A stretch of DNA of 64,000 bases from a virus (lineage: Duplodnaviria; Caudoviricetes). The stretch spans positions 6,748 through 70,747 of the IMG/VR virus record IMGVR_UViG_2933330693_000001. The stretch is one strand, 5' to 3'. Below, piece by piece: positions 1 to 64,000 of this stretch (the stretch's first letter is position 1; the number at the start of each line of letters is the position of its first letter). The notes below the pieces were generated by a model. The model did no database searches. It was not told the origin of the DNA and worked only from the letters and a program-made list of their open reading frames with translations. Both the position numbers and the translations under genes were made by a program.

Positions 1-25
1 GCGCCGCCGCCCAGGAGGCGACGCC

Positions 26-265
26 GTGACCCCGCAGACGCTGTGCATCCTCGCCATCGCCGCCGCAGCCATCGTCATCGGCCGTCACACCCCGGCATCG
101 CGGGCCCGCCGCGAGCGCAACCGCGCCGAGCGGGTTGCCGCCGCCCGCCGCCGAACCGAACGGCTCGGCATGGTCGGCCACCTCGCCGTCCACGACAACG
201 AGGCACTGTTCCTGCGGTTCCTCGCCGACCACCCCGAGCTCCGCAGCATCCGGAAGGGGGCGTGA
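26..265 (+). CDS. Small phage membrane-anchored hypothetical protein
   Basis: N-terminal hydrophobic stretch; stop overlaps next start (TGATG). Confidence 0.55.
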   Translation: MTPQTLCILAIAAAAIVIGRHTPASRARRERNRAERVAAARRRTERLGMVGHLAVHDNEALFLRFLADHPELRSIRKGA

Positions 266-504
266 TGCACGACCTCACCGCCCACGAGGCGCTCCTGCGC
301 GACGCACTCCACGCCGAAGTCGACGACCTCGAACCTTGCGACTGCCTCCCCCAGATCCTGGCCGCCGCCCGACGGGGCGCCCCCTGGCTCCTCGCCCTCC
401 TCGCCGGCATCGGCATCGCCCTCATCGCCGCCGGCATCCTCCTCGCCACCCAGCAGCACGGCGAGCCCACCCCGACCGCCACCACCCGCCTGCTGGAGGC
501 GTAG
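265..504 (+). CDS. Phage hypothetical protein with one TM helix
   Basis: ATG at 265 coupled to previous stop; WLLALLAGIGIALIAAGILLA. Confidence 0.55.
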   Translation: MHDLTAHEALLRDALHAEVDDLEPCDCLPQILAAARRGAPWLLALLAGIGIALIAAGILLATQQHGEPTPTATTRLLEA

Positions 505-912
505 ATGACCACCAACACCCCCGCCACGCTTACCACCCGCCAGGAGCTGGCCCCCGCCGCCGCGCGTCTGCGCTGCGACCACCGCTTCCCCGTCCAGCCG
601 CCCCACGGCAGCCTCTCCTACCCGGGCCCGTGCCAGCACTGCGGCGTGCCGCACGCGGCGTCCAGCCCCGTCGCGGACCAGCTGCGCGAGCCCTTGGCCG
701 CCTGGCTGGAGAAGGCCGCCAAGAGCTTCGACGACGAGACGTACGAGGACGCCATCGAGTGCCCCTCCTGCGGTGACGGCTGTCACGAGGACCACGGCAC
801 GATGCGGGTCCACTCGTTCTGTGGGAGAACGATCGGCGCCGACGCCGAGCGCTGCGCCTGCTTCGATGAGGCGCTGGCCGTGGCCCGCGCCGTCAACGGC
901 GGCGCGTCATGA
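505..912 (+). CDS. Cys-rich phage hypothetical protein
   Basis: CQHC and CPSC motifs; translationally coupled. Confidence 0.6.
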   Translation: MTTNTPATLTTRQELAPAAARLRCDHRFPVQPPHGSLSYPGPCQHCGVPHAASSPVADQLREPLAAWLEKAAKSFDDETYEDAIECPSCGDGCHEDHGTMRVHSFCGRTIGADAERCACFDEALAVARAVNGGAS

Positions 913-1214
913 CCCACACCACGACGTCCGGGGCCCCCACCATCGGGGGTGGGGCCCCGGCCACCCAGCCCCCGGCCAGCACACCCCTCCCCGCGCTGGC
1001 CGGGCTCGACCCCTACACCCGCGCCTGGACCTACTGGGCCGCCGCCGTCATCGCCACCTTCACCGCGATCGAGACGGCCGCCCTCATGCGGGCACCCAGC
1101 CGCGGCACCCTCACCGCCCAACTCCGCCGCAAGCGGGCGCTCAGCGCCGCCGGCATCGCCCTCTTCGCGGCGTGGGCCGTCCACCACATCGGATGGCAGG
1201 GGCGCGAATCATGA
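909..1214 (+). CDS. Small two-TM phage protein
   Basis: Two hydrophobic helices; ATGA overlaps at both ends. Confidence 0.55.
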   Translation: MTHTTTSGAPTIGGGAPATQPPASTPLPALAGLDPYTRAWTYWAAAVIATFTAIETAALMRAPSRGTLTAQLRRKRALSAAGIALFAAWAVHHIGWQGRES

Positions 1215-1684
1215 GCCGCTCGAAAGCGATCGGGACATCCGCGGAGACCGCCGTCGTCCGCGCCCTCCGCACCCACGGCTACCCGCACGCCGAACGCCGC
1301 GCCCTCGCCGGCGTCCACGACCTCGGCGACATCACCGGCACCCCCGGCGTGTGCTGGGAGGTGAAAGGCGGCGACGCCGCCCGCACCGCCAGCGACAACC
1401 AGATCGCCGACTGGATGGCCGAGACCGAGAAGGAACGCGCCAACGCGAGCGCCGACATCGGCGTGCTCGTCATCCAGCGCAAGGGCGTCGGCGCCGCGAA
1501 CGCACACCGCTGGTGGGCGTACACCACCAGCGCGGTCCTCGCTCAGCTCATGGAGCCGTCGGTCGCCCTGTACGACGAGGCGCCGATCGTGCCCGTGCGG
1601 ATGCTCCTCGCCGACCTCACCCAGGTGCTCCGGTGGGCCGGCTACGGCGAACCGCTGCCCGAGCAGCTGGAGGTGCCGGCATGA
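1211..1684 (+). CDS. Holliday junction resolvase-like PD-(D/E)XK nuclease
   Basis: SKAIGTSAETAVV...DLGDI...WEVK, typical of actinophage Hjc-like resolvases. Confidence 0.75.
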   Translation: MSRSKAIGTSAETAVVRALRTHGYPHAERRALAGVHDLGDITGTPGVCWEVKGGDAARTASDNQIADWMAETEKERANASADIGVLVIQRKGVGAANAHRWWAYTTSAVLAQLMEPSVALYDEAPIVPVRMLLADLTQVLRWAGYGEPLPEQLEVPA

Positions 1685-2124
1685 CCACCATCACGCTGCC
1701 CCTCCACCAGCGGCTCCGCCACCTCCGCCAAGACAACGACCTCGACCAGCAGCAGCTCGCCCCCGCCGCTGGCGTCTCCACCAGCGCCCTCCGACGCTGG
1801 GAACTCGGCCACGCCAGCCCGTACATCGGCCACGCCACTGCCGTCGCCCGGGCGCTCCACCACGAGATCGTCATCACCCGGCACGGCGTCGTCATCGCCA
1901 CCCTCGCCGAGACGCTGTCCGACTCGGCAGGGTTCCGACACCGCCAGCACGCCACCCGCGCCGACCTAGCCGCCCTCCTTTACATCAGCCACCTCAGCGT
2001 CGGCATCACCGAACGCAAGGCCGCCGCTGGCCGGCAGCTCACGGTGGCGACGCTGGAGCGGTATTTCGAAGCGCTCGGCTATCAGATCGGCCTCGCCCCC
2101 GCCGAGGCGGTGGCACCGTGCTGA
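1681..2124 (+). CDS. XRE-family HTH regulator (probably two HTH domains)
   Basis: LRHLRQDNDLDQQQLAPAAGVSTSALRRWELG; second unit ending LERYFEALGY. Confidence 0.75.
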   Translation: MTTITLPLHQRLRHLRQDNDLDQQQLAPAAGVSTSALRRWELGHASPYIGHATAVARALHHEIVITRHGVVIATLAETLSDSAGFRHRQHATRADLAALLYISHLSVGITERKAAAGRQLTVATLERYFEALGYQIGLAPAEAVAPC

Positions 2125-3785
2125 CCCTCATGGACTGGTTCTGCGGAGCTGGCGGCAGCAGCCAGGGCGCCCACGCCGTACCCGGCGTCGAAGTCACCCG
2201 CGCCGCCAACCACTGGGCCCGGGCGATCGAGAGTCACAGCATCAACTTCCCCACCGTCGACCACTACCTCGGCGACATCCGCGAAGCGCCCGTCGACCGC
2301 TGGCCCGTCTGCGACATCTTCTGGGCCTCCCCCGAATGCCCGCAATGGTCCAACGCCCGCGGCAAGCGCCGCGACTTCGCCACCTCCATGCAGGACTCCC
2401 TGTTCGGCGACGAGCGCGACGAGGAAGTCGAGCGGTCCCGCGCGCTCATGGAAGAAGTCCCCATGTACCTGCGCGGAGTCCAGCAGCGCGGAGGGCTCGT
2501 CCTGGCCGGCGTCGTCGAGAACGTCGTCGACGTCCGCGCCTGGGATCAATGGGACCGCTGGATCGGCGAGATCCGCGCCCTCGGCTACCGCACCCGGGTC
2601 ATCGCCATGAACAGCATGCACGCGCCCGCCGCACGCACCCCGCGCGCCCCGCAGTCCCGCGACCGGCTGTATGTCGCCTACTGGCACCGGACGCTCGGCC
2701 GCGACCCCGACTGGGACAAATGGCTGCGCCCCGCAGCCTGGTGCCCGGGCTGCGACGAGTGGGTGGCCGCCATGCAGGTGTTCAAGCAGCCAGGCGCCGA
2801 CATGGGCCGCTACCGCCAGCAGTACGTCTACCGGTGTCCTCGCTCGGCCTGCCGCAACGCCGTGGTGGAGCCGTCCGTGCTGCCCGCGCTGCACGCCATC
2901 GACTGGACGATCCCCGGCCAGCGGATCGGCGACCGCTCCAAGCCGCTCGCTGACAAGACGCTGGCCCGGATCCGGGCCGGGCTGGAGAAGTACGCCCGGC
3001 CGATCGCCGCGACCAAGGTCCTGGCGTGCCCGCCGCTCATGGTGCCGGCGGGCGGCACCTGGCGGGACGACGCAGTCCCGGTGACCGAGCCGATGCCGAC
3101 CAGGACGACCCGCGAGAACGACGGCGTCGCGATCGTGCCGCCGCTGCTCGTCCCCGTCGAGGGGCGGGACGGCAAGGAGGCCAGCCCGGCCGACGCGCCG
3201 CTGCGCACCCAGACTGCCCGCAACGAAACCGGGCTGGCGTGGCTGCCGTTCGTCGCCGAGCTCCGCGGCGGCGGCAGCGACGCCCGGTCGGTCAGCGAGG
3301 CGCTGGCCACCGTGACCGCGTCCGGCAACCATCACGGGCTGTGCGTGCCGCCCGGCTTCGTGATGCGCAACAACACGCCGCGCGGCGGTGCCGGACACCT
3401 ATGCACGCCGTTCGACGAACCGCTGCGGGCCCTCACCACGGCCGGCCACCAGTCGGTCGTCACCTGGGAATCGCTGCTCGTGCCGTACTACGGCAAGGGC
3501 AACGCCCGCCCCGCGGGCGAACCGATCGGCACCCTGTCCACCCGCGACCGGTACGCCGTCGTCAACGGCCTCGCCGACCTCGACCTCGACGACGTGCTGT
3601 TCCGGATGCTGGAGCCTCACGAGATCGGCCGCGCCATGGCCTTCGGCCAGGACTACGTGGTGCTCGGCAACAAGCGGGAGAAGGTCCGCCAGTACGGCAA
3701 CGCCGTCACCCCGCCCGTCGCCGAAATCATCGTGTCCGCGCTGGTCGAGGCCATCACCGGCGAGCAGCTGGAGCGCGCGTCATGA
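2118..3785 (+). CDS. DNA (cytosine-5) methyltransferase
   Basis: Motif I DWFCGAGG, catalytic SPEC, ENV, QSRDR, C-terminal YGNAV. Confidence 0.92.
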   Translation: MLTLMDWFCGAGGSSQGAHAVPGVEVTRAANHWARAIESHSINFPTVDHYLGDIREAPVDRWPVCDIFWASPECPQWSNARGKRRDFATSMQDSLFGDERDEEVERSRALMEEVPMYLRGVQQRGGLVLAGVVENVVDVRAWDQWDRWIGEIRALGYRTRVIAMNSMHAPAARTPRAPQSRDRLYVAYWHRTLGRDPDWDKWLRPAAWCPGCDEWVAAMQVFKQPGADMGRYRQQYVYRCPRSACRNAVVEPSVLPALHAIDWTIPGQRIGDRSKPLADKTLARIRAGLEKYARPIAATKVLACPPLMVPAGGTWRDDAVPVTEPMPTRTTRENDGVAIVPPLLVPVEGRDGKEASPADAPLRTQTARNETGLAWLPFVAELRGGGSDARSVSEALATVTASGNHHGLCVPPGFVMRNNTPRGGAGHLCTPFDEPLRALTTAGHQSVVTWESLLVPYYGKGNARPAGEPIGTLSTRDRYAVVNGLADLDLDDVLFRMLEPHEIGRAMAFGQDYVVLGNKREKVRQYGNAVTPPVAEIIVSALVEAITGEQLERAS

Positions 3786-4234
3786 GCAGCCAGCCGATCC
3801 TGATCATCTGCCTCGACTGCGAGAAGCCCGGCCGCCACAACGGCCGCGGCCTGTGCATGACCTGCTACGCCCGCCACCACGACGCCGGCACCCTCCACCA
3901 CTGGCCGTCCGTCAAAGGCGACCGCGCCTGGCAGCAGAACTACCGGCTCCCCGAGCCGACGCCCGAACCGCAGCCCGCCCGAACCAACAACGGCGCATGG
4001 ACACAACGGGCCGCCTGCCGCAACGAGGACCCTGAACTCTGGTTTCCGGTCTCCACCAGCGACGACGACCCGCAGGTGCGGAAGGCGAAAGCCATCTGCC
4101 GCGGCTGCCCCGCCCTCGCCGCCTGCCACACCTGGGTGACCTTCCACCCCCAGAAGTACGGCATCTGGGCCGCCACCACCCCGCAGCAGCGCCGCCACAT
4201 CGCGCTCCGCATCCCCGAAGGGACCTCAGCATGA
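3782..4234 (+). CDS. WhiB-family transcription factor with N-terminal Zn-finger
   Basis: WTQRAACRNEDPELWFP...AKAICRGCPALAAC...YGIWA; N-terminal CLDC...GLCMTCY. Confidence 0.88.
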   Translation: MSSQPILIICLDCEKPGRHNGRGLCMTCYARHHDAGTLHHWPSVKGDRAWQQNYRLPEPTPEPQPARTNNGAWTQRAACRNEDPELWFPVSTSDDDPQVRKAKAICRGCPALAACHTWVTFHPQKYGIWAATTPQQRRHIALRIPEGTSA

Positions 4235-4527
4235 CCGCCACCACCGCAGCCAGCAGCATCACCGACTGGATCCGCCCCTGGTACGTCGGCGCCGTCCTCA
4301 CCCACCCCCAACTCGGCGGCCACATCGAAGGCCACATCTACCCCGACTGCGAGCGCCTCCTCCGCATCGAGTCGCAGCCCCGCGAAGGGTCCGGCTGGCT
4401 CGACCCCCACACCGGCTACGTGTGCGCGTCCTGCACCGACCGCAGAACCTCATCGCTCCGGCCAGCCACCCCGCGCCTATCCGGAGCGACCGCCACGTCA
4501 AACGTCACCGTGGAGTCCGCAGCATGA
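4231..4527 (+). CDS. Phage hypothetical protein
   Basis: Coupled ORF; HIYPDC...CASC. Confidence 0.5.
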   Translation: MTATTAASSITDWIRPWYVGAVLTHPQLGGHIEGHIYPDCERLLRIESQPREGSGWLDPHTGYVCASCTDRRTSSLRPATPRLSGATATSNVTVESAA

Positions 4528-5606
4528 AGCTCACCATCGACCCCAAGCTGCTCGCCGACACCGTCGCCTGGGCCGCCCGCGCCCTCCCCACCCGGCCCCC
4601 CATCCCCGTCCTCGCCGGCCTCATGCTCGCAGCCCACGACGACCAGCTCGACGTCTCCGCCTTCGACTACGACATGTCGATGCGGGCCACCATCCCCGCC
4701 GACGTCGCCGAACCCGGCCTCATCGTGCTGCCCGGGCGGGTTCTGACCGAGATCGCCAAAGCGCTGCCCACCACCTCGTACGTCGAGATCACCGCCGACA
4801 ACCGGGAAGCGGGCATCAGGTGCGGGCGCTCCGACTACACCCTCCCCACCCTCCCCGCCGACGACTACCCCACCCTCCCCGAACCGCCCGACCCCGTCGG
4901 CAGCATCAACGCCGACCAGCTCGCCGCCGCCGTCGCACAAGTCGCCGCCGCCGCAGGCAAGGACGACACCCTGCCCATGCTCACCGGCGTCCGCATCGAC
5001 GCCGACGGCGGCCAGCTCACCCTCGCCGCCACCGACCGGTACCGAATCGCCGTCCGCGACCTCACCTGGGCACCCAACGGCGCCCCGTTCGGCCACCTCA
5101 TCCCCGCCCGGCACCTGCACGACATCACCAAGGGGCTCGGCCACGGCGACGTCCAGATCGGCGTCGGCGACGGGCTCGCCGCCTTCACCACCGGCAGCAG
5201 GCACACCACCGTCCGGCTGCTCGACGACCAGTTCATCGACTACCGCAAGCGGATCAGCTACGAGCCAGCCATCACCGCCACCGTGGACGCCGCCACCCTC
5301 GCCGCCGCCATCAAAAGGGTCGGCCTCGTCGCGGACCGCACCACCGCCATCCGCCTCGCATTCGACCGCGAGCAGGTGCTCGTCCGCGCCGGCGGCGCCG
5401 ACATCGGCCGCGGCAGCGAAACCGTCGAATGCGCGCTGACCGGCGACCCCATCGAGATCGCCTTCCAGTCGCAGTACCTGCTCGACGCCCTCGGCGCCAT
5501 CGACGGGACCGCCCACATCGGCATGGACGGGGCGAGGAAGCCCGCCCTGTTCCGGTCCGGCGACGACTCCTACCGGTGCCTCGTCATGAGCCTCCGGGTC
5601 AGCTAA
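4524..5606 (+). CDS. dnaN: DNA polymerase III beta sliding clamp (phage copy)
   Basis: ARALPTRPPIPVLAG, SAFDY, DDTLPMLTGV, LAATDRYR, IAFQSQYLLDAL; 360 aa. Confidence 0.92.
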   Translation: MKLTIDPKLLADTVAWAARALPTRPPIPVLAGLMLAAHDDQLDVSAFDYDMSMRATIPADVAEPGLIVLPGRVLTEIAKALPTTSYVEITADNREAGIRCGRSDYTLPTLPADDYPTLPEPPDPVGSINADQLAAAVAQVAAAAGKDDTLPMLTGVRIDADGGQLTLAATDRYRIAVRDLTWAPNGAPFGHLIPARHLHDITKGLGHGDVQIGVGDGLAAFTTGSRHTTVRLLDDQFIDYRKRISYEPAITATVDAATLAAAIKRVGLVADRTTAIRLAFDREQVLVRAGGADIGRGSETVECALTGDPIEIAFQSQYLLDALGAIDGTAHIGMDGARKPALFRSGDDSYRCLVMSLRVS

Positions 5607-6616
5607 TGGCCGCGGTCATCATCCGCGGCGACGCCCGCGCACTCCCCCTCCCCGACGCCAGCGTCGACCTCATCATCACCTCGCCGCCCTACTGGGCGCT
5701 GCGCGACTACCGCGACGGCGAGACGAGCCTTGAGGGACAGATCGGCAACGAGCCCACCCCGTGGGGCTACCTCGGCGCGCTGTGGGAGGCCACCGCCGAG
5801 TGGGTGCGCGTTCTCAAGCCGTCCGGATCGCTGTTCGTCGTCCTGGGCGACAAGTGGGCCAACCGGACCCGCGGGGCGTGGAGAGGCTCCAGCGACGGCT
5901 ACACGGGTCGCGGAGACAGTCCCCGCTACGTCCGGCCGAAGGACCTGCCGGAGAAGTCGCTGATCGGTTTGCCGTGGCGGTACGCGATCGGCTGCATCGA
6001 CCAGCTCGGGCTGATCCTCCGCTCGGAGATCGTGTGGTCGAAGCCGTCGCCGATGCCGGAGTCAGTGACCGACCGGGCCCGGCGCAGCCACGAGCAGGTG
6101 TTCCACTTCACGCTGCGGCAGCGCTACTTCTCGGCGACCGACGCCATCCGGGAGCCGCACAAAGCGCCGCGGCGGACCGCCGGCGTGACCGCGTTCGGTG
6201 CCCGGGACCGGAACATCGCTCGGACCGCGACGGGCGACTACGTCGGGCCGAACCCGCTGGGCGCGATCCCGGGCAGCGTGTGGGAGATCGCGACCCAGCC
6301 GCTCCTAGCGCCCGAGGAGCTGACGATCGGCCACGACGCCGCCTACCCGCCGGCGCTGGTCCGGCGGATCGTCCTCGGCTGGTCGCCGGAGGGCGGAACG
6401 GTGCTCGACCCGTTCGGCGGCAGCGGCACCACAGCGCTCGTCGCCTCCACGCTCGGCCGCCGCGGCGTCACCGTCGACCGGTCGGCAGGCTACTGCCGGC
6501 TCGCCCAGTGGCGCACCACCGATCCGGGAGAGCGGGCTCGCGCACTCGGGCTCCCCAGGCCCAAGCCCGTCCCTGAGGCGCAACAGCCGCTCCTCGACGA
6601 CGAGGTGCTCCCATGA
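5606..6616 (+). CDS. DNA amino-methyltransferase (N4C/N6A, beta class)
   Basis: SVDLIITSPPY precedes VLDPFGGSGTT; HEQVFHF. Confidence 0.9.
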   Translation: MAAVIIRGDARALPLPDASVDLIITSPPYWALRDYRDGETSLEGQIGNEPTPWGYLGALWEATAEWVRVLKPSGSLFVVLGDKWANRTRGAWRGSSDGYTGRGDSPRYVRPKDLPEKSLIGLPWRYAIGCIDQLGLILRSEIVWSKPSPMPESVTDRARRSHEQVFHFTLRQRYFSATDAIREPHKAPRRTAGVTAFGARDRNIARTATGDYVGPNPLGAIPGSVWEIATQPLLAPEELTIGHDAAYPPALVRRIVLGWSPEGGTVLDPFGGSGTTALVASTLGRRGVTVDRSAGYCRLAQWRTTDPGERARALGLPRPKPVPEAQQPLLDDEVLP

Positions 6617-6837
6617 AGCCGTGCACCCGCTGGGACGCCGCCGCAGGCCAGCACTGCGGCGGCACCCCCACACGCCTCTACATCACCGGGCCGCGCTGCG
6701 CCTCCTGCACGCCAGCCGCCCTCGCCGGACAGCCCGAGCCGGGCCAAGGCGCGCACTGCGCCCCAAACCGGCTGTACTGCCCGCCCACCAGCCGATGCAC
6801 CACCTGCACCGCACAACTCGGCGAGGCGACCGCATGA
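6613..6837 (+). CDS. Small Cys-rich protein
   Basis: Multiple Cys, CASC, CTTC; coupled. Confidence 0.55.
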   Translation: MKPCTRWDAAAGQHCGGTPTRLYITGPRCASCTPAALAGQPEPGQGAHCAPNRLYCPPTSRCTTCTAQLGEATA

Positions 6838-7139
6838 CGCTCACCCTCCAGGACGTGCTCGCCCGCGGGCTCACCACGCGAACCCTCACCCGCTGGATCG
6901 CCCAAGGCCACCTCCGGCCCCGGCTCGGCGGCCACGGCAAGGCGCGCCACTGGCCCCAGCACGAGCTGCAGATCGCCGACCTGATGCTGCGCCTCACCGA
7001 CGGCGGACTTACCACCGGAGTCGCCGCCCTCATCGCCCGAACCCACATCGCCGGCGACAGGCTCCCGCTCATCAAACTCGCCCCCGGCCTGGTGCTCGCC
7101 ATCGACACCGACCTGCTCACCGAAGCAGGCACACGGTGA
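6834..7139 (+). CDS. MerR-like HTH protein
   Basis: GLTTRTLTRWIAQGHLRP...GHGKARHW. Confidence 0.6.
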   Translation: MTLTLQDVLARGLTTRTLTRWIAQGHLRPRLGGHGKARHWPQHELQIADLMLRLTDGGLTTGVAALIARTHIAGDRLPLIKLAPGLVLAIDTDLLTEAGTR

Positions 7140-7151
7140 CAGCGGACCGCC

Positions 7152-7343
7152 ATGCCATGGGTCAGCACGTGCGCCACCTGCCGGCGGCCGGCCACCCGCA
7201 TCATCACCGGCCGCCGACCCGGCCGCACCCTCTACAGCGCCCTGTCCTGCGACACCTGCGCCCCCAAGCACCGCGCAAAAGCCGCAGACGCCGGGCCCGT
7301 CACCGAAGAACAGCTCGAGACCGAGCAGGACCCGCTGTTCTGA
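7152..7343 (+). CDS. Small Zn-finger protein
   Basis: CATC...CDTC. Confidence 0.5.
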   Translation: MPWVSTCATCRRPATRIITGRRPGRTLYSALSCDTCAPKHRAKAADAGPVTEEQLETEQDPLF

Positions 7344-7400
7344 GCCCCACCCCATGGCCACCCGTCCGAGCACCACAAGCACCGCATCCAGGGGGACCGG

Positions 7401-10334
7401 TTGACCTCCCAGCAGGACCCGCCACAAGCCGACCTCGACGAGGCACGGCGCTGGCTCACAACGCTCCACGGCGGCGCCCCCGGCCTCATCAACATCGTGT
7501 CGACCGGCAACTGGACCGGCCAGAGCTACACCACCGACGACGCCGGCATCGACGCCGCCATCAACTACATCGCCCGCCTCGACAAGCAGAAGCGGCCCGG
7601 CATCTACGCCCGCGCCACCACACTCACCGCCGCCCCGAAGCCCGGCAGCCGCGGACTCGCCGCCGACTCGCTGTCCTTCCCCGGCTTCTGGGCCGACATC
7701 GACATCGCCGGCCCCGGCCACAAACACGAGGCCTGCGGCGACGACTGCCGAAAGCAGCACACCCATGCCAAGCTGCCGCTGCCCCCCACCCCCGACGACG
7801 GCCAGCGCATCCTCGACGCCGCCGGGCTACCCGAACCCACCATGTGGATCCAGTCCGGCGGCGGCTGGTACCCGTGGCACCTGCTCGACCAGCCGGTCAC
7901 CCTCACCCCTGCCAACCGCGACGACATCGCCACCCTGTCTGCCCGCTGGCAGATCGTCATCGAAGCCGGCGCCCACCGGCTCGGCTGGCACTACGGCCGC
8001 GGCGTCGGCGACCTCGCCCGCGTCCTCCGCATCCCCGGCACCATCAACCGCAAAGCCAACCAGGAGCGGCGCTGCCGGGTCGTCGAAGCGTCCGGCGCCA
8101 CCTACAGCCTCGACGAGCTGGCCACCCTGCTCTACTCGATCGACCTGCCCGACCCCGAACCCGCCAAGCACCAGACGCCGCCCGCGCGCCCCCGCCCCAC
8201 CCACATCGCGCCCGGCACCATCGGCCCCTACGACGCGCTCGGCGAAGTCTGCGAATGGCGGGACCTGCTCGAACCGTACGGCTTCCGCTACATCCGCTCC
8301 GAACGCGACGGCGCCGAACTGTGGAAGTACTCCGGGTCGTCCACCGAATCCGAGTACTCGCTGCGCGCCTGGCCGCACGTCCTCGTCAACTTCTCCGAGA
8401 CCGCGCCGCTCCCCGTCGGCGCCGGCCACCGGCTCACCCACGGCAAAGTGTTCGCCCACTGGCACCACGGCGACGACCACAGCGCCGCAGGCAAAGACGT
8501 GGTGCTCGCCGCCGCCGGCCACCCCGACGCCAGCCCGGCCGCCCGCGCGCTACGCCCCGCCATCCTCGACCACATCCGGCAGCGGTGCGGCGTCCGGCCG
8601 TGGACCCCGAACACGCCGCCGCCCGCCAACGACACGCCCTGGCCCGACCAGCCCTCCGACGAGCAGGAAACCCCCGCCGCGGAGCGCCCGGCCGCTGACG
8701 CCGACCGGGTCAGCGGCGACGTGCGCCGGGCCATGGCCGCGGCCGACGAACAGCATCTGTGGGAAGGCGTCTTCCCTCAACTCGACCACGTCCACGACAG
8801 CCAGTGGTCCCTCCCCGGCAGCGACACCGCCCCCGCCGTCCTGCCCACCTTCCCGCTGCACACCTTGCCTGGCGACACCGGCAAATTCGTCGACGCCGTC
8901 GCCACCTACACCCAGACCCCGCCCGAGATCGCCGCATTCGCCACCATCGGCGCGCTCTCCGCAGTCGTCGGAAGCCACGCCACCGTCACAGGGCAGTGGA
9001 CCGAAGAAACCCTGGCCCTGTACCTGTCCACCATCGCCGACTCCGGAGACGGCAAAACCCGCGCCTTCAAGGCGGTCAACGCCCCCATCTACCGCCTCGA
9101 AACCACGCTGCGCTCCGCGTGGGACCGGGCGTACAAGGACCAAGCCGACGCCCTCGCCATAGCCGAGACAGCCCGCGAAGACCTCATCAAGAAGGTCGCC
9201 ACCGCCAACGGACCGAACCGCAACAAGCTGCTCGCCGACCTGGACAGCGTCAAAGAGACGATCAAAGAACTCACCGGCCCGCCCCGGCCGCAGCTCCTCG
9301 CCGGCGACATCCTGCCCGAGGCGCTCGCCAAGCTGATGCACAAGGTCGGCGGGCACATCGCGATCGTGTCCGCCGAAGGCACCTTCCTCGGCAACATCTG
9401 CGGGCGCTACAACAACGGCCGACCGAACCTCGAGTTCGTGCTCGTCTCCTGGGACGCCAGCGAGCCGTGGCGGCCCGAACGGATCTCCCGCGACGCCTTC
9501 GAGCTGGACCGGCCATCCCTGACACTGTCGCTGTCTGTCCAGCCCGTCGTCATCGAAGAAGCGGTTGCGTCCAAGGCGGTCACCGACAAGGGGCTGCTCA
9601 ACCGGTTCCTCCTCGCCCGGCCCGAATCGCTGGTCGGAGACCGCGACATGAAGCCGCCGGCCGTGCCCGCCCACCTGGCGCAGGCATGGGACGAATGCGT
9701 CCGCCGCGCCTTCTACGCCGTGTGCCCGGAAGGGCGCATGTTCGACGACGACGGCAACCCGCTCCCGCCCGTCCCCATGCAGGTGGGCGAAGAGGGGGAG
9801 GCGCTGATGCTCGACTGGCGCACCCGGCACGAGAAGAGGCTCGACCCGAACTCCGGTGACCTGAACCGCATCAAGGGGTGGATGTCGCGGGCGCCCGGCA
9901 ACGCCTACCGGCTCGCCGCGCTGCTCCACCTCGCCGCCGGCCACAGCCCGCGCACCGTGATCGGGCCTGAGCCGATGGCTGACGCGCTCACCATCATCGA
10001 CTACTGCGTCCCCCACGCCATCGGCATCCTCGCCTCCGACGATGGCTCCACGCCGGCCGCCGGGAAGCCCGCCTGGGTGCAGGCCGCGTGTGGCCACATC
10101 TTGGCGTGGATCCGGAAGAAGGGCATGAGCGAGTTCACCGCGAGCCACGTCACGCAGGGACTCAAGGGGCGTTCGTGGGTGAAGGAGCACGGCGCGCCCG
10201 GAGTGCGAGGCGTCCTGTTGGCGCTGGCCGCTGACGGCTGGCTGGCGACGGTGGCCCGGTGCGACGCGGCGGGGCGGCGGCTGTCTGACCCGCTGTTCGT
10301 GTCCCATCCGGAGTTGGTCGGGGGGCGGCGGTGA
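7401..10334 (+). CDS. RepB-like AEP primase fused to DUF3987/YfjI-like P-loop domain (replication protein)
   Basis: WADID, SGGGWYPW, DLARVLRIPGTINRK (primase); SGDGKT, ILPEAL, LSVQP, GLLNRFL (DUF3987-like); C-terminal winged-helix-like region. Confidence 0.8.
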   Translation: MTSQQDPPQADLDEARRWLTTLHGGAPGLINIVSTGNWTGQSYTTDDAGIDAAINYIARLDKQKRPGIYARATTLTAAPKPGSRGLAADSLSFPGFWADIDIAGPGHKHEACGDDCRKQHTHAKLPLPPTPDDGQRILDAAGLPEPTMWIQSGGGWYPWHLLDQPVTLTPANRDDIATLSARWQIVIEAGAHRLGWHYGRGVGDLARVLRIPGTINRKANQERRCRVVEASGATYSLDELATLLYSIDLPDPEPAKHQTPPARPRPTHIAPGTIGPYDALGEVCEWRDLLEPYGFRYIRSERDGAELWKYSGSSTESEYSLRAWPHVLVNFSETAPLPVGAGHRLTHGKVFAHWHHGDDHSAAGKDVVLAAAGHPDASPAARALRPAILDHIRQRCGVRPWTPNTPPPANDTPWPDQPSDEQETPAAERPAADADRVSGDVRRAMAAADEQHLWEGVFPQLDHVHDSQWSLPGSDTAPAVLPTFPLHTLPGDTGKFVDAVATYTQTPPEIAAFATIGALSAVVGSHATVTGQWTEETLALYLSTIADSGDGKTRAFKAVNAPIYRLETTLRSAWDRAYKDQADALAIAETAREDLIKKVATANGPNRNKLLADLDSVKETIKELTGPPRPQLLAGDILPEALAKLMHKVGGHIAIVSAEGTFLGNICGRYNNGRPNLEFVLVSWDASEPWRPERISRDAFELDRPSLTLSLSVQPVVIEEAVASKAVTDKGLLNRFLLARPESLVGDRDMKPPAVPAHLAQAWDECVRRAFYAVCPEGRMFDDDGNPLPPVPMQVGEEGEALMLDWRTRHEKRLDPNSGDLNRIKGWMSRAPGNAYRLAALLHLAAGHSPRTVIGPEPMADALTIIDYCVPHAIGILASDDGSTPAAGKPAWVQAACGHILAWIRKKGMSEFTASHVTQGLKGRSWVKEHGAPGVRGVLLALAADGWLATVARCDAAGRRLSDPLFVSHPELVGGRR

Positions 10335-10382
10335 AGGTTCACGCTCCGCGGCGGAGTTCTGACGGCGTACCGGTGTCTGCGG

Positions 10383-10766
10383 GAGACGTTCAGGACGTTT
10401 GGGATGTGCTTAGGATGCGCATCCTAGACGTCTCTGAGCCGGTTGAGCTGCGGAAACGCCGACGGTTAGGACGTCTAGGACATCTAGGACGCGGTGCGCC
10501 TCTGAATCTGAGGGTCCGCGCCGCCATGCATCCGCTGACGATTACGCAGAGCGATGTTCTAAGCGTGGTGCTGAACGTCCTAGATGACCGGCCGAACATC
10601 CTAAACGTCGAGGCTGCGAACGGTGCTAAGCACGTCGCCCCCAAAATACACCTTCAAGATCATTATTACTGTCTGTATATATTCCTGGGCTATTGCCACA
10701 CACAGAGACACCACCCCGCCCCCTCCACACCTCACGGCATCCCAGACGTCCTAAACGTCCTAAGCG
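10383..10766. repeat. Probable replication origin: 9-bp iterons (GACGTYTAG) in opposed arrays, 16-bp palindrome, AT-rich patch
   Basis: gacggttag-gacgtctag-gacatctag at 10461-10487; inverted copies at about 10571-10610 and 10738-10766; TAGGATGCGCATCCTA at 10411-10426; AT-rich at about 10642-10695; directly after the replication gene. Confidence 0.65.
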
Positions 10767-10800
10767 CCTACCCGCAGTCACCAAAACACGGCGGCACACC

Positions 10801-11235
10801 ATGACCACACTCCTCCAAGACCCCCTCTTCGACGACGAACCCGCCACGCCCAAGCCGACCCCCAAGCCCGCACACACCTACGCCCACCCCCGAGCACCCC
10901 GACGCAACCCCGACTTCCGCGCCGAATTCTGCACCCCCATCTGCATCACCTGCGGCAACCCCGAACACCCCGACGGGCGCCAACACTGCTGGCCCACCTG
11001 CTCCACCCTCTGCCAGCACGTCGCCCAACCCCACCGCACCGACGTGTGCCTCACCACCACCCGGGCCGCCGCGCAGATCGTCACCAGCCCGTACAGCGGA
11101 CACACCATCGCCATCGTCCGCGAATGCCCCCACTGCGGACGAGCCCACGCCCACGCACCCACCCCCGGCACACACCACCGCATCAGCGGCTGCCGCCGGC
11201 CCTACATCCTCCACATCCCCGAGGTGACCTCTTGA
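10801..11235 (+). CDS. Cys/His-rich phage hypothetical protein
   Basis: CITC, CPHCGRAHAH. Confidence 0.55.
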   Translation: MTTLLQDPLFDDEPATPKPTPKPAHTYAHPRAPRRNPDFRAEFCTPICITCGNPEHPDGRQHCWPTCSTLCQHVAQPHRTDVCLTTTRAAAQIVTSPYSGHTIAIVRECPHCGRAHAHAPTPGTHHRISGCRRPYILHIPEVTS

Positions 11236-11885
11236 GCAACGACGACCTGATGAGGCAGGCCGGCGCCGTCCACTGTGAGACGCACAGCCGCTGGGAGTGC
11301 TCGAAGAAGTCGAAGCGCCGGCCCGGCGACCGCTGCCACGCGTCGGCGATCCGCGGCACGAACGCATGCCGAACGCACGCCGGCGTGTCCACCGCGGTGG
11401 CGAAGGCGCGCGGCGAGGCCCTGTCGGCGTGGCGTGCGGTGCCGGGCCGCCAGGACGTCAGCCCGGCCGAAGCTGTGATGGCGATGCTGCAGATGTCGTG
11501 GGCGCGGGTGCACATCTACGCCGGGCTGCTCGAGCAGCAGTTGGCGGAGGCGGATCCGACGCGGGGCACCGGGTACGGCGAGGGGCTCGTCGGCCACACG
11601 TTCAGCGCGTCGCCGTCGGTCGGCGTGTACGAGTCGGGCGAGGCTGTCCGCGGGCTCGCTCAGCTTGAGGCGGCCGAGCGGGACCGGTGCGTCCGGTACG
11701 CGAAGACGGCGCACGACATGGGGATCGCCGACCGGGAGATCCGCTTGGCCGAGGCTCAGGGCGCGCTGCTGGCTGGGGCCATCTCGCGCATCTTGGACGG
11801 GCTGGAGTTGTCCGCGGCGCAGCGGGCGCTGGTGCCGACCATCGTGCCCGGCGTGCTGCTCGAAGTCGCCGGAGGTGCGTCATGA
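11232..11885 (+). CDS. HGGxSTG-like Zn-finger protein, candidate terminase small subunit
   Basis: CSKKSKR...CHASAIRGTNACRTHAG, then a helical region like genes that commonly precede terL in actinobacterial prophages; TTG start inferred. Confidence 0.5.
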   Translation: MSNDDLMRQAGAVHCETHSRWECSKKSKRRPGDRCHASAIRGTNACRTHAGVSTAVAKARGEALSAWRAVPGRQDVSPAEAVMAMLQMSWARVHIYAGLLEQQLAEADPTRGTGYGEGLVGHTFSASPSVGVYESGEAVRGLAQLEAAERDRCVRYAKTAHDMGIADREIRLAEAQGALLAGAISRILDGLELSAAQRALVPTIVPGVLLEVAGGAS

Positions 11886-12253
11886 GCGTCGGAGGGTTCG
11901 AGCCCATCGCCGTTTACGACGTTCGCGACCGCTGGTGGATGGACGAGCCCACTGCTCACGATCGGCTGCTCACCTGGCTGCGCTCGTACGAGGTGGACCC
12001 CACCTACACGCGGCGCTTCGAGGTCTACCTCATCGACTGCCCGTCGCTGCGCGTCTACGACCTCGCCCTGGACGAGCACGGCCAGCCGTACCGGGACGGG
12101 CCGGGGATGGCGCTGCGTGAGCCGTACGACGTGCTGCTGCGGGACTTGCCGCCGGAATGTCCGGGCCGGCCGAGCCCCCGCCCGCCTGGCGCCCTCCGAC
12201 TCCTGCACCGGCGCGCGGCTGAGAGCGATTCTCCCGACCCCCACGCTCCGTAG
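11882..12253 (+). CDS. Phage hypothetical protein
   Basis: Coupled ATG, high-GC3 frame. Confidence 0.5.
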   Translation: MSVGGFEPIAVYDVRDRWWMDEPTAHDRLLTWLRSYEVDPTYTRRFEVYLIDCPSLRVYDLALDEHGQPYRDGPGMALREPYDVLLRDLPPECPGRPSPRPPGALRLLHRRAAESDSPDPHAP

Positions 12254-12371
12254 CCCGCGCCCGCCCCGAAAACCCGCCCACGACCACTACAGCGCCGCAC
12301 AGATGCATCCTGAGCGATGCTGTGGAGCACAGCACAGCCCGATCGTCCGCGCATCATCGAGAAGAGGACCA

Positions 12372-12641
12372 GTGACCGACCACGACACCGTCGAGACCTT
12401 CGACGGCAGCCACATCACCCGCATCCCCCACGGGTGGCCGACCGCCGACCACACCCTCATCGCCACCGCCGAGCTCGACGACCTCCGCCAGCGCATCACC
12501 CTGGCCCGCGACCGCCACCCCTCGCCGGACGAGCTCGCCAAGCAGAACGCCCAGTCCGGCCGGTACTGCCCGACCTGCATCACCCTCGCCCCCTGCGACA
12601 CCCGGCAGATCCTCGACGGCAAGGAGCCCGACCATGCCTGA
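12372..12641 (+). CDS. Phage hypothetical protein (CPTC...PC motif)
   Basis: GTG after GAGG RBS; YCPTCITLAPCDT. Confidence 0.55.
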   Translation: MTDHDTVETFDGSHITRIPHGWPTADHTLIATAELDDLRQRITLARDRHPSPDELAKQNAQSGRYCPTCITLAPCDTRQILDGKEPDHA

Positions 12642-13158
12642 CACCCCCCAGACCCGCGCGCCGTACCGGATCCTGGTCACCGGCTCCCGCTCGTGGACTG
12701 ACTGGAGCACCGTCTGGACCGCCCTCGAAGACGCCATCGAGCAGGCACACCAGCAGGGCCACCGCGAATACGTGATCGTCCACGGCGGAGCGCAGGGCGC
12801 CGACCGCATCGCCGCCGACTTCTGCGAAGACCAGGCCGGCTGGTACGACAACGCCGACCAGACGCTCGCCGTCGAGCACCACCCCGCCGACTGGGCCACC
12901 TGCGCCCCCACCTGCCGCCCCGGCCACCGCCGCGCCCGCCGCGACGGCACCACCTACTGCCCGACAGCCGGGCTGCGCCGGGACGCCGCGATGGTGGCCC
13001 TGGGCGCGAACGTGTGCATCGCGTTCATCGACCCATGCACGAAACCGGGCTGCCGGAAGATCAAGCCGCACGGCTCCCATGGCGCATCCCACACCGCCGA
13101 TCTCGCGGAGAACGCCGGCATCCTTGTCCGCCGTCTTGAGGAGAAGGTTCATGCCTGA
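12634..13158 (+). CDS. SLOG-family (DUF2493/YspA-like) protein
   Basis: RILVTGSRSW...VIVHGGAQGAD...AGLRRDAAMV. Confidence 0.8.
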   Translation: MPDTPQTRAPYRILVTGSRSWTDWSTVWTALEDAIEQAHQQGHREYVIVHGGAQGADRIAADFCEDQAGWYDNADQTLAVEHHPADWATCAPTCRPGHRRARRDGTTYCPTAGLRRDAAMVALGANVCIAFIDPCTKPGCRKIKPHGSHGASHTADLAENAGILVRRLEEKVHA

Positions 13159-13309
13159 GCCAGCCGCGACGCTCTGTACCGGCACGGTCACCGTCTCCTG
13201 GGCCGACCTCGACCTCGTCATGAACCACGCCGGCAACCCGCAGCGCATCGCCGAGTACCCGGCCGCCTGCCAGCGCATCCGCGACGCCCTCGCCCGGGAG
13301 CAGCCGTGA
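13151..13309 (+). CDS. Small hypothetical protein
   Basis: ATG after GAAGG; coupled. Confidence 0.45.
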   Translation: MPEPAATLCTGTVTVSWADLDLVMNHAGNPQRIAEYPAACQRIRDALAREQP

Positions 13310-13566
13310 ACCACGCCTATGTCGCCACCGTCGGCACGGGCCCGGACGGGCCTGGCTGGCAGCTCATGGGCCACGTCGCCGACGATGGGCTCGTCATCAT
13401 CGACGACCTCCCCCATGCCGACCTCATCCGATGGCCGGTCCGCATATCGCTGACCCTCACCTCATCCGCATCCCGGCTCACCTGGTGGCGGTGGCAGCTC
13501 ACCACCGGCAGGCCCGGCCCCGGAGCGTCGCGGGTGAAGCGCGAGTACCGGAGGCGGCGCCGATGA
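13306..13566 (+). CDS. Hypothetical protein
   Basis: Coupled ORF. Confidence 0.45.
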   Translation: MNHAYVATVGTGPDGPGWQLMGHVADDGLVIIDDLPHADLIRWPVRISLTLTSSASRLTWWRWQLTTGRPGPGASRVKREYRRRRR

Positions 13567-13799
13567 ACCGCACCGCCCGGATCGCGGTGCACCTGACCAT
13601 CCTCGGCCTCATCGCCGACCTGGCCTACGTCCTGGCCCACGCCGCCGTGTTCTTCCTCCTCGACGGCATGTGGCTGGAGAGCGTCGCCTACCTTGCGGTC
13701 GGCAGCACCACGATTGCCTGGATCTCCACCACCGGAGCGAGCCGCACCCGCGCTCTGCTCTCCGAGGACAGCCACACCAGCACCGATCAGGGGGAGTAA
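13563..13799 (+). CDS. Small membrane protein
   Basis: Two hydrophobic segments. Confidence 0.5.
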   Translation: MNRTARIAVHLTILGLIADLAYVLAHAAVFFLLDGMWLESVAYLAVGSTTIAWISTTGASRTRALLSEDSHTSTDQGE

Positions 13800-13801
13800 G
13801 C

Positions 13802-14554
13802 ATGCCGATCAACCCGAACGCCTGCCCCGGCGTGTGCAACCGCGCCGCGCGCGCCGCCTGGACTTCCTACGACCAGGCGCTCGCCGACCACGCCGAGGCC
13901 ATGACCGCGTGGCTCGCCACCCCCGGCGACGACCGCGGCCAGCGCCCCGAGCCGCCCGAGCAGCCCACCATCCCCGTGCCGCTCGGCGACCCTGTCTGGG
14001 ACCACCGCTGCGCCCGCCTCATCCGCGCCGCCCTCGCCGAAATCGACGACACCGCGGCACTCCTCGCCGCCAGCATCGACGGCCACCGCGGCAGCGCGCC
14101 CGCCGGCCCCAACGGTGTCGCCGCCCCGTCGCACCTCTCCATCGTGAACACCCTCGACGAGCTGTACGGGGCGCTCAGCATGGTGGAGGGCCAGTGGCGG
14201 GAGTACCGCCGCTACCCCGACCGGCCGCGCCGGGCCCGCGGCACCCACGCCCGCACCCTCACGGTGGGCTGGCTGCTGGGCGAGCTCGACGACATCCTGC
14301 TCCACCCCGGGAGCGTCGATTTCGGGCTCGGCGTGTTGGGCTGGCAGGCCAGGCTTCGGAAGATGACCAAGTCGGATCCGGTCTCGACGATGTCGCCGAT
14401 CCGGTGCCCCCGCTGTAGCGAACGGCAGGTGCGGCGCAAGGACGATGGCTACTACGAGTGCGCCTGTGGCAGGCTGCTGAACCAGTCGGAGCACGATGCC
14501 GAGTACGCGCGGCAGGCGGACGAGCACGAGCAGCAGGAGGTCGGAGCGTCATGA
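13802..14554 (+). CDS. Zn-ribbon protein, possible late-gene activator
   Basis: Helical region followed by CPRC...ECAC; located at the end of the early operon. Confidence 0.55.
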   Translation: MPINPNACPGVCNRAARAAWTSYDQALADHAEAMTAWLATPGDDRGQRPEPPEQPTIPVPLGDPVWDHRCARLIRAALAEIDDTAALLAASIDGHRGSAPAGPNGVAAPSHLSIVNTLDELYGALSMVEGQWREYRRYPDRPRRARGTHARTLTVGWLLGELDDILLHPGSVDFGLGVLGWQARLRKMTKSDPVSTMSPIRCPRCSERQVRRKDDGYYECACGRLLNQSEHDAEYARQADEHEQQEVGAS

Positions 14555-14814
14555 GCACACCACAGTTCGGCAGCCTGGAGTGGCAGCAGCAAGTCCGCAA
14601 CGGGCTCGAGCGCGCCTCACGCCAGCTCAACGAAGCGCTCGAGCAGACGGGCCGCATCCTCGCCGCCCAGGGCGCGATGGGGTGGGCGTTGCGCGGCGAC
14701 CTCGAAGCCACCCGCACAGCGCTCTACGGCATGAGCCCGGATCGGCTGCGTGAGATGTCCGCCGCCGCGGCCATGCTGGCGGCCCTGGCCGACGAGGAAC
14801 TGAGCGCCAGGTGA
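14551..14814 (+). CDS. Hypothetical helical protein
   Basis: Coupled ATG. Confidence 0.5.
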   Translation: MSTPQFGSLEWQQQVRNGLERASRQLNEALEQTGRILAAQGAMGWALRGDLEATRTALYGMSPDRLREMSAAAAMLAALADEELSAR

Positions 14815-15380
14815 GCGACATCGAGAATCTCCTGACCGCCGTCGAGCGCATCGACTGGGCGAGGGTCGAGCACACGAGCGACGAGGAGCATTACGGCGAC
14901 TGGCTCTGGATCGACGGCAAAGTGCAGTTGGCGAGCGGCCTCGACGAGCAGGCCGTCGTCGAGTTCATGCAGCACGCCCCCGCCGAATTGCGGCGGCTCA
15001 TCGCCAGGGACACGACCGTAACGAGTGGACTCGACTGGATCCAGCAGCGCCTCGGCAACCTACAAAGGCTCGCCGATTCTGTGGAAGCCATGATTCGGGC
15101 GCCGCACGATACCCGCGGGCCGGCGGGTTCTGCGATGTGGAGGCTGACGCTCGAATGCGGTCACTTCCGCCTCGACGGCCCGTGGGACGTCGACGAGCCG
15201 CAGCGCCACATGATCGGCGACATGACGTTCTACGAGGTGTGCCCCAGGCGGGCCAGCGCCGAGGGCGAGGTGATGCTCGTCCGGCAGATCGTCAACGTGG
15301 AGCGTGTGCCCATCGACCAGTACCGCGGGCCGGACGCGCGCGCGGACGCCGAGCGCAGGGAAGGACTGGGGCTCCAATAG
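14811..15380 (+). CDS. Hypothetical protein
   Basis: Coupled GTG start; LTLECGH motif. Confidence 0.5.
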   Translation: MSDIENLLTAVERIDWARVEHTSDEEHYGDWLWIDGKVQLASGLDEQAVVEFMQHAPAELRRLIARDTTVTSGLDWIQQRLGNLQRLADSVEAMIRAPHDTRGPAGSAMWRLTLECGHFRLDGPWDVDEPQRHMIGDMTFYEVCPRRASAEGEVMLVRQIVNVERVPIDQYRGPDARADAERREGLGLQ

Positions 15381-15388
15381 AGATCGTT

Positions 15389-15424
15389 TTCGCTACATGA
15401 GAATGTCTGTTATCAGGTAGCGAA
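15389..15424. other. dif/lox-like tyrosine recombinase site
   Basis: TTCGCTACATGAGAA-tgtctg-TTATCAGGTAGCGAA: 15-bp inverted arms (13/15) around a 6-bp spacer, just upstream of a Xer-like gene. Confidence 0.65.
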
Positions 15425-15474
15425 CCGGCGTAGCCTTGTGTCACGCGGATCCCCCCTTCGAAAGAAGACCACCA

Positions 15475-16506
15475 GTGATCCATGACGCACTCGCCCCCCT
15501 CGCCGACACGCCCACCCCGTTACGCGGCCGCCCACCCGCCCGAGACGACCAGACCCTCGTCGACCTCATGCACGCCGCCGGGCTGTCCCCGCTCGCCGTC
15601 GCCTCCACCGCGGCATGGCTCGACGGCGAGAAACGGGCCAGCCCCCGCACCCGCCAGTACTACGTGACCGACCTCGGCTGGTGGCTCACCTACCTCCACG
15701 CCCGCAGGCTCGACCCCGCCGACGTCCACCCGCTCGAAGCCGACCGGTACGCGGCAGCCATACGCGCGGCTGGGCTCGCCGACTCCACCCGCGCGCGCCG
15801 CCTCGCCGCCGTCTCCTCCTGGTACCGCTACCTCGTCCGCGCCGGAGCCGCCCAACGCAACCCGCTGCTCGACATGGAGCGGCCCGCCGTCGAGGACGTG
15901 TCCAAGACCCGCAGCCTGTCCAAGGACGAGCTCGACCGGATGCTCGCCCACGCCCGCCAGTACGAGACCGCCCGCACCTACGCGCTGCTGTGCCTGCTCG
16001 TCGTCACCGCCTGCAGGGTCGGGGGGGTCGTCGCCGTCGAGACGGGGGCGCTCGGCTACGACAAGGGGAACCGGGTCATCGACCTGCCGGTCAAGGGCCG
16101 CGGCGGGACGAAGACGAAGCGGTTCATCGTCCCGCCGTACGCGTCCGTCGCCCTCGACGCCTACCTGGCGGAGCGCGGCCCGGCGCCGGGCCCGCTGTTC
16201 AGCACCGCGACTGGCCGGCCGATCGACCAGCCGTACGTGTACCGGCTCGTCCGCCGCATCGCCAAGGCCGCGGGCGTCCCCCAGTGGGACGGCCTGTCAC
16301 CCCACTCGGTGCGGCACTCGATCGCCACCTACCTGCTGGAGAAGTACCCGCTGCACGTCGTGCAGGATCTGCTCGGCCACGCTGACCCGCGCACCACGCG
16401 CCGCTACGACCGGGCCCGCGGCCTGCTCGACCGGTCGCCGGCGTACGCGCTCGGCGCCGAGTTCGCCCAGGGCGAGGCCCGCCATCTTGGTAAGGAGACT
16501 TCATGA
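15475..16506 (+). CDS. XerC/D-like tyrosine recombinase
   Basis: STRARRLAAVSSWYRYL; catalytic TACR, VKG, PHSVRH, LLGH, TTRRY. Confidence 0.9.
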   Translation: MIHDALAPLADTPTPLRGRPPARDDQTLVDLMHAAGLSPLAVASTAAWLDGEKRASPRTRQYYVTDLGWWLTYLHARRLDPADVHPLEADRYAAAIRAAGLADSTRARRLAAVSSWYRYLVRAGAAQRNPLLDMERPAVEDVSKTRSLSKDELDRMLAHARQYETARTYALLCLLVVTACRVGGVVAVETGALGYDKGNRVIDLPVKGRGGTKTKRFIVPPYASVALDAYLAERGPAPGPLFSTATGRPIDQPYVYRLVRRIAKAAGVPQWDGLSPHSVRHSIATYLLEKYPLHVVQDLLGHADPRTTRRYDRARGLLDRSPAYALGAEFAQGEARHLGKETS

Positions 16507-17039
16507 ACGAAGTTCCGGTGAACGCCGCTCGTGTCGGCTACCTGTGCGCCTCGCCGGCCTCGCCGATCCGCGACATCTATCGGGCCGACCTCGTTGCGGC
16601 AGGGTGCATACGCGTATACGAAGACACCCCTGGCCCAGAGCGCCCCGAGTTCGACCGGGCGCTGAATTGGCTACGTAGTGGTGATGAACTGCTGGTCTGG
16701 CGGGTCAACCAATTGCCCAGCGCATGGGACCAGCGCTACAGCGGGCTTCTCAACGATCTCAAAGCCAGGAGTGTGGTACTGGTGAGCCTTCTGGACGGGT
16801 TGAGCACTGTCAGGCCCAACGGTGACCTGTGCGTCAACCTCGCCTGGGCTCAGGCAGACCAGGAGCGAGCGGTGTTCGAGCGGCTGATACAGGCTGGCCA
16901 CTCAGCCGAGCATGCTGTGCAGCTCCTGATGGGTCATCTGTACGCCTCAGAGTCCGACTCTGAGCCATCGACGCCGGATTCCATCGAGCGGATCGCTGCG
17001 GTCAGGGCCGGCACGATGAAGGTGGGCGTCGATGGCTGA
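16503..17039 (+). CDS. Serine resolvase-like protein with degenerate catalytic motifs
   Basis: VGYLCAS...LVAAGCIRVYED...ERPEFDRALNWLRSGDELLVWRVNQL matches the resolvase N-domain; lower GC. Confidence 0.7.
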   Translation: MNEVPVNAARVGYLCASPASPIRDIYRADLVAAGCIRVYEDTPGPERPEFDRALNWLRSGDELLVWRVNQLPSAWDQRYSGLLNDLKARSVVLVSLLDGLSTVRPNGDLCVNLAWAQADQERAVFERLIQAGHSAEHAVQLLMGHLYASESDSEPSTPDSIERIAAVRAGTMKVGVDG

Positions 17040-17382
17040 CCGCGACCCCATGGCCGAAGCCGCCGCGCTCGCCGAAACGCTGCGCTCCACCATCGCTGAC
17101 CTCGACGCCCACATCGAACGGCGCGCCCGAGAGATCGCCGAGCGCCGCCCCCCAACCGTGTCCGACGCCATGCTGGAAGCAATGGGGAAGATTGAGGCCG
17201 CCGGCGAAACGATGCGGCAGCACATGCTGGAGAAGGTTCCCGAGGGAGAGGGGCAGGACTTTCTCGCGGCGATGCCGCCGATCAAGTGGAAGTGGACCGC
17301 AGCCCAACTGTTGATGGACATCTGCGACGAGGAGCGCAGGCAGCACGAGAAGCGAGAGGGTGGCAGCGGTGCAACCGGGTGA
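17032..17382 (+). CDS. Hypothetical helical protein
   Basis: Overlapping ATG; plausible coding frame. Confidence 0.5.
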   Translation: MADRDPMAEAAALAETLRSTIADLDAHIERRAREIAERRPPTVSDAMLEAMGKIEAAGETMRQHMLEKVPEGEGQDFLAAMPPIKWKWTAAQLLMDICDEERRQHEKREGGSGATG

Positions 17383-17643
17383 CGTGATCCGAATGACCTG
17401 GGATAATGGATCTCATGACGGATATCGACACGCTCGCCTGCGACGTGCACCCTGTCGCTGACGGCGTGCTCGTCATCCCGCTGCTGCTGCCCATCGCCAT
17501 CCCCGAGTCCGCCTTGGGATTGAGCGTCCGGGAATGGCTCGGCTTGCCCGCCTGACCAGCGGCATGTAACACTACGCGCAGACGGAACACGAATGCCCTC
17601 ACGCACCTCGCGGAGGGCATTCCGCATTCTCAGGGGGTGCGCC

Positions 17644-17883
17644 TTGAACCCCGAACCCGTCACCGCCGTCACCGCCGCCCGCCGCCTGAAGCGGCAGCCG
17701 GTCACCATTCGACAGTGGGCGCGCCGCTACCAGGCCGCCCAACTCGGCAAGGACGGCCGGCAGGTGTTCTACGACTTCCGGGACCTGGCCACGATCGACG
17801 CCTGCATCTACCGCGGCGAGCCAGTCCCCGAGACGCCGCAGGCCCGTGCCGAGCTGCGCGACCGGTACCGGGCCGCCGCCTAG
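17644..17883 (+). CDS. Small HTH DNA-binding protein
   Basis: VTAVTAARRLKRQPVTIRQWARRY; TTG start after GGGGG. Confidence 0.6.
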   Translation: MNPEPVTAVTAARRLKRQPVTIRQWARRYQAAQLGKDGRQVFYDFRDLATIDACIYRGEPVPETPQARAELRDRYRAAA

Positions 17884-18221
17884 ACCTTGAACCGTTCGAT
17901 CCTCGCAAGGTGCTCGTCGTCGGCGGGTTTGATGAGCCACCAGCCGACCGGCGGCACCTGGTGCAGCAGCACCTGCTCGTGGTCGGGCAGCCCGAACTGG
18001 GAGCCGTCGAGGTCGACGAGGTAGGCGTGCAACTCGATGCGCGGTCGCATCGGCCGGCCGTGCTCGTCGCGGTCGCCGGGCAGCACCTTGGGGGCGATGT
18101 AGCGGGCGTGGACGTGGGCGACGCTCCAGCGGTGGATCGGGTCACCGTGCGGTGCCACCCAGCCGCCCGGCTCGGCGGGGTTGTGCGGCCAGTTGTGCAG
18201 GTCAACCCGACTCGACTCCAT
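17880..18221 (-). CDS. Hypothetical protein (counter-oriented)
   Basis: High-GC3 frame on minus strand, convergent stop overlap. Confidence 0.45.
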   Translation of the reverse strand: MESSRVDLHNWPHNPAEPGGWVAPHGDPIHRWSVAHVHARYIAPKVLPGDRDEHGRPMRPRIELHAYLVDLDGSQFGLPDHEQVLLHQVPPVGWWLIKPADDEHLARIERFKV

Positions 18222-18269
18222 TCAGCCATTCTCGTACATCCGTTCGACCGATCGCCACGGAGGTCACCC

Positions 18270-18839
18270 ATGCCGCTCCCCGACCTCGGGCAGGCCACCA
18301 CCCACTGGCTGATCGACCGGTGGGACGCCGACCAGACAGCGTGGGTGCAGCGCGCGAGCGGCATCCACACGCCCGACGCCGCCGTGTTCCGGCAGTTCGG
18401 CGTCCAGCCGTACAACTCCAGCGACCACCTCGGCAACGCCGTTCTCAGCGCCGGCTGGCTGCGCATCCTCACCCTGGCCATCGGCGGCGGCGGGCAGGCA
18501 TGGGACGCCACCCACTCGCGGATCGGCGTCGGCGACGGCGCCACCGCGGTCACCACCGCCGACACCACGCTCACCGGCTCCACCAACAAGTACTTCAAGC
18601 TGGTGTCCGGTGCGCCGACGGTGGGTGTCGGAGCTGGGCCGCCCACCAGGACCCTCACGTTCGCGGCCACGTTCGGCGGCGCGGTCGCCAACTTCGTGTG
18701 GGCCAAGTTCGGCATCGACCAGGGGACAGCGGACGGAACCACCGAAACGGCGACCCTGCTCAACGCCGCCGTGTCCGCTCAGGGAACCAAAGCCGCAGGT
18801 CAGACCTGGTCGGCAACGGCCGTCGTCAGTTTCACGTAG
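18270..18839 (+). CDS. Virion accessory/minor structural protein (cassette A, gene 1)
   Basis: GGAGG RBS; NAVLSAGW...RIGVGDG...TFAATFG...ANFVW; Gly/Thr-rich beta protein. Confidence 0.6.
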   Translation: MPLPDLGQATTHWLIDRWDADQTAWVQRASGIHTPDAAVFRQFGVQPYNSSDHLGNAVLSAGWLRILTLAIGGGGQAWDATHSRIGVGDGATAVTTADTTLTGSTNKYFKLVSGAPTVGVGAGPPTRTLTFAATFGGAVANFVWAKFGIDQGTADGTTETATLLNAAVSAQGTKAAGQTWSATAVVSFT

Positions 18840-18842
18840 ATC

Positions 18843-19352
18843 ATGGCGACCGTACGGCTCTACCTCGCCCCCGAAGAAGCCGCGTTCGCCAGCACCGCGT
18901 TCCCCCAGTACCAGCGGAACGCGGGCACCAACTTCCCCGTCACCGGCCTCGCCTTCGACGGCGCCGGAACCACCGCCGAGCGCGCCTACTGGAAGTTCGA
19001 GCCCGCCGCCTACGGCTCCGGCAGCATCACCTGCGACATCATCTTCTACAACGACGCCTCCACCGCAGGAGCCTGCGTGTGGGAGGCCGCGCTCGCCGCG
19101 ATCACCCCCGAGACCGACACCCAGGACGTCGAAAACAAGAGCTTCGCGACCGCGCAGCAGGTGACGAAGGCTCACCCCGGCACCACCGCGCAGCGCCTCC
19201 AGCGGGCCACGATCACGATCTCCAACCTCGACAGCATCGCGGCCGGGGACGAAGCGTGGCTGCGCATCTCCCGACTGCCCAACGACGGCGCCGACACCTC
19301 GACGGCGGACGTGATCCTCACCAGCGTGCGGCTCAGCTACTCCGACACGTAG
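18843..19352 (+). CDS. Beta-sandwich virion-associated protein
   Basis: LAFDG...AGDEAWLRISR...VRLSY. Confidence 0.55.
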   Translation: MATVRLYLAPEEAAFASTAFPQYQRNAGTNFPVTGLAFDGAGTTAERAYWKFEPAAYGSGSITCDIIFYNDASTAGACVWEAALAAITPETDTQDVENKSFATAQQVTKAHPGTTAQRLQRATITISNLDSIAAGDEAWLRISRLPNDGADTSTADVILTSVRLSYSDT

Positions 19353-19361
19353 GAGGACGCC

Positions 19362-21245
19362 GTGGCGGTCCGCTTCGACAACTCCGGCGAGGAGTATGCC
19401 CGCTCACTCAGCCTCGGCTCCGTAACGAACTGGACGGTCACCTGCTGGGCCAAGCTGATGGTGGACCGGGCGGCCACCTCCGTCATCTGGATGATCGATG
19501 ACGGCAGCGGCGGCAACTATCTGCGCCTGACCGGGTGGAACGGCTCAGCGCTCGCATACCAGACGACCGCCAGTAGCTGGTTCGGCCTGGCCGGACAGAC
19601 CCTGGTGGTCGGCGAGTGGACCTTCATCGGCCTGTCGTCCACCGCCAACCCCGGCGTGGCCCGGGTCCGGGTCCGCACCGCAGGGTCCACCACGTGGATC
19701 GGCGGCACGCCGCCACAGAACAACGTGACGATCACCGCGGGCACGCTGCGGATCGCCGCTGGGCAGGCGGCCGGCGAGTGGCTCAACGGCTCCGTAGCCG
19801 GGCTCAAGGTGTGGGATCAAGCCCTCTCGATGGACGAGCTGGAGCTGGAGTCCTGGACCTACCAGCCCCAACGCACAGCCGGGCTGCGCGCCTGGTATCC
19901 GCTGCTCCGTCCTGACGGCACCGACTACAGCGGCGCCGGACAGACCTTGTCGGGCGGCGCAGGAGCAGCACTGGACGACGGGCCTCCGCTCTCGTGGAGC
20001 TCCGTGCGGCGCCGCATCGTCCTCCCGGCAGCGGCCCCGCCTCCGTCCGGGCCGACCTTCCGGTCCGCGTCCCAGGTGGCCTCCGGCACCAACAGCTCGT
20101 TCAACTGCCCGAAACCCGCAGGCGTCGCGCAAGGCGACATCCTGGTGGCCTTCCACGCCGCCGACACGGGAAGCCTCGCCGAGATGGCCACCCCGACCGG
20201 CGGCAGCGCCTGGCAACTGCTGACGTCGCGGGCCCGGGACGACGGCACAGGATCGGGCAGCAAGGTCTGGTGGAAGGTAGCTGGCGCCGCCGAGCCGGCC
20301 ACCTACGGGTTCACGCAGACCGGCAACGCCGACGGGTCAGTTTCGATCATCGCGGTGCAGGACGGTTCGACCGACACGCCCGTGGTGGCGCAGACGGGCG
20401 GCACCAGCTCAGGCACGACGAAGACGACACCTTCGACCACAGCCGGCGCCGGCGACTTCGAGATCCGCTGCGTCGCTCTCCACTCACCCGGCGGCACGGT
20501 GACTTTCACCTCGCCGGCCGGGTTCACCGAACGCACCGACATCCAGTCGGCCGCGTACGGGCTCACCACCACTGCGACGCGGACGCTCGCCAGCGGCGGC
20601 GCGACTGGCACCGCCGACTTCACCGCCAGCACGTCGGTCGGCGAGTGGCACGGCTTCACGGTCAACATCGGCTCGATGGTGACACTGAAGTCGCTGGCCG
20701 ACAGCGCGACCGGCAGCGAGGCCGTGGACGTCTCCGTAGACGCCCCCATCGCAGACAGCGCCACGGCAGCCGAGACGCTGACGGTCGCCGCCAGCGTCGA
20801 CTTCGCCGATACCGCGGCCGCCGCCGATGACCTCTCCGTCACCGTCACCGTCGGCTTCTCTGACACGGCCACGGCCGACGACGCGGCTCTTGTCGGCTTC
20901 CCAGTCGACCTCGCCGACGCGGCGAGCGCCGACGACACGTGGACGATCTTGCCGACGCCGGTCTTCGATGAGCAGGCCGCCGCCGGCGAGTCGCTCACCG
21001 TCGCCGCGACTGCCGCCTTCACCGACAGCGCCACCGCGACCGACGACCTGGCCGTCATCCAAACCCACAACAAGGACCTCGCCGACAGCGCCACCGCCAC
21101 CGAGTCGCTGACTGTGGTCACCTACCAGGACATCGACGTCGTCGCAGGCGCGCCTCGCCGCGGCTGGACGTCGCAGCCATTCGACCGCGGCTGGTCGGCC
21201 GGCGACGCCAGCCGCGGCTGGTCAGCCGGCCCACCCACCACCTGA
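19362..21245 (+). CDS. LamG/ConA-like fibre or adhesin with ADSATA repeats
   Basis: WTVTCWAK, GEWTFIG, LNGSVAGLKVWDQALS (LamG-like); about 19-aa repeats; C-terminal RGW x3. Confidence 0.65.
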   Translation: MAVRFDNSGEEYARSLSLGSVTNWTVTCWAKLMVDRAATSVIWMIDDGSGGNYLRLTGWNGSALAYQTTASSWFGLAGQTLVVGEWTFIGLSSTANPGVARVRVRTAGSTTWIGGTPPQNNVTITAGTLRIAAGQAAGEWLNGSVAGLKVWDQALSMDELELESWTYQPQRTAGLRAWYPLLRPDGTDYSGAGQTLSGGAGAALDDGPPLSWSSVRRRIVLPAAAPPPSGPTFRSASQVASGTNSSFNCPKPAGVAQGDILVAFHAADTGSLAEMATPTGGSAWQLLTSRARDDGTGSGSKVWWKVAGAAEPATYGFTQTGNADGSVSIIAVQDGSTDTPVVAQTGGTSSGTTKTTPSTTAGAGDFEIRCVALHSPGGTVTFTSPAGFTERTDIQSAAYGLTTTATRTLASGGATGTADFTASTSVGEWHGFTVNIGSMVTLKSLADSATGSEAVDVSVDAPIADSATAAETLTVAASVDFADTAAAADDLSVTVTVGFSDTATADDAALVGFPVDLADAASADDTWTILPTPVFDEQAAAGESLTVAATAAFTDSATATDDLAVIQTHNKDLADSATATESLTVVTYQDIDVVAGAPRRGWTSQPFDRGWSAGDASRGWSAGPPTT

Positions 21246-21263
21246 GCTGCTGGGAGGTGGCCG

Positions 21264-21557
21264 GTGACAGCGATGCAGATCCCGAGCTTGTCCACCGAGT
21301 ACGTCAAGGTGCCCATCGCCGGCCCGGCCACGCTCACCTCCCTCCCCGTGGAGATGGCGGTCGTCCCGCAAGACCAGGACCCTGCGGGTGGCGACTGGGA
21401 GACGGCCGACTGGATCGGCACCAGCGCCGCGCTCCTCATCGGCCCGGCAAGCCCGTTCGGCGCCCTGGCGAAGGGCCTCACGTACGGCATCTGGGTCAAG
21501 ATCACGTCCACGCCCGAGGTGCCTGTCCTCGGCCCTTACCCGCTGCACATCACCTGA
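21264..21557 (+). CDS. Small beta protein (paralog of 23283..23567)
   Basis: STEYVKV..PVEMAVV..DWETADW..LLIG..GTY-like GIWVKIT. Confidence 0.65.
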   Translation: MTAMQIPSLSTEYVKVPIAGPATLTSLPVEMAVVPQDQDPAGGDWETADWIGTSAALLIGPASPFGALAKGLTYGIWVKITSTPEVPVLGPYPLHIT

Positions 21558-21567
21558 AGGGACCGCG

Positions 21568-21999
21568 ATGGCAGTCCGCATCAACACCGCCGCCCGCAAC
21601 GCGTCCGCGAACGCCATCGCCGCGCTCGTCGACGGCGGCAGCGGGGCCGGCAAGCTGCGCATCTACTCCGGCAGCCAGCCCGCCACCCCGGCCACCGCCC
21701 CGACCGGCACGCTGCTCGCCGAATTCACGTTGAGCGACCCGGCGTTCGCCGCGGCCGTCGCCGGCGCCGTCGGGCTCGACACCACCCCCGCCCTGACCGT
21801 CACCGGTCTGGCCAACGGTGCCGCCGGATGGTTCCGCCTCGTCGACTCCGCCGAAGCCGCAGGCACAGGGCTCGGCGTCCTGGACGGCAGCGTCTCGGCG
21901 ACCGGAGGAGGAGGCGACCTGACCATGAACACGACCACGATCTCGACCGGCGTCAACGTGACGATCAACGCCGGCACTGTGACGATGCCGTCAGGCTGA
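21568..21999 (+). CDS. Virion accessory/minor structural protein (cassette B, gene 1)
   Basis: ARNASANAI...KLRIYSGSQP...GTLLAEF...AGWFRL...LDGSV. Confidence 0.65.
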   Translation: MAVRINTAARNASANAIAALVDGGSGAGKLRIYSGSQPATPATAPTGTLLAEFTLSDPAFAAAVAGAVGLDTTPALTVTGLANGAAGWFRLVDSAEAAGTGLGVLDGSVSATGGGGDLTMNTTTISTGVNVTINAGTVTMPSG

Positions 22000-22012
22000 T
22001 AGGAGTCCTGCC

Positions 22013-22312
22013 ATGTCGCTGTACCTGACGGTGGAGGTCCGGCACGATCCGGTCCACATGACCAGCCCGCCGTACAAGATGCTGATGAACTGGTGCTCTA
22101 CCAACAGCATCCCGCTCGTCACCGGCTGGATGATGTACGTCCACAACGAGCCGCAGGTCCGCGCCGTGCTGACGGTTATCGACCTCGACGAGCAGGGCGA
22201 GTGGGTCCGCGACGGCGACGGCGTGCCCGTCACGCACGAGGTCACCTACATGTGCGCCAGCCTGCCGCCGCTGCAGGGCTTCGTGTCGCGCGGCAGCTCC
22301 ACGCTCGTGTAG
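22013..22312 (+). CDS. Hypothetical protein
   Basis: AGGAG RBS, ATG. Confidence 0.5.
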   Translation: MSLYLTVEVRHDPVHMTSPPYKMLMNWCSTNSIPLVTGWMMYVHNEPQVRAVLTVIDLDEQGEWVRDGDGVPVTHEVTYMCASLPPLQGFVSRGSSTLV

Positions 22313-22315
22313 CTG

Positions 22316-23278
22316 ATGGCGACCAGGCACAACAGCTGCATCAACCCGTGCCTGAGCAACGACGCGGCCGGGTGGGGCGGCGAAGCGACACCGACACGCC
22401 AGCCGGTGACCGGCTTCGACCGCCCCTTCGCAGCCGAATACACCAGCGGCACGTTCCTCCGCACCTCCGCAGGGGCGGCGGCGCCGGGCTTGGACTACAC
22501 GCTCAGCGTGTACGTCCGCCCGGCCAACGGCTTCTCGGCCGGCGGCAGCATCTACATCGAGTGGCGTGACGCCGCCGACGCCGTCATCTCCTACAGCAAC
22601 GGCTCATACACGCTGACCAGCGGCACCGTGTCCCGGGCCAGCCTCACCGGCGCCGCCCCCGCCGGCACCGCCACCGCCCAGCTCGTGCTGGACGGCGTGA
22701 ACTACTCCGTCACGACGCTGCACGCCACCATGGTCTTGGTCGAGCAGAGGGCGACGCTCGGCGACTACTTCGACGGCGACACCAGCCCTGGCGGCTCCTG
22801 GGACGGCATCCCCGGCAGCAGCGCGTCCACGCTCTCCGACACCATCACCGCCGTTCTCGACGCCCAACTCCCGCCGCTCGCTGCCTCGTTCACCAGCGAG
22901 GTGACCGTCGAAGGCAACCTCGACGGTGTCTTGCCTCCGCTCGCCGCGGCGGCCACAGCCACGGTCGACGTGGCTGGCCAGGTCGACGCCAGCCTGCCGC
23001 CGCTGACCGCCGCCCTGTCGGGCGTCATCGAGGTCGAGGGCAGCATCGCCGCCGCGCTGCCCGCCGTGACCGCGTCGCTGACCTGCCAGGTGTCCGACCC
23101 GCCGCAGGCCGTGCTCGCCGCGGTCCTGCCTGCGGTCACTGTCAGCATCACCGGCACTTCGGAAGCGGTCGATCCCGTCCTGCCGCCCATCCGTGTCGGC
23201 CTGCCTCGCCTGACCTGGCCGTCCGGGCGTGCGCGGCTCGGCTGGCCCGTCGGCACGCCCCGCCTGGGAGGTGACTAG
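22316..23278 (+). CDS. Carbohydrate-binding-module-like fibre with LPPL repeats
   Basis: NP...GW, YTLSVYVR, IEWRD, APAGT, YFDGD; about 22-aa LPPLxA repeats; C-terminal PRLTW/RLGW/PRLG. Confidence 0.6.
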   Translation: MATRHNSCINPCLSNDAAGWGGEATPTRQPVTGFDRPFAAEYTSGTFLRTSAGAAAPGLDYTLSVYVRPANGFSAGGSIYIEWRDAADAVISYSNGSYTLTSGTVSRASLTGAAPAGTATAQLVLDGVNYSVTTLHATMVLVEQRATLGDYFDGDTSPGGSWDGIPGSSASTLSDTITAVLDAQLPPLAASFTSEVTVEGNLDGVLPPLAAAATATVDVAGQVDASLPPLTAALSGVIEVEGSIAAALPAVTASLTCQVSDPPQAVLAAVLPAVTVSITGTSEAVDPVLPPIRVGLPRLTWPSGRARLGWPVGTPRLGGD

Positions 23279-23282
23279 CCGG

Positions 23283-23567
23283 ATGGCGTACATGCCCGCG
23301 ACCTCCCGCGAGGAACTCCGCGTCGACTGGAATGCGGACTTCTCCGCGTGGCCGGTCCAGCTGGCCGTGGTGCTGGAGTCGGCGGGCGAGCCGGCCGACT
23401 CCGACTATCGTCCGGCGGCGTGGGACGGCACGGACGCCGTGCTCGTCATCGGCGAGGGCAGCGACCTGGAGTTGGAGCCGGGCGCCTACGTGGTGTGGAC
23501 GCGCATCACCACGAGCACGCAGCGGCCGGTCCGCCGGTCCGGCCTCCTCACGGTCGGCACGCCATGA
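23283..23567 (+). CDS. Small beta protein (paralog of 21264..21557)
   Basis: SREELRV..PVQLAVV..DYRPAAW..LVIG..GAYVVWTRIT. Confidence 0.65.
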   Translation: MAYMPATSREELRVDWNADFSAWPVQLAVVLESAGEPADSDYRPAAWDGTDAVLVIGEGSDLELEPGAYVVWTRITTSTQRPVRRSGLLTVGTP

Positions 23568-23764
23568 CCTCCAGCGGCTGGGCGCGCGTCCAGCTCGGTC
23601 TCGCCGTCACGTGGATGCTGCTGATCGCACCGACGCTGATCTGGTGGCGCGACAGCGTCCTGTGGGTGGCGCTCATGTCGCTGTGGGCCAACATCGCCGC
23701 GCACCTGGCAGCCTGGCAGGCGGCCCGCACCGAGCGGAAGCTCGACGCGGGCGGTGCTAAGTGA
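23564..23764 (+). CDS. Small two-TM membrane protein
   Basis: WMLLIAPTLIWWRDSVLWVALMSLWAN. Confidence 0.6.
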   Translation: MTSSGWARVQLGLAVTWMLLIAPTLIWWRDSVLWVALMSLWANIAAHLAAWQAARTERKLDAGGAK

Positions 23765-25299
23765 CTGTGCTGTCGCCGTGGGAGGTGGCGGCCCGCCACT
23801 TCCAGCCGCGCCCCCGACGCTGGGCCACACCCGGCCGGCTGGCCGCCGCCCTCGACCCCACCACCGTCCAGACGCCGGCGCTCGACGTCATCGACGAGCA
23901 CCTGGTCGCGCTCGCCGACCGCGACATCGACCGGCTCATGGTGTTCATGCCGCCGCAGGAGGGAAAGAGCGTCCGGGTCTCGCACCGGTTCGTGGAGTGG
24001 CTGCTCACCAACGATCCTGACCTGCGCGTCGCCATCGTCTCCTACGCCGACGAGATGGCCCGCCGCTGGGGCTCCGACATCAAACTCGACGCCCACTCCT
24101 TCGACGGCACCGACGGCACCATCGACCTTGGGCTGCGGCTCCGCGCCGACTCCCGGGCGGCCGGCCGCTGGCAGATCGATGGACGCAAGGGCGGCGTCTA
24201 CTGCGTCGGCGTCGCCGGAGCACTCACCGGCAAGCCGGTCGACGTGATGGTCATCGACGACCCGATCAAAGACCTGGAGCAGGCGCAGAGTGCCGTCTAC
24301 CGGGAGCGGGCGTGGCGGTTCTGGCAGGCCGTCGCCGTCCCCCGGCTCGGGCCCGGCTCCCGGGTCGTGCTGGTGCAAACCCGCTGGCACGAGAACGACC
24401 TGGCCGGCCGGCTGCTGGAGCAGGACCCTGACCGGTGGACGGTCGTGTCCATCCCCGCGGTTGCCGAGTCCGACGACGACCCGCTCGGCCGGGCGCCCGG
24501 GCAGGCGATGCGGTCGGCGCGCGGCAACCGCGACTGGGCGCGCATCCGGTCCGATGTCGGCGAGTATGTGTGGGCCGCGCTCTACCAGCAGCGGCCCGCC
24601 CCTGCCGACGGCGGACTCTTCAAGAGGTCCGGGCTGCGGCACTGGACGAAGGGCGCCGACCAGCGGATCCTGCTGGGCGAACGCGTCATCGACCTGCGGG
24701 ACTGCTGGCGGTTCCTGACCGTCGACCTCGCCGCGAGCACCAAGACGTCGGCGGACTACACGGCCGCCGCTGTGTGGGCGATCGGCGTCGACGGCGACCT
24801 GGTCATGCTCGACGGCATCCGGGAGCGCATGGACCCGGCCGGGCACTGGCCGGCCGTCCGCGCGCTGCGGGAGCGCTGGTCGGCGGATGTCGTGTTCGTC
24901 GAGTCCCGCATGTTCGGCACCACCCTCGTCTACGAGGCGGGCCGGGCCGGCGTGCCGGTGCAGGAGCTGCACGCCGACACCGACAAGATCACGAGGGCGT
25001 TGCCGGCGACCGCCAGGGCCGACTCCGGACGGCTGTGGTTCCCACCCGAGGACCGGTTCCCCACCTGGGGCGACTGGCGTGACGAGCTGATGGCCTTCCC
25101 GAACGCCGCTCACGACGACTGCGTGGACGTGGTCGCCTACGCCGCCAGAGTCGCAGGGGCGCACTGGCTGCCGATGGAGACGGCCGCCGTGGTGGACGCC
25201 CGCCGCGGCGGCTCGCTGGTGGACGACGTGATCGGGCAGGCGTACTCGGCGGCGACCGGCGGCGGATCAGACCTGGATTTGATGTCGATCAACTACTGA
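23761..25299 (+). CDS. terL: Terminase large subunit
   Basis: MPPQEGKS Walker A, MVIDDP Walker B, QTRWH, LYQQRP, TVDLA, HDDCVD nuclease. Confidence 0.93.
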   Translation: MTVLSPWEVAARHFQPRPRRWATPGRLAAALDPTTVQTPALDVIDEHLVALADRDIDRLMVFMPPQEGKSVRVSHRFVEWLLTNDPDLRVAIVSYADEMARRWGSDIKLDAHSFDGTDGTIDLGLRLRADSRAAGRWQIDGRKGGVYCVGVAGALTGKPVDVMVIDDPIKDLEQAQSAVYRERAWRFWQAVAVPRLGPGSRVVLVQTRWHENDLAGRLLEQDPDRWTVVSIPAVAESDDDPLGRAPGQAMRSARGNRDWARIRSDVGEYVWAALYQQRPAPADGGLFKRSGLRHWTKGADQRILLGERVIDLRDCWRFLTVDLAASTKTSADYTAAAVWAIGVDGDLVMLDGIRERMDPAGHWPAVRALRERWSADVVFVESRMFGTTLVYEAGRAGVPVQELHADTDKITRALPATARADSGRLWFPPEDRFPTWGDWRDELMAFPNAAHDDCVDVVAYAARVAGAHWLPMETAAVVDARRGGSLVDDVIGQAYSAATGGGSDLDLMSINY

Positions 25300-25310
25300 A
25301 CGGGGATGAC

Positions 25311-25652
25311 GTGGCGATTCTGCCGGTCACGCTGACCGTGGGCGATGCAGCCTACGACGTCGGCACCATCGAGGCGCTCGCCCCGGACGACACGCAGCGG
25401 GGCAAGCTAGCGCCCTTCTTGCAGGCACTGGCCGACACCCTCAACGACGGGTACACCCTCCGCCGAAAGATGCGGCCATCCGGTGAACCCGCCGAGATCG
25501 CTGACCTCCCCGTTGAGGTGCGCCAGCTCGTACACGCCGTGGACTCGTTGCGGGACCAATGGGCCGAGGCCAGCGACGCCCGACGCCAGGAGCTCTGGCA
25601 GACCGTGCATAGGGCCAACGACGCCGTGTGGAGCCGAACAGACCAGGGGTGA
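25311..25652 (+). CDS. Hypothetical protein
   Basis: Between terL and portal; N-terminus similar to next gene. Confidence 0.5.
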   Translation: MAILPVTLTVGDAAYDVGTIEALAPDDTQRGKLAPFLQALADTLNDGYTLRRKMRPSGEPAEIADLPVEVRQLVHAVDSLRDQWAEASDARRQELWQTVHRANDAVWSRTDQG

Positions 25653-25657
25653 TCAGC

Positions 25658-25879
25658 ATGGCCAGCCCCACCCTGCCCGTCGTACTCCAGGTTGGCACCA
25701 CCCCGGCCGCCCAGATCGGCACCGTGGAAATCCCCATCGTCACGGGCCCCGCCAGCAAGGACCCCTCAGGCCACTGGCAGGTCGAAGTCCAGGTCGACCA
25801 GGACGAGCTCTGGCGGCGCATCGCCAGCCTGCTGCGCGACGCCGCCGACCTGATCGAGAAGGGGGCAACTGATGGCTAG
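25658..25879 (+). CDS. Hypothetical protein
   Basis: LPVVLQVG..IGTVE; overlaps portal start. Confidence 0.55.
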   Translation: MASPTLPVVLQVGTTPAAQIGTVEIPIVTGPASKDPSGHWQVEVQVDQDELWRRIASLLRDAADLIEKGATDG

Positions 25880-27908
25880 CGCCCCGACCCGAGACATCGG
25901 CCACCTCGACTCCAACTACGGCGTGTGGTACGGCGACCTGCTCGAACAGATCCCCGACCTGACGTGGCCGCTGTCCGCCCGCACCTACTCCCTGATGCGC
26001 ACCGACCCGCAGCTCACCGCTGTCCTGTCGGCGTACACGCTGCCGATCCGCCGCGCCACCTGGGCCGTCGACCCGGCCGGCTGCCGACCCGAGGTGGTCC
26101 AGCTCGTCGCCGACGACTTGGGCCTGCCGATCCTCGGGGTGGATCCCGAGCCTGGTCCGGCGCGCAGGCGCGGTGTGCGCTGGACCGACCACCTCCGCCT
26201 CGCCCTCCTGTCGCTGACCTTCGGGTTCATGCCGTTCGAGAGGCGATACGCGATCGTCGGCGGGCAGGCGCGGCTGGTGAACCTCGGCGAGCGGATGCCG
26301 CACACCATCGGCCAACTCCAGCTCGCCGCCGACGAAACCGTGCAGTCGATCACGCAGAACCTCGCCGCGGTGCGCCCGATCCCGGCGAACCGCCTGGTCT
26401 GGTACGTGCATGACCGCGAGGCGGCCAACTGGACCGGCCGCAGCCTGCTCAGGCCCGCGTACGGCGCTTGGCTGCTCAAGCACGAGGTGTGGCGCGTCCA
26501 CGCCACCAGCGTCCGCCGGTTCGGCATGGGCGTGCCTTCCGTGTCCGCCCCTCCCGGGGCCATCCCCGCCCAGATCGCCGAGGCCCAGCGGCTCGCAGCC
26601 GCGATGCGGGTCGGCGACCGGGCCGGGGTCGGCCTGCCGGACGGTTTCCGGCTCGCGATCACCGGCATGACCGGCAGCGTGCCGGACGCGCTCGGCTTCA
26701 TCCGCTACCTCGACCAGCAGATGTCGAGGTCGGCGCTGGCCGGGCTGATGGATCTCGGCGACACCAGCAACGGATCGCGCGCCCTGGGCGACAGCTTCCT
26801 CGACCTGTTCCTGCTCAGCCTCCAGAGCATCGCCGACGACATCGCCGACACCGCCACGGTCGGCCAGACGGGGATGCCCGGCATCGTCACCGACCTCGTC
26901 GACCTGAACTGGGGGCCCGACGAGCCCGCCCCGCGGATCGTCGTCTCCGACGTCGGCTCCCGGCAGGAGGTCACCGCGCAAGCGCTCGACCTGCTGCTCA
27001 AGTCCGGCGCCCTCTCACCCGACCCGGCGCTGGAAGCGTACGTGCGGGAAGCGTGGAGGCTCCCCGAACGCGCCCAAGCTGCGCCCCCGCCCACGCCAGC
27101 CATCGCCCCGCCCGCCCCGCCCGCCCCGCCGCAGACGCCACCCGAGCCGCTACAGGCCCGCGCCGGCCGCCCCGAGCGGATGCGGGCCGCCGCCGGCCCG
27201 GACGATCTCGCCGACGTGCAGGAGGCGTGGCAGAACGCCCTCGACACCGTGCTCGAAGCGTGGCCGTCGATCGCCGAGGACTGGCGCAACCAGCTCGCCG
27301 AGCAGATCACCGCAGCGGTCGACGCCGGCGACGTGCAAGCGCTCACCCAGCTCACCATCGACAGCACAGGAGCGGCCGAACTGCTGGCCGTCGCCATGCT
27401 GGAGCTCGCCGAGACGAGCGCCGAGCAGATGGCGGCCGAAGCCGCCGCCCAAGGCGTCAGCGTCGAGCAACCCCCCATCGACGACGGCCACCTGGAGGCG
27501 GTCGCAGTCGCGGTAGCCGCGCTGCTGGCCGCCGGTCTGGCCGGGGCCGCCGCCGCGGCGGCGCTTCGGCTGGCCGTCCCCGGCGCTGCCGGCGCGGCGG
27601 TCGCCGTCGAGGTGGCGGCGATTCTCGCCGCGCTCTCTCTGCGCACCGTGCGCGACCAGGTGGGTGGCGCGCTGAGCGGCGCCCAGTCGGCCGGACGGTT
27701 CGTCGTCCTGCGGGAAGCGCCCACCGCCCGGTACATGGCCAGCGAGGTGCTGGACCGGTCGACGTGCGCGAACTGCCGGGCGATCGACGGCACCACCTTC
27801 GACGACCTCGACGCCGCCGAGGCCGCCTACGGCAACGGCGCCTACGTGAAGTGCCTGGGCGGGATCCGCTGCCGCGGCCAGGTCATCGCCATCTGGGACA
27901 GGAGGTAG
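25872..27908 (+). CDS. Portal protein (DUF935/Mu gp29-like) fused to MuF-like minor head domain
   Basis: GRSLLRPAY, RFGMGVP, GSRALG; Pro linker; C-terminal DRSTCANC...CLGGIRCRG. Confidence 0.85.
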   Translation: MASAPTRDIGHLDSNYGVWYGDLLEQIPDLTWPLSARTYSLMRTDPQLTAVLSAYTLPIRRATWAVDPAGCRPEVVQLVADDLGLPILGVDPEPGPARRRGVRWTDHLRLALLSLTFGFMPFERRYAIVGGQARLVNLGERMPHTIGQLQLAADETVQSITQNLAAVRPIPANRLVWYVHDREAANWTGRSLLRPAYGAWLLKHEVWRVHATSVRRFGMGVPSVSAPPGAIPAQIAEAQRLAAAMRVGDRAGVGLPDGFRLAITGMTGSVPDALGFIRYLDQQMSRSALAGLMDLGDTSNGSRALGDSFLDLFLLSLQSIADDIADTATVGQTGMPGIVTDLVDLNWGPDEPAPRIVVSDVGSRQEVTAQALDLLLKSGALSPDPALEAYVREAWRLPERAQAAPPPTPAIAPPAPPAPPQTPPEPLQARAGRPERMRAAAGPDDLADVQEAWQNALDTVLEAWPSIAEDWRNQLAEQITAAVDAGDVQALTQLTIDSTGAAELLAVAMLELAETSAEQMAAEAAAQGVSVEQPPIDDGHLEAVAVAVAALLAAGLAGAAAAAALRLAVPGAAGAAVAVEVAAILAALSLRTVRDQVGGALSGAQSAGRFVVLREAPTARYMASEVLDRSTCANCRAIDGTTFDDLDAAEAAYGNGAYVKCLGGIRCRGQVIAIWDRR

Positions 27909-27914
27909 GCCGCC

Positions 27915-29375
27915 GTGGACATCGACGTGCCCCGCGCGTCCGCCCTCGTCAGCATCCCCGGTGTGGAGCTGGCCCAGGCCGGCACGTGGCGGCTCTCCTC
28001 GGGCGAGGCGACCATCACCCGCGACGACCTCACCGCCGCCATCGCCGCGCTCGACTGCCCCGCCGTCCGCAACCCGGTGCTCAAGCTGGGCCACGTGGAC
28101 CCGCGGTTCGACGGCGAGCCGGCGGTCGGCTGGGTGTCCGGGCTGCGCGCCGCCGACGACGGCAACACCGTGGTGGGCGACTACCGCGGCCTGCCCGCCT
28201 GGCTCGCCGACGTGCTGGCCAGCGCCTACCCCGACCGGAGCATCGAGGCGACCAGGGGATTCCGATGCCAGATCGGCCACACCCACCAGATGGTCATCAC
28301 CGCCGTCGCGCTGCTCGGCGTGGCCGCGCCCGGCATCGGAACGCTCGACAGCCTGCAAGACGTCGCCGCCCTCTACGACGTCGCCGCCTCCCACGGCAGC
28401 GAGGCGACGCCGGTCACCTACACGATCAAAGGAGGAGGGCCTATGCCCCCGCCCACGCCAGAGCTGGCGGCCGGCGTGTCCAGCGAGGACGTCCGGCGCC
28501 GCTACTACGAACGCGCCGGCTACTCCGACTGGATCTGCGAAATCCAGCTCGACCCGCTGCAGCTCATCGTCATGGACGACAGCAGCGGCAGTTACTACCG
28601 GGTTCCGATCGCCATGGCCGGCGACGACGTCGAGTTCGGCGAGCGGGTCGCCGTGAAGGTCGAGTACGTCGACAGGCCAGACAAGATGGCCGCCGGCACG
28701 CTGGTGTTCGCGTCCCGCGAGGAGTCGATCCCGCAGGACCTGCGCCCCCCCGACACCGGCGACGACCCGCCCGACAGCCGAGTGCAGACGGCCGGCATGG
28801 ACGCCGCACCCACCCCGGAGCCGCCCGAGCAGGACGGCCCGCAACCAGAGACTCCCGTCACCGACTCCCCGGTCGGCGGGCCAACCAAGGAGGACACTGT
28901 GCAGTTCAGTGACGAGCAGCTCGCGGACCTGCGAGCCAAGCTCGGCCTCCCCGCCGACGCTGACCTCGACCCGGCCGCTCTGCTGGCCGGCGTCGAGAAG
29001 CTCGCCGCCACTGGCGGTGACGGCTCGCCGGGGAAGACGCCGAAGAACGCGCCGGGCACCGTGACGGTGGACCGGCAGGTGTGGGACGACCTGCAGACCC
29101 GACTCAACAGGCTGGAGCAGGTGCGCGCCTCCCAGCAGCGCAACGAGCGGGAGCGGATGGTCGACGACGCGATCCGCGCCGGCAAGTTCGCGCCGAGCAG
29201 GCGCGACCACTGGCTGCGCGTCGCCGAGGCCGACCCGGAGGGCACCGCCCAGCTGCTGGCCGGCCTCACCGCGGGCACCGTCCCGGTCTCCGACCTGGGC
29301 CTGCCCGGCGGCGACGGCTTCGACGTGGACGCCGAGTTCGCCGACCTGTTCCCGCCCGCGCCGAAGGGGGCCTAG
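27915..29375 (+). CDS. Mu-like prohead protease/scaffold
   Basis: LKLGH...EPAVGWV...YPDRSIE...AVALLG; C-terminal VDDAIRAGKFAPSRRDHW scaffold. Confidence 0.82.
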   Translation: MDIDVPRASALVSIPGVELAQAGTWRLSSGEATITRDDLTAAIAALDCPAVRNPVLKLGHVDPRFDGEPAVGWVSGLRAADDGNTVVGDYRGLPAWLADVLASAYPDRSIEATRGFRCQIGHTHQMVITAVALLGVAAPGIGTLDSLQDVAALYDVAASHGSEATPVTYTIKGGGPMPPPTPELAAGVSSEDVRRRYYERAGYSDWICEIQLDPLQLIVMDDSSGSYYRVPIAMAGDDVEFGERVAVKVEYVDRPDKMAAGTLVFASREESIPQDLRPPDTGDDPPDSRVQTAGMDAAPTPEPPEQDGPQPETPVTDSPVGGPTKEDTVQFSDEQLADLRAKLGLPADADLDPAALLAGVEKLAATGGDGSPGKTPKNAPGTVTVDRQVWDDLQTRLNRLEQVRASQQRNERERMVDDAIRAGKFAPSRRDHWLRVAEADPEGTAQLLAGLTAGTVPVSDLGLPGGDGFDVDAEFADLFPPAPKGA

Positions 29376-29378
29376 GTC

Positions 29379-29756
29379 ATGACCGACTACACGCCGATCT
29401 TCTCTCGCGGGCTGCTGCCGTTCACCGCCACCACGTCGGCGACCGTGACGGGCGGCCAGTTCGTCAGCGTCTCGGGCAACGGCACCGTCGCCCCGGCCGC
29501 CGCCGACGCCGTCAACGTGGTCGGTGTCGCCGCCCACGACGCCGCCTCGGGCACCCCGCTCACCGTGCACCCGCTCGTCGGTGTCGTGCACGAGATGGTC
29601 GCCGGGACCGGCGGCATCACCGCCGGGCAGACCGTCAAGGTGGGCGCCGCCGCGAACGCGGTGCTGCCGATCGGCGCCGGCACCTACGACCTGCGGGTCG
29701 GTATCGCTCTCACCACGGCCGCGCAGACGGCGAAGGTCCAGGTCCTGGGCCGATAG
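29379..29756 (+). CDS. Capsid cement/decoration protein (DUF2190-like)
   Basis: VVGVAAHDAASG...GITAGQ...VGIALTTA. Confidence 0.75.
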   Translation: MTDYTPIFSRGLLPFTATTSATVTGGQFVSVSGNGTVAPAAADAVNVVGVAAHDAASGTPLTVHPLVGVVHEMVAGTGGITAGQTVKVGAAANAVLPIGAGTYDLRVGIALTTAAQTAKVQVLGR

Positions 29757-29773
29757 GGCCTCCAGGCGAAGCA

Positions 29774-29803
29774 GAAAAGCCCCTGCCGTCGGCGGGGGTT
29801 TTC
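29774..29803. terminator. Hairpin with A/T flanks between cement and capsid genes
   Basis: gaaaagcccctgcc-gtc-ggcgggggttttc. Confidence 0.5.
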
Positions 29804-29823
29804 GCATGTAAGGAGACAGGTAA

Positions 29824-30753
29824 ATGCCTGGAAGCTACCCGGCCGCGCCTCCCACCCTGAGCGGGGATCTGGAGACGATCAGCCGGTTTCTCAACAGCCC
29901 CACCTCTCTGCAGCGGCGCCTGCGCACGTTCCGCGACCTGCGGTTCGTCAGCGACCGGCTGCTCACCCAGCGGTTCCGCACCTCGGGCGGTGCGGTGCTG
30001 TACGAGATGGCGGAGCCTTTCGTGACCGACCGGGCTGTGACCGCGGTCGGCCCCGGCAGCGAGTACCCGGGCGCGAACGTGCCGACCGGCACGGCCGCCA
30101 TCGCCTCGGTCAGCAAGTGGGGCCAGAAGGTTCCGATCACCGACGAGGAGATCACCCGCAACGTGTACGGCGGCGCCGCCGTCGACCGGGTGCTGCGCAA
30201 GGTGGTCAACTCGATCATCAAGCAGGTCGACAGCGTGACGATGTCGGCCATCGCCAGCGCGGTGACGGACACGTTCGACGTCACCTCGGGCGGCGGCGCC
30301 GCCTGGACCGCCGCCACCCCGACGATCCTGCGCGACATCCTCGAAGCCAAGGCCGTCGTCGTCAGCAAGAACCTCGGCTACATGCCCGACACTCTCGCCC
30401 TCAACGACACCGCCTACGCGATCGTCATGTCCGACGAGAAGATCACTAACGCGCTGCGTCGGGAGACGCTCGACAGCCCCGTCTACACGGGCGAGGTCGA
30501 GGTCATCGCCGGGCTGCGCATCGTCGTCTCCCCGGCCATCACCACCCCGCTCGTGCTCGACAGCACGCAGCTGGGCGGCATGGCCGACGAGATGGCGTCA
30601 GCGCCCGGCTACGCCACCAGCGACCTGGCCGTCCAGGTCAAGAGCATCCGGGTGGACACCGCCGACAAGTGGGACCTGCAGGGCCGCCGCCTGACGGTGC
30701 CGATCGTCCAGGAGCCCGGCGCGGCCGTCGAGCTCACCAACACCGGCGTCTAA
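29824..30753 (+). CDS. Major capsid protein
   Basis: 309 aa after scaffold and cement genes; VGPGSEYP, KWGQKVPITDE, GYMPDTLAL. Confidence 0.85.
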   Translation: MPGSYPAAPPTLSGDLETISRFLNSPTSLQRRLRTFRDLRFVSDRLLTQRFRTSGGAVLYEMAEPFVTDRAVTAVGPGSEYPGANVPTGTAAIASVSKWGQKVPITDEEITRNVYGGAAVDRVLRKVVNSIIKQVDSVTMSAIASAVTDTFDVTSGGGAAWTAATPTILRDILEAKAVVVSKNLGYMPDTLALNDTAYAIVMSDEKITNALRRETLDSPVYTGEVEVIAGLRIVVSPAITTPLVLDSTQLGGMADEMASAPGYATSDLAVQVKSIRVDTADKWDLQGRRLTVPIVQEPGAAVELTNTGV

Positions 30754-30761
30754 GGAGGCTG

Positions 30762-31160
30762 GTGGTGGATCGCTATCAGGTGGTGGCGCCGTACGTGACG
30801 GTGCCCACCATGACGCAGCGCGGCCAGCAGGTCGTCGGCCTGCTCAAGGATGCGTTCGTGCCCGACGACGCTTCGCAGGAGTGGCTGGATCGGCACCTAC
30901 GCAAGCGGATGATCGCGAAGGTGGCCGGCTTCGACACTCCCGCACCGGCGCCTGCCCCGGAACCTGCTCCTGCTCCTGTGGTCAAGGAGTCGGAGAAGCG
31001 GGAGGAGTCCAAGGACGACAGTCCGACGGCGCCGCCCGAGTCCGGGCCCGGCTCCGGCAAGCAGGCGTGGGTCGACTACGCCGTCGCCCGCGGCATGGAC
31101 CGCGACGAGGCCAACGGCATGAGCCGTGACGACCTCATCGCCGCCCTGCGCGAGGACTGA
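30762..31160 (+). CDS. Head-associated protein with C-terminal HeH-like tail
   Basis: KQAWVDYAV...MSRDDLIAAL; AAGGAGG RBS. Confidence 0.6.
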   Translation: MVDRYQVVAPYVTVPTMTQRGQQVVGLLKDAFVPDDASQEWLDRHLRKRMIAKVAGFDTPAPAPAPEPAPAPVVKESEKREESKDDSPTAPPESGPGSGKQAWVDYAVARGMDRDEANGMSRDDLIAALRED

Positions 31161-31163
31161 CCG

Positions 31164-31814
31164 GTGGCCGACTACACCCCGCTGCAGACGGCCAACATCC
31201 TGCCCATCACCTCCACCGCGAGCACGTCCATCACGGGCGGCCAGCTGGTGGAGGTGTCCGGGTCAGGATCGGTCGCCCCCGCTACGGCGGACAGCCAGCG
31301 CGTGGTCGGTGTCGCAGCCCACGACGCGGCCAACGGGGCGCGCGTCACCGTCCACCCGCTGGCGGGGGGTGTGCACGAGCTGGTGGCCGGGTCGGGCGGG
31401 GTCACGGCCGGGCAGCCGGTCAAGGCCGGCGCGTCCGCCGTCGAGGTGCTGCCGCTGTCCGGGGGTGCGCTTGGCGCGCAGGCCGGGATCGCACTCACCA
31501 CGGCGGCGGCCGGCGGCAAGGTGCAGGTGCTCGGCACGGCGGCAGGGTCTTCGGGCCCGCTGTTCGCGTCCGCAAGCCTCAACTTCCCGGCCGTCGCCGC
31601 CGCGGGCCAGCAGGAACTGACCATCACCGTCACCGGTGCCGCGGTCGGCGACGCCGTCGTGCTCGCCCCGCCTGCCGCCCCGGATGCCGGTCTGGTGTGG
31701 GCGGGCCGGGTTTCGGCGGCGAACACGGTCACCGTCCGGGTGGCCAACATCACGGCGGCACCGATCGACCCGGCCGCGGCAACCTGGGGCGCCCAGGTCA
31801 TCAAGCGGACCTGA
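31164..31814 (+). CDS. Second cement paralog with C-terminal extension
   Basis: N-terminal 125 aa closely match 29379..29756; extra LTITVTGAAVGD...VSAANTVTVR domain. Confidence 0.75.
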   Translation: MADYTPLQTANILPITSTASTSITGGQLVEVSGSGSVAPATADSQRVVGVAAHDAANGARVTVHPLAGGVHELVAGSGGVTAGQPVKAGASAVEVLPLSGGALGAQAGIALTTAAAGGKVQVLGTAAGSSGPLFASASLNFPAVAAAGQQELTITVTGAAVGDAVVLAPPAAPDAGLVWAGRVSAANTVTVRVANITAAPIDPAAATWGAQVIKRT

Positions 31815-31887
31815 CGAGACGTGGCCCGGCCGGCGGTCTTCCCCGTGGCCGCCCGCCGGGCCACCCCCACACTGAAGGGAGGTCGCC

Positions 31888-32337
31888 GTGGCCGAGACGT
31901 GGCAGCCGAGCCTGGAGCAGGTGGCCGACCACATCCCCACCCGCACACGATCCGCCGCCGCGGCGCCCGGCGACGACAGCATGCTCGGCACGTTCAACGG
32001 CTCGACGACGCCGACTGACGAGCAGGCCACACGGCAGATCGTCGCCGCGGTGGCCGAGGTGCTTGCCGCGGTCGGCGGCACCATTCCCGCCCTCCCGGCC
32101 CACCTAGCGGCGCTCGCCTCCGAGGCAGCAGCGCTACGGGCAGCGGCCGACATCGAGCTCGCGTATCCGGACCGGCAGGCTGACGTCAGCGTGTACGAGC
32201 AGCTCGACAGGCGCGCCATCGCCGCCCTGCAACGCCTGATTGACGGCGTGAACGACGCCGGCTCCGGCCCCGAAGGCGCCCTGATGCCCGTCTGGGCGAT
32301 GCCCGACCCGGCCTGGTACGGCGACTACCCCCTGTAG
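31888..32337 (+). CDS. Head-tail adaptor (probable)
   Basis: Position; GTFNGSTTPT motif typical of actinophage adaptors. Confidence 0.6.
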   Translation: MAETWQPSLEQVADHIPTRTRSAAAAPGDDSMLGTFNGSTTPTDEQATRQIVAAVAEVLAAVGGTIPALPAHLAALASEAAALRAAADIELAYPDRQADVSVYEQLDRRAIAALQRLIDGVNDAGSGPEGALMPVWAMPDPAWYGDYPL

Positions 32338-32346
32338 GAGGCGACC

Positions 32347-32790
32347 GTGGCCGACATGACCTGGGTGTGGAACGAGCCCGAACTGTACCGGCTGCTCAAG
32401 TCCTACGAGGGGCCCGTCGGCCGGCACATGGACATCCTCGGAGAGAGGGTGAAGCGCGGAGCGCAACGCCGCGCTCCTGTCTCCGCGAACGGATCCGACG
32501 GGCGTCCACCCGGCTACCTCAAGTCCAAGATTCGGTGGGACCGTGGACGCGACCCTATCGGCCAGTACCGCGACATCTCCAGCCCCGCCCGCTCGATCCA
32601 CGGTGAGCCCGTCGGGTTGTTCATGGAGGTTGGAACCCGTCCTCACGTGATCCGGCCGCGCAACCCGAACGGCTGGCTGCGGTGGATCGGCGGCGACGGC
32701 AAAGTCCGATTCGCGAAGAAGGTCAACCACCCCGGCACCCGGCCCTACCCTCACCTGCGGCCCGCCCTCGAAGACCTGCGAGGCGCATGA
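32347..32790 (+). CDS. HK97 gp10-like head-tail protein
   Basis: AQRRAPV..GYLKSKI..EVGTRPHVI..VNHPGTRPYPHLRPAL. Confidence 0.75.
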   Translation: MADMTWVWNEPELYRLLKSYEGPVGRHMDILGERVKRGAQRRAPVSANGSDGRPPGYLKSKIRWDRGRDPIGQYRDISSPARSIHGEPVGLFMEVGTRPHVIRPRNPNGWLRWIGGDGKVRFAKKVNHPGTRPYPHLRPALEDLRGA

Positions 32791-33212
32791 TGGCCGGCTA
32801 CGTCGCCGCGGTCACCATCGTCCGTACCTGGCTCAACAGCCTGACCAGCACGCTCGTCGGCCCGGGCCGGCCGATCCCGCTCGGCGCGCTCCGCGCCCAC
32901 CCGCGCTCGCCCGGCCACGGCGCCTACCTACTACTGACCCGCATCGGCCGCGCCGGCGACCTGGTCGCCGAGGACCTCATCGACAGCCCCCGCATCTCCG
33001 CGTCGATCTACGCAGGCACCGACGAGGCCGCCGAGCTGGCGGCGGTCGCCTACGCCAACACCCTCGCCGCCCTCTCTGGAACGCCCGCGGTGATGGGCGA
33101 CCGGCGGTGCCTGGCCGCCGACGACGTCGTGGGGCCGCTGCTCGTCGACAACCACGACAGCGAGCGCGAGCAGTGGCAGTACCTGGTCGACGCGTCCTTC
33201 TTCATCTACTGA
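32787..33212 (+). CDS. Tail terminator (probable)
   Basis: Position; LLTRIG..DSPRISASIY. Confidence 0.55.
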   Translation: MMAGYVAAVTIVRTWLNSLTSTLVGPGRPIPLGALRAHPRSPGHGAYLLLTRIGRAGDLVAEDLIDSPRISASIYAGTDEAAELAAVAYANTLAALSGTPAVMGDRRCLAADDVVGPLLVDNHDSEREQWQYLVDASFFIY

Positions 33213-33237
33213 TCCCGCCCTGACCTGGAGGTTCTCG

Positions 33238-33567
33238 ATGGCGGCTCTACCCCTGCAGGTGATGCAACCGGGAGGCGCGGCGATCACGCTCGCTGCGGCG
33301 TCCGGCGGCGGCGACACATGCCCGGCCGGCGACGAGATCTTCCTGGAGGTCCTCAACGGCAACGCTGCGGCGCGCACGGTCGTCATGGCGACGCCGGGCA
33401 CCGTGAGCGGGCTGGCCATCGCCGACCGGTCGGTGACCATCCCCGCCGGTGAGCGGTGGCACATCCCGGTCCCGCGGATGTTCGCGAGGGCGGACGGCCG
33501 GTGCGATCTGACGTACACACCGGACGCCGCGTCGGTGACCATCGGCTGCTTCAAGTACGCGTCATGA
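33238..33567 (+). CDS. Small beta-rich virion protein
   Basis: GGDT..FLEVLNG..TPGTV..DRSVTIPAG. Confidence 0.55.
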   Translation: MAALPLQVMQPGGAAITLAAASGGGDTCPAGDEIFLEVLNGNAAARTVVMATPGTVSGLAIADRSVTIPAGERWHIPVPRMFARADGRCDLTYTPDAASVTIGCFKYAS

Positions 33568-33833
33568 TGGCCAGCCGCCGCGACGGGAAGTCGCCCACCA
33601 CCGACCCGGCTCCTGCCGCGCCGCCGTACTACATCGCCATCGCGCCGCTGTTCATCGGAGGCCAGTTCGGCAGGGCGTTCAACCTCGGCGACCAGGTGCC
33701 GCCCGAGCACGTCGAGCGGTACGGCTGGCAGGCCAAGGTCCGCCTCCCCGACGGCTACGAGGCCGCCGACCAGCCCCCAAGCGAGCCTGAGACCGAGACC
33801 GGCCAGGCCACCAGCAAGGAAGGTGAAGCCTGA
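33564..33833 (+). CDS. Hypothetical protein
   Basis: Coupled; RAFNLGDQVPPEHV. Confidence 0.5.
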   Translation: MMASRRDGKSPTTDPAPAAPPYYIAIAPLFIGGQFGRAFNLGDQVPPEHVERYGWQAKVRLPDGYEAADQPPSEPETETGQATSKEGEA

Positions 33834-34387
33834 TGGCTCGTGGAAACCCGAACGCGATCGCGCTCGGCCCCGGCAAGCTGTACATCGCCGTGCTCGGCAC
33901 CCCTGAGCCTGCCGACCTGACCACCTCGTGGGAGAGCGTGTCGCCGAACTGGGTGCCGCTCGGCTACACCGACGAAGGCTCGTCGTTCGCCTACTCGGTG
34001 GACTCCGAGAACGTCGAGGTCGCCGAGGAGCTCGACCCCGTCGCTGTCGCGCTCACCAGCCGCGAGGGCACCGTCTCCTTCGCCTTGGCCGAGATGACGG
34101 CGAAGAACCTGCAGCGCGCCCTCAACGGCGGCAGCATCGTCGCCGGAACTGGGATCGTCACCTTCGAGCCGCCGGATCTTGGTGAGGAGGTCAGGGTGAT
34201 GCTCGGCTTCGAGAGCGAGGATGGCGAGGAGCGGTGGGTGTACCGCAAGGCGCTGCAGACGGGCGGCCTGGAGATCAACCGGCGCAAGGGTGCGGAGAAG
34301 GCCGTCATTCCGTGCGAGTTCAAGCTGGAGAAGCCTGCGGCGGCCAAGCTGTTCAAGGTCCTCATGGATGAGGCGAGGGCGGCCTGA
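33833..34387 (+). CDS. Major tail (tube) protein
   Basis: GPGKLYIA..WVPLGYTDEG..VSFALAE. Confidence 0.8.
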   Translation: MARGNPNAIALGPGKLYIAVLGTPEPADLTTSWESVSPNWVPLGYTDEGSSFAYSVDSENVEVAEELDPVAVALTSREGTVSFALAEMTAKNLQRALNGGSIVAGTGIVTFEPPDLGEEVRVMLGFESEDGEERWVYRKALQTGGLEINRRKGAEKAVIPCEFKLEKPAAAKLFKVLMDEARAA

Positions 34388-34854
34388 TGCGCTCCTACAA
34401 CAGCAAGGGCCGCAAGACTGATCGCGTCCGCCCCAAATTCGAGCTCGACGGCGAGGTCTTCGAGGGCGAGGGCACCGTCTCGCTCATGGACCTCAGCGAG
34501 TTCGCCAGGCTGGCCGCCGAGGGGTTCGACGACGGCAGCCCGGAGGGCGTAGGCATCCTGGCCGACATCTACCGCAGCCTGCTCGGCCCGGCCGAGTACG
34601 CCCGTTTCCGCCGTCACTGCCGCGAGCACGACGTGGACGGCGGCCTCCTGGTGGAGATCATCGCGGGCACCATGGCGGAGGCGAGCGAGGACGCCGGCCG
34701 CCCTACGGGGCGGCCCTCGGACTCGCCCGATGGGCCGCCGGAAGGTGGGGGTACTGCTCGGGTCGTTTCCTTGCAGCGGGGCACCGTCGAGGAGAAGCCA
34801 GCGGAGGAGGCGACCGCGGAGCCGGAGACCCGGCGAGTGGTCTCCTACGGCTAG
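34387..34854 (+). CDS. Tail assembly chaperone (G)
   Basis: Between tail tube and tape measure; FELDGEVF, GRPT. Confidence 0.75.
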   Translation: MRSYNSKGRKTDRVRPKFELDGEVFEGEGTVSLMDLSEFARLAAEGFDDGSPEGVGILADIYRSLLGPAEYARFRRHCREHDVDGGLLVEIIAGTMAEASEDAGRPTGRPSDSPDGPPEGGGTARVVSLQRGTVEEKPAEEATAEPETRRVVSYG

Positions 34855-35102
34855 AAGATCTCCCGCTCCGCGACCAACTCGATTTCGTCCACGCGCTGTG
34901 GATCGAGTGGCGTGAGCAGACCATCCAGAGCACCGCGCTGCTCGCCCTCGCGGGCATCGCCGACAAGGTCGAACGCGACGCCCATCAGGCGTTCGACGAG
35001 ACGTTCTCGCCGCCGCCCCCACCGGCGCCGCGCCGCCCGCGCACGCCGGAGGAGCGCGAGGCGCGCAGGCTCCTGATCGCCCGCTTCGCCGCCGCCGGAT
35101 AG
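34701..35102 (+). CDS. Frameshift extension of tail assembly chaperone (T; -1 frame)
   Basis: Open -1 frame PYGAALGLARWAAGRW...DLPLRDQLDFVHALW...FAAAG* with no ATG; not in ORF track. Confidence 0.6.
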   Translation, partial: PYGAALGLARWAAGRWGYCSGRFLAAGHRRGEASGGGDRGAGDPASGLLRLEDLPLRDQLDFVHALWIEWREQTIQSTALLALAGIADKVERDAHQAFDETFSPPPPPAPRRPRTPEEREARRLLIARFAAAG

Positions 35103-35132
35103 CCACAGCACAAGACAACCGGCGGGGGGTGC

Positions 35133-38100
35133 ATGATGCCCGGTACCCCGCTGGCGGAGGCATTCGTACGCGTACGAGCCCTCACCGACAAGTTCAAGGA
35201 CGACGTCCAGAAGGGCTTCGAGGGCGTCGGCGACGACTTCGGCAAGCAGTTCACCCGCGATGCGTCCGCACGCCTGAAGGCCGAGCGGGGCGTCTTCGAG
35301 GCCGAAGGCGAGCAGATCGGCGGCGCCTCCGGGTCGGCGGCTGGCCGGGAGTTCGCCGACCGGATGAGGGAAAACGGCGTCAAGTTCGGCGACGACGCCA
35401 GCCCCTTCGTGGCCATCGGCAAGAAGCTGGGCGCCGAGGTCGGCGACGCCGCCGGCCGCGAGTTCGCCAAGGCCATGGGCAAGGAGGCGTCTGCAGGCTT
35501 CTCGCAGGCGCTCGACCCGATCAAGCGATTCCAGCTCCAGCTCGCGCAAGCGGAGCTGGCGGCGCGACGCATGGGCCTGGCGGCGAAGGAAGCTGCCGAG
35601 CGGGCCGAGGCCGCGAGCAAGAAGGCGGCTGAGGCGGCCGAGCAGGTCACCAAGGGGGAACTCGGCAAGGAGGAAGCGACCCGTCTGGCTGCTCTGGCTG
35701 CGCGCGAGCAGGAGAAGGCGGAGATCGCGGCGACGACCGCGGCGCTGGCGAAGGCGAAGGTGTCTGAGCGGGCGGCGCAGGTGTCGCAGGCGTACGCGAA
35801 GGCGCAGGCTGACGCGAGCCGGGAGACGGACAAGCTCAGCGCCGCTGTCCGGTCCCGGCTCAACCCGGATCTTGACCGGTCCGGCTCGGTGATGAGCGGC
35901 CTGCTCGGCATCTCGAAGAGTCTGGGCGGGGCGTTCGCCAGCGCCGCGTCTTCGTTGTCTCTGGTGGGGGCTGGGGCCGCTGGTGTGGCCGGGCTGGGGG
36001 CTGCGGCGGCGTCAGCGACCGGGTTCGTGGTGACGCTCGCGGCCGAGCTGGCGCCGCTGGGCGGGCTGCTCGCGGCGCTGCCCGGCGTCGCCTTGTCCGG
36101 GGCGGCGGCGTTCACGACGTGGAAGCTGGCCACCGGCGGGCTCGGCGAGGCCATGGGCGCCGCCCTGTCGGGCGATGTCAAGAAGCTGGATGCGGCGCTC
36201 GGGCAGCTCAGCGACAGCGGCCGGGCGTTCATCGGCGAGTTCCAGCAGACCATCCCGCTACTGAAGGGCTTCAAGGCCGCCGCGCAGGACGCCTTCCTGT
36301 CCCCGATCAGCGGCCGCCTCGCCGAGTGGGCGACGGCCGTAGCGGCGCTCAAGCCTGCCGTCGCCGGGCTGGCCGGCGAGTTCGGCGGCATGGTCCGCAC
36401 GGTCCTCGACTTCGCGACCGCATCGCAGTCGATCGCCCAGCTCGGCACGGTGCTGGGCGACACCCGCACCCTGCTCGGCGGCATCCGCGAGGCGTTGCAG
36501 CCGCTCCTGACAGGCTTCCTCGACCTGGGCGCGGTCGGCACGTCGTGGCTGGCCGGCATGTCGGGCGGACTCACGGACGTGCTGACGAAGTTCGGCCAGT
36601 GGATGTCCCGCATCGCGGAGTCGGGTCAGGCGTGGGCGTGGATGGACGCGGGCCTGGTCGTGCTCAAGCAGCTCGGCACCCTGTCCAAGGACCTCGTCGG
36701 CATCCTCTCCGGGATCTTCCAGGCGGCGCGGGAGGGCGGCACGAGCGCGCTGGGCGTGCTGGGCCAGCTCGTCTCGACGTTCAATCAGTGGGTCAATTCG
36801 GCTGGCGGCCAGCAGGTTCTCGTCACCGTCTTTCAGGCGCTCGACAAGGTCGGCCGTGCCCTGACCCCGGTGATCAACTCGCTGGGCGGGGCGATCGCGG
36901 CTATCGCCCCGGAGGCGGCCAAGGTGGCGACCGCTCTCGGCCCGGTGCTGGCCAAGGCGGTCGAAGTGCTCGGCAAGGGCATCGCTGCCATGGGCCCTGG
37001 GCTGGTCGCGATGGTGGAGGGGTTCGGCCGCATGGTCTCCGCGATCGGCCCGCTGGAGCCGCTCGGCCGGGCGCTCGGCGACGTGTTCGCCGCCCTCGGT
37101 GGCGCGCTGGCGCTGGTGGTGCCCGAAATCGGGAAGATCGCGTTGGCGCTGGCCCCCGCGCTGACAGCTGCTTTGAAGGCACTGGGGCCCGCGCTGGCAG
37201 CTCTCGGCCCTGGGCTGGTGGCGGTGGCGCAGTACTTGGCCAAGGCGTTCGCCGACCCCGCCATCGCGGCCGGGCTGCTCGCGCTGGGCAAGGGCATCGC
37301 CGACGTGCTGATCGCCGCCGCCCCCCTGCTGCCGGTGATCGCTCAACTGGCGGGCATCCTGGGCCAGGTCCTCGGCGGCGCCCTGACGAATCTCGGCGTG
37401 CTGCTGGGGCCGATCATCGCGGCGCTCGGCTCCGCGTTGGAGCCAGCTCTGCGGGCCGTCTCAGGCGCGCTGGGCATGCTGATTCCGCTGATGGAGCCGA
37501 TCTACAAGGCGTTCGGCGACATCGGCGCCGCGTTGATCACGCAGCTGCTGCCGCCGTTGCTGAACCTCATTCCGGTGATCATCAATTCGGTGATTCCAGC
37601 GTTCGCGCAGGTCGCCATGCAGATGCAGCCGTTGATTCCGCTGCTGGCCGACATCGCGGTCAAGTTGATCGAGATGCTGCCGGCCGTGCTGCCGGTGATA
37701 CCGCAGCTGACGGAGCTGGCTCTAGCGATCACGAGGGTGGGCCTGGTGGTGGCCGAACTGGTGGTCGCCGTCGCGCCGGCCGTCGAGCGGATCATCGGCG
37801 TTTTCCAGCACCTGTATGACACGCTGGTCGGCCACTCCATCATCCCCGATCTGATCAACGGGATGACGAAGTGGTTCCGCGACGGAGTCCAGTGGATCAA
37901 GGACGCCGTGTCGTGGTTCGGCCAACTGCCCGGCCTGATCGGAGGCTGGATGGGGTCCGTCCTCACCCAGGTCACCTCGGCCTGGAACAACATCCGGTCG
38001 ACGATCTCGGAGCGGATCGACAACATCCGGCAGACGATCTCCAACACGCTGAACAGCATCAGCGGCAACTGGCAGCAGGCGTGGGACGGCGCCCGCAACT

Positions 38101-38744
38101 ACGTCTCCGGCGCCTGGAACAACATCCGCAACGCCGTCGGCAGCGGCATCAGCTCCGTGCTCGGCACGGTCTCCGCGCTGCCGGGCCAGATCCAGGGGGC
38201 GCTCGGCGATCTCGGCGGACTGCTGTACAACTCCGGCCGGTCGATCATGCAGGGGCTGATCAACGGCCTGTACAGCATGTGGCAGGCCGCCTACAACTCC
38301 GCCAGCGAGATTCTCAACCACATCCGCAACCTCTTCCCGAGCAGCCCTGCCAAGGAAGGCCCCTTCAGCGGGAAGGGCTGGACGCTTCACTCCGGCCGGT
38401 CGATGATGACCGGCCTGGCCGACGGCATCGCGGGCCAGCAGGCAGCGGTCACGGGCGCGCTCGACGGCGTGCTCTCGGCCGGGGCCGCGACGCTGGGTGC
38501 AGGGTTGCAGGTGCCGTTGGCGGCGATGGCAGGACCGACGAGTGCGCCGGACTTCGCGGGCCCGTTCGGTGGTCCGGTTGGCGCGTCGCCGGTGGCTGCG
38601 GCTGGGGCCCGGGTGGTCAACGTGGAGAACCTGATCGTGCAGGGCGTGCTTGATCCCAGCAGCCCGGTGAGCTACAGGCGGATGGTGGAGCGGCTGCGCG
38701 AGGCGATCCGTGAGCTGGAGCAGGAGGAGTACGCCAATGGCTGA
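35133..38744 (+). CDS. Tape measure protein
   Basis: 1203 aa, Ala/Gly/Leu-rich; AEAFVRV N-terminus; W-periodic repeats; FPSSPAKEGPFSGKGW. Confidence 0.92.
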   Translation: MMPGTPLAEAFVRVRALTDKFKDDVQKGFEGVGDDFGKQFTRDASARLKAERGVFEAEGEQIGGASGSAAGREFADRMRENGVKFGDDASPFVAIGKKLGAEVGDAAGREFAKAMGKEASAGFSQALDPIKRFQLQLAQAELAARRMGLAAKEAAERAEAASKKAAEAAEQVTKGELGKEEATRLAALAAREQEKAEIAATTAALAKAKVSERAAQVSQAYAKAQADASRETDKLSAAVRSRLNPDLDRSGSVMSGLLGISKSLGGAFASAASSLSLVGAGAAGVAGLGAAAASATGFVVTLAAELAPLGGLLAALPGVALSGAAAFTTWKLATGGLGEAMGAALSGDVKKLDAALGQLSDSGRAFIGEFQQTIPLLKGFKAAAQDAFLSPISGRLAEWATAVAALKPAVAGLAGEFGGMVRTVLDFATASQSIAQLGTVLGDTRTLLGGIREALQPLLTGFLDLGAVGTSWLAGMSGGLTDVLTKFGQWMSRIAESGQAWAWMDAGLVVLKQLGTLSKDLVGILSGIFQAAREGGTSALGVLGQLVSTFNQWVNSAGGQQVLVTVFQALDKVGRALTPVINSLGGAIAAIAPEAAKVATALGPVLAKAVEVLGKGIAAMGPGLVAMVEGFGRMVSAIGPLEPLGRALGDVFAALGGALALVVPEIGKIALALAPALTAALKALGPALAALGPGLVAVAQYLAKAFADPAIAAGLLALGKGIADVLIAAAPLLPVIAQLAGILGQVLGGALTNLGVLLGPIIAALGSALEPALRAVSGALGMLIPLMEPIYKAFGDIGAALITQLLPPLLNLIPVIINSVIPAFAQVAMQMQPLIPLLADIAVKLIEMLPAVLPVIPQLTELALAITRVGLVVAELVVAVAPAVERIIGVFQHLYDTLVGHSIIPDLINGMTKWFRDGVQWIKDAVSWFGQLPGLIGGWMGSVLTQVTSAWNNIRSTISERIDNIRQTISNTLNSISGNWQQAWDGARNYVSGAWNNIRNAVGSGISSVLGTVSALPGQIQGALGDLGGLLYNSGRSIMQGLINGLYSMWQAAYNSASEILNHIRNLFPSSPAKEGPFSGKGWTLHSGRSMMTGLADGIAGQQAAVTGALDGVLSAGAATLGAGLQVPLAAMAGPTSAPDFAGPFGGPVGASPVAAAGARVVNVENLIVQGVLDPSSPVSYRRMVERLREAIRELEQEEYANG

Positions 38745-39921
38745 TCTCCAGCTCGGCCGCCTAGTGCTGCGGGAGACGATGACGCTCACCGAGAGCGCCT
38801 ACCAGGGGTGGAGCCTGCACATCAACGGCGTCGAGGTCTGCCCGATGATCACACGCGATGAGGTGTGGGACCGCTTCGATGGTGTCCTCGGCGGCCAGGG
38901 CGGGCTGGTGCAGGCGATCTGGGAGGAGAAGTCCGAGCGCAACGGCTACTACACCATCTCCAGCGCGTCGGGCGAGGTGAAGGACCGCAAGCGGCAGGGC
39001 ATCACCGAGATCGCCTGGAAGATTTCGCTGCAGCGGCACGGCCCCGACACCGACGTCGACCTGGAGAGCCGGCTCAGCGGCGCGGTGCGGGCGAACGACT
39101 TCTCGCTGACCGGCGAAAGGTGGAGCGCGCCGAGCGTCGGCCACTACGCCTACTACACCGGGCCGACGGCCCCGTCGGTGATGACGCGGGCCAGCACGGA
39201 CGGGCTGATCACCGTGTATCGCGGCGTGCCGGCCGGGGTGAGCCCGCGGTGGGGCTGCCGGGTGGAGGACTACCTTCGCGGCCGGGTGAGGGTTCTCAAC
39301 GCGGGGACGGAGCGGGTGGGGACGGCGCACCCGCTGGACGAGGACGGCTGGGAGCTGGCCAACGGGCTCGTCCGCGTCCGGCCCTTGGCTGGCGGCGGGA
39401 GCCTGGAGGTCGCCTCCTTCACCGGCGGCGCGTGGCGGCCCAAGAGCTGGTGGATCGACATCGGCGGCACGCAGATCACGAGCTGGGACTCGGCATCGGT
39501 GCTGCGCAACGACCTGGAGAGCTGCATCGTACGGCTCGCCGTACGCCGCTCGCCGGTCGGCCGCGCCTACCTCGACCTCACCCTGCGGCGCGGCTCCCGG
39601 ATCGTGGAGGGGTATCTGCAGCGCGGCGACTCGGGCACCATGTCGGTCTACCTCGCCAGCGCGGAGACCTGCACGGACGCCACCTCGTACGTGGTGCGCT
39701 CCACCGACGACGGCAACGGGAACCGGGTCATCGCCGGCAGCGCTCGCAACTTCGACCCGCACGCGAGCGGGGGGCTGACGAAGACCAGTTCGACGGCGAT
39801 GGACTTCTTCCTCGGCGCGGTGGTCGGCGGCAGCAGCGCGGTGTCCGGAGACCAGGCCACCCACCTCAGAGATCAATACATCGGCGCGCTCCCCGAAGTC
39901 GTCGCGGCCGTAAGGAGGTGA
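38737..39921 (+). CDS. Minor tail protein (distal-tail position)
   Basis: Immediately after tape measure. Confidence 0.65.
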   Translation: MADLQLGRLVLRETMTLTESAYQGWSLHINGVEVCPMITRDEVWDRFDGVLGGQGGLVQAIWEEKSERNGYYTISSASGEVKDRKRQGITEIAWKISLQRHGPDTDVDLESRLSGAVRANDFSLTGERWSAPSVGHYAYYTGPTAPSVMTRASTDGLITVYRGVPAGVSPRWGCRVEDYLRGRVRVLNAGTERVGTAHPLDEDGWELANGLVRVRPLAGGGSLEVASFTGGAWRPKSWWIDIGGTQITSWDSASVLRNDLESCIVRLAVRRSPVGRAYLDLTLRRGSRIVEGYLQRGDSGTMSVYLASAETCTDATSYVVRSTDDGNGNRVIAGSARNFDPHASGGLTKTSSTAMDFFLGAVVGGSSAVSGDQATHLRDQYIGALPEVVAAVRR

Positions 39922-39924
39922 CGA

Positions 39925-42912
39925 GTGCCGGTCAACGAGAAGCTCATGGAGCTCGGGTCCTGGCAGCTCACCCTCGTCGAGGAAACCCCCAAGACGATCC
40001 TCGACCAGCTCGCCTACTTCGGGCACGTCGCGTTCATAGCCGGCCGCGTGGAGCCCGCACAGTACGGCGACCGGCTCCTCACCATGGCCCGGTATGTGGG
40101 CGTCTTCACCGGCAAGGACGTCGACCACATCCGCAAGACCATCGACGGCCAAGGGATGGCCCTGTGGTTGAGCGACAACGACGACAAGGGCGACCTGCTC
40201 GAAACCCCCGTCCAGATCAGCGGGGCCACGTTCGCCAACGCCATCCGGGCGATCCTCGGCACGGGCACCGCAGTCGTCGAAGGCACCCTGTACAGCGGGG
40301 TCCCGGGCATCTACACCGGCCGGCACGTCTACCAGTCGCGGCGCAAGGCGATCAACTTCATCTGCACCACGATGGGCGCCGAGTGGAAGGTCACCGGGGA
40401 CGGCAAGCTCGACGCCGGCCCCGCGACGAGCCTGTACAGCGCGACACCGGACACGGTGATCGTCCGACGGCGCCCTAATCGCCACACGGACGGCGACGAC
40501 CTGACCATGCACGGGCTGCGCGGCGACATGGGCGTCGCCAGCGACGTGGACGACTGGACGTCCCGGCTCGTGCTCCTGGCCGAGGGCCAAGGTGACGCGA
40601 TCGCGACGGCCGCGGCCAACAACCCGGCCAACCCGTACAAGGACCTGCGCGGCCAGGCGGTCAACCGCGTGCGGGTGATCTCGGAGTCGACCACTGCGCC
40701 GGGGAACGCGGCGGCTCGGGCCAGCTACCAGTTGTCTCAGTTCCTCACTCCTCGCAGCGCGATGCGGCTGACGACGGACGACTATGACGTCGAGGGTGCA
40801 TTCGCGGTCGGCGACTGGGCTTACGTGTACGCCCCGGACGAGGGGCTGGTGGACCCGGCCAACGAGGTCACGTTCAGGGGGGAGCGGATCAACCCGGTCA
40901 AACTGCGGATGGTGGGTGCGAGCTGGCCGATCCGCGAGGGGATGACGGTCGCGTACCGGGACTTGAATGGCGGCTGGCTGGATCTGACCCCGTACGTGGA
41001 TTGGGAGGGCGGGGAGACGACGGTGACCGTCGGCGACCTGCTCCGGGCGTTGTCGTCGGGTGGGCTGGAGCCGGTCGGGGATCGGCCGGTCCCCGACTCG
41101 ACGATCCCTGGCGCGGTGTCGTGGGATCTGCCGTTCCTGTCCGGCGTCTACCTGGACGCTCTCGGCAACACCCGCGCGAAGATGCTGGTGAAGTGGGATT
41201 TGCCGCTCAACGTGGACGGCAGCACCGTCCTCGACGGCGACCACTACGAGATCCAGTCGGGCGTCTCCCCGGCCAGCGACTGGCACACGTCGTACGCGGC
41301 GTGGGGCGACCTGCAGGCCATGGTCCTCGACCTGTCGCCCGGCGTCGTGTACGACTTCAGGATCCGCGCGGTCGATTCCTCCGGCAATCAGGGCGCCTGG
41401 TCGGCGATCGAGACGGCCGTCGCGAACCCGGACACCATCCCACCGTCGACGCCGGCCGCGCCGACGGTGGCGGCGTCGCTGATCGCCATCCAGATCACGC
41501 ACCAGCTCGGCAAAGCCTCGGGCGGGACCTTCAACCTCGAACTCGACGTCGACCACCTCGAAGTGCACGTCGGCGCCACGTCGGGCTTCACGCCGGACAG
41601 CACGACGCTGCGCGGCAAGGTCGCCGCGAACGCGGGCATGATGCAGGCTCAGATCGCCGCCGTCGGCACGGTGCCGGAGTCGAACACGACGCTGCGGCAG
41701 GTCAAGGTCATCGCCGTCGATCAGGCCGGCAACCGCTCGGCTCCCTCGGCCGCCGCGTCCGTGACCGCCCAGCTGATCGACAACGCACACATCACCTCGC
41801 TGGCCGTGGACAAGGTGACCGCGGGGACCATCGGCGCGAACTGGATCCTCGGCGCCAACATCGGCACCGCCGCATCCGGGCAGCGCGTCGAGCTGAACGC
41901 GAGCGGCCTGCACGGCTTCAACAGCGGCGGCGCCGAGCTGGTGACGCTGTCCAACACGGGCTCGTTCACGCTACGGTCAGCCGCGTCTGGATCGCGCGTG
42001 CAACTTGACACCACCGGGCTGAAGGTGTTCAGCGGGTCCGTCGAGGTCGTGTCGCTGCTGGCGACCGGCTCGTTCACCCTGCGGTCGGCCGCAAGCGGTG
42101 CGCGGGCCGAGCTGGACACGTCCGGCTTGCGGATCATCAACGGCGGCGGCACGACGACTGTCGATCTCAACGCCACAACCGGCTCGTTCCTTCTACGCTC
42201 ATCGACGACCGGCAGCCGGATCGTGATCGACCAGACCGGGTTGGAGCTCTACAACTCCGGCGGCGAGAAGGTCGTGGACCTCAACTCGGCGGACGGGTCG
42301 GCGCTTTTCGTCGGCACGCTCAGCTCCAGCGTGTCGTCTCAGAAGCGGATGGTCATCAACCCCGGCGGGCAGGAGAGCGAAATCCGCTTCTACGAAGAGT
42401 ACGACCTGGGCGAGTACCACTACATCACTCAGAATATTGGCGGCACACACATTTTCGAGATCGGCTCGGCGTACCAGTCGGCGAACAAGATTCGTTTCCG
42501 CATGGAGTCTCAAGCCGGGTTCGACATTTTGAAGCAAAACTCGCTCGGCGATCGAACTGGCGGCTTCATCTCCAGTTACGGCGAGATGGACATCGGATAC
42601 CAGGACGGCGCAGAGATCCGGATGAAGGCCGACGACTGGATCGACTTCTTCGGAAAGATGGGTAGCCCGTCGTTCGGCGACCAGATGTTCATGCGGGGAG
42701 AGGCGGAGTTCCCTGCGGGCACGACGGGCAGCATCGGGTACGGCTTCACGTTCACTGGCGGACTGCCTGTGCTGACGACCACCATGTTCAACTCGGCCGG
42801 CCCGCATGGTGTCTGTGTGAGCTCACGAAGCGATGGCGGGTTCGGTTTCTCCACTACTGGCGGCGCGCCGGGCGTTACGTACCGGGTTATGTTCTGGGTT
42901 TGGAAGCAATGA
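39925..42912 (+). CDS. Central tail fibre/host-specificity protein with FN3 domains and beta repeats
   Basis: LSPGVVYDFRIRAVDSSGNQGAWS (FN3); repeated GSFTLRSAASG.R.ELD.TGL; lower-GC C-terminus. Confidence 0.8.
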   Translation: MPVNEKLMELGSWQLTLVEETPKTILDQLAYFGHVAFIAGRVEPAQYGDRLLTMARYVGVFTGKDVDHIRKTIDGQGMALWLSDNDDKGDLLETPVQISGATFANAIRAILGTGTAVVEGTLYSGVPGIYTGRHVYQSRRKAINFICTTMGAEWKVTGDGKLDAGPATSLYSATPDTVIVRRRPNRHTDGDDLTMHGLRGDMGVASDVDDWTSRLVLLAEGQGDAIATAAANNPANPYKDLRGQAVNRVRVISESTTAPGNAAARASYQLSQFLTPRSAMRLTTDDYDVEGAFAVGDWAYVYAPDEGLVDPANEVTFRGERINPVKLRMVGASWPIREGMTVAYRDLNGGWLDLTPYVDWEGGETTVTVGDLLRALSSGGLEPVGDRPVPDSTIPGAVSWDLPFLSGVYLDALGNTRAKMLVKWDLPLNVDGSTVLDGDHYEIQSGVSPASDWHTSYAAWGDLQAMVLDLSPGVVYDFRIRAVDSSGNQGAWSAIETAVANPDTIPPSTPAAPTVAASLIAIQITHQLGKASGGTFNLELDVDHLEVHVGATSGFTPDSTTLRGKVAANAGMMQAQIAAVGTVPESNTTLRQVKVIAVDQAGNRSAPSAAASVTAQLIDNAHITSLAVDKVTAGTIGANWILGANIGTAASGQRVELNASGLHGFNSGGAELVTLSNTGSFTLRSAASGSRVQLDTTGLKVFSGSVEVVSLLATGSFTLRSAASGARAELDTSGLRIINGGGTTTVDLNATTGSFLLRSSTTGSRIVIDQTGLELYNSGGEKVVDLNSADGSALFVGTLSSSVSSQKRMVINPGGQESEIRFYEEYDLGEYHYITQNIGGTHIFEIGSAYQSANKIRFRMESQAGFDILKQNSLGDRTGGFISSYGEMDIGYQDGAEIRMKADDWIDFFGKMGSPSFGDQMFMRGEAEFPAGTTGSIGYGFTFTGGLPVLTTTMFNSAGPHGVCVSSRSDGGFGFSTTGGAPGVTYRVMFWVWKQ

Positions 42913-43460
42913 TCACACGCGAGATTGTTGATGCGTACATGCATATTGGTGACGACGACACCGAATGGTGGATGATCGCCACAGCTAATCCTGACGGCAG
43001 CCACCACGTCTACGCGTTGCCCGCATGCACTTTCGAGAACCTCGCCGCCGAGTACGGATTCGACGCCGACGACATCGACCATTTGCTTAAGGTGGCGATG
43101 CTGCAGCTCCACATCCCGCACCTGCTGCCCAAGGAGAATGCCGCCAAGGACCCGGCCGCCGCCAAGGGGCTGGTGCATCAGGGCAAGCCGGTGACCCTGG
43201 GGAACGCGGCCACCACCGCGCAGGCGCGTGAGGCGCACCTGGAGCGGATCGCGTGGGTGGAACAGAACGCCGTCAGGGTGGTTGACCCAGTGCCAGGGCG
43301 GAAGCGGACGTCACCGGCGGGAAACGCGCTCGCTGCCGACACCGTCGAGGTGGAGCCGCACGAGCGGCTGCGCGCCCTCAAGCAGACCTACAAGCCGGAC
43401 CCGCGCCGCATCGAACGCACTCGCCGGCATCTTGCCGCCAAGCTCAGGAGGGACATGTAG
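42909..43460 (+). CDS. Hypothetical tail-associated protein
   Basis: Coupled to fibre gene; LAAEYGFD. Confidence 0.55.
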   Translation: MITREIVDAYMHIGDDDTEWWMIATANPDGSHHVYALPACTFENLAAEYGFDADDIDHLLKVAMLQLHIPHLLPKENAAKDPAAAKGLVHQGKPVTLGNAATTAQAREAHLERIAWVEQNAVRVVDPVPGRKRTSPAGNALAADTVEVEPHERLRALKQTYKPDPRRIERTRRHLAAKLRRDM

Positions 43461-43628
43461 ATGGGCATCAGCGTGGATCTCAACGCCATCGCCGCACGCC
43501 AGCGTCAGCGTCTCGCCGACGCGCTGTACGAGCTGGACGCCGTCAGCGTCGCCTTGGAGGACGTCACGGCCGAACGTGACGAGGCGCGCGCCGAGGTGGA
43601 ACGGCTGCGCGCCGCGCCCGACGCCTAG
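43461..43628 (+). CDS. Small coiled-coil protein
   Basis: MGISVDLNAIAARQRQRLADALYELDAV...; below ORF-track cut-off. Confidence 0.5.
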   Translation: MGISVDLNAIAARQRQRLADALYELDAVSVALEDVTAERDEARAEVERLRAAPDA

Positions 43629-43963
43629 TACCGGGGCGGGTACGGCGGCTGATGCTGCTGCTGGACAGGGACCGTCCGCTTCACCTTCCAGCCGATGAAC
43701 GTGACCGGGATCGCGACGAGCAGCCAGAGCCCGATCGTCAATATGGCCAGCCACCAATGCAGGAACACCCACAGGCAGCCGTGCACGATCGCCGTGATGG
43801 GGTTGAAGCCCCGCTCCCGCACGGTCACCATCTGCACCGGCCCGTACTGCGGGCCCGGCACCGGCAGGTGCGGCTGGCTGTACGGCTGCGGCTGGTACGG
43901 CTGCCCCCCGTACTGAGGCCCTGACTGGCCGTACGGGTCGTTCGGCTGCTGCGGATAGCCCAC
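43625..43963 (-). CDS. Counter-oriented Pro/Gln/Tyr-rich membrane protein (moron-like)
   Basis: GYPQQPNDPYGQ...HWWLAILTIGLWLLV. Confidence 0.6.
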   Translation of the reverse strand: MGYPQQPNDPYGQSGPQYGGQPYQPQPYSQPHLPVPGPQYGPVQMVTVRERGFNPITAIVHGCLWVFLHWWLAILTIGLWLLVAIPVTFIGWKVKRTVPVQQQHQPPYPPRY

Positions 43964-44117
43964 GTTGATCTCCAATGGCCGGGCATGTGAGACGCCTCCA
44001 GCATCCCCCGGGTTTACCCGCACCGCATGTCCGGATCCGGACACCTGATCGTGCCGCCCGTCTGCTGAGGGTGCGGGGCGGGCGGCACCCACCTTCCCTG
44101 GCCCGGCGAGGAGTGAC

Positions 44118-44438
44118 GTGACTGATGCGCCATCCCCTGGCGAACTCTCCCGCCGAATCGACGGGGTGACCGCCATGTACGCCCAGCTCGTCACCCGAAC
44201 CGAGTACACCGCCGAGCAGCGTCTGGTCGAACGCCGGTTCGCCGAGGTCGAGAAGGACGTCGCCGACTTGCAGCGGGTGCTCGCCGAGGACATGCGGGCG
44301 ATGAAAACCAGCATCGAGGCGGCGGCGGAGAAGCGGGGCAGCAACATGCGGCAGGCCGTCTACGCGGGCGTTCTGCCGGCGGTGCTCGTCCTACTGGGCA
44401 TCGTGGTGCAGATCTGGATCGCCTTGCGGGGGGCGTGA
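44118..44438 (+). CDS. Coiled-coil protein with C-terminal TM (lysis cassette)
   Basis: [14 protein letters not shown]; terminal hydrophobic helix. Confidence 0.6.
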
Positions 44439-45022
44439 TGGGGCAGCATGTGCGCCGGCTCGGGCGTAACTGGGTGCTGTTCGCCGCCGGGGCGACCCTG
44501 TCGGTGCTGGCTGTGGTCGTGTCGTTCCAGATCCACTCGTTCGGGGAGCGGCTCCGCCAGGCGGAAGACGACCGGGCCGTGCTGTCCGATCAGGTGGAGC
44601 GTCTCGGCGGGGTGCCGCTCGTGTCCCCTTCCGCGTCCCCGGGGCCGCGTGGCCAGCGCGGGCAGACCGGGGCGACAGGGACACCCGGCGTGTCCGGGCG
44701 CCCAGGCAAGGACGGGACCGATGGCACGGCGGGCCCTACGGGGCCGCCTGGCCCGACCGGTCCGCAGGGTAGTCCTGGGCCTCGCGGCGAGCCTGGCGAG
44801 ACCGTGACGGGCCCTCCAGGCGCGCAGGGCGATCCCGGTGAAGACGGCCAGGACGGCCGGGACGGCGCCCAAGGCCCGAAGGGCGACACCGGCGAGCCGG
44901 GACCGCGCGGGGACCCCGGGCCGCCGCCGGCGGGCTGGAGCTTCACCTACCTCGGCGTCACCTACCAGTGCGAGCCGGCCTCGCCCGGATCCACCACCTA
45001 CACCTGCAAGCCGGGAGGCTGA
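44435..45022 (+). CDS. Membrane-anchored collagen-like protein
   Basis: N-terminal TM, long Gly-X-Y run, C-terminal WSFT..YQC..YTC. Confidence 0.85.
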
Positions 45023-45023
45023 C

Positions 45024-45764
45024 ATGAAGATCGTGACCCGCGCCGGCTGGAAGGCCCGCACCCCCGAGAACGTCCTCACCGTGCCCTGGTCGGTCCGGAC
45101 TGAGTTCTTCGTCCACCACACCGACGGGCCCCGCGACCAGAGCATCAAGTCCATCCAGGACTTCCACATGGGCCCGCAACGCGGCTGGTCCGACGTGGGC
45201 TACAACTTCCTCGTCCGCGACGACGGCACCATCTACGAGGGCCGCGGCTGGCTCGTCGTCGGCGCGCACTGCCCCGACCACAACCGGACCGGCATCTCGG
45301 CCGCGTACATCGGCGACAACAACCCCACCGACGCGGCGAGGCGGTCCATCCGCTGGCTGTACGACGAGGCGTGCCGGCGAGCTGGCCGAAAGCTGCGCAA
45401 GCTGGGCCACGGCGACTGCTACCCGACCGAGTGCCCGGGCCCGAAGCTGCAGGCGTGGGTCGACGCGGGTATGCCGGTCGCCGCGGCGGAGAAGGCGCCG
45501 AAGGTCGTGGTCAAGGACGGGATCCCGCAGTGGCCAGGCCGGACGCTGAAGGTGGGAGAGCCGATGCAGCGCGGCGACGACGTCAAGATGTGGCAGGCGA
45601 AGCTGGCGAAGCGCGGCTGGGCGATCGACGTGGACGGCTGGTACGGGCCGGCGTCGCGGACGGTGTGCCGGGGTTTCCAGAAGGCGACCGGGCTGCCCGC
45701 GACGGGCGTGGTGGACAGGGCGACGTGGGAGATGACGTGGTCGTGGCGGCCACCTGAGAAGTGA
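45024..45764 (+). CDS. Endolysin: PGRP-type amidase with PG-binding domain
   Basis: IVTRAGW, VHHT, RGWSDVGYNF, IYEGRG, GAHC, TECPG; VDGWYGP..FQ..TGVVD. Confidence 0.92.
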   Translation: MKIVTRAGWKARTPENVLTVPWSVRTEFFVHHTDGPRDQSIKSIQDFHMGPQRGWSDVGYNFLVRDDGTIYEGRGWLVVGAHCPDHNRTGISAAYIGDNNPTDAARRSIRWLYDEACRRAGRKLRKLGHGDCYPTECPGPKLQAWVDAGMPVAAAEKAPKVVVKDGIPQWPGRTLKVGEPMQRGDDVKMWQAKLAKRGWAIDVDGWYGPASRTVCRGFQKATGLPATGVVDRATWEMTWSWRPPEK

Positions 45765-45886
45765 TCGACGACCTGGCCCGGCTGTACCTCCAACGACAGC
45801 ACGGGTCTCCCACCTGCGGCGATGACGCCCGGGTTCCAGATTTCCGCCCCCGCGCGAGGGGCGGCGCATCCCCTGAGGAGGGGCCC

Positions 45887-46252
45887 ATGCAGGTCAAGAT
45901 TTTCGGGCACGAGCCCGCCGTCATCCTGTACGTGATCAACGCGGCGGTCGCGTTCCTGGTCACCATCCCCGCGGTAGGCCTCACCGAGGAGTCGTCCGGC
46001 TGGGTGATGACCATCGCGTCCGGCGTGGTCGCCCTCATCGTCGCTGTCCTGACCCGGCCGTGGGTCGTCTCCGCGCTGACTGGCGCGCTGTCCACCGTCC
46101 TGGCCGGGCTCGCGAGCTTCGGGCTGCCGTTGACGGAGCAGCAGTCGGGCGCGTTCGTGCTGCTCGTCTCGGCGGTGCTGGGTCTGCTGCTGCGGGCGAA
46201 CGTGTCGCCGGCGCCCGCCACGTCGTCGTATCCGCCGGGCATTCACGCCTGA
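45887..46252 (+). CDS. Holin-like membrane protein
   Basis: IFGHEPA; about four TM helices; RANVSP; after endolysin. Confidence 0.7.
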   Translation: MQVKIFGHEPAVILYVINAAVAFLVTIPAVGLTEESSGWVMTIASGVVALIVAVLTRPWVVSALTGALSTVLAGLASFGLPLTEQQSGAFVLLVSAVLGLLLRANVSPAPATSSYPPGIHA

Positions 46253-46419
46253 GCTTGCCTAGGCCGTGCCCACCGGCCCAGGTATGAGAAAGCCCCCGCC
46301 ACCCCGTTCGCGGGTGCGGCTACGCTGTGGCACCCGCGCGAGCGGCATAGCGGCGGGTTGGCCATCGTGCTGGCCTGACTCCGGGCGCGTCCCGGACAAG
46401 GAGCTCGGCTCCGCACGGC

Positions 46420-46460
46420 GAACGGCCCCGCACCTCTACGGAGGTGCGGGGCCGTTTTCG
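46420..46460. terminator. Intrinsic terminator between convergent late operon and leftward arm
   Basis: aacggccccgcacctc-tacg-gaggtgcggggccgtttt. Confidence 0.75.
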
Positions 46461-46496
46461 CGCTGTCCGGTCGCGGGTGGGTTCGAGCGCACCACC

Positions 46497-46697
46497 TCAG
46501 AGGAGGTCGCACACCTCATCGTGGCGGTGGGTCTCCGGATCACCGGACTCGACGTGGTCATAACAGGTGACGCCGGACACCTGCTGGCCGGAGGCGTTCC
46601 ACCACTCGCCGCCCTTCTGCGCGGGGGACCGGCGACCGCAGCACACGCAGTGCTCCACGGCCGGACCAGGGCAGGTCATCATGGTCTGGCTGGGCAT
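46497..46697 (-). CDS. Small Cys/His protein
   Basis: HCVCC..TCYDH. Confidence 0.4.
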   Translation of the reverse strand: MPSQTMMTCPGPAVEHCVCCGRRSPAQKGGEWWNASGQQVSGVTCYDHVESGDPETHRHDEVCDLL

Positions 46698-46730
46698 TGC
46701 CGTCTCCTCTGTGCTCAGCGGTGCTGTCTG

Positions 46731-47198
46731 CTACGCGAGGGCCTTTTCCAGGAGACGGCGGACCGTGGCGGCCCGCTTCTCGCCCGGGAGCGCGGCTGCG
46801 TCCACCCGGGTTTGCAGGTCCTCGCCGAGGCGGATGTTGATCGGCTCGCCGATCTTCGGCCGGCCCGGACCGGACTCCTCTTCCAGCTCGCCGAAGTGCT
46901 TCTCCACGACGTCGTCGTGCTCGCACGTCAGCAGCCACTGGCGGGCCCGGTCGGAGCTGATGAACTCGTGGGTGGTCTCCCGGCCCTGCCACTGCGACCA
47001 GTGCTTTAGGACCCATCGCCCCGACGTGGTCCGGTAGAGGGCCTCGTGCTCGAACTGTCCGCCGGCCACGAGGCTGACGTGGTTGTTGCCGTCCCAGCGG
47101 GTTGCCTCCTCGAACCGTTCGGCCTTCTCGGGGTCGAACCAGCCCTCCAGGATCCGGCCGTCGTACTCATCGAATCGGTAGACGTTCGTGCGTGCCAT
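46731..47198 (-). CDS. Protein with C-terminal ribbon-helix-helix
   Basis: EALYRTTSGRW; GRPKIGEPINIRL..VDAAA..RAATVRRLL. Confidence 0.7.
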   Translation of the reverse strand: MARTNVYRFDEYDGRILEGWFDPEKAERFEEATRWDGNNHVSLVAGGQFEHEALYRTTSGRWVLKHWSQWQGRETTHEFISSDRARQWLLTCEHDDVVEKHFGELEEESGPGRPKIGEPINIRLGEDLQTRVDAAALPGEKRAATVRRLLEKALA

Positions 47199-47211
47199 GA
47201 GCGATGTCCTC

Positions 47212-47928
47212 TCAGATGGTGATGGTGATGACCCAGTGGCCCTGGTCGTTCTTGGTGGCCTGGACCTTGCCTTGGGCGGCCCACCGCTGGACGGTGCGGA
47301 CGGAGACGCCGAGAACGGCGGCGGCCTCGCGGGTGGTGGCTTCCGTCCCCTCGGGCTCGGGGAGCAGGGCGTCGATCTCGGCGATGCGGGCGAGGAGCTG
47401 CTCGCGCTCGGCCAGGAGCGCGTCCACGTCCACGTTGCTGGTCTCGCCGACGATCTCGTAGCTGTCCTCGCGCTCCAGGCTCAGAGTGGCGCGGGGGATG
47501 TCGCGGACCTCTACGATGACGTCGGTGCCGGCGTCGATGTTCGGGTAGCGCATGCTGCCGCCGCTGCTGGCCAGCTTGCCTTCGATGAGGACGACGTTGG
47601 CGGCGAGGCGGACTGCGTCATCGCGTCCGGGGCGGTGGGCGATGCGCTGGCCGGCGAACTTGGCGAAGTTGTCGTACTTGCTGCCCTCGTGGTCGGCGAG
47701 GCGGACCCGGACGGTGACCAGGTCGCCGCTCTCGACGGGGTTGCCGTCCGTGCCGTACACCTGGCGGCACAGGTCGCGAACGCGCTGCTCGTCGCGGGCG
47801 TCGAACGTCCACGCCTTGGCGTAGCCGTCCCACTTGCCGCCGATGGTCTTGGCCTTGGTGACGAAATCGGCGTCGTAGGGGGAGATGACGCTGGTCTTGC
47901 CGTTCTCGGTGGTGACGGTGACGCTCAT
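47212..47928 (-). CDS. Protein with C-terminal HTH
   Basis: SPYDADFVTKAKTIGGKWD; TTREAAAVLGVSVRTVQRWAAQG. Confidence 0.7.
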   Translation of the reverse strand: MSVTVTTENGKTSVISPYDADFVTKAKTIGGKWDGYAKAWTFDARDEQRVRDLCRQVYGTDGNPVESGDLVTVRVRLADHEGSKYDNFAKFAGQRIAHRPGRDDAVRLAANVVLIEGKLASSGGSMRYPNIDAGTDVIVEVRDIPRATLSLEREDSYEIVGETSNVDVDALLAEREQLLARIAEIDALLPEPEGTEATTREAAAVLGVSVRTVQRWAAQGKVQATKNDQGHWVITITI

Positions 47929-47949
47929 CGCCCGACTCCTTAGCGGTGA

Positions 47950-48008
47950 TTTCCGATACCGTTAATGTAGTGGAGCATGAAGCAATAAGCAATACCGTTT
48001 ATTAGATA
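47950..48008 (-). promoter_or_regulatory. AT-rich promoter/operator with direct repeats
   Basis: ATACCGTT at 47956 and 47992; AGCAATA x2 at 47981-47994. Confidence 0.45.
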
Positions 48009-48290
48009 GATGGGGCCCGCCACTCCGTAGGGAGCAGCGGGCCGTTTCGTGCTGTAGATGACCGTGGAGCGGGTAGCGACCCTTTCGGACGATGCGGAGC
48101 ACCTGGCGGGGGCCGTGGCCGCGGTCGAGCACGATCGGCTCGACCTCGATGCCGTCAGGGCCGTACCACCTGCTCACGCCGGAATGCTACGCCGAAACGG
48201 ACACAAAATCCCACACCGGACACGCTGCGGATGGGGTGCCGCTCGTAGCCGCCGGCCCGGCGCGCGCAGTCCACGCCGGGAGCCTGGGCA

Positions 48291-48530
48291 CTACCAGAGG
48301 TAGTGCAGATACACCTGGAATGCGGGCAGCATGAGGCGCATGTCCTTCAGCTCGCCGTTAAGCAGATCGACCACGGCTTCGAGGATCTTCATGCCGTCCG
48401 GGCCGGTGACCTGCACGGAGCGGCGCGAGTGCCGCACGCCGCCCTCGTAGATCCAATACCAGCCGTCCCCATTTTGGACGAGGCGGTATGTGCCCGTCCT
48501 GGGCACCCACCACCCCGAGCTCGGGCTCAC
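48291..48530 (-). CDS. Hypothetical protein
   Basis: Coupled to upstream ORF. Confidence 0.4.
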   Translation of the reverse strand: MSPSSGWWVPRTGTYRLVQNGDGWYWIYEGGVRHSRRSVQVTGPDGMKILEAVVDLLNGELKDMRLMLPAFQVYLHYLW

Positions 48531-48772
48531 GGCCGGTCTCCCGCCGTGAACGGGATCTCGCGCGGCATGTCCCTGGCGTAGACGGCCAGAATCCGCAGCA
48601 TCGCCCCCTTGGCCACGACATCCTGCCGATCGTTGCCGGTGGCGGTGTCGCCGCTCCCCTTGTGACGCAGCCGGTAGCTGCCGTCGCCATCCTCGGTGAC
48701 GTCGCATTCCGGGATCTCCGGGACTGCCGCAGAGGGCTTGTCGTCAGCGGCTGCGCTCGTAGAATCGGCCAT
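48527..48772 (-). CDS. Hypothetical protein
   Basis: GGAGG RBS before ATG; divergent from gntR. Confidence 0.5.
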   Translation of the reverse strand: MADSTSAAADDKPSAAVPEIPECDVTEDGDGSYRLRHKGSGDTATGNDRQDVVAKGAMLRILAVYARDMPREIPFTAGDRP

Positions 48773-48936
48773 ATCGCACCTCCGATGTGCGATCTCGGGC
48801 CCGCAGGCGGTAGCACGCCAGGCGGGCCCTTTCACGTTCAAGGCCGTTTGATCGTATGACGCGGTATGACGCGGTGTACAGCGGCAGGCCGCTACCTGGA
48901 TATATGTGCAGCTCAGGGCCGCTCTAGCGTGGTCGT

Positions 48937-49218
48937 ATGGCTGGTGAAGTGGAGGTCCCGGAGTGGGATCCGGACGCGACGCGGGTCGTCTACGTGTACG
49001 AGGCGCTCGCCGACCACATCGCGCTCCGGATCGAGGCCGGCCACTGGAAGCCGGGCAATCCGCTGCCGGGTGAGCGCGCCTTGTCGGAGGAGTACGGGGT
49101 CGCGCTCGGCACGATCCGGCGCGGCCTGGATGTGCTGCGCGAGCGCGGGCTGGTGGTGACGTTGAAGTCCAAGGGGACGCTCGTGAAGCCGCAGGAGTCG
49201 CCGAGCGGGCAGGAATGA
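48937..49218 (+). CDS. GntR-family winged-helix regulator (HTH only)
   Basis: YEALADHI..WKPGNPLPGERALSEEYGVALGTIRRGL..KGTLV. Confidence 0.88.
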   Translation: MAGEVEVPEWDPDATRVVYVYEALADHIALRIEAGHWKPGNPLPGERALSEEYGVALGTIRRGLDVLRERGLVVTLKSKGTLVKPQESPSGQE

Positions 49219-49220
49219 GT

Positions 49221-49254
49221 GAGCCCCGGCCGTCGAGGAGACGGTCGGGGCTCT
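49221..49254. terminator. Hairpin between convergent genes
   Basis: gagccccggccgtc-gagga-gacggtcggggctc. Confidence 0.6.
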
Positions 49255-49295
49255 CGTACGTGTGAGCTCTGCAGCTCTCGCAGCGTCTTACCTGG

Positions 49296-49688
49296 TCACG
49301 CTTCTCCTCGGGCGGTCGTGAGCTGAAGGACGGGCTTGGCGATGTCGCGGTGCTCAACGTGAACGTGCGCGCCTGCCTCGCGCAGCTCGGCGGCGATCTC
49401 TTCGGCGACCGCGACGGATCGGTGCCGGCCGCCGACGCAGCCCGTGGCGATGCTCACCGGCAGGCCGGCCACGAGCAGCCCGCAGGTGAGGGCGGCGGTG
49501 TGGTCGATCAGCGTGCGGGCGCCGGGGGTGTCGAGGACGTGCTGCCGGACCTGCTCGTTGAGGCCGGTCAGGTAGCGCAGCGCCGGGTCGTGGTGCGGGT
49601 TGCGCAGGTTGTGCCGCAGGTCGAGGGTGATGTGCGCGGTCGGTGCGGGGGCGTGGCCGTACCCGAACGAGCTGATGGTGACGTTCAT
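49296..49688 (-). CDS. Stand-alone RapZ C-terminal-domain protein
   Basis: ISSFGY..LDLR..LRNP..LTG..IATGCVGGRHRSVAVAE. Confidence 0.82.
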   Translation of the reverse strand: MNVTISSFGYGHAPAPTAHITLDLRHNLRNPHHDPALRYLTGLNEQVRQHVLDTPGARTLIDHTAALTCGLLVAGLPVSIATGCVGGRHRSVAVAEEIAAELREAGAHVHVEHRDIAKPVLQLTTARGEA

Positions 49689-49834
49689 CGGCTGGCTCCT
49701 GCCGTGGCGGGCGTGCGCGGCACGTACTCGTTGTTGAGGTCGGCGGCGTAGACGGTGCGGCGGCAGTGCGCGCACCGGTAGACGATCGGCCCCTCGTCGA
49801 GAGGGCTGGCGCAGCGCGGGCAGTTGGGCGTCAT
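49685..49834 (-). CDS. Small Zn-ribbon protein
   Basis: MTPNCPRCASPLDEGPIVYRCAHC; coupled both sides. Confidence 0.55.
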   Translation of the reverse strand: MTPNCPRCASPLDEGPIVYRCAHCRRTVYAADLNNEYVPRTPATAGASR

Positions 49835-50181
49835 CACGCACGCTCCTCACTGATCAGCGCGAACGCCGGCGCGTCGTAGTCGCCGTACATCTCCTGGATC
49901 TCGCCGATCCGTTCCTGCAGCTCCTGCTCGGTGATGGCGTGGCACTCGGCGAGCACGTCGACGATCTCCTGCATCGCGGCGAGCGCATCTATCGAGGGGG
50001 AGCCGAGGTAGGTGCGTGCCGCCGAGATGAGGATCTCGACGAGCAGCCGCTGGTGCTCCTCCCCTTCGACGGTCCGCACCACGACGGAGACTCCCTGGGT
50101 GCGCAGGTGGTCGAGCAGCTCGGACCGGATGAGTCGCGGGCCGGCGGATGGGGGGCTGGTGTTGATGGTGGTTGGCGTCAT
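49834..50181 (-). CDS. Hypothetical protein
   Basis: Coupled; helical. Confidence 0.5.
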   Translation of the reverse strand: MTPTTINTSPPSAGPRLIRSELLDHLRTQGVSVVVRTVEGEEHQRLLVEILISAARTYLGSPSIDALAAMQEIVDVLAECHAITEQELQERIGEIQEMYGDYDAPAFALISEERA

Positions 50182-50287
50182 GATGGGGTTGCCCTTTCTG
50201 ATCTGGATGGATGAGCAGGGGTGTGCGGGCGCGCCCGCCGCGGGACTTCTTGGCGGATGACCGCGGTGGTGCGCGCCCGTTCCGTTG

Positions 50288-50428
50288 TCAGTCGTCGGCG
50301 AGGTTCGCCCGGTAGCCGTCAGCGATGTGGGCGAGTGCTTCCTTCACGGTGTTCCCGCATGTGGCTGCGATCGCCGCAGCGGCACGCATGTCCGTCTTGT
50401 CGAACGGCCAGGTGTTGTTGTCGCTCAT
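50288..50428 (-). CDS. Small hypothetical protein
   Basis: MSDNNTWPFDKTDMRAAAAIAATCG; GGAGG RBS. Confidence 0.4.
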   Translation of the reverse strand: MSDNNTWPFDKTDMRAAAAIAATCGNTVKEALAHIADGYRANLADD

Positions 50429-50460
50429 GTTCGGCGTCCTTCCGGTTGGTGGATGTTCAT

Positions 50461-51248
50461 CCGTACGGCGCGCCCGTACGGAGTGGGGTGAGCCTGTACG
50501 GGCATGGCCGTACAGGTCAGCGGACAGCCCTTAGTACGGGCCGCGCGTCGCCCGTACGGGACGCCTCCTCGGCACCCGTACGGGTGGCGTCCGGAGCCTC
50601 CGTACGGGGCTCGTCCGCGACGTCCGTACGGGAGCCCGTACGGACGTCTTGCGCCGCATCCGTACGGGCTGGCGTACGGGTCTCGGAGGCGGCCTGCATG
50701 CGGGGCGTTTCGGCCGCACCTCGGGCGTCCTCGCGGGCATCCTTAACGACCTTCTCGCACCAGGAGCGGCCGTAGCCGGTGCGCGCCATCAACGCCTCGT
50801 AGTCAGGCTTCCAGTCATCCCCCGTCGTCGCGATGTCGCTGGCCAGCTCGGCAACCAGAGCGTCACGGTCGACGGTCGCGGGCGGCGTCTTGACCAACGT
50901 CTTGGGGGGCTTCGGGGCCGTAGTCGCGGTCTTGGCCGCTGCGGCGCGGGCAGGCTTAGGGGCGACCGGGCGGGCGGGTTCGGTCCGGTCCTCATCTCCC
51001 GTACGGGGCTTCTGTGCGGGCTCCTCGGCGCCCGTACGGCGGGCCCGTACGAGGCTGCTGTCGTCCGTACGAGGAGGCTCCGTACGGGGCCCGTACGGGG
51101 GCGGCGTACGGATGGTCTCCGGCGTCCGTACGGGCTCGGGCAGCGCCGGGCGTACGGGCTCCGGAGCGGGGGTCCGTACGGGTTCGGCGACCACCGTCGT
51201 ACGGGTCTCCGGAGCGCTCTGCGTACGGACGGACGCGGGCTCCGTACG
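50461..51248. repeat. Dispersed CGTACG (mostly CCGTACGG) palindromes, about 22 copies in two clusters
   Basis: About 9 copies at 50461-50680 and about 13 at 50999-51248 (hand count). Confidence 0.85.
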
Positions 51249-51716
51249 GCGGGTCTTGCGCCGGCCGAGGGCCTCGCTGATCGCCTCAATCAGGATGATC
51301 AACAGGTGGAGGCTGAGCGCCAACGCCACCGCGGGAATCGCGGAGACGGCGCCCTGCTGCCACCCATCCAGGTCCACCGCAGCCCCCTTGGACTGGGTGG
51401 CGTGCAGGGCGTTGCACGCGATCGAGATGATCACGCCCGTCAAGACGACGAACCAGGCGTAGCCCGTCTTCTTCTCCAGCATCTTCAACACGAGGGCGGC
51501 CATCGTGCCCACCGTCATCGCGCCATCCACACTGACCGGCATCAGCCAAGACAGACCCCGGTCGATGTGGGCGGCTTCCGACACGGCGGTGATGGCGTCG
51601 AAGGACAGGACGAACGCCCCCACCACGACCGCGATCAGCGCAAACACCGCCACGGCGATCATCGTGACGAGCTTGCCGTCGAGCTTCGGCGTCTCGCTGT
51701 GGTCCAGGCTGTTCAC
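50517..51716 (-). CDS. DUF2637/Spd-like membrane protein with repeat-rich tail and HTH-like segment
   Basis: AFVLSFDAI..LSWLMPVSVDG..SIACNALH..VSAIPAVAL; LMARTGYGRSWCEK. Confidence 0.78.
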   Translation of the reverse strand: MNSLDHSETPKLDGKLVTMIAVAVFALIAVVVGAFVLSFDAITAVSEAAHIDRGLSWLMPVSVDGAMTVGTMAALVLKMLEKKTGYAWFVVLTGVIISIACNALHATQSKGAAVDLDGWQQGAVSAIPAVALALSLHLLIILIEAISEALGRRKTRRTEPASVRTQSAPETRTTVVAEPVRTPAPEPVRPALPEPVRTPETIRTPPPYGPRTEPPRTDDSSLVRARRTGAEEPAQKPRTGDEDRTEPARPVAPKPARAAAAKTATTAPKPPKTLVKTPPATVDRDALVAELASDIATTGDDWKPDYEALMARTGYGRSWCEKVVKDAREDARGAAETPRMQAASETRTPARTDAAQDVRTGSRTDVADEPRTEAPDATRTGAEEASRTGDARPVLRAVR

Positions 51717-51754
51717 GGGTATCTCCTCGATGGGATATGCAGGCTGAGCTGGGG

Positions 51755-52255
51755 TTACGCGGGGACGTCGCCGCTGATGAACCGGCCTCGGTAGGGGAGC
51801 TTTCGGCCGGAACGGATGTGGCTGTAGGCGGCGGCGTAGGTGTCGCCGAGCTCGTCCGGGGCGGCCATCAGCCGGTTCGTGGCGTACTCGACGCGGCGCA
51901 GGGCGGCGTACAGGATCTCCAGGGCCGCCTGCAGGGCGACGACGTAGTCGGTGGGCGTGTGCTCGTCGACCAGCGCCAGCCGCTCCTCGCAGTCGGCGAT
52001 CATGCTTCTGATCTGCGACGCTTGGGCGGACAGCTCGGCTTCGAGGTCGACGAGCGCGTTGATGAAGTCGATGTCGTTGCGCCACGGCCCGGTCGCCGTG
52101 CAGGCGGTCATGCCGAGGGTGACGGCGGCGGCGATGACGCTGCGGTAGCTTGCCGCGGCCAGGCCGGTCGCGGCGCACCTGCCGACCATGCTTGTGGCGG
52201 TGTGGGCGTGGTCGGTGGTGTCGGCCAGGGCGACTGCTGCGTTCAGGATGGACAT
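51755..52255 (-). CDS. Helical protein with C-terminal LPYxGR motif
   Basis: Ends TYAAAYSHIRSGRKLPYRGRFISGD; GAGG RBS. Confidence 0.6.
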   Translation of the reverse strand: MSILNAAVALADTTDHAHTATSMVGRCAATGLAAASYRSVIAAAVTLGMTACTATGPWRNDIDFINALVDLEAELSAQASQIRSMIADCEERLALVDEHTPTDYVVALQAALEILYAALRRVEYATNRLMAAPDELGDTYAAAYSHIRSGRKLPYRGRFISGDVPA

Positions 52256-52313
52256 AACTCCTCGATTCCGTAACTCTCCGTAGGTTCGATCAAGCTTTAG
52301 AGGGGCGTTGAAG

Positions 52314-52412
52314 GCGATCGGCTCATCGACGCATCGACTCATCTCCCGGCCCCTATATGGGGGCTCTCAGGGCCGCATGAGCCGATCCCAGATGAGCCGA
52401 TGAGCCGATCCG
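52314..52412. repeat. clt-like repeats downstream of traB-like gene
   Basis: ATGAGCCGAT at 52377, 52392 and 52400; inverted copy at 52317-52326; one-mismatch inverted copy at 52333-52342. Confidence 0.6.
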
Positions 52413-52418
52413 AGACGG

Positions 52419-54479
52419 TCACGCACTGTGCTCGCCCGCTCGGAGGTGCCAGCGGGTCGCCGGCCCCTGTCCACGCGGCTCAATGACGCCCTCGGCGCGC
52501 AACTGGTTCAAGAACCGCACCGTCTGCGCGTCGCTGTAGCCGATCTCCGCAGCGACATCCCGCTTGGCCGCAGCCCCATCGCCGAGCAGCGCGAGAACCC
52601 GGGAGCGCACCTCCGCCGGCACGGGCGATGCCGCCGTCTGCTCGACCTGGTTGAACATCTCCCAGCGCGCGCGCGAGTGCTCGCGTACCTGCGCGGCCTC
52701 CGCCGCCTCCAACGACGGCACCAACCGGAGGGACGCCCTGATGCCCTCCCGCTCGGCCGCCCGGTCATCGGGCGTGGACGGCAGGTCAGGCTGACTCTGC
52801 TCGGCCGGCTCCTCCGCCGCGCCGCTCGCCCCGTCATCCTGCAGCGCGGCGAACAGCTTGCCCAGCTTCGGGTCTGCCAGGACATCCCACTCCAGCGGCG
52901 ACGCCTCCCGTCCCTCGGCGATCCGCGAGACGTCGTCCAGGTCCTTCAGCTTGAAGGTGCGGCCCTTGCTGTTGTTGCCGCTGACGTCGGCGATGCAGAC
53001 AACGCCCGGCTTGCCCTCGCCGTACTTCGTCATGTCAGGCAGTTCCAGGCCGAGCTCGCCGGCGGCGAGCGCCATCTCGTTGCGCCGGGACACCTTGAGG
53101 AACACGAACCTGTCGAGGTTGGCGCGGATGTTGCCGCCGCCCAGCCACTGCGCGCTGCCGCGCTGGCCGACCAGGATGACGCCGACCGACTCCGACCGGC
53201 CCTTGCTGGTGATCGTGGTCAAGGCGGCCTGCGCCCGCTGGGCCAGAGCGTCGCCGCCGGTCACCAGCGCGTCGACCTCGTCCACGACGACGATGACCGC
53301 AGGATGGCCTGGGTGGGGCTGGAAAACGGCGTCGGTGTTGTGCGCGGCGCGGTGCGAGATCAGCGCCGCAGCGAACTCGAGAATCTTGACGGCCTTGGCC
53401 CGCTCCTGCGGCCCGCACGCTGCCGCGCCCAGCGCGCCGGAGTCGCGCCAGCGGCGCATGTCCTTGGCCTTGGACACGTCGATGCCGAACACCAAGGCGT
53501 TGTCGGCCGCGGTCAGCCGCTCCAACACGTTGTTGAGCAGCACCGTCTTGCCGCCACCCTTGATGGCGACGACCATGATGTGCGCTGCGCCGTCCTCGTC
53601 CCACACAACTAGCTCCAGCGGCCGGCCGGTCTCCGGGTCCTGGCCGACGATCGGCGGCTGGCGCACATCGGCGACGTCCGGGAGCGAGATTTCCGGGTTG
53701 GGGTCGAGGAGCGGGTGGGGGATGACGTCGGCCCACGGGTCCTTGAGCCGTAGCGAGATCCACAGTTGGCCGGCGACGCGGCCTTCCTTCACCTGGACGC
53801 GGCCGGTGGAGATGCCGAAGTCCTCGGCGACCCGCTCGGCGAAGGAGCGGGTGACGAATGCGCTGGCGCGCTTGCCGGTGCCGCGCGTGTCCAGCAGCGC
53901 CTGCTCGCCGAGCCGGGTTGGCTCCGCGCTCACTACGCGCGCCCCGTCGATGCCCCAGCCGGCGAAGTACGCCTCCCAGTCGATGCGCGGCACCTCGGGC
54001 GTCACCACCTCGACGGGGCGCGGCTTGAGGCCGACCCGGTGCAGGGCGTAGCCGACGCCGAACGCTCCCAGGTACATCCAGGTGGCCAGCCCGGACGGGC
54101 CCGCAGCGACGCCGGCTTCGGCGGCGGCGGCTAGCCAGGTGCCGGAGGCTGCGGTGGCGGCGGTCGCGCCGACGATGCGTGTGCCCTTCAGCCGGTTCAT
54201 GGCGGTGGCGTAGGTCGCGATCGACCCGGCGATGGTGACCATGCCGATCCCCCACCACGGCAGGTGGGTGGCGTGGGCCAGCGCACCGGCCCCATACAGG
54301 GCGGCGCCGCCCAGGAACGGTGCCCGCTCGGCTGGGGCTGCCCGGAACCACGCGTAGGTGGCGCGGGCGGCGGCTTTGAGGTTGCTGGGGGGCGGCGGCT
54401 CGTCGCTGTTCTGGGGGGCCTCGACCGCGTGGTGGCTGTGCGGCGGGGCGGGGCACCGCTCGGCGGTCGATCGGCTCAC
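52419..54479 (-). CDS. traB: TraB-like FtsK/SpoIIIE translocase
   Basis: N-terminal TM helices; AIKGGGKT Walker A; VIVVVDE Walker B; SKGRS, GQR; C-terminal winged helix. Confidence 0.8.
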   Translation of the reverse strand: MSRSTAERCPAPPHSHHAVEAPQNSDEPPPPSNLKAAARATYAWFRAAPAERAPFLGGAALYGAGALAHATHLPWWGIGMVTIAGSIATYATAMNRLKGTRIVGATAATAASGTWLAAAAEAGVAAGPSGLATWMYLGAFGVGYALHRVGLKPRPVEVVTPEVPRIDWEAYFAGWGIDGARVVSAEPTRLGEQALLDTRGTGKRASAFVTRSFAERVAEDFGISTGRVQVKEGRVAGQLWISLRLKDPWADVIPHPLLDPNPEISLPDVADVRQPPIVGQDPETGRPLELVVWDEDGAAHIMVVAIKGGGKTVLLNNVLERLTAADNALVFGIDVSKAKDMRRWRDSGALGAAACGPQERAKAVKILEFAAALISHRAAHNTDAVFQPHPGHPAVIVVVDEVDALVTGGDALAQRAQAALTTITSKGRSESVGVILVGQRGSAQWLGGGNIRANLDRFVFLKVSRRNEMALAAGELGLELPDMTKYGEGKPGVVCIADVSGNNSKGRTFKLKDLDDVSRIAEGREASPLEWDVLADPKLGKLFAALQDDGASGAAEEPAEQSQPDLPSTPDDRAAEREGIRASLRLVPSLEAAEAAQVREHSRARWEMFNQVEQTAASPVPAEVRSRVLALLGDGAAAKRDVAAEIGYSDAQTVRFLNQLRAEGVIEPRGQGPATRWHLRAGEHSA

Positions 54480-54555
54480 GGCCAGGTCCCTTTCAGACGA
54501 TGGGATTCATAGGGCGGCTGGCCCCGGCCGGCGGTAGGCCGGGGCCCGGGGGCTG

Positions 54556-55725
54556 TTAGACGGCCTCGCCGGTCATCCAGCGGCCGTTGTAGGGCAGGAC
54601 CACGCCGTTGGCGACGGCCTTCATGACCTCCTCGTAGGTGGTGACGAACCGCTGGTGCGCGGCGGTCATGGCCCGGGTCAGCTCCATGACGTGCTCGGCG
54701 AACTCGCCCAAGCCCTGCACGGAGTTGGGGTCGAGGCCGAGGCTGTTGAGGCAGTCTTCGTGGAGCTGCTCGTACGCCTCGGCGTAGCCGCAGATGCCGG
54801 CCACCTCGCCGGTCATGAAGTTGATGAGCTCGGCGTCGGACTCGGGGTGGAAGTTCGCGACCCGCTGCGCCAGCTGCTGCCAGTCGGCGGGCGCGTACGC
54901 GGACACGTCGCTGCTGGCCTGCTCCGTGCTGTTGGGCGCGGCGGGGGCGATGGTGGTTGCGGTCATGTCGGTGTCCTCCTCGGTTGGCTGCGCGCCGTTG
55001 CGACGCGCAGGGTCGGTGGTGGTCTGGTCCGGGGCCGCCTCGTCGGGGGGCGGGTCGTTGGGGGCGCGGTAGAACGTGATGCGGAAGCCGCACCCGCAGG
55101 TGACGGTGCGATCGAACTGCGCGCTGGGGATGACGGCCTTCACCCGGGTCCCGCAGCGGGGACAATCGGTGCTCCCCAAGAGGTCTGGGTCTCCGTCGGC
55201 AGGTTCGTCGGTGACCGGCTGAACGGCGACGGACTGAGCGGCTTCCTTGCGCTTCTGCCACGCCGTGATGGAGTCCCACGCTCGGGCTCTGCGGGCCGCC
55301 GGAGAGTCATCGGCGGTCGGGGCGCCACCGCTGCCCTCAGACTTCGGGATGCGCTGCCACAGGCGGGGCGCCCGCTCAGAGCGTTCCTCCCAGCGGCGGG
55401 TCGCCGCATCGGTGACGGACCGCGCCGCCCGCACGGCAGCCTCGCCGGTCTTGGCCTTCACCTTCTCCACCACCGGCGCCGCCTTCTCAGCGACCTTGCC
55501 CTGCGCCTTCCGGGTCAGCGCCCCCGCCGCTCGGCCAGCGAGCTCGCCCAGCCCGGGAAGGACGCGCATGGCTTCGACCTTGGGCGCGCCCGAGGCGTTC
55601 CAGCCGCGCACCGCCCACGACGGCCTCGCCTTGTCGGCCTCGGTCCGGTTGGAGTGCCGGGCAATCGCGGCGATGGCGAAGATGACGACAGACGCGGCGA
55701 TGAACAGCTCAACCATCTGCTCCAC
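54556..55725 (-). CDS. Membrane-anchored protein with Zn-ribbon and C-terminal helical LPYxGR domain
   Basis: N-terminal TM; CPRC..CGC; ends TYEEVMKAVANGVVLPYNGRWMTGE. Confidence 0.6.
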   Translation of the reverse strand: MEQMVELFIAASVVIFAIAAIARHSNRTEADKARPSWAVRGWNASGAPKVEAMRVLPGLGELAGRAAGALTRKAQGKVAEKAAPVVEKVKAKTGEAAVRAARSVTDAATRRWEERSERAPRLWQRIPKSEGSGGAPTADDSPAARRARAWDSITAWQKRKEAAQSVAVQPVTDEPADGDPDLLGSTDCPRCGTRVKAVIPSAQFDRTVTCGCGFRITFYRAPNDPPPDEAAPDQTTTDPARRNGAQPTEEDTDMTATTIAPAAPNSTEQASSDVSAYAPADWQQLAQRVANFHPESDAELINFMTGEVAGICGYAEAYEQLHEDCLNSLGLDPNSVQGLGEFAEHVMELTRAMTAAHQRFVTTYEEVMKAVANGVVLPYNGRWMTGEAV

Positions 55726-55951
55726 CTCCCTCCCCGCGGACGGGCGGCGCCTGCAGCTCGCGGAGGGAGATGACGGCGGTGACGCCGACGGCCACCATCA
55801 GCGCGCCGCCGAGCAGGGCGAGCACCGGGAGGCCGAACAGGTACCGGGCCGCCAGGATGACGATCAGGCTGATCAGGACGTCCATCGTGCTGGGCCGGTT
55901 GTGCCACATGCGGCGAGCGACCTGGCCAGGCAACGGGCGGGGGCGGCTCAT
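55709..55951 (-). CDS. Small two-TM Spd-like protein
   Basis: Two hydrophobic helices. Confidence 0.55.
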   Translation of the reverse strand: MSRPRPLPGQVARRMWHNRPSTMDVLISLIVILAARYLFGLPVLALLGGALMVAVGVTAVISLRELQAPPVRGEGGGADG

Positions 55952-56361
55952 CACATCGCCCCGCTGATGGTCGACCAGCCGGCGGCACTGATCTGGCGGA
56001 CCCACGCCAGCGACCCGCCGGCGGTGGCGTACAGAATCGGGAAGAACGCGATCATGCCGTAGGTGGAGGGTCGGAGCCCGTGGCCGTCGAACACGTCGAT
56101 CGCAACCGCGACGCCGAGCAGGACGACCAGGCCGACCACGATGTGACCAGAGGTGACCTGGCCGATGCTGAAGTCGAGCCCCTTGAGCCAGTCGCCGATG
56201 AACGTGGCCGCGAGTCCGGTCCCGCCGAGGAACATCAGCGCGCAGATGACCCTGTTCAGGACGGCGGACGGGATGCGGCTGAGCTTGCCGCGCTTCTTGT
56301 GGATGAGGATTCCGAGCGCCAGGCACAGCAGCCCGAACGCGATGGCAGGCGTGTCACCCAT
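55951..56361 (-). CDS. Multi-TM Spd-like membrane protein
   Basis: About four TM helices. Confidence 0.6.
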   Translation of the reverse strand: MGDTPAIAFGLLCLALGILIHKKRGKLSRIPSAVLNRVICALMFLGGTGLAATFIGDWLKGLDFSIGQVTSGHIVVGLVVLLGVAVAIDVFDGHGLRPSTYGMIAFFPILYATAGGSLAWVRQISAAGWSTISGAM

Positions 56362-56363
56362 GG

Positions 56364-56822
56364 TCAGGAACCTCCAGTGATGATCAGGGCGGTGATGAAC
56401 AGCCAGGCGAGGTGCCACGACTGGTCGAGGGCGTACGCGCCGGTCCCGGTCGGGGCGGACTCGGGCATGCCGAGCCGGTAGAAGTCGCCCTTGCCGATCC
56501 GCTCGGCGAGAGCGGCGAGGGTGTGTCGGCGGTCGGCCCAGTAGTGGCTGACGGCGGCGAGGGCGAGTCCGACTGCGGCGGCGATGCCGGAGGGGACCCA
56601 GCCGGTGGCCAGCCACAGCAGCGCGAGGGCGACCAGCTTGGTGAGGGTCAGCGTGATGACGTGGTCGAGGCACGCGAGCCGCCCGGCCCGGCCGGGCGCG
56701 CCCTTGGCCATGGCCTGGCGGTGGGTTTGCGCCCAGTGGTCGCCGACCTGGTGGCCGACGTACAGGGCGACGAAGGTCGCGGAGAACATCATCAGGCTGA
56801 TCTGCGCGTCGGGGGCGATCAC
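56364..56822 (-). CDS. DUF3307-like membrane protein
   Basis: GHQVGDHWAQT..SHYWADRR..LDQSWH. Confidence 0.75.
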   Translation of the reverse strand: MIAPDAQISLMMFSATFVALYVGHQVGDHWAQTHRQAMAKGAPGRAGRLACLDHVITLTLTKLVALALLWLATGWVPSGIAAAVGLALAAVSHYWADRRHTLAALAERIGKGDFYRLGMPESAPTGTGAYALDQSWHLAWLFITALIITGGS

Positions 56823-57151
56823 GACGACACCTCGCTCCAGGTGTGCTGGGGGTTCCGGCCGGTGACGGTGACTGCGGTGCGGGAGAGGTCGTCGCGGGAG
56901 ACGATGTAGCCCATCTGCTGCAGCGTCTGCCGGAGGAGCCCGGCCGGGTATGCCTGGTGGGTGTCCTTGACGTGGATGATGGCGCCGCCGCGGGCGTGGG
57001 TGACGGTCACCTGGGGCGTGTAGCCGGCGAGCGCGGTGGCGTCCATCGCGGCCTGGGCGACGGTCTTGATGTCGTTGACGTCGTCGGCGGTGATGGCGAT
57101 CGGCTGGGCGGCTCGGCTGGTCCAGCCGAGGCCGGGAATGGGGCGGCTCAT
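56819..57151 (-). CDS. Hypothetical protein
   Basis: Coupled ORF. Confidence 0.5.
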   Translation of the reverse strand: MSRPIPGLGWTSRAAQPIAITADDVNDIKTVAQAAMDATALAGYTPQVTVTHARGGAIIHVKDTHQAYPAGLLRQTLQQMGYIVSRDDLSRTAVTVTGRNPQHTWSEVSS

Positions 57152-57660
57152 CGGACGTCGCCCTCCACGATGGCGGCCTGCTGGCGCTGGCTGCGGCGGC
57201 GCCACTGCCACCAGCGCGGCCGGTCCATCACGTCGATGACGTCGCACGCGGCGGAGTCGAACGTCTCGCCGTGCTCGCGGATCGCGTCGCCGATCCCGTC
57301 CAGCCCGTCGCTGACCGTCTTCTCGATCGAGGTCGTCATGCCGGAGAGGGCGGCCTCGATGCGGGCGTTGGACCGCTCGTTGGCGCCGGCCAGGTACTGC
57401 ACCGCGGTGGCGATCTGGGCGAGTTCGGCGCGGCAGGCGGCGGCCTGGCGGACTTCGTGGCGCAGCGCGGCCAGCTGGTCGGTGATTGCCAGCAGCGTGT
57501 GCGCGGTGGCGGCCTGGGCCGCGTACATCGCGGTCGCGGCGTCCTGCTTGTCCAGGGTCCGGTGGTTGTCCTGGTAGTGCTCGGAGAAGTGGCGCCCGTC
57601 GGCCGCGTAGGCCAACAGCGCCCTGGCCTGCTCGGCCGCCGTGGTGGTGGGCGTGCTCAT
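57148..57660 (-). CDS. Hypothetical coiled-coil protein
   Basis: AQAATAHTLLAI; RPRWWQWRR. Confidence 0.55.
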   Translation of the reverse strand: MSTPTTTAAEQARALLAYAADGRHFSEHYQDNHRTLDKQDAATAMYAAQAATAHTLLAITDQLAALRHEVRQAAACRAELAQIATAVQYLAGANERSNARIEAALSGMTTSIEKTVSDGLDGIGDAIREHGETFDSAACDVIDVMDRPRWWQWRRRSQRQQAAIVEGDVR

Positions 57661-57911
57661 TACGCGATCACCGCCGGGTGGACCGAGTAGTGCAGCACCA
57701 CGCCGTCGCGCATGTCCTCGGGGATGACCGCCTGAAGCATGTACGCGAGGAAGTCCAGGTGGCGGGTGCCAGCGGGGACGGTCATCTCGTGGCTGCTGGA
57801 CTTCACGTCCCCGGACCCGTTCTGCATGGTGAGAACCACCAGCAGGCGCCGGGTCGGGGTGGAGCTGGTGGTCGTCGGTGTGGGCGACTTGGTGGCGGTG
57901 TTCTGGCTCAT
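57660..57911 (-). CDS. Hypothetical protein
   Basis: Coupled ORF. Confidence 0.5.
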   Translation of the reverse strand: MSQNTATKSPTPTTTSSTPTRRLLVVLTMQNGSGDVKSSSHEMTVPAGTRHLDFLAYMLQAVIPEDMRDGVVLHYSVHPAVIA

Positions 57912-58014
57912 CAGTCGGACTCCTGGTTCTCGTCGTCGTTGTCGGGTGGGGTCATGGCGGCGATGGCGTCCTGCCAGGTGTTGATCGTGGCGAGGGCCTC
58001 GGTGAGCCGGTCGT

Positions 58015-58203
58015 TCACGTCTTGCGGTCTCGCCGCAGGCGGGGGTTGCGGGAGAGCGTCTCGGCCCGGTTGGCCTCGGCGTGCGATCCCTCTACGTTGC
58101 CGCGCAGCAGCGCCGCGAAGGAGCGGACCCATGCGCCGGCCACACGCTGGAGACCTTCGTCGGTGTAGGCGGGCGGGACGTCGTCGTCAGTCCACTCGGT
58201 CAT
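58015..58203 (-). CDS. Small hypothetical protein
   Basis: MTEWTDDDVPPAY; coupled. Confidence 0.45.
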   Translation of the reverse strand: MTEWTDDDVPPAYTDEGLQRVAGAWVRSFAALLRGNVEGSHAEANRAETLSRNPRLRRDRKT

Positions 58204-58502
58204 CGGGTCACCGTCCCGGCCCGTCCGGTGGCGACCTTGGCGAGGATCGCCAGCGCGATCTCCTCGGCGTCGTCGAGGGTGTACGGGTCGTCGGCGAGGT
58301 AGATGTGGATGACCGTCCCGAAGTCGGGGTTGGCCATGAGGCCGATGCCGGGCTGGGTGCCGTAGTGGAGGGGGCCGGGGATGGGGGTGTCGGCGGCGGC
58401 GCAGATGTTCTCGCTGTGGTCGTGCCGGTCGCACCAGGGGGTGGAGGCGGGGCAGTGGCGGCGCTGCTGCGGGACCAGGACCAGGGTCGACGTGTGTGAC
58501 AT
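58200..58502 (-). CDS. Small CP.WC..H protein
   Basis: CPASTPWCDRHDH..YTLDDAEEIALAIL; GAAAGG RBS. Confidence 0.55.
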   Translation of the reverse strand: MSHTSTLVLVPQQRRHCPASTPWCDRHDHSENICAAADTPIPGPLHYGTQPGIGLMANPDFGTVIHIYLADDPYTLDDAEEIALAILAKVATGRAGTVTR

Positions 58503-58600
58503 GATGGCGGTAGTTCCTTTCGCTCGGTCGGGCGGATACGAGGGGCGGCCCCAGGTCTTGGCGGATAGGGGGCCGCCTTTCGCGTTTTCGGGGGACGGCA

Positions 58601-58900
58601 TCAGACCGCGACCTCCGCGTCCTCGCGGGGAAGCCAGGACGCGGCGTACTCCTCGAAGTCGAGCGACACACCTCGCGCCGCCAGGGCCTTGAATCCCTCG
58701 ACGAACGCGCGCAAGATCTTGCGGTTGCGCCCGAACTTGGCGCCCGGCAGCTCCCCCTTGCGGAGGCCCGAGTACAGGTACTCCTTCGAGAGGCCGAGTT
58801 CTTCCGCCGCGTCTGCAACGGCCATGAACAGTTGGCTCCGGGGCGTGCGCGGCGCGGCCTCCACGGTCTCCGTTGACTGGACGGTCTCGACTGTCTCCAT
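58601..58900 (-). CDS. xis: Excisionase-like HTH protein
   Basis: MAVADAAEELGLSKEYLYSGLRKGELPGAKFGRNRKI; first gene of leftward arm. Confidence 0.72.
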   Translation of the reverse strand: METVETVQSTETVEAAPRTPRSQLFMAVADAAEELGLSKEYLYSGLRKGELPGAKFGRNRKILRAFVEGFKALAARGVSLDFEEYAASWLPREDAEVAV

Positions 58901-59025
58901 ACACCCCATGCTGAGCTATGTGCATATGGTCAGTCAAGGCCAACCGGAGACGGTGAGTGGATTGCTACCAGGACGGTGTGTTCAACTGGTGGCACCATGT
59001 TGTGCCAAGTGCAGTAGGAGCATCG

Positions 59026-59430
59026 GTGACCGACCCGACCGGCCGCACGCTCTACCTCCAGATCGTCGACGACCTCCGGTCACAGATCGCATCCGGAGAA
59101 CTACGGGTAGGCGACCCCATCCCCTCCACCACCGCGCTCCAGAAGCAGTACGGCCACTCCATCACCGTGGTCCGCAAAGCCGTCGAAGTCCTCCGCAACG
59201 AGGGCCTCGTCTTCGGCCAGCCCGGCAAAGCCGTGTACGTCCAAGCCACCCCCGCAAGCGTCGAGGCCGAACGCGTCAGCGTCGAAGACCTCGCCCAGCA
59301 GGTGGCCGACCTCCGGACACAGGTCATGGAACTCCGCGGCACCGTCGAGCAGCTCTACACGCGACTCGGCCACCCGTACCCCAACGACGACGCCGGCCAG
59401 CCCGCGCGCCACCGCAAGACCGGAACGTGA
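59026..59430 (+). CDS. GntR-family repressor (Kor-like), divergent from xis
   Basis: LYLQIVDDLRSQIASGELRVGDPIPST..VVRKAVEVLRNEGLV..PGKAVYV; C-terminal coiled coil. Confidence 0.85.
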   Translation: MTDPTGRTLYLQIVDDLRSQIASGELRVGDPIPSTTALQKQYGHSITVVRKAVEVLRNEGLVFGQPGKAVYVQATPASVEAERVSVEDLAQQVADLRTQVMELRGTVEQLYTRLGHPYPNDDAGQPARHRKTGT

Positions 59431-59456
59431 CCCCCTAAGAGACGAGAGCGCCGCCG

Positions 59457-60569
59457 ATGGTCGAACGCAGCAAGGTCGTCGATCTACGCACGCGAACCAC
59501 CTACCGGCCGGACTGCGCCAACCTCGCGCGCAACCGGCTCCTCCTCGCCCGCAAGGGGCTGGGCCTGTCGTACGGCGAGTTCGCCGACCTGATCACCCCC
59601 ATGGTCGGCTGGCCCGTCTCCCCAGACGCCGTCGAGGCGTGGGAGACCAGCCTGGTGCCACCTGGCGACGTGCTCATCGCCGTCAGCACGGTGACCCCCG
59701 CCGCCAGCGACCGGCTCGGGGTGCGCTCTCACAAGTTCATCGCCGCCTACATCGGTGAGGCCATGGCCGCCCGTCTCGCAGAGCAGGCTGCACCGGCCGG
59801 ACAGGACCACCACGCTCTCCCCGTCGAACTGCCGGCGGGGACCTGCCGTCTGCACGTGTGGCCCTACGGCGTCGCGATCCTTCACCTCGTCGAGGACCTC
59901 GACCTGCCGAACATCGCCCACCTGGCCGTGTGGCGCTACCAGTCCTACGAGCACAACCTCGACTGGGCCACCACCTACCTGCGCAGGCTCACTGGCGACG
60001 ACACCTCGGCCGCCTCGTACGTGCTCAGCCTCTACTGGGTCCACGGCCCCACCTGGGTCGGGCAGATGCTCGACACCGCCGCGCGCATCATCTGCTCGCC
60101 GCGCGTCCTCATCGACCGCGACCAGCCTGGCGGAGACGCCTGCCTGGCCGCCGCCGAGCAGGCCGAACGCGAGTTACTCGCCGGAGGCTTCCACCAGCAG
60201 GAGATGCGCTCGTTCGGAGTGGCCGGCGTGTCCGTCGGCTACGCCTCCTGGTCTGGCGTCGCCTACCATCCGCTCGACCCCGCGCGCTGCCTCGCCGAGG
60301 ACGAGCTCGTCGACTGCGAGCTGACGGCGCAAGCGATCTGGGCCTACTGCGAGCACATCAACGGCCAGGTCGAGCAGGGCCACGACCCACATGTCAGCGA
60401 GGAGTACGGGTGGCGGTTCCTGCGCGCGGCCCGCTCGAGGCTGACCAACCCTCGGCCGCGCGAGACGGGGCAGCACCGGTTGATGCGTGACGCGATCGTG
60501 GAGACGAGCGGCATCGCGGGTCATCTTGATCAGGCAATCGAGGCACTTCGAGAGGCAGGCAGGCAGTGA
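59457..60569 (+). CDS. XRE-like HTH fused to an uncharacterised C-terminal domain
   Basis: LLLARKGLGLSYGEFADLI..VEAWET; RSHKF, SYVLSLY, GYASWSGVAY. Confidence 0.65.
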   Translation: MVERSKVVDLRTRTTYRPDCANLARNRLLLARKGLGLSYGEFADLITPMVGWPVSPDAVEAWETSLVPPGDVLIAVSTVTPAASDRLGVRSHKFIAAYIGEAMAARLAEQAAPAGQDHHALPVELPAGTCRLHVWPYGVAILHLVEDLDLPNIAHLAVWRYQSYEHNLDWATTYLRRLTGDDTSAASYVLSLYWVHGPTWVGQMLDTAARIICSPRVLIDRDQPGGDACLAAAEQAERELLAGGFHQQEMRSFGVAGVSVGYASWSGVAYHPLDPARCLAEDELVDCELTAQAIWAYCEHINGQVEQGHDPHVSEEYGWRFLRAARSRLTNPRPRETGQHRLMRDAIVETSGIAGHLDQAIEALREAGRQ

Positions 60570-61135
60570 GCGGATACAGCGACGGCACATCGGTGCTCGT
60601 GGTGGTGGACGTCCAGAATGCTTTCGTCCGGGCCGAGTCGGCCCATGTCGTCCCGGTCATCGTGGACCTGGTCGACCGCTGGCAGGGCGACGTGCTGTTC
60701 ACCCGTTACATCAACTACCCGGGCAGCCCGTTCGAGCGGCTCGTCCGCTGGTCGGCGTGCATGACCTCGCCAGAGATTGACATCGTAGATGAGCTCCAGC
60801 CGTACACGGCCCGCGCCCACGTGATCGACAAGAGGGGGTACGGCCTGTTCGCCGACCCCGCAGGCGCCGCGCTCGTGGCCGAGCGGGGCTGGTGCGACAT
60901 CTACGTGTGCGGCATCGCCACCGAGTCGTGCGTGCTGGCGACCGCGCTCGGCGCATTCGAGGCGGACCTGACGCCGTGGCTGATCGAGGACGCGTCGGCG
61001 TCGCATGCCGGCCGTGATGTGCATGAGGCGGGGGTGCTCGTCACCCGGCGGTTCATCGGCCAAGACCAGATCATTTCGGTGGCGGATGTTCCTGCGGGTC
61101 TGGTGTCGCCGCCGCGTCTGCGGTGTGACGTGTGA
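60566..61135 (+). CDS. Isochorismatase/nicotinamidase-family cysteine hydrolase
   Basis: VVVDVQNAF, IDKRGY, GIATESCV, EDASAS. Confidence 0.88.
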   Translation: MSGYSDGTSVLVVVDVQNAFVRAESAHVVPVIVDLVDRWQGDVLFTRYINYPGSPFERLVRWSACMTSPEIDIVDELQPYTARAHVIDKRGYGLFADPAGAALVAERGWCDIYVCGIATESCVLATALGAFEADLTPWLIEDASASHAGRDVHEAGVLVTRRFIGQDQIISVADVPAGLVSPPRLRCDV

Positions 61136-61333
61136 CCGCACACACGAGCTCTCGGCCTGCCGCTGACCGACCGTAAGAATCATCCTTTTGGAACGTCACA
61201 GTAAGTCCCCGCAGGTGGTGGGCCTGTGATCGCTAACAATCACGAAACTCCACCAAAAAGCCGTACCAACCTGCACAAATGGACATGTTACGTTGTGATA
61301 ACGGTCCCCGCCGTACGTTGCCGAATGCGCCCC

Positions 61334-61804
61334 ATGAGCGTCAAATGCCCTATTGAGGCCATAACCGAAACCGCGTGCGTGGGGCCGCAGCAACCCCAGG
61401 GGGTGGTAGAAATCGCCAACAACGGAGTCGGCGAACGACCGAGCAAGCACGCCGCGGCCTCGGGGGAGGGCCGCGACGCAGTACAGCACCTGACCGACGA
61501 GCAACTCCTCGACCCGAGGTTCATGCGAGGCGTCATCACCAAGATGGCCACCGAACTCGACACCGCCCACAAGCTCATCGGCAGGCTGTTCGATGCGCTC
61601 GACGCCGCACAAGCCAACCACGCGCCACCCGAGGTGCGGCACGCCCTGGCCCGGCGCGGACGGCGCGTCCACTTCGTCACCGAATTCGTCAACGGCCACG
61701 AGGTCACCGTCGGGGTCCTGCCAACCGGCCGCGACGACCCCGCCGACGCCGACCGGCGATGGCAGCGACTCCGCGAGCAGTACAGCGGAGGACAGGACCA
61801 GTGA
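61334..61804 (+). CDS. Hypothetical protein (start uncertain)
   Basis: High-GC3 3' part; coupled to next gene. Confidence 0.45.
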   Translation: MSVKCPIEAITETACVGPQQPQGVVEIANNGVGERPSKHAAASGEGRDAVQHLTDEQLLDPRFMRGVITKMATELDTAHKLIGRLFDALDAAQANHAPPEVRHALARRGRRVHFVTEFVNGHEVTVGVLPTGRDDPADADRRWQRLREQYSGGQDQ

Positions 61805-62622
61805 GCGGGTTACCCGACTGGGAGCTCCGCGAGGCTCCCGACCCCCCATTCGACATCGTCGCCCACTGGGAAGGCGACAAACTGATCATCACGGTCGCTG
61901 CCAGCCTGCAAGGGCTCGCCCGCGAAGACGCCATCGACGGGCTGCTCCGCCGCCACCGGCGCCGCACCTGGAAGGCCGTCTGGCCCATCCCTGCGCTGAT
62001 CGGGGCGTGGGAGTGGACGAACCGCAAGGTGCGGGCGCACGAGCGGGTCGCCTCCGCAGCGGCAGGCACAGCGGCCACCGTCATCGTCGGCGCCGCCGCC
62101 CTCACCGTCACCGGAGCTCTCGACAGCGACGAACGACGAACCCCGTACGCTGGCCCGCCGCCCACCATCATCACCATGACCGTGCATCCCACCCGCAGCG
62201 AGCTGTCCTCTACCGCCCGGCCGGCCACGCCCCGGCCGACCCGGCGGCAAGCTCCCCCGCCGGACGTCGTCGAGACGCGGCGCCCGGCGGGCACACCGCC
62301 GCCCGCCGTGGCCCGCAGCCGGAGAGCCGCAGCCGAGCCCACCCGGCGGCCCCGCCGTTCGGCGCCGGCCAGCGCGCGGCCGACCCGGGACCGGCCTGAG
62401 CCGTTGGCTTCGGCCACCGTGCGGCAGCCGCGCCGGGAGCGGGAGACGGCCATCGCGGTGACCGCCCCGCCCAGCCGCACCGAGCGGCCTACAGTGGACG
62501 CGCGCCCAGCCACGACAGCACCAGCACCCCAGCCCGGGCCCACCGTGGCCGCGGCAGGGTGCGGCGGCATCATCCACGCCCGCGTGGACCCGCTGCTGGA
62601 CGTGTGCGTCCGCCTCCGATAG
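61801..62622 (+). CDS. Membrane protein with Pro/Arg-rich region
   Basis: TM TVIVGAAALTV; C-terminal C..VDPLLDVC. Confidence 0.55.
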   Translation: MSGLPDWELREAPDPPFDIVAHWEGDKLIITVAASLQGLAREDAIDGLLRRHRRRTWKAVWPIPALIGAWEWTNRKVRAHERVASAAAGTAATVIVGAAALTVTGALDSDERRTPYAGPPPTIITMTVHPTRSELSSTARPATPRPTRRQAPPPDVVETRRPAGTPPPAVARSRRAAAEPTRRPRRSAPASARPTRDRPEPLASATVRQPRRERETAIAVTAPPSRTERPTVDARPATTAPAPQPGPTVAAAGCGGIIHARVDPLLDVCVRLR

Positions 62623-62643
62623 CGACACCCTGGAGCAACCCGC

Positions 62644-63873
62644 ATGGCGTACATCCGCCGCCTGCCGAGCGGCCTATGGCAGGCCACCGTCCGCATGCCG
62701 AACGGCCAGCGCACCACCAAGAGCAACAGGCTCAAATCCGTGGTCGAGAAGTGGGCCAAGGCCACCGAAGCCAAATTCGATCAGGGCGACATCCGCGACC
62801 CGAAAGCCGGCCAGATCAAGGTCGCCGACTGGTACGCCCGCTACGCGGCCGCCCGCGTCATCGAAGCCCCAACCCGGGCCAAGAACGACTCGCTGTGGCG
62901 CACCCACTGCAAGGACCGGTGGGGCGACTGGCCCATGCAGGCCGTCCAGCGGGTCGACGCCCAGGCGTGGGTCGGCGACCTGCAGGAGACGCGCCGCGCC
63001 CGCCACCGCGGCCGGCCCGCCGCATCCTTCGACGACCCCGACGAAATCCCGACCCTGTCGGCGGCCACGATCCACGACATCGTGCACCTGATGACCAGCA
63101 TGTACAAGGCGGCCATCAAGCAGGACCCGCCGATCGTGCTCACCAACCCGTTCCTCGACCTGGAGCTGCCGAAGCGTGGCGCCACCCAGGTCGAGTTCTA
63201 CGAGCACGCCGAGGCCGATGCCCTGTACGCGGCCATGGAGCGCCTGCACGGCCCGAAGTGGCGGACCCTGGCCGAGCTCGGCATGGACGTCGGGCTGCGG
63301 CCAGGAGAGATTTACGGGCTGCACGGGCACCGCGTGGACTGGATCCGCGGACTGCTGTCGGTGGTGGACGTGTCCACCCGGCAGGGGCTGCGCGAGTACC
63401 CCAAGAGCATGAAGTCGAACAGGACGGCGCCGGTGCCGCCGCGGACGTTGGAGGGGATGAGCCGGCTGATGCAGGGCCGGCCGCGGACCGCGTTGGTGTT
63501 CACCGCGCCGGAGGGCGGGCCGGTGGACGACGGCGACTTCCGCAACCGGATCTGGTACCCGGCGGTGGATGCGGCCCGGCTGTGCGGCAACCGCTCGCCG
63601 GGGGAGGCCCGCGACGGCGAGGTGTTCGTCGAGGGGGAGTGCGGGGCTGTGTGCGTCAGCCCGACGCATGGGATCCGCCGCTTCTCGCCGAGGATCATGC
63701 GGCACACCGCGGCGTCGTGGCTGGTTCAGGACGGGGTGCCGCTGTACGACGTGCAGGCGCTGCTGGGCCACGAGTCGTTTGAGACCACGCAGCGTTACGC
63801 GCATCTGGCTCCGGACGCCCACGACAAGGTCGTCCAGTCGTGGAAGCGGCGTGCGTCCGCGAACCCTGGTTGA
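62644..63873 (+). CDS. int: Tyrosine integrase
   Basis: AYIRRLPSGLWQA arm-binding N-terminus; GLRPGE, PKS, RIMRHT, LLGH, TTQRY. Confidence 0.93.
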   Translation: MAYIRRLPSGLWQATVRMPNGQRTTKSNRLKSVVEKWAKATEAKFDQGDIRDPKAGQIKVADWYARYAAARVIEAPTRAKNDSLWRTHCKDRWGDWPMQAVQRVDAQAWVGDLQETRRARHRGRPAASFDDPDEIPTLSAATIHDIVHLMTSMYKAAIKQDPPIVLTNPFLDLELPKRGATQVEFYEHAEADALYAAMERLHGPKWRTLAELGMDVGLRPGEIYGLHGHRVDWIRGLLSVVDVSTRQGLREYPKSMKSNRTAPVPPRTLEGMSRLMQGRPRTALVFTAPEGGPVDDGDFRNRIWYPAVDAARLCGNRSPGEARDGEVFVEGECGAVCVSPTHGIRRFSPRIMRHTAASWLVQDGVPLYDVQALLGHESFETTQRYAHLAPDAHDKVVQSWKRRASANPG

Positions 63874-63896
63874 CGCTCGTGACGCATCAGTGACGC
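63871..63896 (+). other. Candidate integrase arm-type sites (TGACGC x3)
   Basis: TGACGC at 63871, 63880 and 63891 between int and att core. Confidence 0.5.
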
Positions 63897-63905
63897 ACGA
63901 TCATG

Positions 63906-63944
63906 AAAAAGGCCCTTCCCGGATCTCCCCGGAAAGGGCCTTTC
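63906..63944. terminator. Bidirectional terminator between int and tRNA
   Basis: aaaggcccttcccgg...ccggaaagggccttt with A/T tails. Confidence 0.75.
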
Positions 63945-63953
63945 ACCTGCGGG

Positions 63954-64000
63954 TCGGGGTGGCGGGATTTGAACCCACGACCTCTTCGTCCCGAACGAAG
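63954..64000 (-). tRNA. tRNA-Pro(CGG), 3' portion (5' end beyond window); likely att core
   Basis: Reverse complement CTTCG-TTCGGGA-CGAAG anticodon arm, GTGGG-TTCAAAT-CCCGC T-arm, acceptor 3' strand ...CCCCGA. Confidence 0.88.

Follow-up and report, generated by a model that had tools for sequence, protein, structure and literature searches.

Organization of the element

The stretch of DNA analysed here, referred to as the window (64,000 nucleotides), covers bases 6748–70747 of a 70,747-bp virus record. Both ends of this record carry an identical sequence of 48 bp, record bases 1–48 being the same as window positions 63953–64000. By our own reading of its letters, the repeat would be the 3' half of a tRNA-Pro (CGG) and a putative att site, with attR at 63953..64000 on the minus strand and attL 6.7 kb to the left of the window. 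The record stops at the terminal repeat, so that no flanking chromosome is visible and the att role is read from the sequence; ARAGORN found no whole tRNA in the record because the record stops inside the tRNA. The first-pass annotation, which had proposed looking for attL with the att core, had seen no second tRNA-Pro copy between the lysis genes and the transfer arm. Our searches agree: attL lies at the far phage end, at record base 1, and a single att pair therefore encloses both phage and arm. No third copy was found inside the record with up to 10 substitutions allowed. There are no other direct repeats of at least 20 bp in the record, blastn-short gave only chance matches of at most 14 bp, and the boundary between lysis genes and arm (46.25–46.5 kb) holds nothing beyond one 12-bp inverted chance match.

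This att pair encloses three parts: phage genes for early functions and replication, a complete siphovirus block for head, tail and lysis, and an arm of 17.7 kb. The early genes begin directly after attL. The early/replication region (1..23567, +), which extends left to record base 49, encodes a C5 methyltransferase, DnaN, a 977-aa DUF3987 protein, YAcAr and a Xer-like recombinase; a Gp3-like RDF and DUF6197 belong to the part left of the window. The structural block (23761..46252) is as complete as had been claimed, every hallmark gene being matched by PHROGs scans and all lying on the plus strand: TerL (23761–25299), portal (25872–27908), head protease (27915–29375), major head (29824–30753), major tail (33833–34387), tape measure (35133–38744), minor tail (39925–42912), endolysin (44838–45764) and holin (45761–46252). 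A perfect 16-bp hairpin, terminator-like in both directions (46421..46456), separates the convergent holin gene and the last gene of the arm.

A tyrosine integrase (62644..63873, +; Pfam PF00589, 64 bits) is the sole recombinase adjoining an att copy. PF00589 matches in the record are confined to window 15.9–16.4 kb and 63.2–63.8 kb, and PF07508 has no match in it. The earlier picture of a single integrase thus holds only for the att-adjacent gene, since a second tyrosine recombinase, Xer-like, had gone unmentioned at 15436–16506. It sits amid the early genes, at a distance of 22 kb from attL and of 30 kb from the end of the lysis genes, and the repeats around it do not exceed chance; its presence within the phage part is unexplained and counts against reading the whole as one fused element. 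An att duplication or a second integrase at 46.3–49 kb would have refuted that reading, and neither is there.

Genes of the presumed transfer arm

Next to the integrase, the arm carries a rightward group of genes. These encode a Pro/Arg-rich protein of about 273 aa with one predicted membrane helix, an uncertain start and no Pfam family (61801..62622, +; from frame plot, translation and hydropathy), a 192-aa protein of no family (61226..61804, +), an isochorismatase-family hydrolase that we regard as cargo (60566..61135, +; PF00857, E 9e-29) and a 370-aa protein, also of no family (59457..60569, +), partial homologues of which adjoin GntR in two IMG/VR relatives. A GntR-family regulator in Kor-like position (58957..59430, +; PF00392, E 5.5e-15) diverges from the leftward operon, whose first gene encodes an excisionase-family/HTH_17 DNA-binding protein (58601..58909, −; TIGR01764, E 1e-8; PF12728) with a homologue in the same place in the related locus G016. 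The Xis-like gene and its divergent GntR neighbour are therefore as first described, except that another GntR-type winged-helix regulator, a short one at 48937..49218 (+), had been missed; a 10-bp tandem repeat (48854–48873) lies upstream of it.

The operon continues leftward, on the minus strand, through four small ORFs of no family (73, 83, 170 and 142 aa; 56819..58132), a DUF3307 membrane protein (56364..56822; PF11750) with homologues in G016, G021 and L019, and two small predicted membrane proteins of about 136 and 80 aa whose starts are uncertain (55709..56361). Several of the small arm proteins have predicted membrane helices in a simple scan for hydropathy, in keeping with what had been noticed at first sight. 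The gene that we label g70 (54556..55725, −) encodes a 389-aa protein with an N-terminal membrane anchor, a Cys4 motif and a conserved C-terminal domain; no family was found for it, and in related loci its match lies upstream of the gene for the FtsK-fold ATPase described below, usually directly. The next gene after that of the ATPase encodes a 195-aa protein (51755..52342, −) and is conserved in this position in 12 of 12 other stretches. Both the DUF2637 and the RapZ-C proteins of the initial description were matched. The former is a membrane protein with a Pro/Arg/Thr-rich tail and an uncertain start (50517..51700, −), the long 553-aa ORF at 50517–52178 (−) being probably over-extended. The latter (184 aa; 49296–49850; PF22740, E 3e-28) shares 49296..50181 (−) with a 115-aa ORF and has homologues in a stand-alone element (G018) and in G017.

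The last three genes of the arm (46497..47928, −) encode proteins of 238 aa (with a C-terminal HTH_17), 155 aa and 66 aa, with homologues 79% and 52% identical in IMG/VR locus L009. No confident gene was found in the 1-kb stretch 47929–48936, nor in 61.1–61.3 kb. Profile searches found no Rep family in the arm, where a RepSA-type replication gene had already been reported lacking, and a NUDIX gene is absent from it as well.

The FtsK-fold ATPase

The central gene of the operon (52419..54479, −) encodes a 686-aa P-loop ATPase of the FtsK fold with Walker A and B motifs and a C-terminal winged helix. Its assignment to FtsK/SpoIIIE stands as to fold and winged helix but not by profile score, as it reaches 11.9 bits against Pfam FtsK_SpoIIIE, under the cut-off of 24; the profiles it does match are AAA_22 and a C-terminal winged helix. 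Similarly, the proposed membrane N-terminus is present as four or five helices, but these are only moderately hydrophobic. By Foldseek, the protein comes closest to the FtsK motor (E 4e-12), to TcpA, a coupling protein, and to EccC, and the family profile finds PDB FtsK with E 1.5e-5.

A search of 72,556 plasmid and 50,697 phage records with the ATPase by tblastn gave nothing at E 1e-3, and thus no direct similarity to plasmid TraB. The protein is related by BLASTP (E 6e-18) to a 605-aa paralogue, which in turn finds matches in 70 Streptomyces plasmid records, including one with a traB annotation. Through this transitive link, and with support from the predicted fold, the ATPase appears to be a relative of Streptomyces TraB, if only a remote one. 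We treat it as a TraB-like candidate for a double-stranded DNA translocase; a working TraB has not been demonstrated.

A palindrome array downstream of the ATPase gene

About 1.2–2 kb downstream of the ATPase gene, the palindrome CCGTACGG, with CGTACG as its core, is repeated in a dense array (50461..51250, no strand assigned). Of the 56 copies of CGTACG in the record, 22 fall within some 780 bp. In this region 15 of the 19 Arg-Thr pairs are written CGT-ACG, a spelling not among the eight commonest for the 88 such pairs elsewhere, where CGT accounts for 78 of 1578 Arg codons. The same motif array is present in G019 and G021. An alignment of the winged helices does not separate the elements by repeat motif, and G016 has the wing residues of our protein together with other repeats. 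The array is a candidate clt or iteron site, that is, a candidate for transfer or replication.

Relatives with and without a phage

The core of the arm (g70, the ATPase, the 182/195-aa gene, GntR and RapZ-C) also occurs without a phage. A stand-alone element of 16.3 kb in M. triticiradicis, integrated at tRNA-Val, has an ATPase 56% identical to ours and carries GntR, g70, the ATPase, the 182-aa gene, RapZ-C, NUDIX and an integrase; where Rep usually stands, it has an 861-aa gene of unknown family. P. rosea has a stand-alone copy of 15.0 kb. Such 15–16-kb elements have tRNA att repeats at their ends, their own integrase and no virion genes. The AICE-type label of the arm therefore rests on homology and not on resemblance alone.

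The same pairing of structural genes and transfer genes, which the first-pass annotation had suggested seeking elsewhere, was found in several genomes. Nonomuraea sp. NPDC050202 has a 65.6-kb hybrid between two 49-bp tRNA-Met repeats, with the arm, endolysin, tape measure, head, portal, TerL (phrog_9), TerS, helicase and one integrase. In Microbispora sp. CA-102843 the hybrid is 72.2 kb long, its TerL and holin 42% and 49% identical to ours, and N. bangladeshensis has a 39.4-kb hybrid of a third structural type (TerL phrog_2). In M. oryzae a phrog_38 TerL is found on the strand opposite to the ATPase gene, 35 kb downstream of it. Altogether, the 11 extended actinomycete loci comprise three att-delimited hybrids, two probable hybrids, three stand-alone elements (one only probable) and three undetermined cases. 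Among related soil actinomycetes, the fusion thus recurs with complete prophages of three structural types, one att pair each, in Nonomuraea and Microbispora, and the two best-delimited hybrids have one PF00589 match each inside the att pair.

Accretions are expected to keep internal att copies, an expectation that does not come from the tandem study cited below. Microbispora sp. CA-102843 and Planobispora rosea each have three att copies, a sign of accretion at one att; in the former, the third copy sets off an adjacent 15.3-kb element, and accretion in this group therefore leaves an att copy behind.

Interpretation and alternatives

As a matter of architecture, we are confident that the record holds one fused integrative element. 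Our preferred explanation, to which we lean only slightly, is a temperate siphovirus with an AICE transfer module placed between the lysis genes and the integrase/attP, and spreading by both routes. Excision as one unit is inferred: the att-adjacent tyrosine integrase and the HTH_17/excisionase-like protein would excise the whole from tRNA-Pro. Because the arm has no Rep gene, a shared replicon is inferred too, with replication supplied by the phage early region (the 977-aa DUF3987 protein and DnaN). From the circle, one route would be the lytic programme, with virions packaged and released. In the other, lifting of the GntR repressor would turn on the leftward operon and yield a membrane-anchored, hexameric FtsK-fold pump (686 aa), with g70, the 195-aa protein, DUF2637 and the small membrane proteins as partners. 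By analogy with TraB and the Spd proteins of Streptomyces plasmids and AICEs, the pump is inferred to carry double-stranded element DNA both across septa and into neighbouring hyphae, its winged helix probably loading at the CCGTACGG array. If this is true, one element could spread both as virus particles and through cell-to-cell contact. Whether both routes work is close to an even question, and perhaps slightly worse than that; there are no data on expression or excision, nor on packaging or transfer.

Alternatively, accretion of a prophage and an AICE at a single tRNA may have been followed by loss of the middle att, with one partner now mere cargo: either the transfer arm would be a defective AICE remnant, or the phage would be cryptic. 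This history, which we judge improbable, draws on the accretion seen in the relatives, on accretion and defective AICEs known in Streptomyces (PMC9513070), on the absence from the arm of the Rep and NUDIX of the stand-alone relative, and on the two stretches without a confident gene. Decay is nevertheless hard to reconcile with the full length of the ATPase, g70 and the 195-aa gene in each hybrid examined, where identity is only 40–56%, with Walker motifs invariant across 30 aligned family members and with phage hallmark genes that are all intact; recurrence with three unrelated structural modules would also be hard to get by repeated accidental decay.

The arm could also serve the phage without conjugation, in genome movement or segregation in mycelium or spores, in superinfection exclusion or in defence. 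Pumps of the FtsK fold have roles in chromosome segregation and in secretion as well, and EccC is among the fold matches. Of the 14 IMG/VR records with an ATPase relative, 10 also match TerL or tape measure, a count that we take in favour of the fused element too, and in some the relative is only a few kb away from TerL; the collection is, by the way it is made, biased to viral contigs. PADLOC matches part of the ATPase to the defence component mad8 (E 5e-9, 110 residues), but the match is confined to the Walker B region, and among the other MADS components nothing beyond a 25-residue HTH stretch is matched. We consider such a role unlikely, as the core operon occurs in 15–16-kb virion-less elements with their own integrase, where it makes no sense.

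Two independent tandem elements, separated by a short cryptic att where the lysis genes meet the arm and with the Xer-like recombinase serving the phage, are conceivable given that second recombinase and given that some integrases use cores below our repeat threshold, but this is very doubtful with the recombinase so far from attL and lysis end and without flanking repeats, a mere chance match at the boundary, and a single PF00589 match in each of the two best-delimited relatives.

Comparison with known systems

The Streptococcus pyogenes prophage Phi1207.3 is reported to transfer by conjugation (PMC4260502). It differs in being a Firmicute element. We know of no FtsK/TraB module in Phi1207.3.

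Phage-ICE tandems, 612 of them in seven phyla, have been described by Huang et al. (Sci Adv 2026; PMC13651849), and they resemble our element in that a prophage shares its att, at a tRNA or elsewhere, with a conjugative element and the two can move as one unit. They are accretions, which the authors say are not hybrids, formed with T4SS/relaxase ICEs and with separate phage and ICE integrases (IntICE, IntIPhage, IntEPhage), whereas ours has a TraB-type module, a single att pair and a single att-adjacent integrase. In the main text of that paper, none of the words AICE, FtsK, Streptomyces and Actinomycet- occurs. Tandems are already published; we came across no account of a phage and an AICE fused into one.

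Streptomyces TraB of the pSVH1, pIJ101 and pJV1 type shares with our ATPase the predicted FtsK-like motor fold, the N-terminal helices and the C-terminal winged helix. In Streptomyces plasmids, clt/TRS is an 8-bp repeat array near traB, and our element has an array of an 8-bp motif nearby as well. The two differ in that our ATPase is related only transitively, via the 605-aa paralogue, and in that our motif is palindromic and falls within the second gene after that of the ATPase, as opposed to the end of traB.

AICEs are about 9–24 kb in size, according to reviews, whereas our element has 70.7 kb, complete sets of virion and lysis genes, a transfer arm without Rep, and an ATPase under the Pfam FtsK_SpoIIIE cut-off and without a direct tblastn match to plasmid TraB. 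Pif and KorSA of pSAM2 also belong to this comparison. The likenesses to pSAM2, SLP1 and pMEA300 (PMC2440964; Ghinet et al. 2011, PMC3218068) are integration by a tyrosine integrase at a tRNA gene's 3' end, a transfer operon with a divergent GntR regulator, one FtsK-like ATPase accompanied by small membrane proteins, and short repeat arrays within coding sequence, such as the 8-bp repeats bound by RepAM in the review of te Poele et al. (2008; PMC2440964). The stand-alone relative of the arm adds to these the int, NUDIX and tRNA layout of an AICE.

A Probable Single Element between Two Attachment Sites

The 70,747-bp IMG/VR record is flagged complete, with direct terminal repeats, and its G+C content is about 70% over the whole length. 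The terminal repeat measures 48 bp, record bases 1–48 being identical to record bases 70700–70747 (window 63953–64000). We read the minus strand of this repeat as part of a putative tRNA-Pro gene, from the anticodon stem (CGG) via the T arm to one base beyond the discriminator. ARAGORN reported no whole tRNA at the record end; it cannot call a half tRNA, and the record stops inside this one. A site-specific integrase gene (62644–63873) adjoins this presumed tRNA gene 3′ end. The first-pass annotation had suggested a search for attL. This copy sits at the extreme left of the phage, and the two att copies enclose the entire record.

The same annotation had seen no second att copy between the lysis genes and the conjugation-like right arm (46497–63873), and held that an att duplication or second integrase at 46.3–49 kb would refute a single element. 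Neither was found, and a third att copy is absent from the record even when up to 10 substitutions are allowed. There are no further direct repeats of 20 bp or longer in the entire record, and blastn-short with the att regions gave only chance-level matches of at most 14 bp, including a 12-bp inverted match at 46295–46306. The Phage_integrase family (PF00589) was found in two genes only, at 15.9–16.4 kb and 63.2–63.8 kb, a scan of the record for serine recombinases (PF07508) returned zero matches, and these two scans place no recombinase at the phage/arm junction. From these searches and from the relatives compared below, we conclude that phage and arm here form one integrated unit.

The integrase-family gene at the left encodes an Xer-like tyrosine recombinase (15436–16506, plus strand; Phage_integrase plus SAM-like N domain), which lies amid the phage early genes and distant from both att copies. 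We considered and rejected a nested prophage that would have an att of its own next to this gene, no above-chance repeat being shared by 13–18.9 kb and 45.7–49.3 kb. That the recombinase resolves dimers would be no more than a guess. A 39% identical homologue of it is found just downstream of the ATPase gene in one IMG/VR locus (L009). Gp3-like recombination directionality factors partner serine integrases; one is encoded left of the window (L007:3895–5019 in record bases; PF18897, E 2e-41), although the record has no PF07508 match.

The Phage Part

Phage early genes follow immediately on attL, on the plus strand. The Gp3-like factor and a DUF6197 protein are encoded left of the window, and the early region further holds a C5 DNA methyltransferase, a DnaN sliding clamp, a 977-aa DUF3987 protein and a YAcAr protein. 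The replication-type genes of the record are located only in this early region. At 23761–46252, PHROGs matches identify the large terminase (TerL), portal, head maturation protease, major head, major tail, tape measure, minor tail, endolysin and holin, so that a temperate siphovirus-type gene set from terminase to lysis is present intact and in order. Its TerL is at most 42% identical to that of any deposited phage. Between the holin gene and the convergent arm lies a perfect 16-bp hairpin (46421–46456). At 70.7 kb and equipped with TerL, portal, capsid, tail and lysis genes, the element is not a small virion-free one.

The Putative Transfer Arm

Genes were called with our own GC3-based script; for several of them the start codon is uncertain. 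As first described, a GntR repressor gene (58957–59430, rightward) is divergent from an Xis-like gene, here an excisionase-family HTH gene (58601–58909) at the head of a leftward operon. After this head come four small ORFs, a DUF3307 gene, two genes for small membrane proteins, and the gene for an anchored 389-aa protein (g70), followed by the 686-aa ATPase (52419–54479, minus strand), a 195-aa protein, a DUF2637 membrane protein, a 115-aa ORF and a RapZ-C protein; the DUF2637 and RapZ-C assignments are thus borne out. Beyond RapZ-C lie a short second GntR gene on the strand opposite to the operon, about 1 kb without a confident gene (47929–48936), and the last three arm genes, one with an HTH_17 tail. 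No ORF at 47929–48936 has the usual codon-position G+C pattern. Just upstream of the short GntR gene is a 10-bp tandem repeat (48854–48873), which may be its operator. Rightward from the longer GntR gene are encoded a 370-aa protein, an isochorismatase, two family-less proteins and the integrase.

Several small membrane proteins had been noted in the arm, and Spd membrane proteins named for the known systems. Membrane helices are indeed predicted in several small arm proteins, while their identity as Spd has no reference comparison behind it. The reported lack of a RepSA-type gene agrees with our scans, there being no Rep family, and likewise no T4SS or relaxase Pfam family, among the arm proteins scanned. 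The record also has no match to an 861-aa gene carried by a stand-alone relative, g70 gave nothing above lead level in the ESM Atlas, and a literature search linking DUF2637 to conjugation found nothing relevant.

The FtsK-Fold ATPase

A search of 5.8 billion proteins found 102 relatives of the ATPase, the best 72% identical, and every relative with a name belongs to Streptosporangium, Nonomuraea, Microbispora, Planobispora, Sphaerisporangium or Actinomadura. In Pfam the ATPase matches AAA_22 and, weakly, winged-helix families; FtsK_SpoIIIE (PF01580) scores 11.9 bits, under its cut-off of 24. With a profile of 30 family members, the best solved relative is an FtsK motor (E 1.5e-5); in the 30 aligned sequences G310 and K311 are invariant and the Walker B DE pair is conserved. 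In the AlphaFold model (mean pLDDT 84), five N-terminal helices (residues 33–151) precede an alpha/beta and a P-loop domain, and a winged helix forms the C-terminus. The top Foldseek matches of this model are FtsK motor domains (E 4e-12, TM by target 0.62–0.68), followed by the pCW3 coupling protein TcpA and by EccC. The first-pass description of an FtsK/SpoIIIE ATPase with a transmembrane N-terminus and a winged-helix C-terminus thus stands for the fold and the winged helix. The Pfam score leaves membership of the FtsK_SpoIIIE family unsupported, and for the membrane anchor the evidence is mixed: four of the five N-terminal helices have at most two charged residues, and their Kyte–Doolittle means of 1.0–1.3 are only moderately hydrophobic.

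Comparison with TraB, FtsK and EccC had also been proposed. In the fold search FtsK ranks first and EccC is listed; tblastn run directly with the ATPase on 72,556 plasmid and 50,697 phage records gave nothing, and the inferred link to Streptomyces TraB is transitive, through a paralogue of about 605 aa. The family profile matches this paralogue in several of the same genomes (E 1e-33 to 1e-39; BLASTP with the ATPase itself, E 6e-18). The paralogue scores 23.9 bits on FtsK_SpoIIIE and matches 251 plasmid records, 70 of them from Streptomyces, including one annotated traB. This second, shorter FtsK/TraB-like family (about 605–640 aa) was seen in G016:C80 (L079), a contig of a related genome, and in five more contigs. 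In L079 an integrase gene lies 1.2 kb downstream, and these loci are therefore probably ordinary AICEs, as judged from gene content.

A CGTACG Array in the DUF2637 Gene

The record has 56 copies of CGTACG, and 22 of these fall within 50462–51243, where they form an array with a consensus of about CCGTACGG and frequent spacings of 12 or 24 bp. Within the DUF2637 gene the array occupies the 3′ half, and it extends slightly beyond the stop codon. In this gene 15 of the 19 Arg-Thr pairs are spelled CGT-ACG, a spelling outside the eight commonest among the 88 such pairs elsewhere; CGT makes up 78 of the 1578 Arg codons elsewhere. Of the 20 copies inside the gene, five are not in frame. Taken with the CGT-ACG preference, this means that the constraint acts on DNA. 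The same motif array is present in the homologous gene of two related genomes (G019 and G021), and other relatives have different short-repeat arrays near the ATPase gene. Actinomadura violacea (L029, about 13209–13899), for one, has 17–18 copies of ACCCGAT/CGATCGA in a DUF2637-gene homologue downstream of the ATPase gene, a motif that differs from the CCGTACGG array but sits at the equivalent place. In the winged-helix alignment, no covariation with the repeat motif was seen.

TraB of Streptomyces reads 8-bp clt repeats with its C-terminal winged helix. An AICE review describes 8-bp repeats for RepAM (PMC2440964). By analogy with these two cases, we propose that the array may be a loading site or an iteron site; there are no binding data.

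Stand-Alone and Fused Relatives

The ATPase as a single query found no close relative in IMG/VR; with the family alignment as query, 14 IMG/VR loci and 27 genome loci were fetched. Eleven genome loci and one IMG/VR provirus were extended and compared by tblastn with gene calls, exact repeats and ARAGORN. Left out of all counts were 14 weak genome loci (L035–L048; E 4e-9 to 4e-4, non-actinomycete and mostly Bacteroidales), one 4.5-kb contig (L033) and one locus with just 4 kb downstream (L034/G026). Three of the extended loci remain undetermined, including G020 and G022; searching by way of nearby tRNA genes gave no att repeats within 10 kb upstream for G020, G021 or G022. A match to phrog_38, phrog_2 or PF10145, the only families on which the structural-module count rests, occurs in 10 of the 14 IMG/VR records with an ATPase relative, a count biased because IMG/VR is selected for viral content. 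Records G002 to G005 match none of the three; G003 nonetheless has a holin homologue. The TerL matches of two records contain in-frame stops (three TGA in G009; three TGA, one TAG and one TAA in G011), which suggests frameshifts, decay or poor assembly.

An arm core without phage genes is found in Microbispora triticiradicis, 16.3 kb bounded by a 44-bp repeat pair with one copy within tRNA-Val. It has GntR, g70, ATPase (56% identical to ours), 182-aa, RapZ-C, NUDIX, 861-aa, 82-aa and integrase genes, a layout that is AICE-like by gene content. Its 861-aa gene occupies the usual Rep position, and 12 AGCGTCC copies lie in about 240 bp at that gene's 3′ end (L022:16524–16761); they recall the repeats in the RepAM gene to which RepAM itself binds. 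Planobispora rosea (NZ_BMQP01000045.1; L032, L069–L071) has a 15.0-kb stand-alone copy and, in tandem with it, a 35.4-kb element of large genes in mixed orientation; the two share a 46–47-bp tRNA-Met att, present three times. The N. rhizosphaerae copy (G021) is probably stand-alone, judging by a related integrase beside tRNA-Val.

The first-pass annotation had also proposed looking for structural genes joined to a traB-like gene in other genomes, and three genomes have this fusion within one att pair. In Nonomuraea sp. NPDC050202, 65.6 kb lies between 49-bp tRNA-Met repeats. Its arm has an excisionase-like gene, g70 and the ATPase, with a weak, partial DUF2637-gene match; the opposite strand encodes endolysin, tape measure, a head-protease fusion, portal, TerL (phrog_9), TerS, a DnaB-like helicase, DnaN (52% identical to ours), a methyltransferase (69%) and one integrase beside the tRNA. 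The 72.2-kb element of Microbispora sp. CA-102843 is collinear with ours (identity 42% for TerL, 49% for holin, 41% for the ATPase), and the 39.4-kb one of N. bangladeshensis has TerL (phrog_2), portal, head, adaptor, tail, primase and repressor genes. Fusion is probable, with ends not found, in M. oryzae (where TerL is encoded on the other strand, 35 kb downstream, and tail homologues are also present), Sphaerisporangium melleum and the IMG/VR provirus G003. Next to the CA-102843 hybrid, in tandem, is a 15.3-kb element with its own integrase and GntR genes (NZ_JBNJNF010000001.1, about 2457952–2473345; L027/L052). The two have a tRNA-Val att in common, in three copies, the third being the boundary. 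The family profile (E 1e-10) found no strong ATPase relative in this neighbour, the hybrid's copy being the only one in that genome.

In each of the 12 other stretches the next gene after that of the ATPase is a 182/195-aa one. The ATPase tree has fused and stand-alone forms interleaved: our ATPase groups with that of the stand-alone M. triticiradicis element (support 91/95), and two genomes with unrelated phage bodies, G016 and G019, pair with each other (100/100). Drawn as circles, all fused elements have the same module order, early, structural, lysis, arm and int/attP, with attP on either side of the integrase, differing among them. We conclude from these comparisons that the phage-arm fusion is a recurrent, maintained state and not a single accident.

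Interpretation

The reading that we put forward, tentatively and at somewhat less than even odds, is that Streptosporangiaceae harbor widespread, undescribed "conjugative temperate phages". One genome with one integrase would leave as a tailed virion or, without lysis, as dsDNA pumped by a TraB-like translocase loading on the CCGTACGG array, and the transfer module would be freely exchanged between AICEs that stand alone and phages of at least three unrelated structural types. There is no experimental evidence for excision, packaging, transfer or expression of the element, so both routes are inferred.

The arm could instead serve the phage without conjugation, or act in defense, which we consider unlikely. 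The phage contexts fit such a role, and so does a partial PADLOC match of the ATPase to mad8 (E 5e-9, residues 356–466, 110 residues), which we take as general P-loop similarity; the existence of stand-alone elements speaks against it. Eight of the 10 proteins scanned match no PADLOC family, and the mad1 match covers a 25-residue HTH stretch only. The MADS system, a multi-gene set from mad1 to mad8, was rejected, the mad8 and mad1 matches being partial and the only ones among these 10 proteins. A half-dead composite of phage and arm is no more probable, the genes being intact and conserved in every hybrid examined. Cryptic tandem elements can hardly be entertained after negative repeat and recombinase searches.

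Phages and conjugative elements are usually regarded as separate gene-transfer vehicles. A living fusion, repeated with different phage bodies, would if true be a testable element choosing between lytic and contact-dependent spread, and would reveal how modules pass between AICEs and prophages. It would add a new dsDNA translocase family for which a recognition site can be suggested, have consequences for the classification of such regions by prophage and ICE finders, and be relevant to gene flow among antibiotic-producing actinomycetes.

Comparison with Known Systems

Our literature search brought up no paper describing a TraB/AICE module in a phage. A report of October 2026 concerns phage–ICE tandems with T4SS ICEs, which its authors say are not hybrids (PMC13651849). 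Its main text, which gives the Mycobacteroides count, does not mention AICE, FtsK or Streptomyces; the 612 tandems are listed in supplementary tables outside the scope of this statement. In an accretion of this kind an att between the partners and an integrase each would be expected, together with a T4SS and relaxase in the conjugative partner; ours has no internal att or junction recombinase, and neither T4SS nor relaxase among the arm proteins scanned. Accretion of AICEs themselves has already been described (PMC9513070).

Like Streptomyces TraB, the ATPase has an FtsK-type Walker A/B motor; its winged helix is present together with the candidate CCGTACGG array, for which binding data are lacking. 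TraB is also membrane-associated through its N-terminus, to which the N-terminal helices of the ATPase, nearly uncharged and only moderately hydrophobic, correspond at best ambiguously. AICEs have long been considered descendants of both plasmids and phages (PMC2440964), and reviews describe phage-like integration and plasmid-like transfer but no virion genes (PMC2440964, PMC3218068). The element agrees with AICEs in its att-adjacent integrase at a presumed tRNA 3′ end and in the GntR-type regulator in Kor position beside the putative transfer genes. AICEs further have an FtsK/SpoIIIE-domain Tra protein and Spd proteins, for which the arm offers only candidates: an ATPase under the Pfam cut-off and small proteins with predicted membrane helices. 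The module set of AICEs includes their own Rep gene (RepSA, RepAM or prim-pol), which our arm lacks, and whereas AICEs are small and virion-free, ours is 70.7 kb long and carries virion genes.

Follow-up and report, generated by a model that had tools for sequence, protein, structure and literature searches.

In type VII and type IV systems, FtsK-like ATPases recognize C-terminal signals. EccC carries three FtsK domains, and the WXG100 substrates (EsxA/EsxB) of the EccC/EssC systems are paired helical hairpins of ~100 aa with a WxG motif in the turn and a C-terminal segment, encoded next to the FtsK-like gene. TraB, the FtsK/SpoIIIE-like dsDNA translocase of Streptomyces conjugative plasmids and AICEs, has a single P-loop motor between a hydrophobic N-terminus and a C-terminal winged helix. 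Modules of this type are further characterized by a GntR-type repressor (TraR/KorA), a clt locus whose direct 8-bp repeats are bound by the cognate TraB, and transfer of dsDNA between mycelia. On Streptomyces pSVH1, the genes near traB specify small proteins, several of which interact in two-hybrid assays with either the N-terminal part or the C-terminal winged-helix part of TraB, and a translocation complex of several proteins has been suggested (PMC4447253). The pSVH1 proteins Orf108, Orf140, Spd79, Spd198 and SpdB2 are small, mostly familyless and under GntR-type control, and no C-terminal motif shared among them was found in the passages of the article consulted (PMC4447253).

We analyzed a 64,000-nt window (positions 6,748 to 70,747 of viral record IMGVR_UViG_2933330693_000001) in which the gene for an FtsK-like ATPase is flanked by genes for two helical proteins, here called A and B (Table 1). 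Like the pSVH1 proteins, A and B are small and stand beside a TraB-type translocase with GntR-type regulators in the vicinity (PMC4447253). Unlike that set, they are paralogs over the C-terminal 50 residues and hold a fixed order around the ATPase, and, unlike the plasmid Spd/Orf proteins, B yielded no match for its last 124 residues at E <= 0.01 in 72,556 plasmid records (tblastn). Judged by database comparison, both are conserved, so far unnamed proteins for which Pfam, NCBIfam and PHROG hold no family; none of 24 members of the A family matched Pfam, and none of 20 members of a distant group of B homologues matched a relevant Pfam family. GC3 of the two ORFs is of coding type (0.87-0.91), and homologues of A begin at the same MSIL.

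Table 1. Features of the three-gene unit and its surroundings, in window coordinates
Feature	Position	Strand	Description
GntR-type regulator	48937..49218	+	Pfam GntR, E 1.5e-14; TraR/KorA-like position
8-bp palindrome CCGTACGG array	50461..51249		15 of 18 window copies, in 0.8 kb
DUF2637 membrane protein	50517..51680	-	Pfam DUF2637, E 1.2e-11; directly downstream of A
Protein A	51755..52255	-	ORF, 166 aa + stop; soluble, all-helical
Tail motif of A	51767..51841	-	Residues 139-163, T-Y ... S-G-D
Operator-like 11-mers	52316..52412		Between TraB stop and A start
TraB/FtsK-like translocase	52419..54479	-	686 aa; hydrophobic N-terminus, one P-loop, C-terminal winged helix
Protein B	54556..55725	-	ORF, 389 aa + stop; TM anchor, variable middle, helical C-terminal domain
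Tail motif of B	54565..54639	-	Residues 363-387, T-Y ... T-G-E
Cys4 zinc-ribbon-like segment of B	55090..55164	-	Residues 188-212; CPRC at 188, CGC at 210
Small multi-pass membrane protein	55951..56673	-	ORF as listed, true start probably internal; upstream of B
Second GntR-type regulator	58957..59430	+	Pfam GntR, E 5.5e-15
Tyrosine integrase	62644..63873	+	phrog_1 integrase, E 2.1e-48; right end of element
Right 48-bp direct terminal repeat	63953..64000		att-like; 48-bp repeat at both ends of 70,747-bp record

The initial annotation had proposed that A and B end in a common ungapped motif preceded by about 100 aa of helix and that the proteins are otherwise unrelated, and on all three points it was right. 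BLASTP of A against B gave one ungapped 38-residue alignment at both C-termini, with 12 identities and 25.4 bits (E 0.001 in this one comparison), and, outside the tail, no alignment better than E 3.9. In profile-profile alignment only the last 46-52 columns were homologous, with a probability of 95.9% and E 6.4e-9 for profiles A1 (7 sequences) and A2 (19), and 97.5% and E 8.1e-12 over 52 columns for profiles A4 (12 sequences) and A6 (24). The motif is conserved in both families, with the consensus Y-x9-G-x3-P-x2-G-R-[WF]-x2-G; the invariant positions are Y140, G150, P154, G157, R158 and G162 in A and Y364, G374, P378, G381, R382 and G386 in B, and all 23 aligned tails of A and B homologues have the Y, G, P and G-R. 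A strict regular expression for the tail, run over the six frames of the window, matched only the C-termini of A and B, and a looser 6-residue pattern added one match in a non-coding frame (54250-54267). These comparisons indicate that A and B, otherwise unrelated, share a homologous ~50-residue module at the tail. No PDB sequence matched the tail profile at E <= 0.001 (best 0.0064, a lectin), and no paper was found for the single literal motif string searched.

Protein A is laid out as three short N-terminal helices, a long hairpin and the tail, with no hydrophobic segment at KD >= 1.6. Its AlphaFold2 model (pLDDT 84.6) has hairpin helices at residues 61-94 and 102-136, a short helix at 138-148 and a low-confidence tail, residues 157-166 having a pLDDT <50. 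B is predicted to begin with a transmembrane helix (residues 1-25); in the alignment its zinc-ribbon-like segment is found in most homologues, not all, and its conserved helical C-terminal domain of ~125 aa ends in the shared tail. The AlphaFold2 model of the last 130 aa of B contains a hairpin (38-68 and 74-113, fragment numbering) and, after it, a small beta-hairpin formed by V-L-P-Y-N-G-R-W-M, with a pLDDT of 54 in the last 10 residues. Such low confidence in both tails is what one would predict if the segment folds upon binding a partner.

Among 1.84 billion representatives, the tail profile matched 297 protein clusters with E <= 1e-3, of which 84 had E <= 1e-10, and the tail was present in 192/193 proteins retrieved. 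The match ends <=5 residues from the C-terminus in 152 of these 192 proteins, 6-12 residues from it in 18, 13-30 in nine and >30 in 13, and the motif is trailed by 0 to ~20 variable residues. The two tail flavours are equally common (A-type 90, B-type 91, unclassified 11). The helical part of each is conserved in its own way, and across hundreds of clusters the two flavours share their hairpin residues.

The tail is tightly linked to the gene for the FtsK-like ATPase. The order B, ATPase, A recurs in 11/11 close loci on viral and genome contigs, and the ATPase gene (traB-like) is the sole other gene common to all of them. All five whole genomes carry exactly two tail matches ~2.9 kb apart. In an order-level sample, tail matches occurred in 12/301 genomes, in 11 of the 12 as a pair 2.8-3.1 kb apart; in a class-level sample only 2/401 genomes had the tail, one being the reference genome itself. 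In the distant group of B homologues, a TraB-profile match lies <=1.5 kb downstream in 33/39 assessable metagenome loci and a second tail 2.3-4.2 kb downstream in 19/22, and both are present in 2/2 viral loci. A and B are tied near-obligately to the TraB-like gene. Neither of the outcomes by which the initial annotation would have been refuted, a motif lost in homologues or one unlinked to FtsK genes, was thus observed. Among the exceptions, no TraB-profile match follows the first tail in L040, L055, L061, L076, L077 and L079, and L051, L054 and L076 yielded no second tail; L061 and L079 look like decayed remnants. Locus L054 has no tail downstream of TraB and two B-type tail proteins in tandem upstream, which preserves the number of two tails per TraB; L055, whose sequence ends short of TraB, has the same tandem.

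The ATPase had been called a phage FtsK, a label that calls for qualification. The record is an att-bounded, prophage-like element of 70.7 kb with a complete siphovirus-type structural module, but the three-gene unit also stands in an AICE-type context (L004, with NUDIX, Prim-Pol and integrase downstream) and in 10/10 genomes without a match to the portal of this phage, and it recurs in many soil actinobacterial mobile elements.

A single Walker A (residue 305) was found in the ATPase, and its N-terminal region is hydrophobic and Gly/Ala-rich. The best PDB sequence match of the family profile was FtsK 2ius (E 2.8e-5), and SmtB/ArsR-type winged-helix chains matched profile positions 606-675 (E 0.0018 and weaker); various winged-helix Pfam families were found in family members. 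Pfam FtsK_SpoIIIE was detected in 2/12 members (best E 3e-5) and AAA_22 in 7/12, and the PHROG match is FtsK/SpoIIIE-like (E 8e-8). By these criteria the protein is a divergent TraB/FtsK-type translocase with a weak FtsK match. It resembles TraB of Streptomyces plasmids and AICEs in its hydrophobic N-terminus, single P-loop motor and C-terminal winged helix, and the surroundings also resemble TraB modules, with GntR genes and 8-bp repeat arrays nearby and, as in an integrative carrier, a tyrosine integrase and 48-bp terminal direct repeats. Unlike known TraB, its sequence is so divergent that FtsK_SpoIIIE is recognized in those two members only, and a tblastn search of 72,556 plasmids and 50,697 phages gave no match to it at E <= 1e-5; unlike known TraB elements, the att-bounded record also holds the siphovirus-type module. 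One Walker A with a C-terminal winged helix is the TraB architecture, and for this reason an identification as type VII EccC was rejected.

The tail probably attaches A and B either to the pump or to each other. We tentatively favor, with a little less than even confidence, the reading that A and B are accessory subunits of a TraB-type conjugation module and that their shared tails dock on TraB; binding of the tail to TraB is likewise a putative contact, of which we are not quite evenly persuaded. The unit would then be a TraB-type (FtsK-like) dsDNA translocation module such as actinomycete integrative conjugative elements carry, with B held in the membrane by one N-terminal helix, its bulk cytoplasmic, and A soluble. 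Each tail module (the end of a long helix, a short beta-hairpin and [LM]-P-x-x-G-R-[WF]-x-[ST]-G) would be a docking element through which A and B bind the same partner, most likely the hexamer of TraB with its several equivalent sites, and docking may lead to assembly or regulation of the DNA pump at the membrane. Consistent with docking on TraB, the tails are homologous while the remainder of A and B is not; the tail extends over 297 clusters, is mostly C-terminal and has flavours in a 1:1 ratio; linkage to TraB is near-obligate with two tails each, TraB being the only other gene constant in the 11 loci; and tail pLDDT is low in both proteins. The small traB-adjacent proteins of pSVH1 that bind TraB provide a precedent (PMC4447253). 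Against it, the TraB-like protein lies far from Streptomyces TraB in sequence, some loci depart from the linkage (L040, L051, L054, L055, L061, L076, L077 and L079), and the flavour-specific helical conservation would suit a heterodimer too.

Covariation gives a lead in the same direction. Locus L081 is the sole one with G-D-F replacing G-R-W in both tails, and its TraB alone has Gln where 50/50 other rows have Glu (Glu215 in the window), the sole invariant acidic column among 27 invariant TraB columns. The tail Arg may thus contact Glu215 of TraB, a lead that comes from one divergent lineage (L081) in which 4/27 invariant TraB columns are changed; the chance of such changes including the single acidic column is ~0.15. 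In the clade L056/L059/L063/L075 Asp replaces the Arg in the A tail alone, the B tail keeping Arg, which fits badly with an identical pocket for both. The B tails of L056, L059 and L063, not L075, have Lys for Thr three residues past the Arg position, and this Lys could possibly compensate the charge of the A-tail Asp.

Such compensation, in three of the four loci with A-tail Asp, would suit an arrangement in which the tails of A and B pair mutually in a pseudo-symmetric heterodimer that works with TraB, the tail not being the TraB contact. We consider this unlikely but worth serious attention, since the flavours are balanced at 90 and 91 with two tails per TraB and the helical half of each is conserved separately. 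However, one clade alone shows the possible compensation, the tail proteins of L054 and L055 are both B-type, and the hairpin residues are identical in both flavours; a mutual interface could drift, so a shared third partner is expected more. That the tail binds some other target, be it a conserved host factor, DNA (by a wing-like hairpin) or a level-controlling protease adaptor, appears improbable. Both proteins face the cytoplasm, the exposed Arg and Trp/Phe of the hairpin could fit a DNA or protein groove, and the helix-Gly-hairpin layout recalls what we take to be a similar recognition helix and wing in winged-helix proteins. Yet the tail profile has no similarity to the winged helix or any other part of the TraB-like protein (probability 0.2%), its PDB search was negative at the threshold given above, and in the genomes examined the tail occurs only beside TraB-like genes, two each in 5/5, a confinement that points to a partner encoded within the unit.

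The initial annotation had likened A and B to type VII substrates, and a tail acting as a C-terminal export or recognition signal for the FtsK-like ATPase, as in WXG100/EccC, now seems very improbable to us. The likeness lies in helical hairpins with a conserved C-terminal segment, paired proteins, an adjacent FtsK-like gene and a tail <=12 residues from the C-terminus in 170/192 proteins. Unlike the ~100-aa WXG100 hairpins, A has 166 aa and B 389 aa with a membrane anchor; W-x-G is absent from both, the hairpin turns reading L-V-D-E-H-T-P in A and G-L-D-P in B, and neither matches WXG100 or any other Pfam family at E <= 0.1. Fold searches gave no significant match, WXG100 chains ranking 30 and 45 in Foldseek at E > 3, and many folds align with the helical hairpins at Z <= 8.6. 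Unlike EccC/EssC with several FtsK-like domains, the 686-aa ATPase contains a single Walker A along with a winged helix, as the DNA pump TraB does, and EccB, EccD, EccE, MycP and EssA/EssB were absent among ~30 window proteins scanned with Pfam or PHROGs. The TM anchor and Cys4 segment of B suggest a resident cytoplasmic-face protein, 8-bp repeat arrays of the clt-site kind lie beside the unit, and the motif is internal in 13/192 proteins and trailed by up to ~20 variable residues, so a free C-terminus is not required. Finally, a chance or compositional resemblance without function might be invoked, given that high GC biases amino-acid composition and that the pairwise BLASTP E is merely 0.001, but it has next to no probability and is already refuted by conservation: the profile-profile E value, the residues invariant in all 23 tails, and the 297 clusters with a fixed position and gene order.

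The genes around the unit vary. A DUF2637 homologue adjoins A in 3/11 loci (L006, L008 and L011; tblastn), with a weak tblastn match upstream of B in L009, and is a facultative neighbour of the three-gene unit. Homologues of the small membrane protein lie upstream of B in 5/11 (L003, L005, L006, L007 and L008; tblastn), GntR homologues upstream of B in 6/11, and RapZ_C near the unit in 2/11. The core of the terminal repeat has one copy only inside the window, and the 48-bp repeat is, in our reading, similar to a tRNA 3' end. CCGTACGG occurs 18 times in the window (1.58 expected), a count reached in 0/100 shuffles. The array is also found in L006, L008, L056, L058, L060 and L067, and 8-mer arrays lie beside the unit in 11/20 other loci examined. 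It is an uncertain candidate for a clt-like repeat: across loci it does not track with the TraB recognition helix, and near-identical recognition helices (L005 and L006) are paired with different 8-mers. The gap separating the TraB stop from the A start contains three direct copies and one inverted copy of GATCGGCTCAT, and GAGCCGATC is found also at the TraB start (54469).

Proteins A and B are a conserved accessory pair of a divergent TraB-type conjugation module, encoded on either side of its ATPase gene and marked by a shared C-terminal helix-plus-hairpin. Third-position GC is of the coding type in A, B and the ATPase (0.87-0.92). BLASTP of A against B gave one ungapped alignment of 38 residues with 12 identities (E 0.001), at both C-termini, and in a six-frame translation of the 64-kb window a strict pattern for the tail, whose conserved form is Y-x9-G-x3-P-x2-G-R-[WF]-x2-G, was found solely at these two C-termini; the shared ungapped tail described in the initial annotation is therefore correct as written.

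Genes of the three-gene unit and of the surrounding element (window coordinates)
Feature	Position	Strand	Remarks
Protein B	54556-55725	minus	389 aa; co-directional with the ATPase and A
P-loop ATPase	52419-54479	minus	686 aa
Protein A	51755-52255	minus	166 aa
Integrase	62644-63873		right end of element
Terminase	23761-25299		
Portal	25854-27908		
Protease	27909-29375		
Major head	29824-30753		
Tape measure	35133-38744		

A collection of 5.8 billion proteins yielded six relatives of A and 18 of B, all 'hypothetical' or nameless and none with a Pfam domain, and searches of Pfam, NCBIfam and PHROGs assigned neither protein to a family. The tail is the best-conserved part of both family alignments. 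When 23 tails, drawn from the window plus 11 related loci, were aligned, there was no variation at Y, G, P or G-R and hardly any at one more G. When the two families were compared profile against profile, only the last 46-52 columns aligned (probability 95.9%, E 6.4e-9), and larger alignments gave a probability of 97.5% (E 8.1e-12). Judged from these comparisons, the tail resemblance is more than chance: A and B are homologous over their last ~50 residues, and no homology is detectable elsewhere, since the profile-profile comparison aligns nothing else. The tail profile had no match among PDB sequences at E <= 0.001. The literal string LPYNGRW, the one motif string tried, was absent from the literature searched, and the motif was not met in the available text of PMC4447253 or PMC3218068, supplementary tables aside.

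The ATPase family profile found FtsK (2ius) as its best match among solved structures (E 2.8e-5), and its C-terminus matched SmtB/ArsR-type winged helices. There is one Walker A, and the Pfam FtsK_SpoIIIE model is matched in just two of 12 family members. Streptomyces TraB has the same layout, namely an FtsK-like motor with one Walker A and a C-terminal winged helix. In the portion of PMC4447253 available, TraB is described as the double-stranded-DNA pump of Streptomyces conjugation, under GntR repressor control, with a C-terminus that recognises 8-bp clt repeats. Two GntR genes lie in the window. In L004, one of the 11 loci, NUDIX, Prim-Pol and integrase genes come after the unit, an arrangement that we take to be a typical AICE backbone. 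Because of the FtsK match, the C-terminal winged helix, the single Walker A, the GntR genes and the AICE-like context of L004, the ATPase is assigned as a divergent TraB and not an EccC. With TraB as the tblastn query, phage and plasmid collections gave no match at E <= 1e-5; the last 124-130 residues of B gave none at E <= 0.01 in plasmids and one match, at E = 1, in phages. Residues 1-60 of TraB (54300-54479) hold a conserved Cys/His stretch ahead of a hydrophobic region, and 12 aligned family members have the N-terminal consensus R-x2-A-x-R-C-P-x2-P-H-x2-H-A-V.

A profile built from the tail bore out its co-occurrence with an FtsK-like gene, the linkage envisaged in the initial annotation. 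The order B, ATPase, A was found by tblastn in all 11 loci from viral and genome contigs. The tail regular expression matched 20 of the 22 expected C-termini in these loci; the two that it missed belong to the A proteins of L001 and L009, whose tails are variants. Whole genomes searched with the profile gave exactly two matches, ~2.9 kb apart, in five of five. In a same-order genome sample, tail matches occurred in 12 of 301 genomes, as a pair 2.8-3.1 kb apart in 11 of the 12; one of the 12 had a third copy 27 kb off and one had a single copy. A class-level sample gave matches in at least two of 401 genomes, one of them the reference genome itself, a count that is a floor because few candidates per genome were scored. 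In the distant metagenomic group, a TraB-profile match lies no more than 1.5 kb after the first tail in 33 of 39 assessable loci, and a second tail lies 2.3-4.2 kb downstream of the first in 19 of 22. Among the loci that depart from this pattern, L061 and L079 appear to be decayed fragments, and L054 and L055 each have two B-type tail proteins in tandem, with the L054 pair immediately upstream of its ATPase.

Searched against 1.84 billion representative proteins, the tail profile matched 297 clusters at E <= 1e-3, of which 84 reached E <= 1e-10, and the tail was present in 192 of the 193 proteins fetched. The match ends within 5 residues of the C-terminus in 152 proteins, at 6-12 residues in 18, at 13-30 in 9 and at more than 30 in 13. 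A-like tails (L-G-[ED]-T-Y...) occur in 90 proteins of median length 174 aa and B-like tails (F-x3-Y-x-E-V...) in 91 of median length 337 aa, and 11 tail proteins were not assigned to a flavour. The unit reaches ~300 protein clusters from Streptosporangiales and uncultured high-GC soil bacteria; all named members belong to Streptosporangiales genera (Nonomuraea, Microbispora, Streptosporangium, Sphaerisporangium and Actinomadura). The whole C-terminal domain of ~125 residues is retained in a distant group of B proteins found in soil and peat metagenomes (65-78% GC). One 59-kb metagenome contig (L044/L076) has a pair of TraB-like genes along with three proteins that bear the tail; in one of these proteins the tail is of the A type and internal, with ~290 more residues after it.

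The AlphaFold2 model of A (pLDDT 84.6) starts with three short helices, continues with a long hairpin (61-94 / 102-136) and a short helix bearing T-Y-x9 (138-148), and ends in a low-confidence tail. For B, the last 130 residues (pLDDT 80.9) are modelled as a helix that leads into a long hairpin (38-68 / 74-113), with a small beta-hairpin across V-L-P / Y-N-G / R-W-M at the end. At its N-terminus B has a single hydrophobic helix (residues 1-25) with basic residues after it, and it bears a CPRC...CGC segment; A lacks both the hydrophobic helix and this segment. The tails of both proteins would face the cytoplasm. Foldseek gave no match at E <= 0.001 in the PDB for the A model or the B C-terminal model, and none in BFVD for the B model. 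VIA-align returned just generic helical bundles and hairpins, the best at Z 10.9 (CorA) and 8.6 (a designed hairpin), in a range that the tool rates as uninformative for helical models. In the ESM Atlas, B matched unnamed clusters only (score <= 0.89) and A gave no usable feature match.

The partner on which we tentatively place the tail, at a little short of an even chance, is TraB. Among the 11 loci, the only genes always found together are TraB, A and B, and the two flavours have an identical hairpin despite wide divergence, which fits a shared third partner. In the related locus L081, both tails read G-D-F, the sole such case among 32 distinct tail pairs, and only in its TraB is window Glu215 replaced by Gln, all 50 other rows having Glu; this column is the only invariant acidic one among 27 invariant TraB columns. 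Since L081 changes four of those 27, the odds of coincidence are roughly 0.15, and the covariation is a lead, not proof, that the tail may contact TraB. [quoted passage not shown] That the tails of A and B instead pair with each other is unlikely, if still a serious contender. Four related loci (L056, L059, L063 and L075) have Asp at the Arg position in the A tail only; the B tail keeps Arg and in three of the four gains a nearby Lys. This A-only pattern is a point in favour of a tail-tail contact, or at least suggests non-identical sites, but the four loci form a single clade. Their TraB has Arg at the winged-helix position of window Leu629, which is otherwise hydrophobic or small; L081 and L062 (another related locus) also have Arg there. 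We regard binding to some other partner as distinctly improbable. The other neighbours in the 11 loci are GntR (6), a small membrane protein (5), DUF2637 adjoining A (3) and a RapZ_C-like gene (2), none of them constant. The idea of the tail as a mimic of the TraB wing was ruled out (hhalign probability 0.2%).

The initial annotation had compared A and B with type VII secretion substrates and read the tail as a possible translocase-recognition signal. Membership in the type VII/WXG100 family is not supported: WxG is absent from both proteins, there is no WXG100 match in Pfam at E <= 0.1, B is membrane-anchored, and the window ATPase, unlike EccC, has a single ATPase domain. Type VII offers a possible analogy, in which an FtsK-like ATPase would recognise an element at the C-terminus. 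From the sequences, a free C-terminus is evidently dispensable for the tail, because the motif is followed by anything from 0 to ~20 variable residues and is internal in some proteins. It is very improbable that the tail is read by the TraB-family motor such that proteins are moved (for example, A with DNA into the recipient) or that the motor is on only when tail adaptors dock; if true, an FtsK-like conjugation motor regarded as 'DNA-only' would read signals as well, like the type IV/VII coupling ATPases. We likewise judge it very improbable that the tail is a secretion signal and that A or B is itself exported or translocated. A small part of the probability is given to none of the readings of the tail.

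In TraB-type conjugation, one essential protein suffices for primary transfer, and the helper proteins are poorly conserved and hardly understood. The present unit is conserved and readily recognised, with an anchored partner, a pump and a soluble partner, both partners bearing the same tail. It would provide a handle on pump assembly or gating, in the form of a 12-residue hairpin with an invariant Gly-Arg plus an aromatic residue and a candidate acidic contact in the pump. The tail is also a sequence signature for divergent conjugation modules that standard FtsK_SpoIIIE models mostly miss.

The TraB-type module (47-59 kb) shares its element with a complete siphovirus-type structural module, in which terminase, portal, protease, major head, tape measure and tail genes span 23.7-43 kb. 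The record is 70,747 bp long (the window being bases 6748-70747) and has the same 48 bp at both ends. An internal att remnant, which would divide the record into a prophage and an AICE, was looked for, and no internal copy of the repeat was found. Because the 48-bp repeats are terminal and have no internal copy, the two modules lie within one att-bounded element, and the record may represent either a hybrid of phage and AICE or a fusion that took place long ago. This arrangement raises the question of exit both as a virion and by conjugation. Among matching sequencing runs, none listed is of RNA, and the only full match may be the source sample. The window portal protein had no matches in 10 unit-carrying genomes and three related viral records, in a search without a positive control, and the terminase family (phrog_38) gave one 21-bit match among five records. 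In L006, one of the 11 loci, an N-acetylmuramoyl-L-alanine amidase gene (13885-14586, minus strand; Amidase_2, E 4.5e-21) and a 711-aa gene without known family lie just past the DUF2637 gene in opposite orientation, a layout that recalls the window, where the unit adjoins phage tail and lysis-side genes. The mobile module of the window also contains a RapZ C-terminal domain protein (PF22740, E 3e-28; 49296-49850, minus strand), RNA-adaptor-like and unexpected in a conjugation module; in L004 and L010, homologues are found immediately downstream of A.

The palindrome CCGTACGG has 15 of its 18 window copies within 0.8 kb (50461-51249), against a whole-window expectation of 1.6. These copies fall within the 3' half of the DUF2637 gene, which is rich in repeats, and spacings of 12 or 24 bp are frequent. 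The same array is found in six related loci (L006, L008, L056, L058, L060 and L067), and arrays of other 8-mers lie beside the unit in L003, L004, L005, L007 and L011. The arrays look like clt repeats and are candidate TraB recognition sites, but which 8-mer is present does not follow the recognition helix of TraB. In the gap between the end of the TraB gene and the start of A, the 11-mer GATCGGCTCAT occurs at 52316-52412 as three direct copies and one inverted copy around a GC-rich stem, and GAGCCGATC overlaps the TraB start codon (54469-54477). Both look like candidate operators, and A may therefore have its own regulated promoter.
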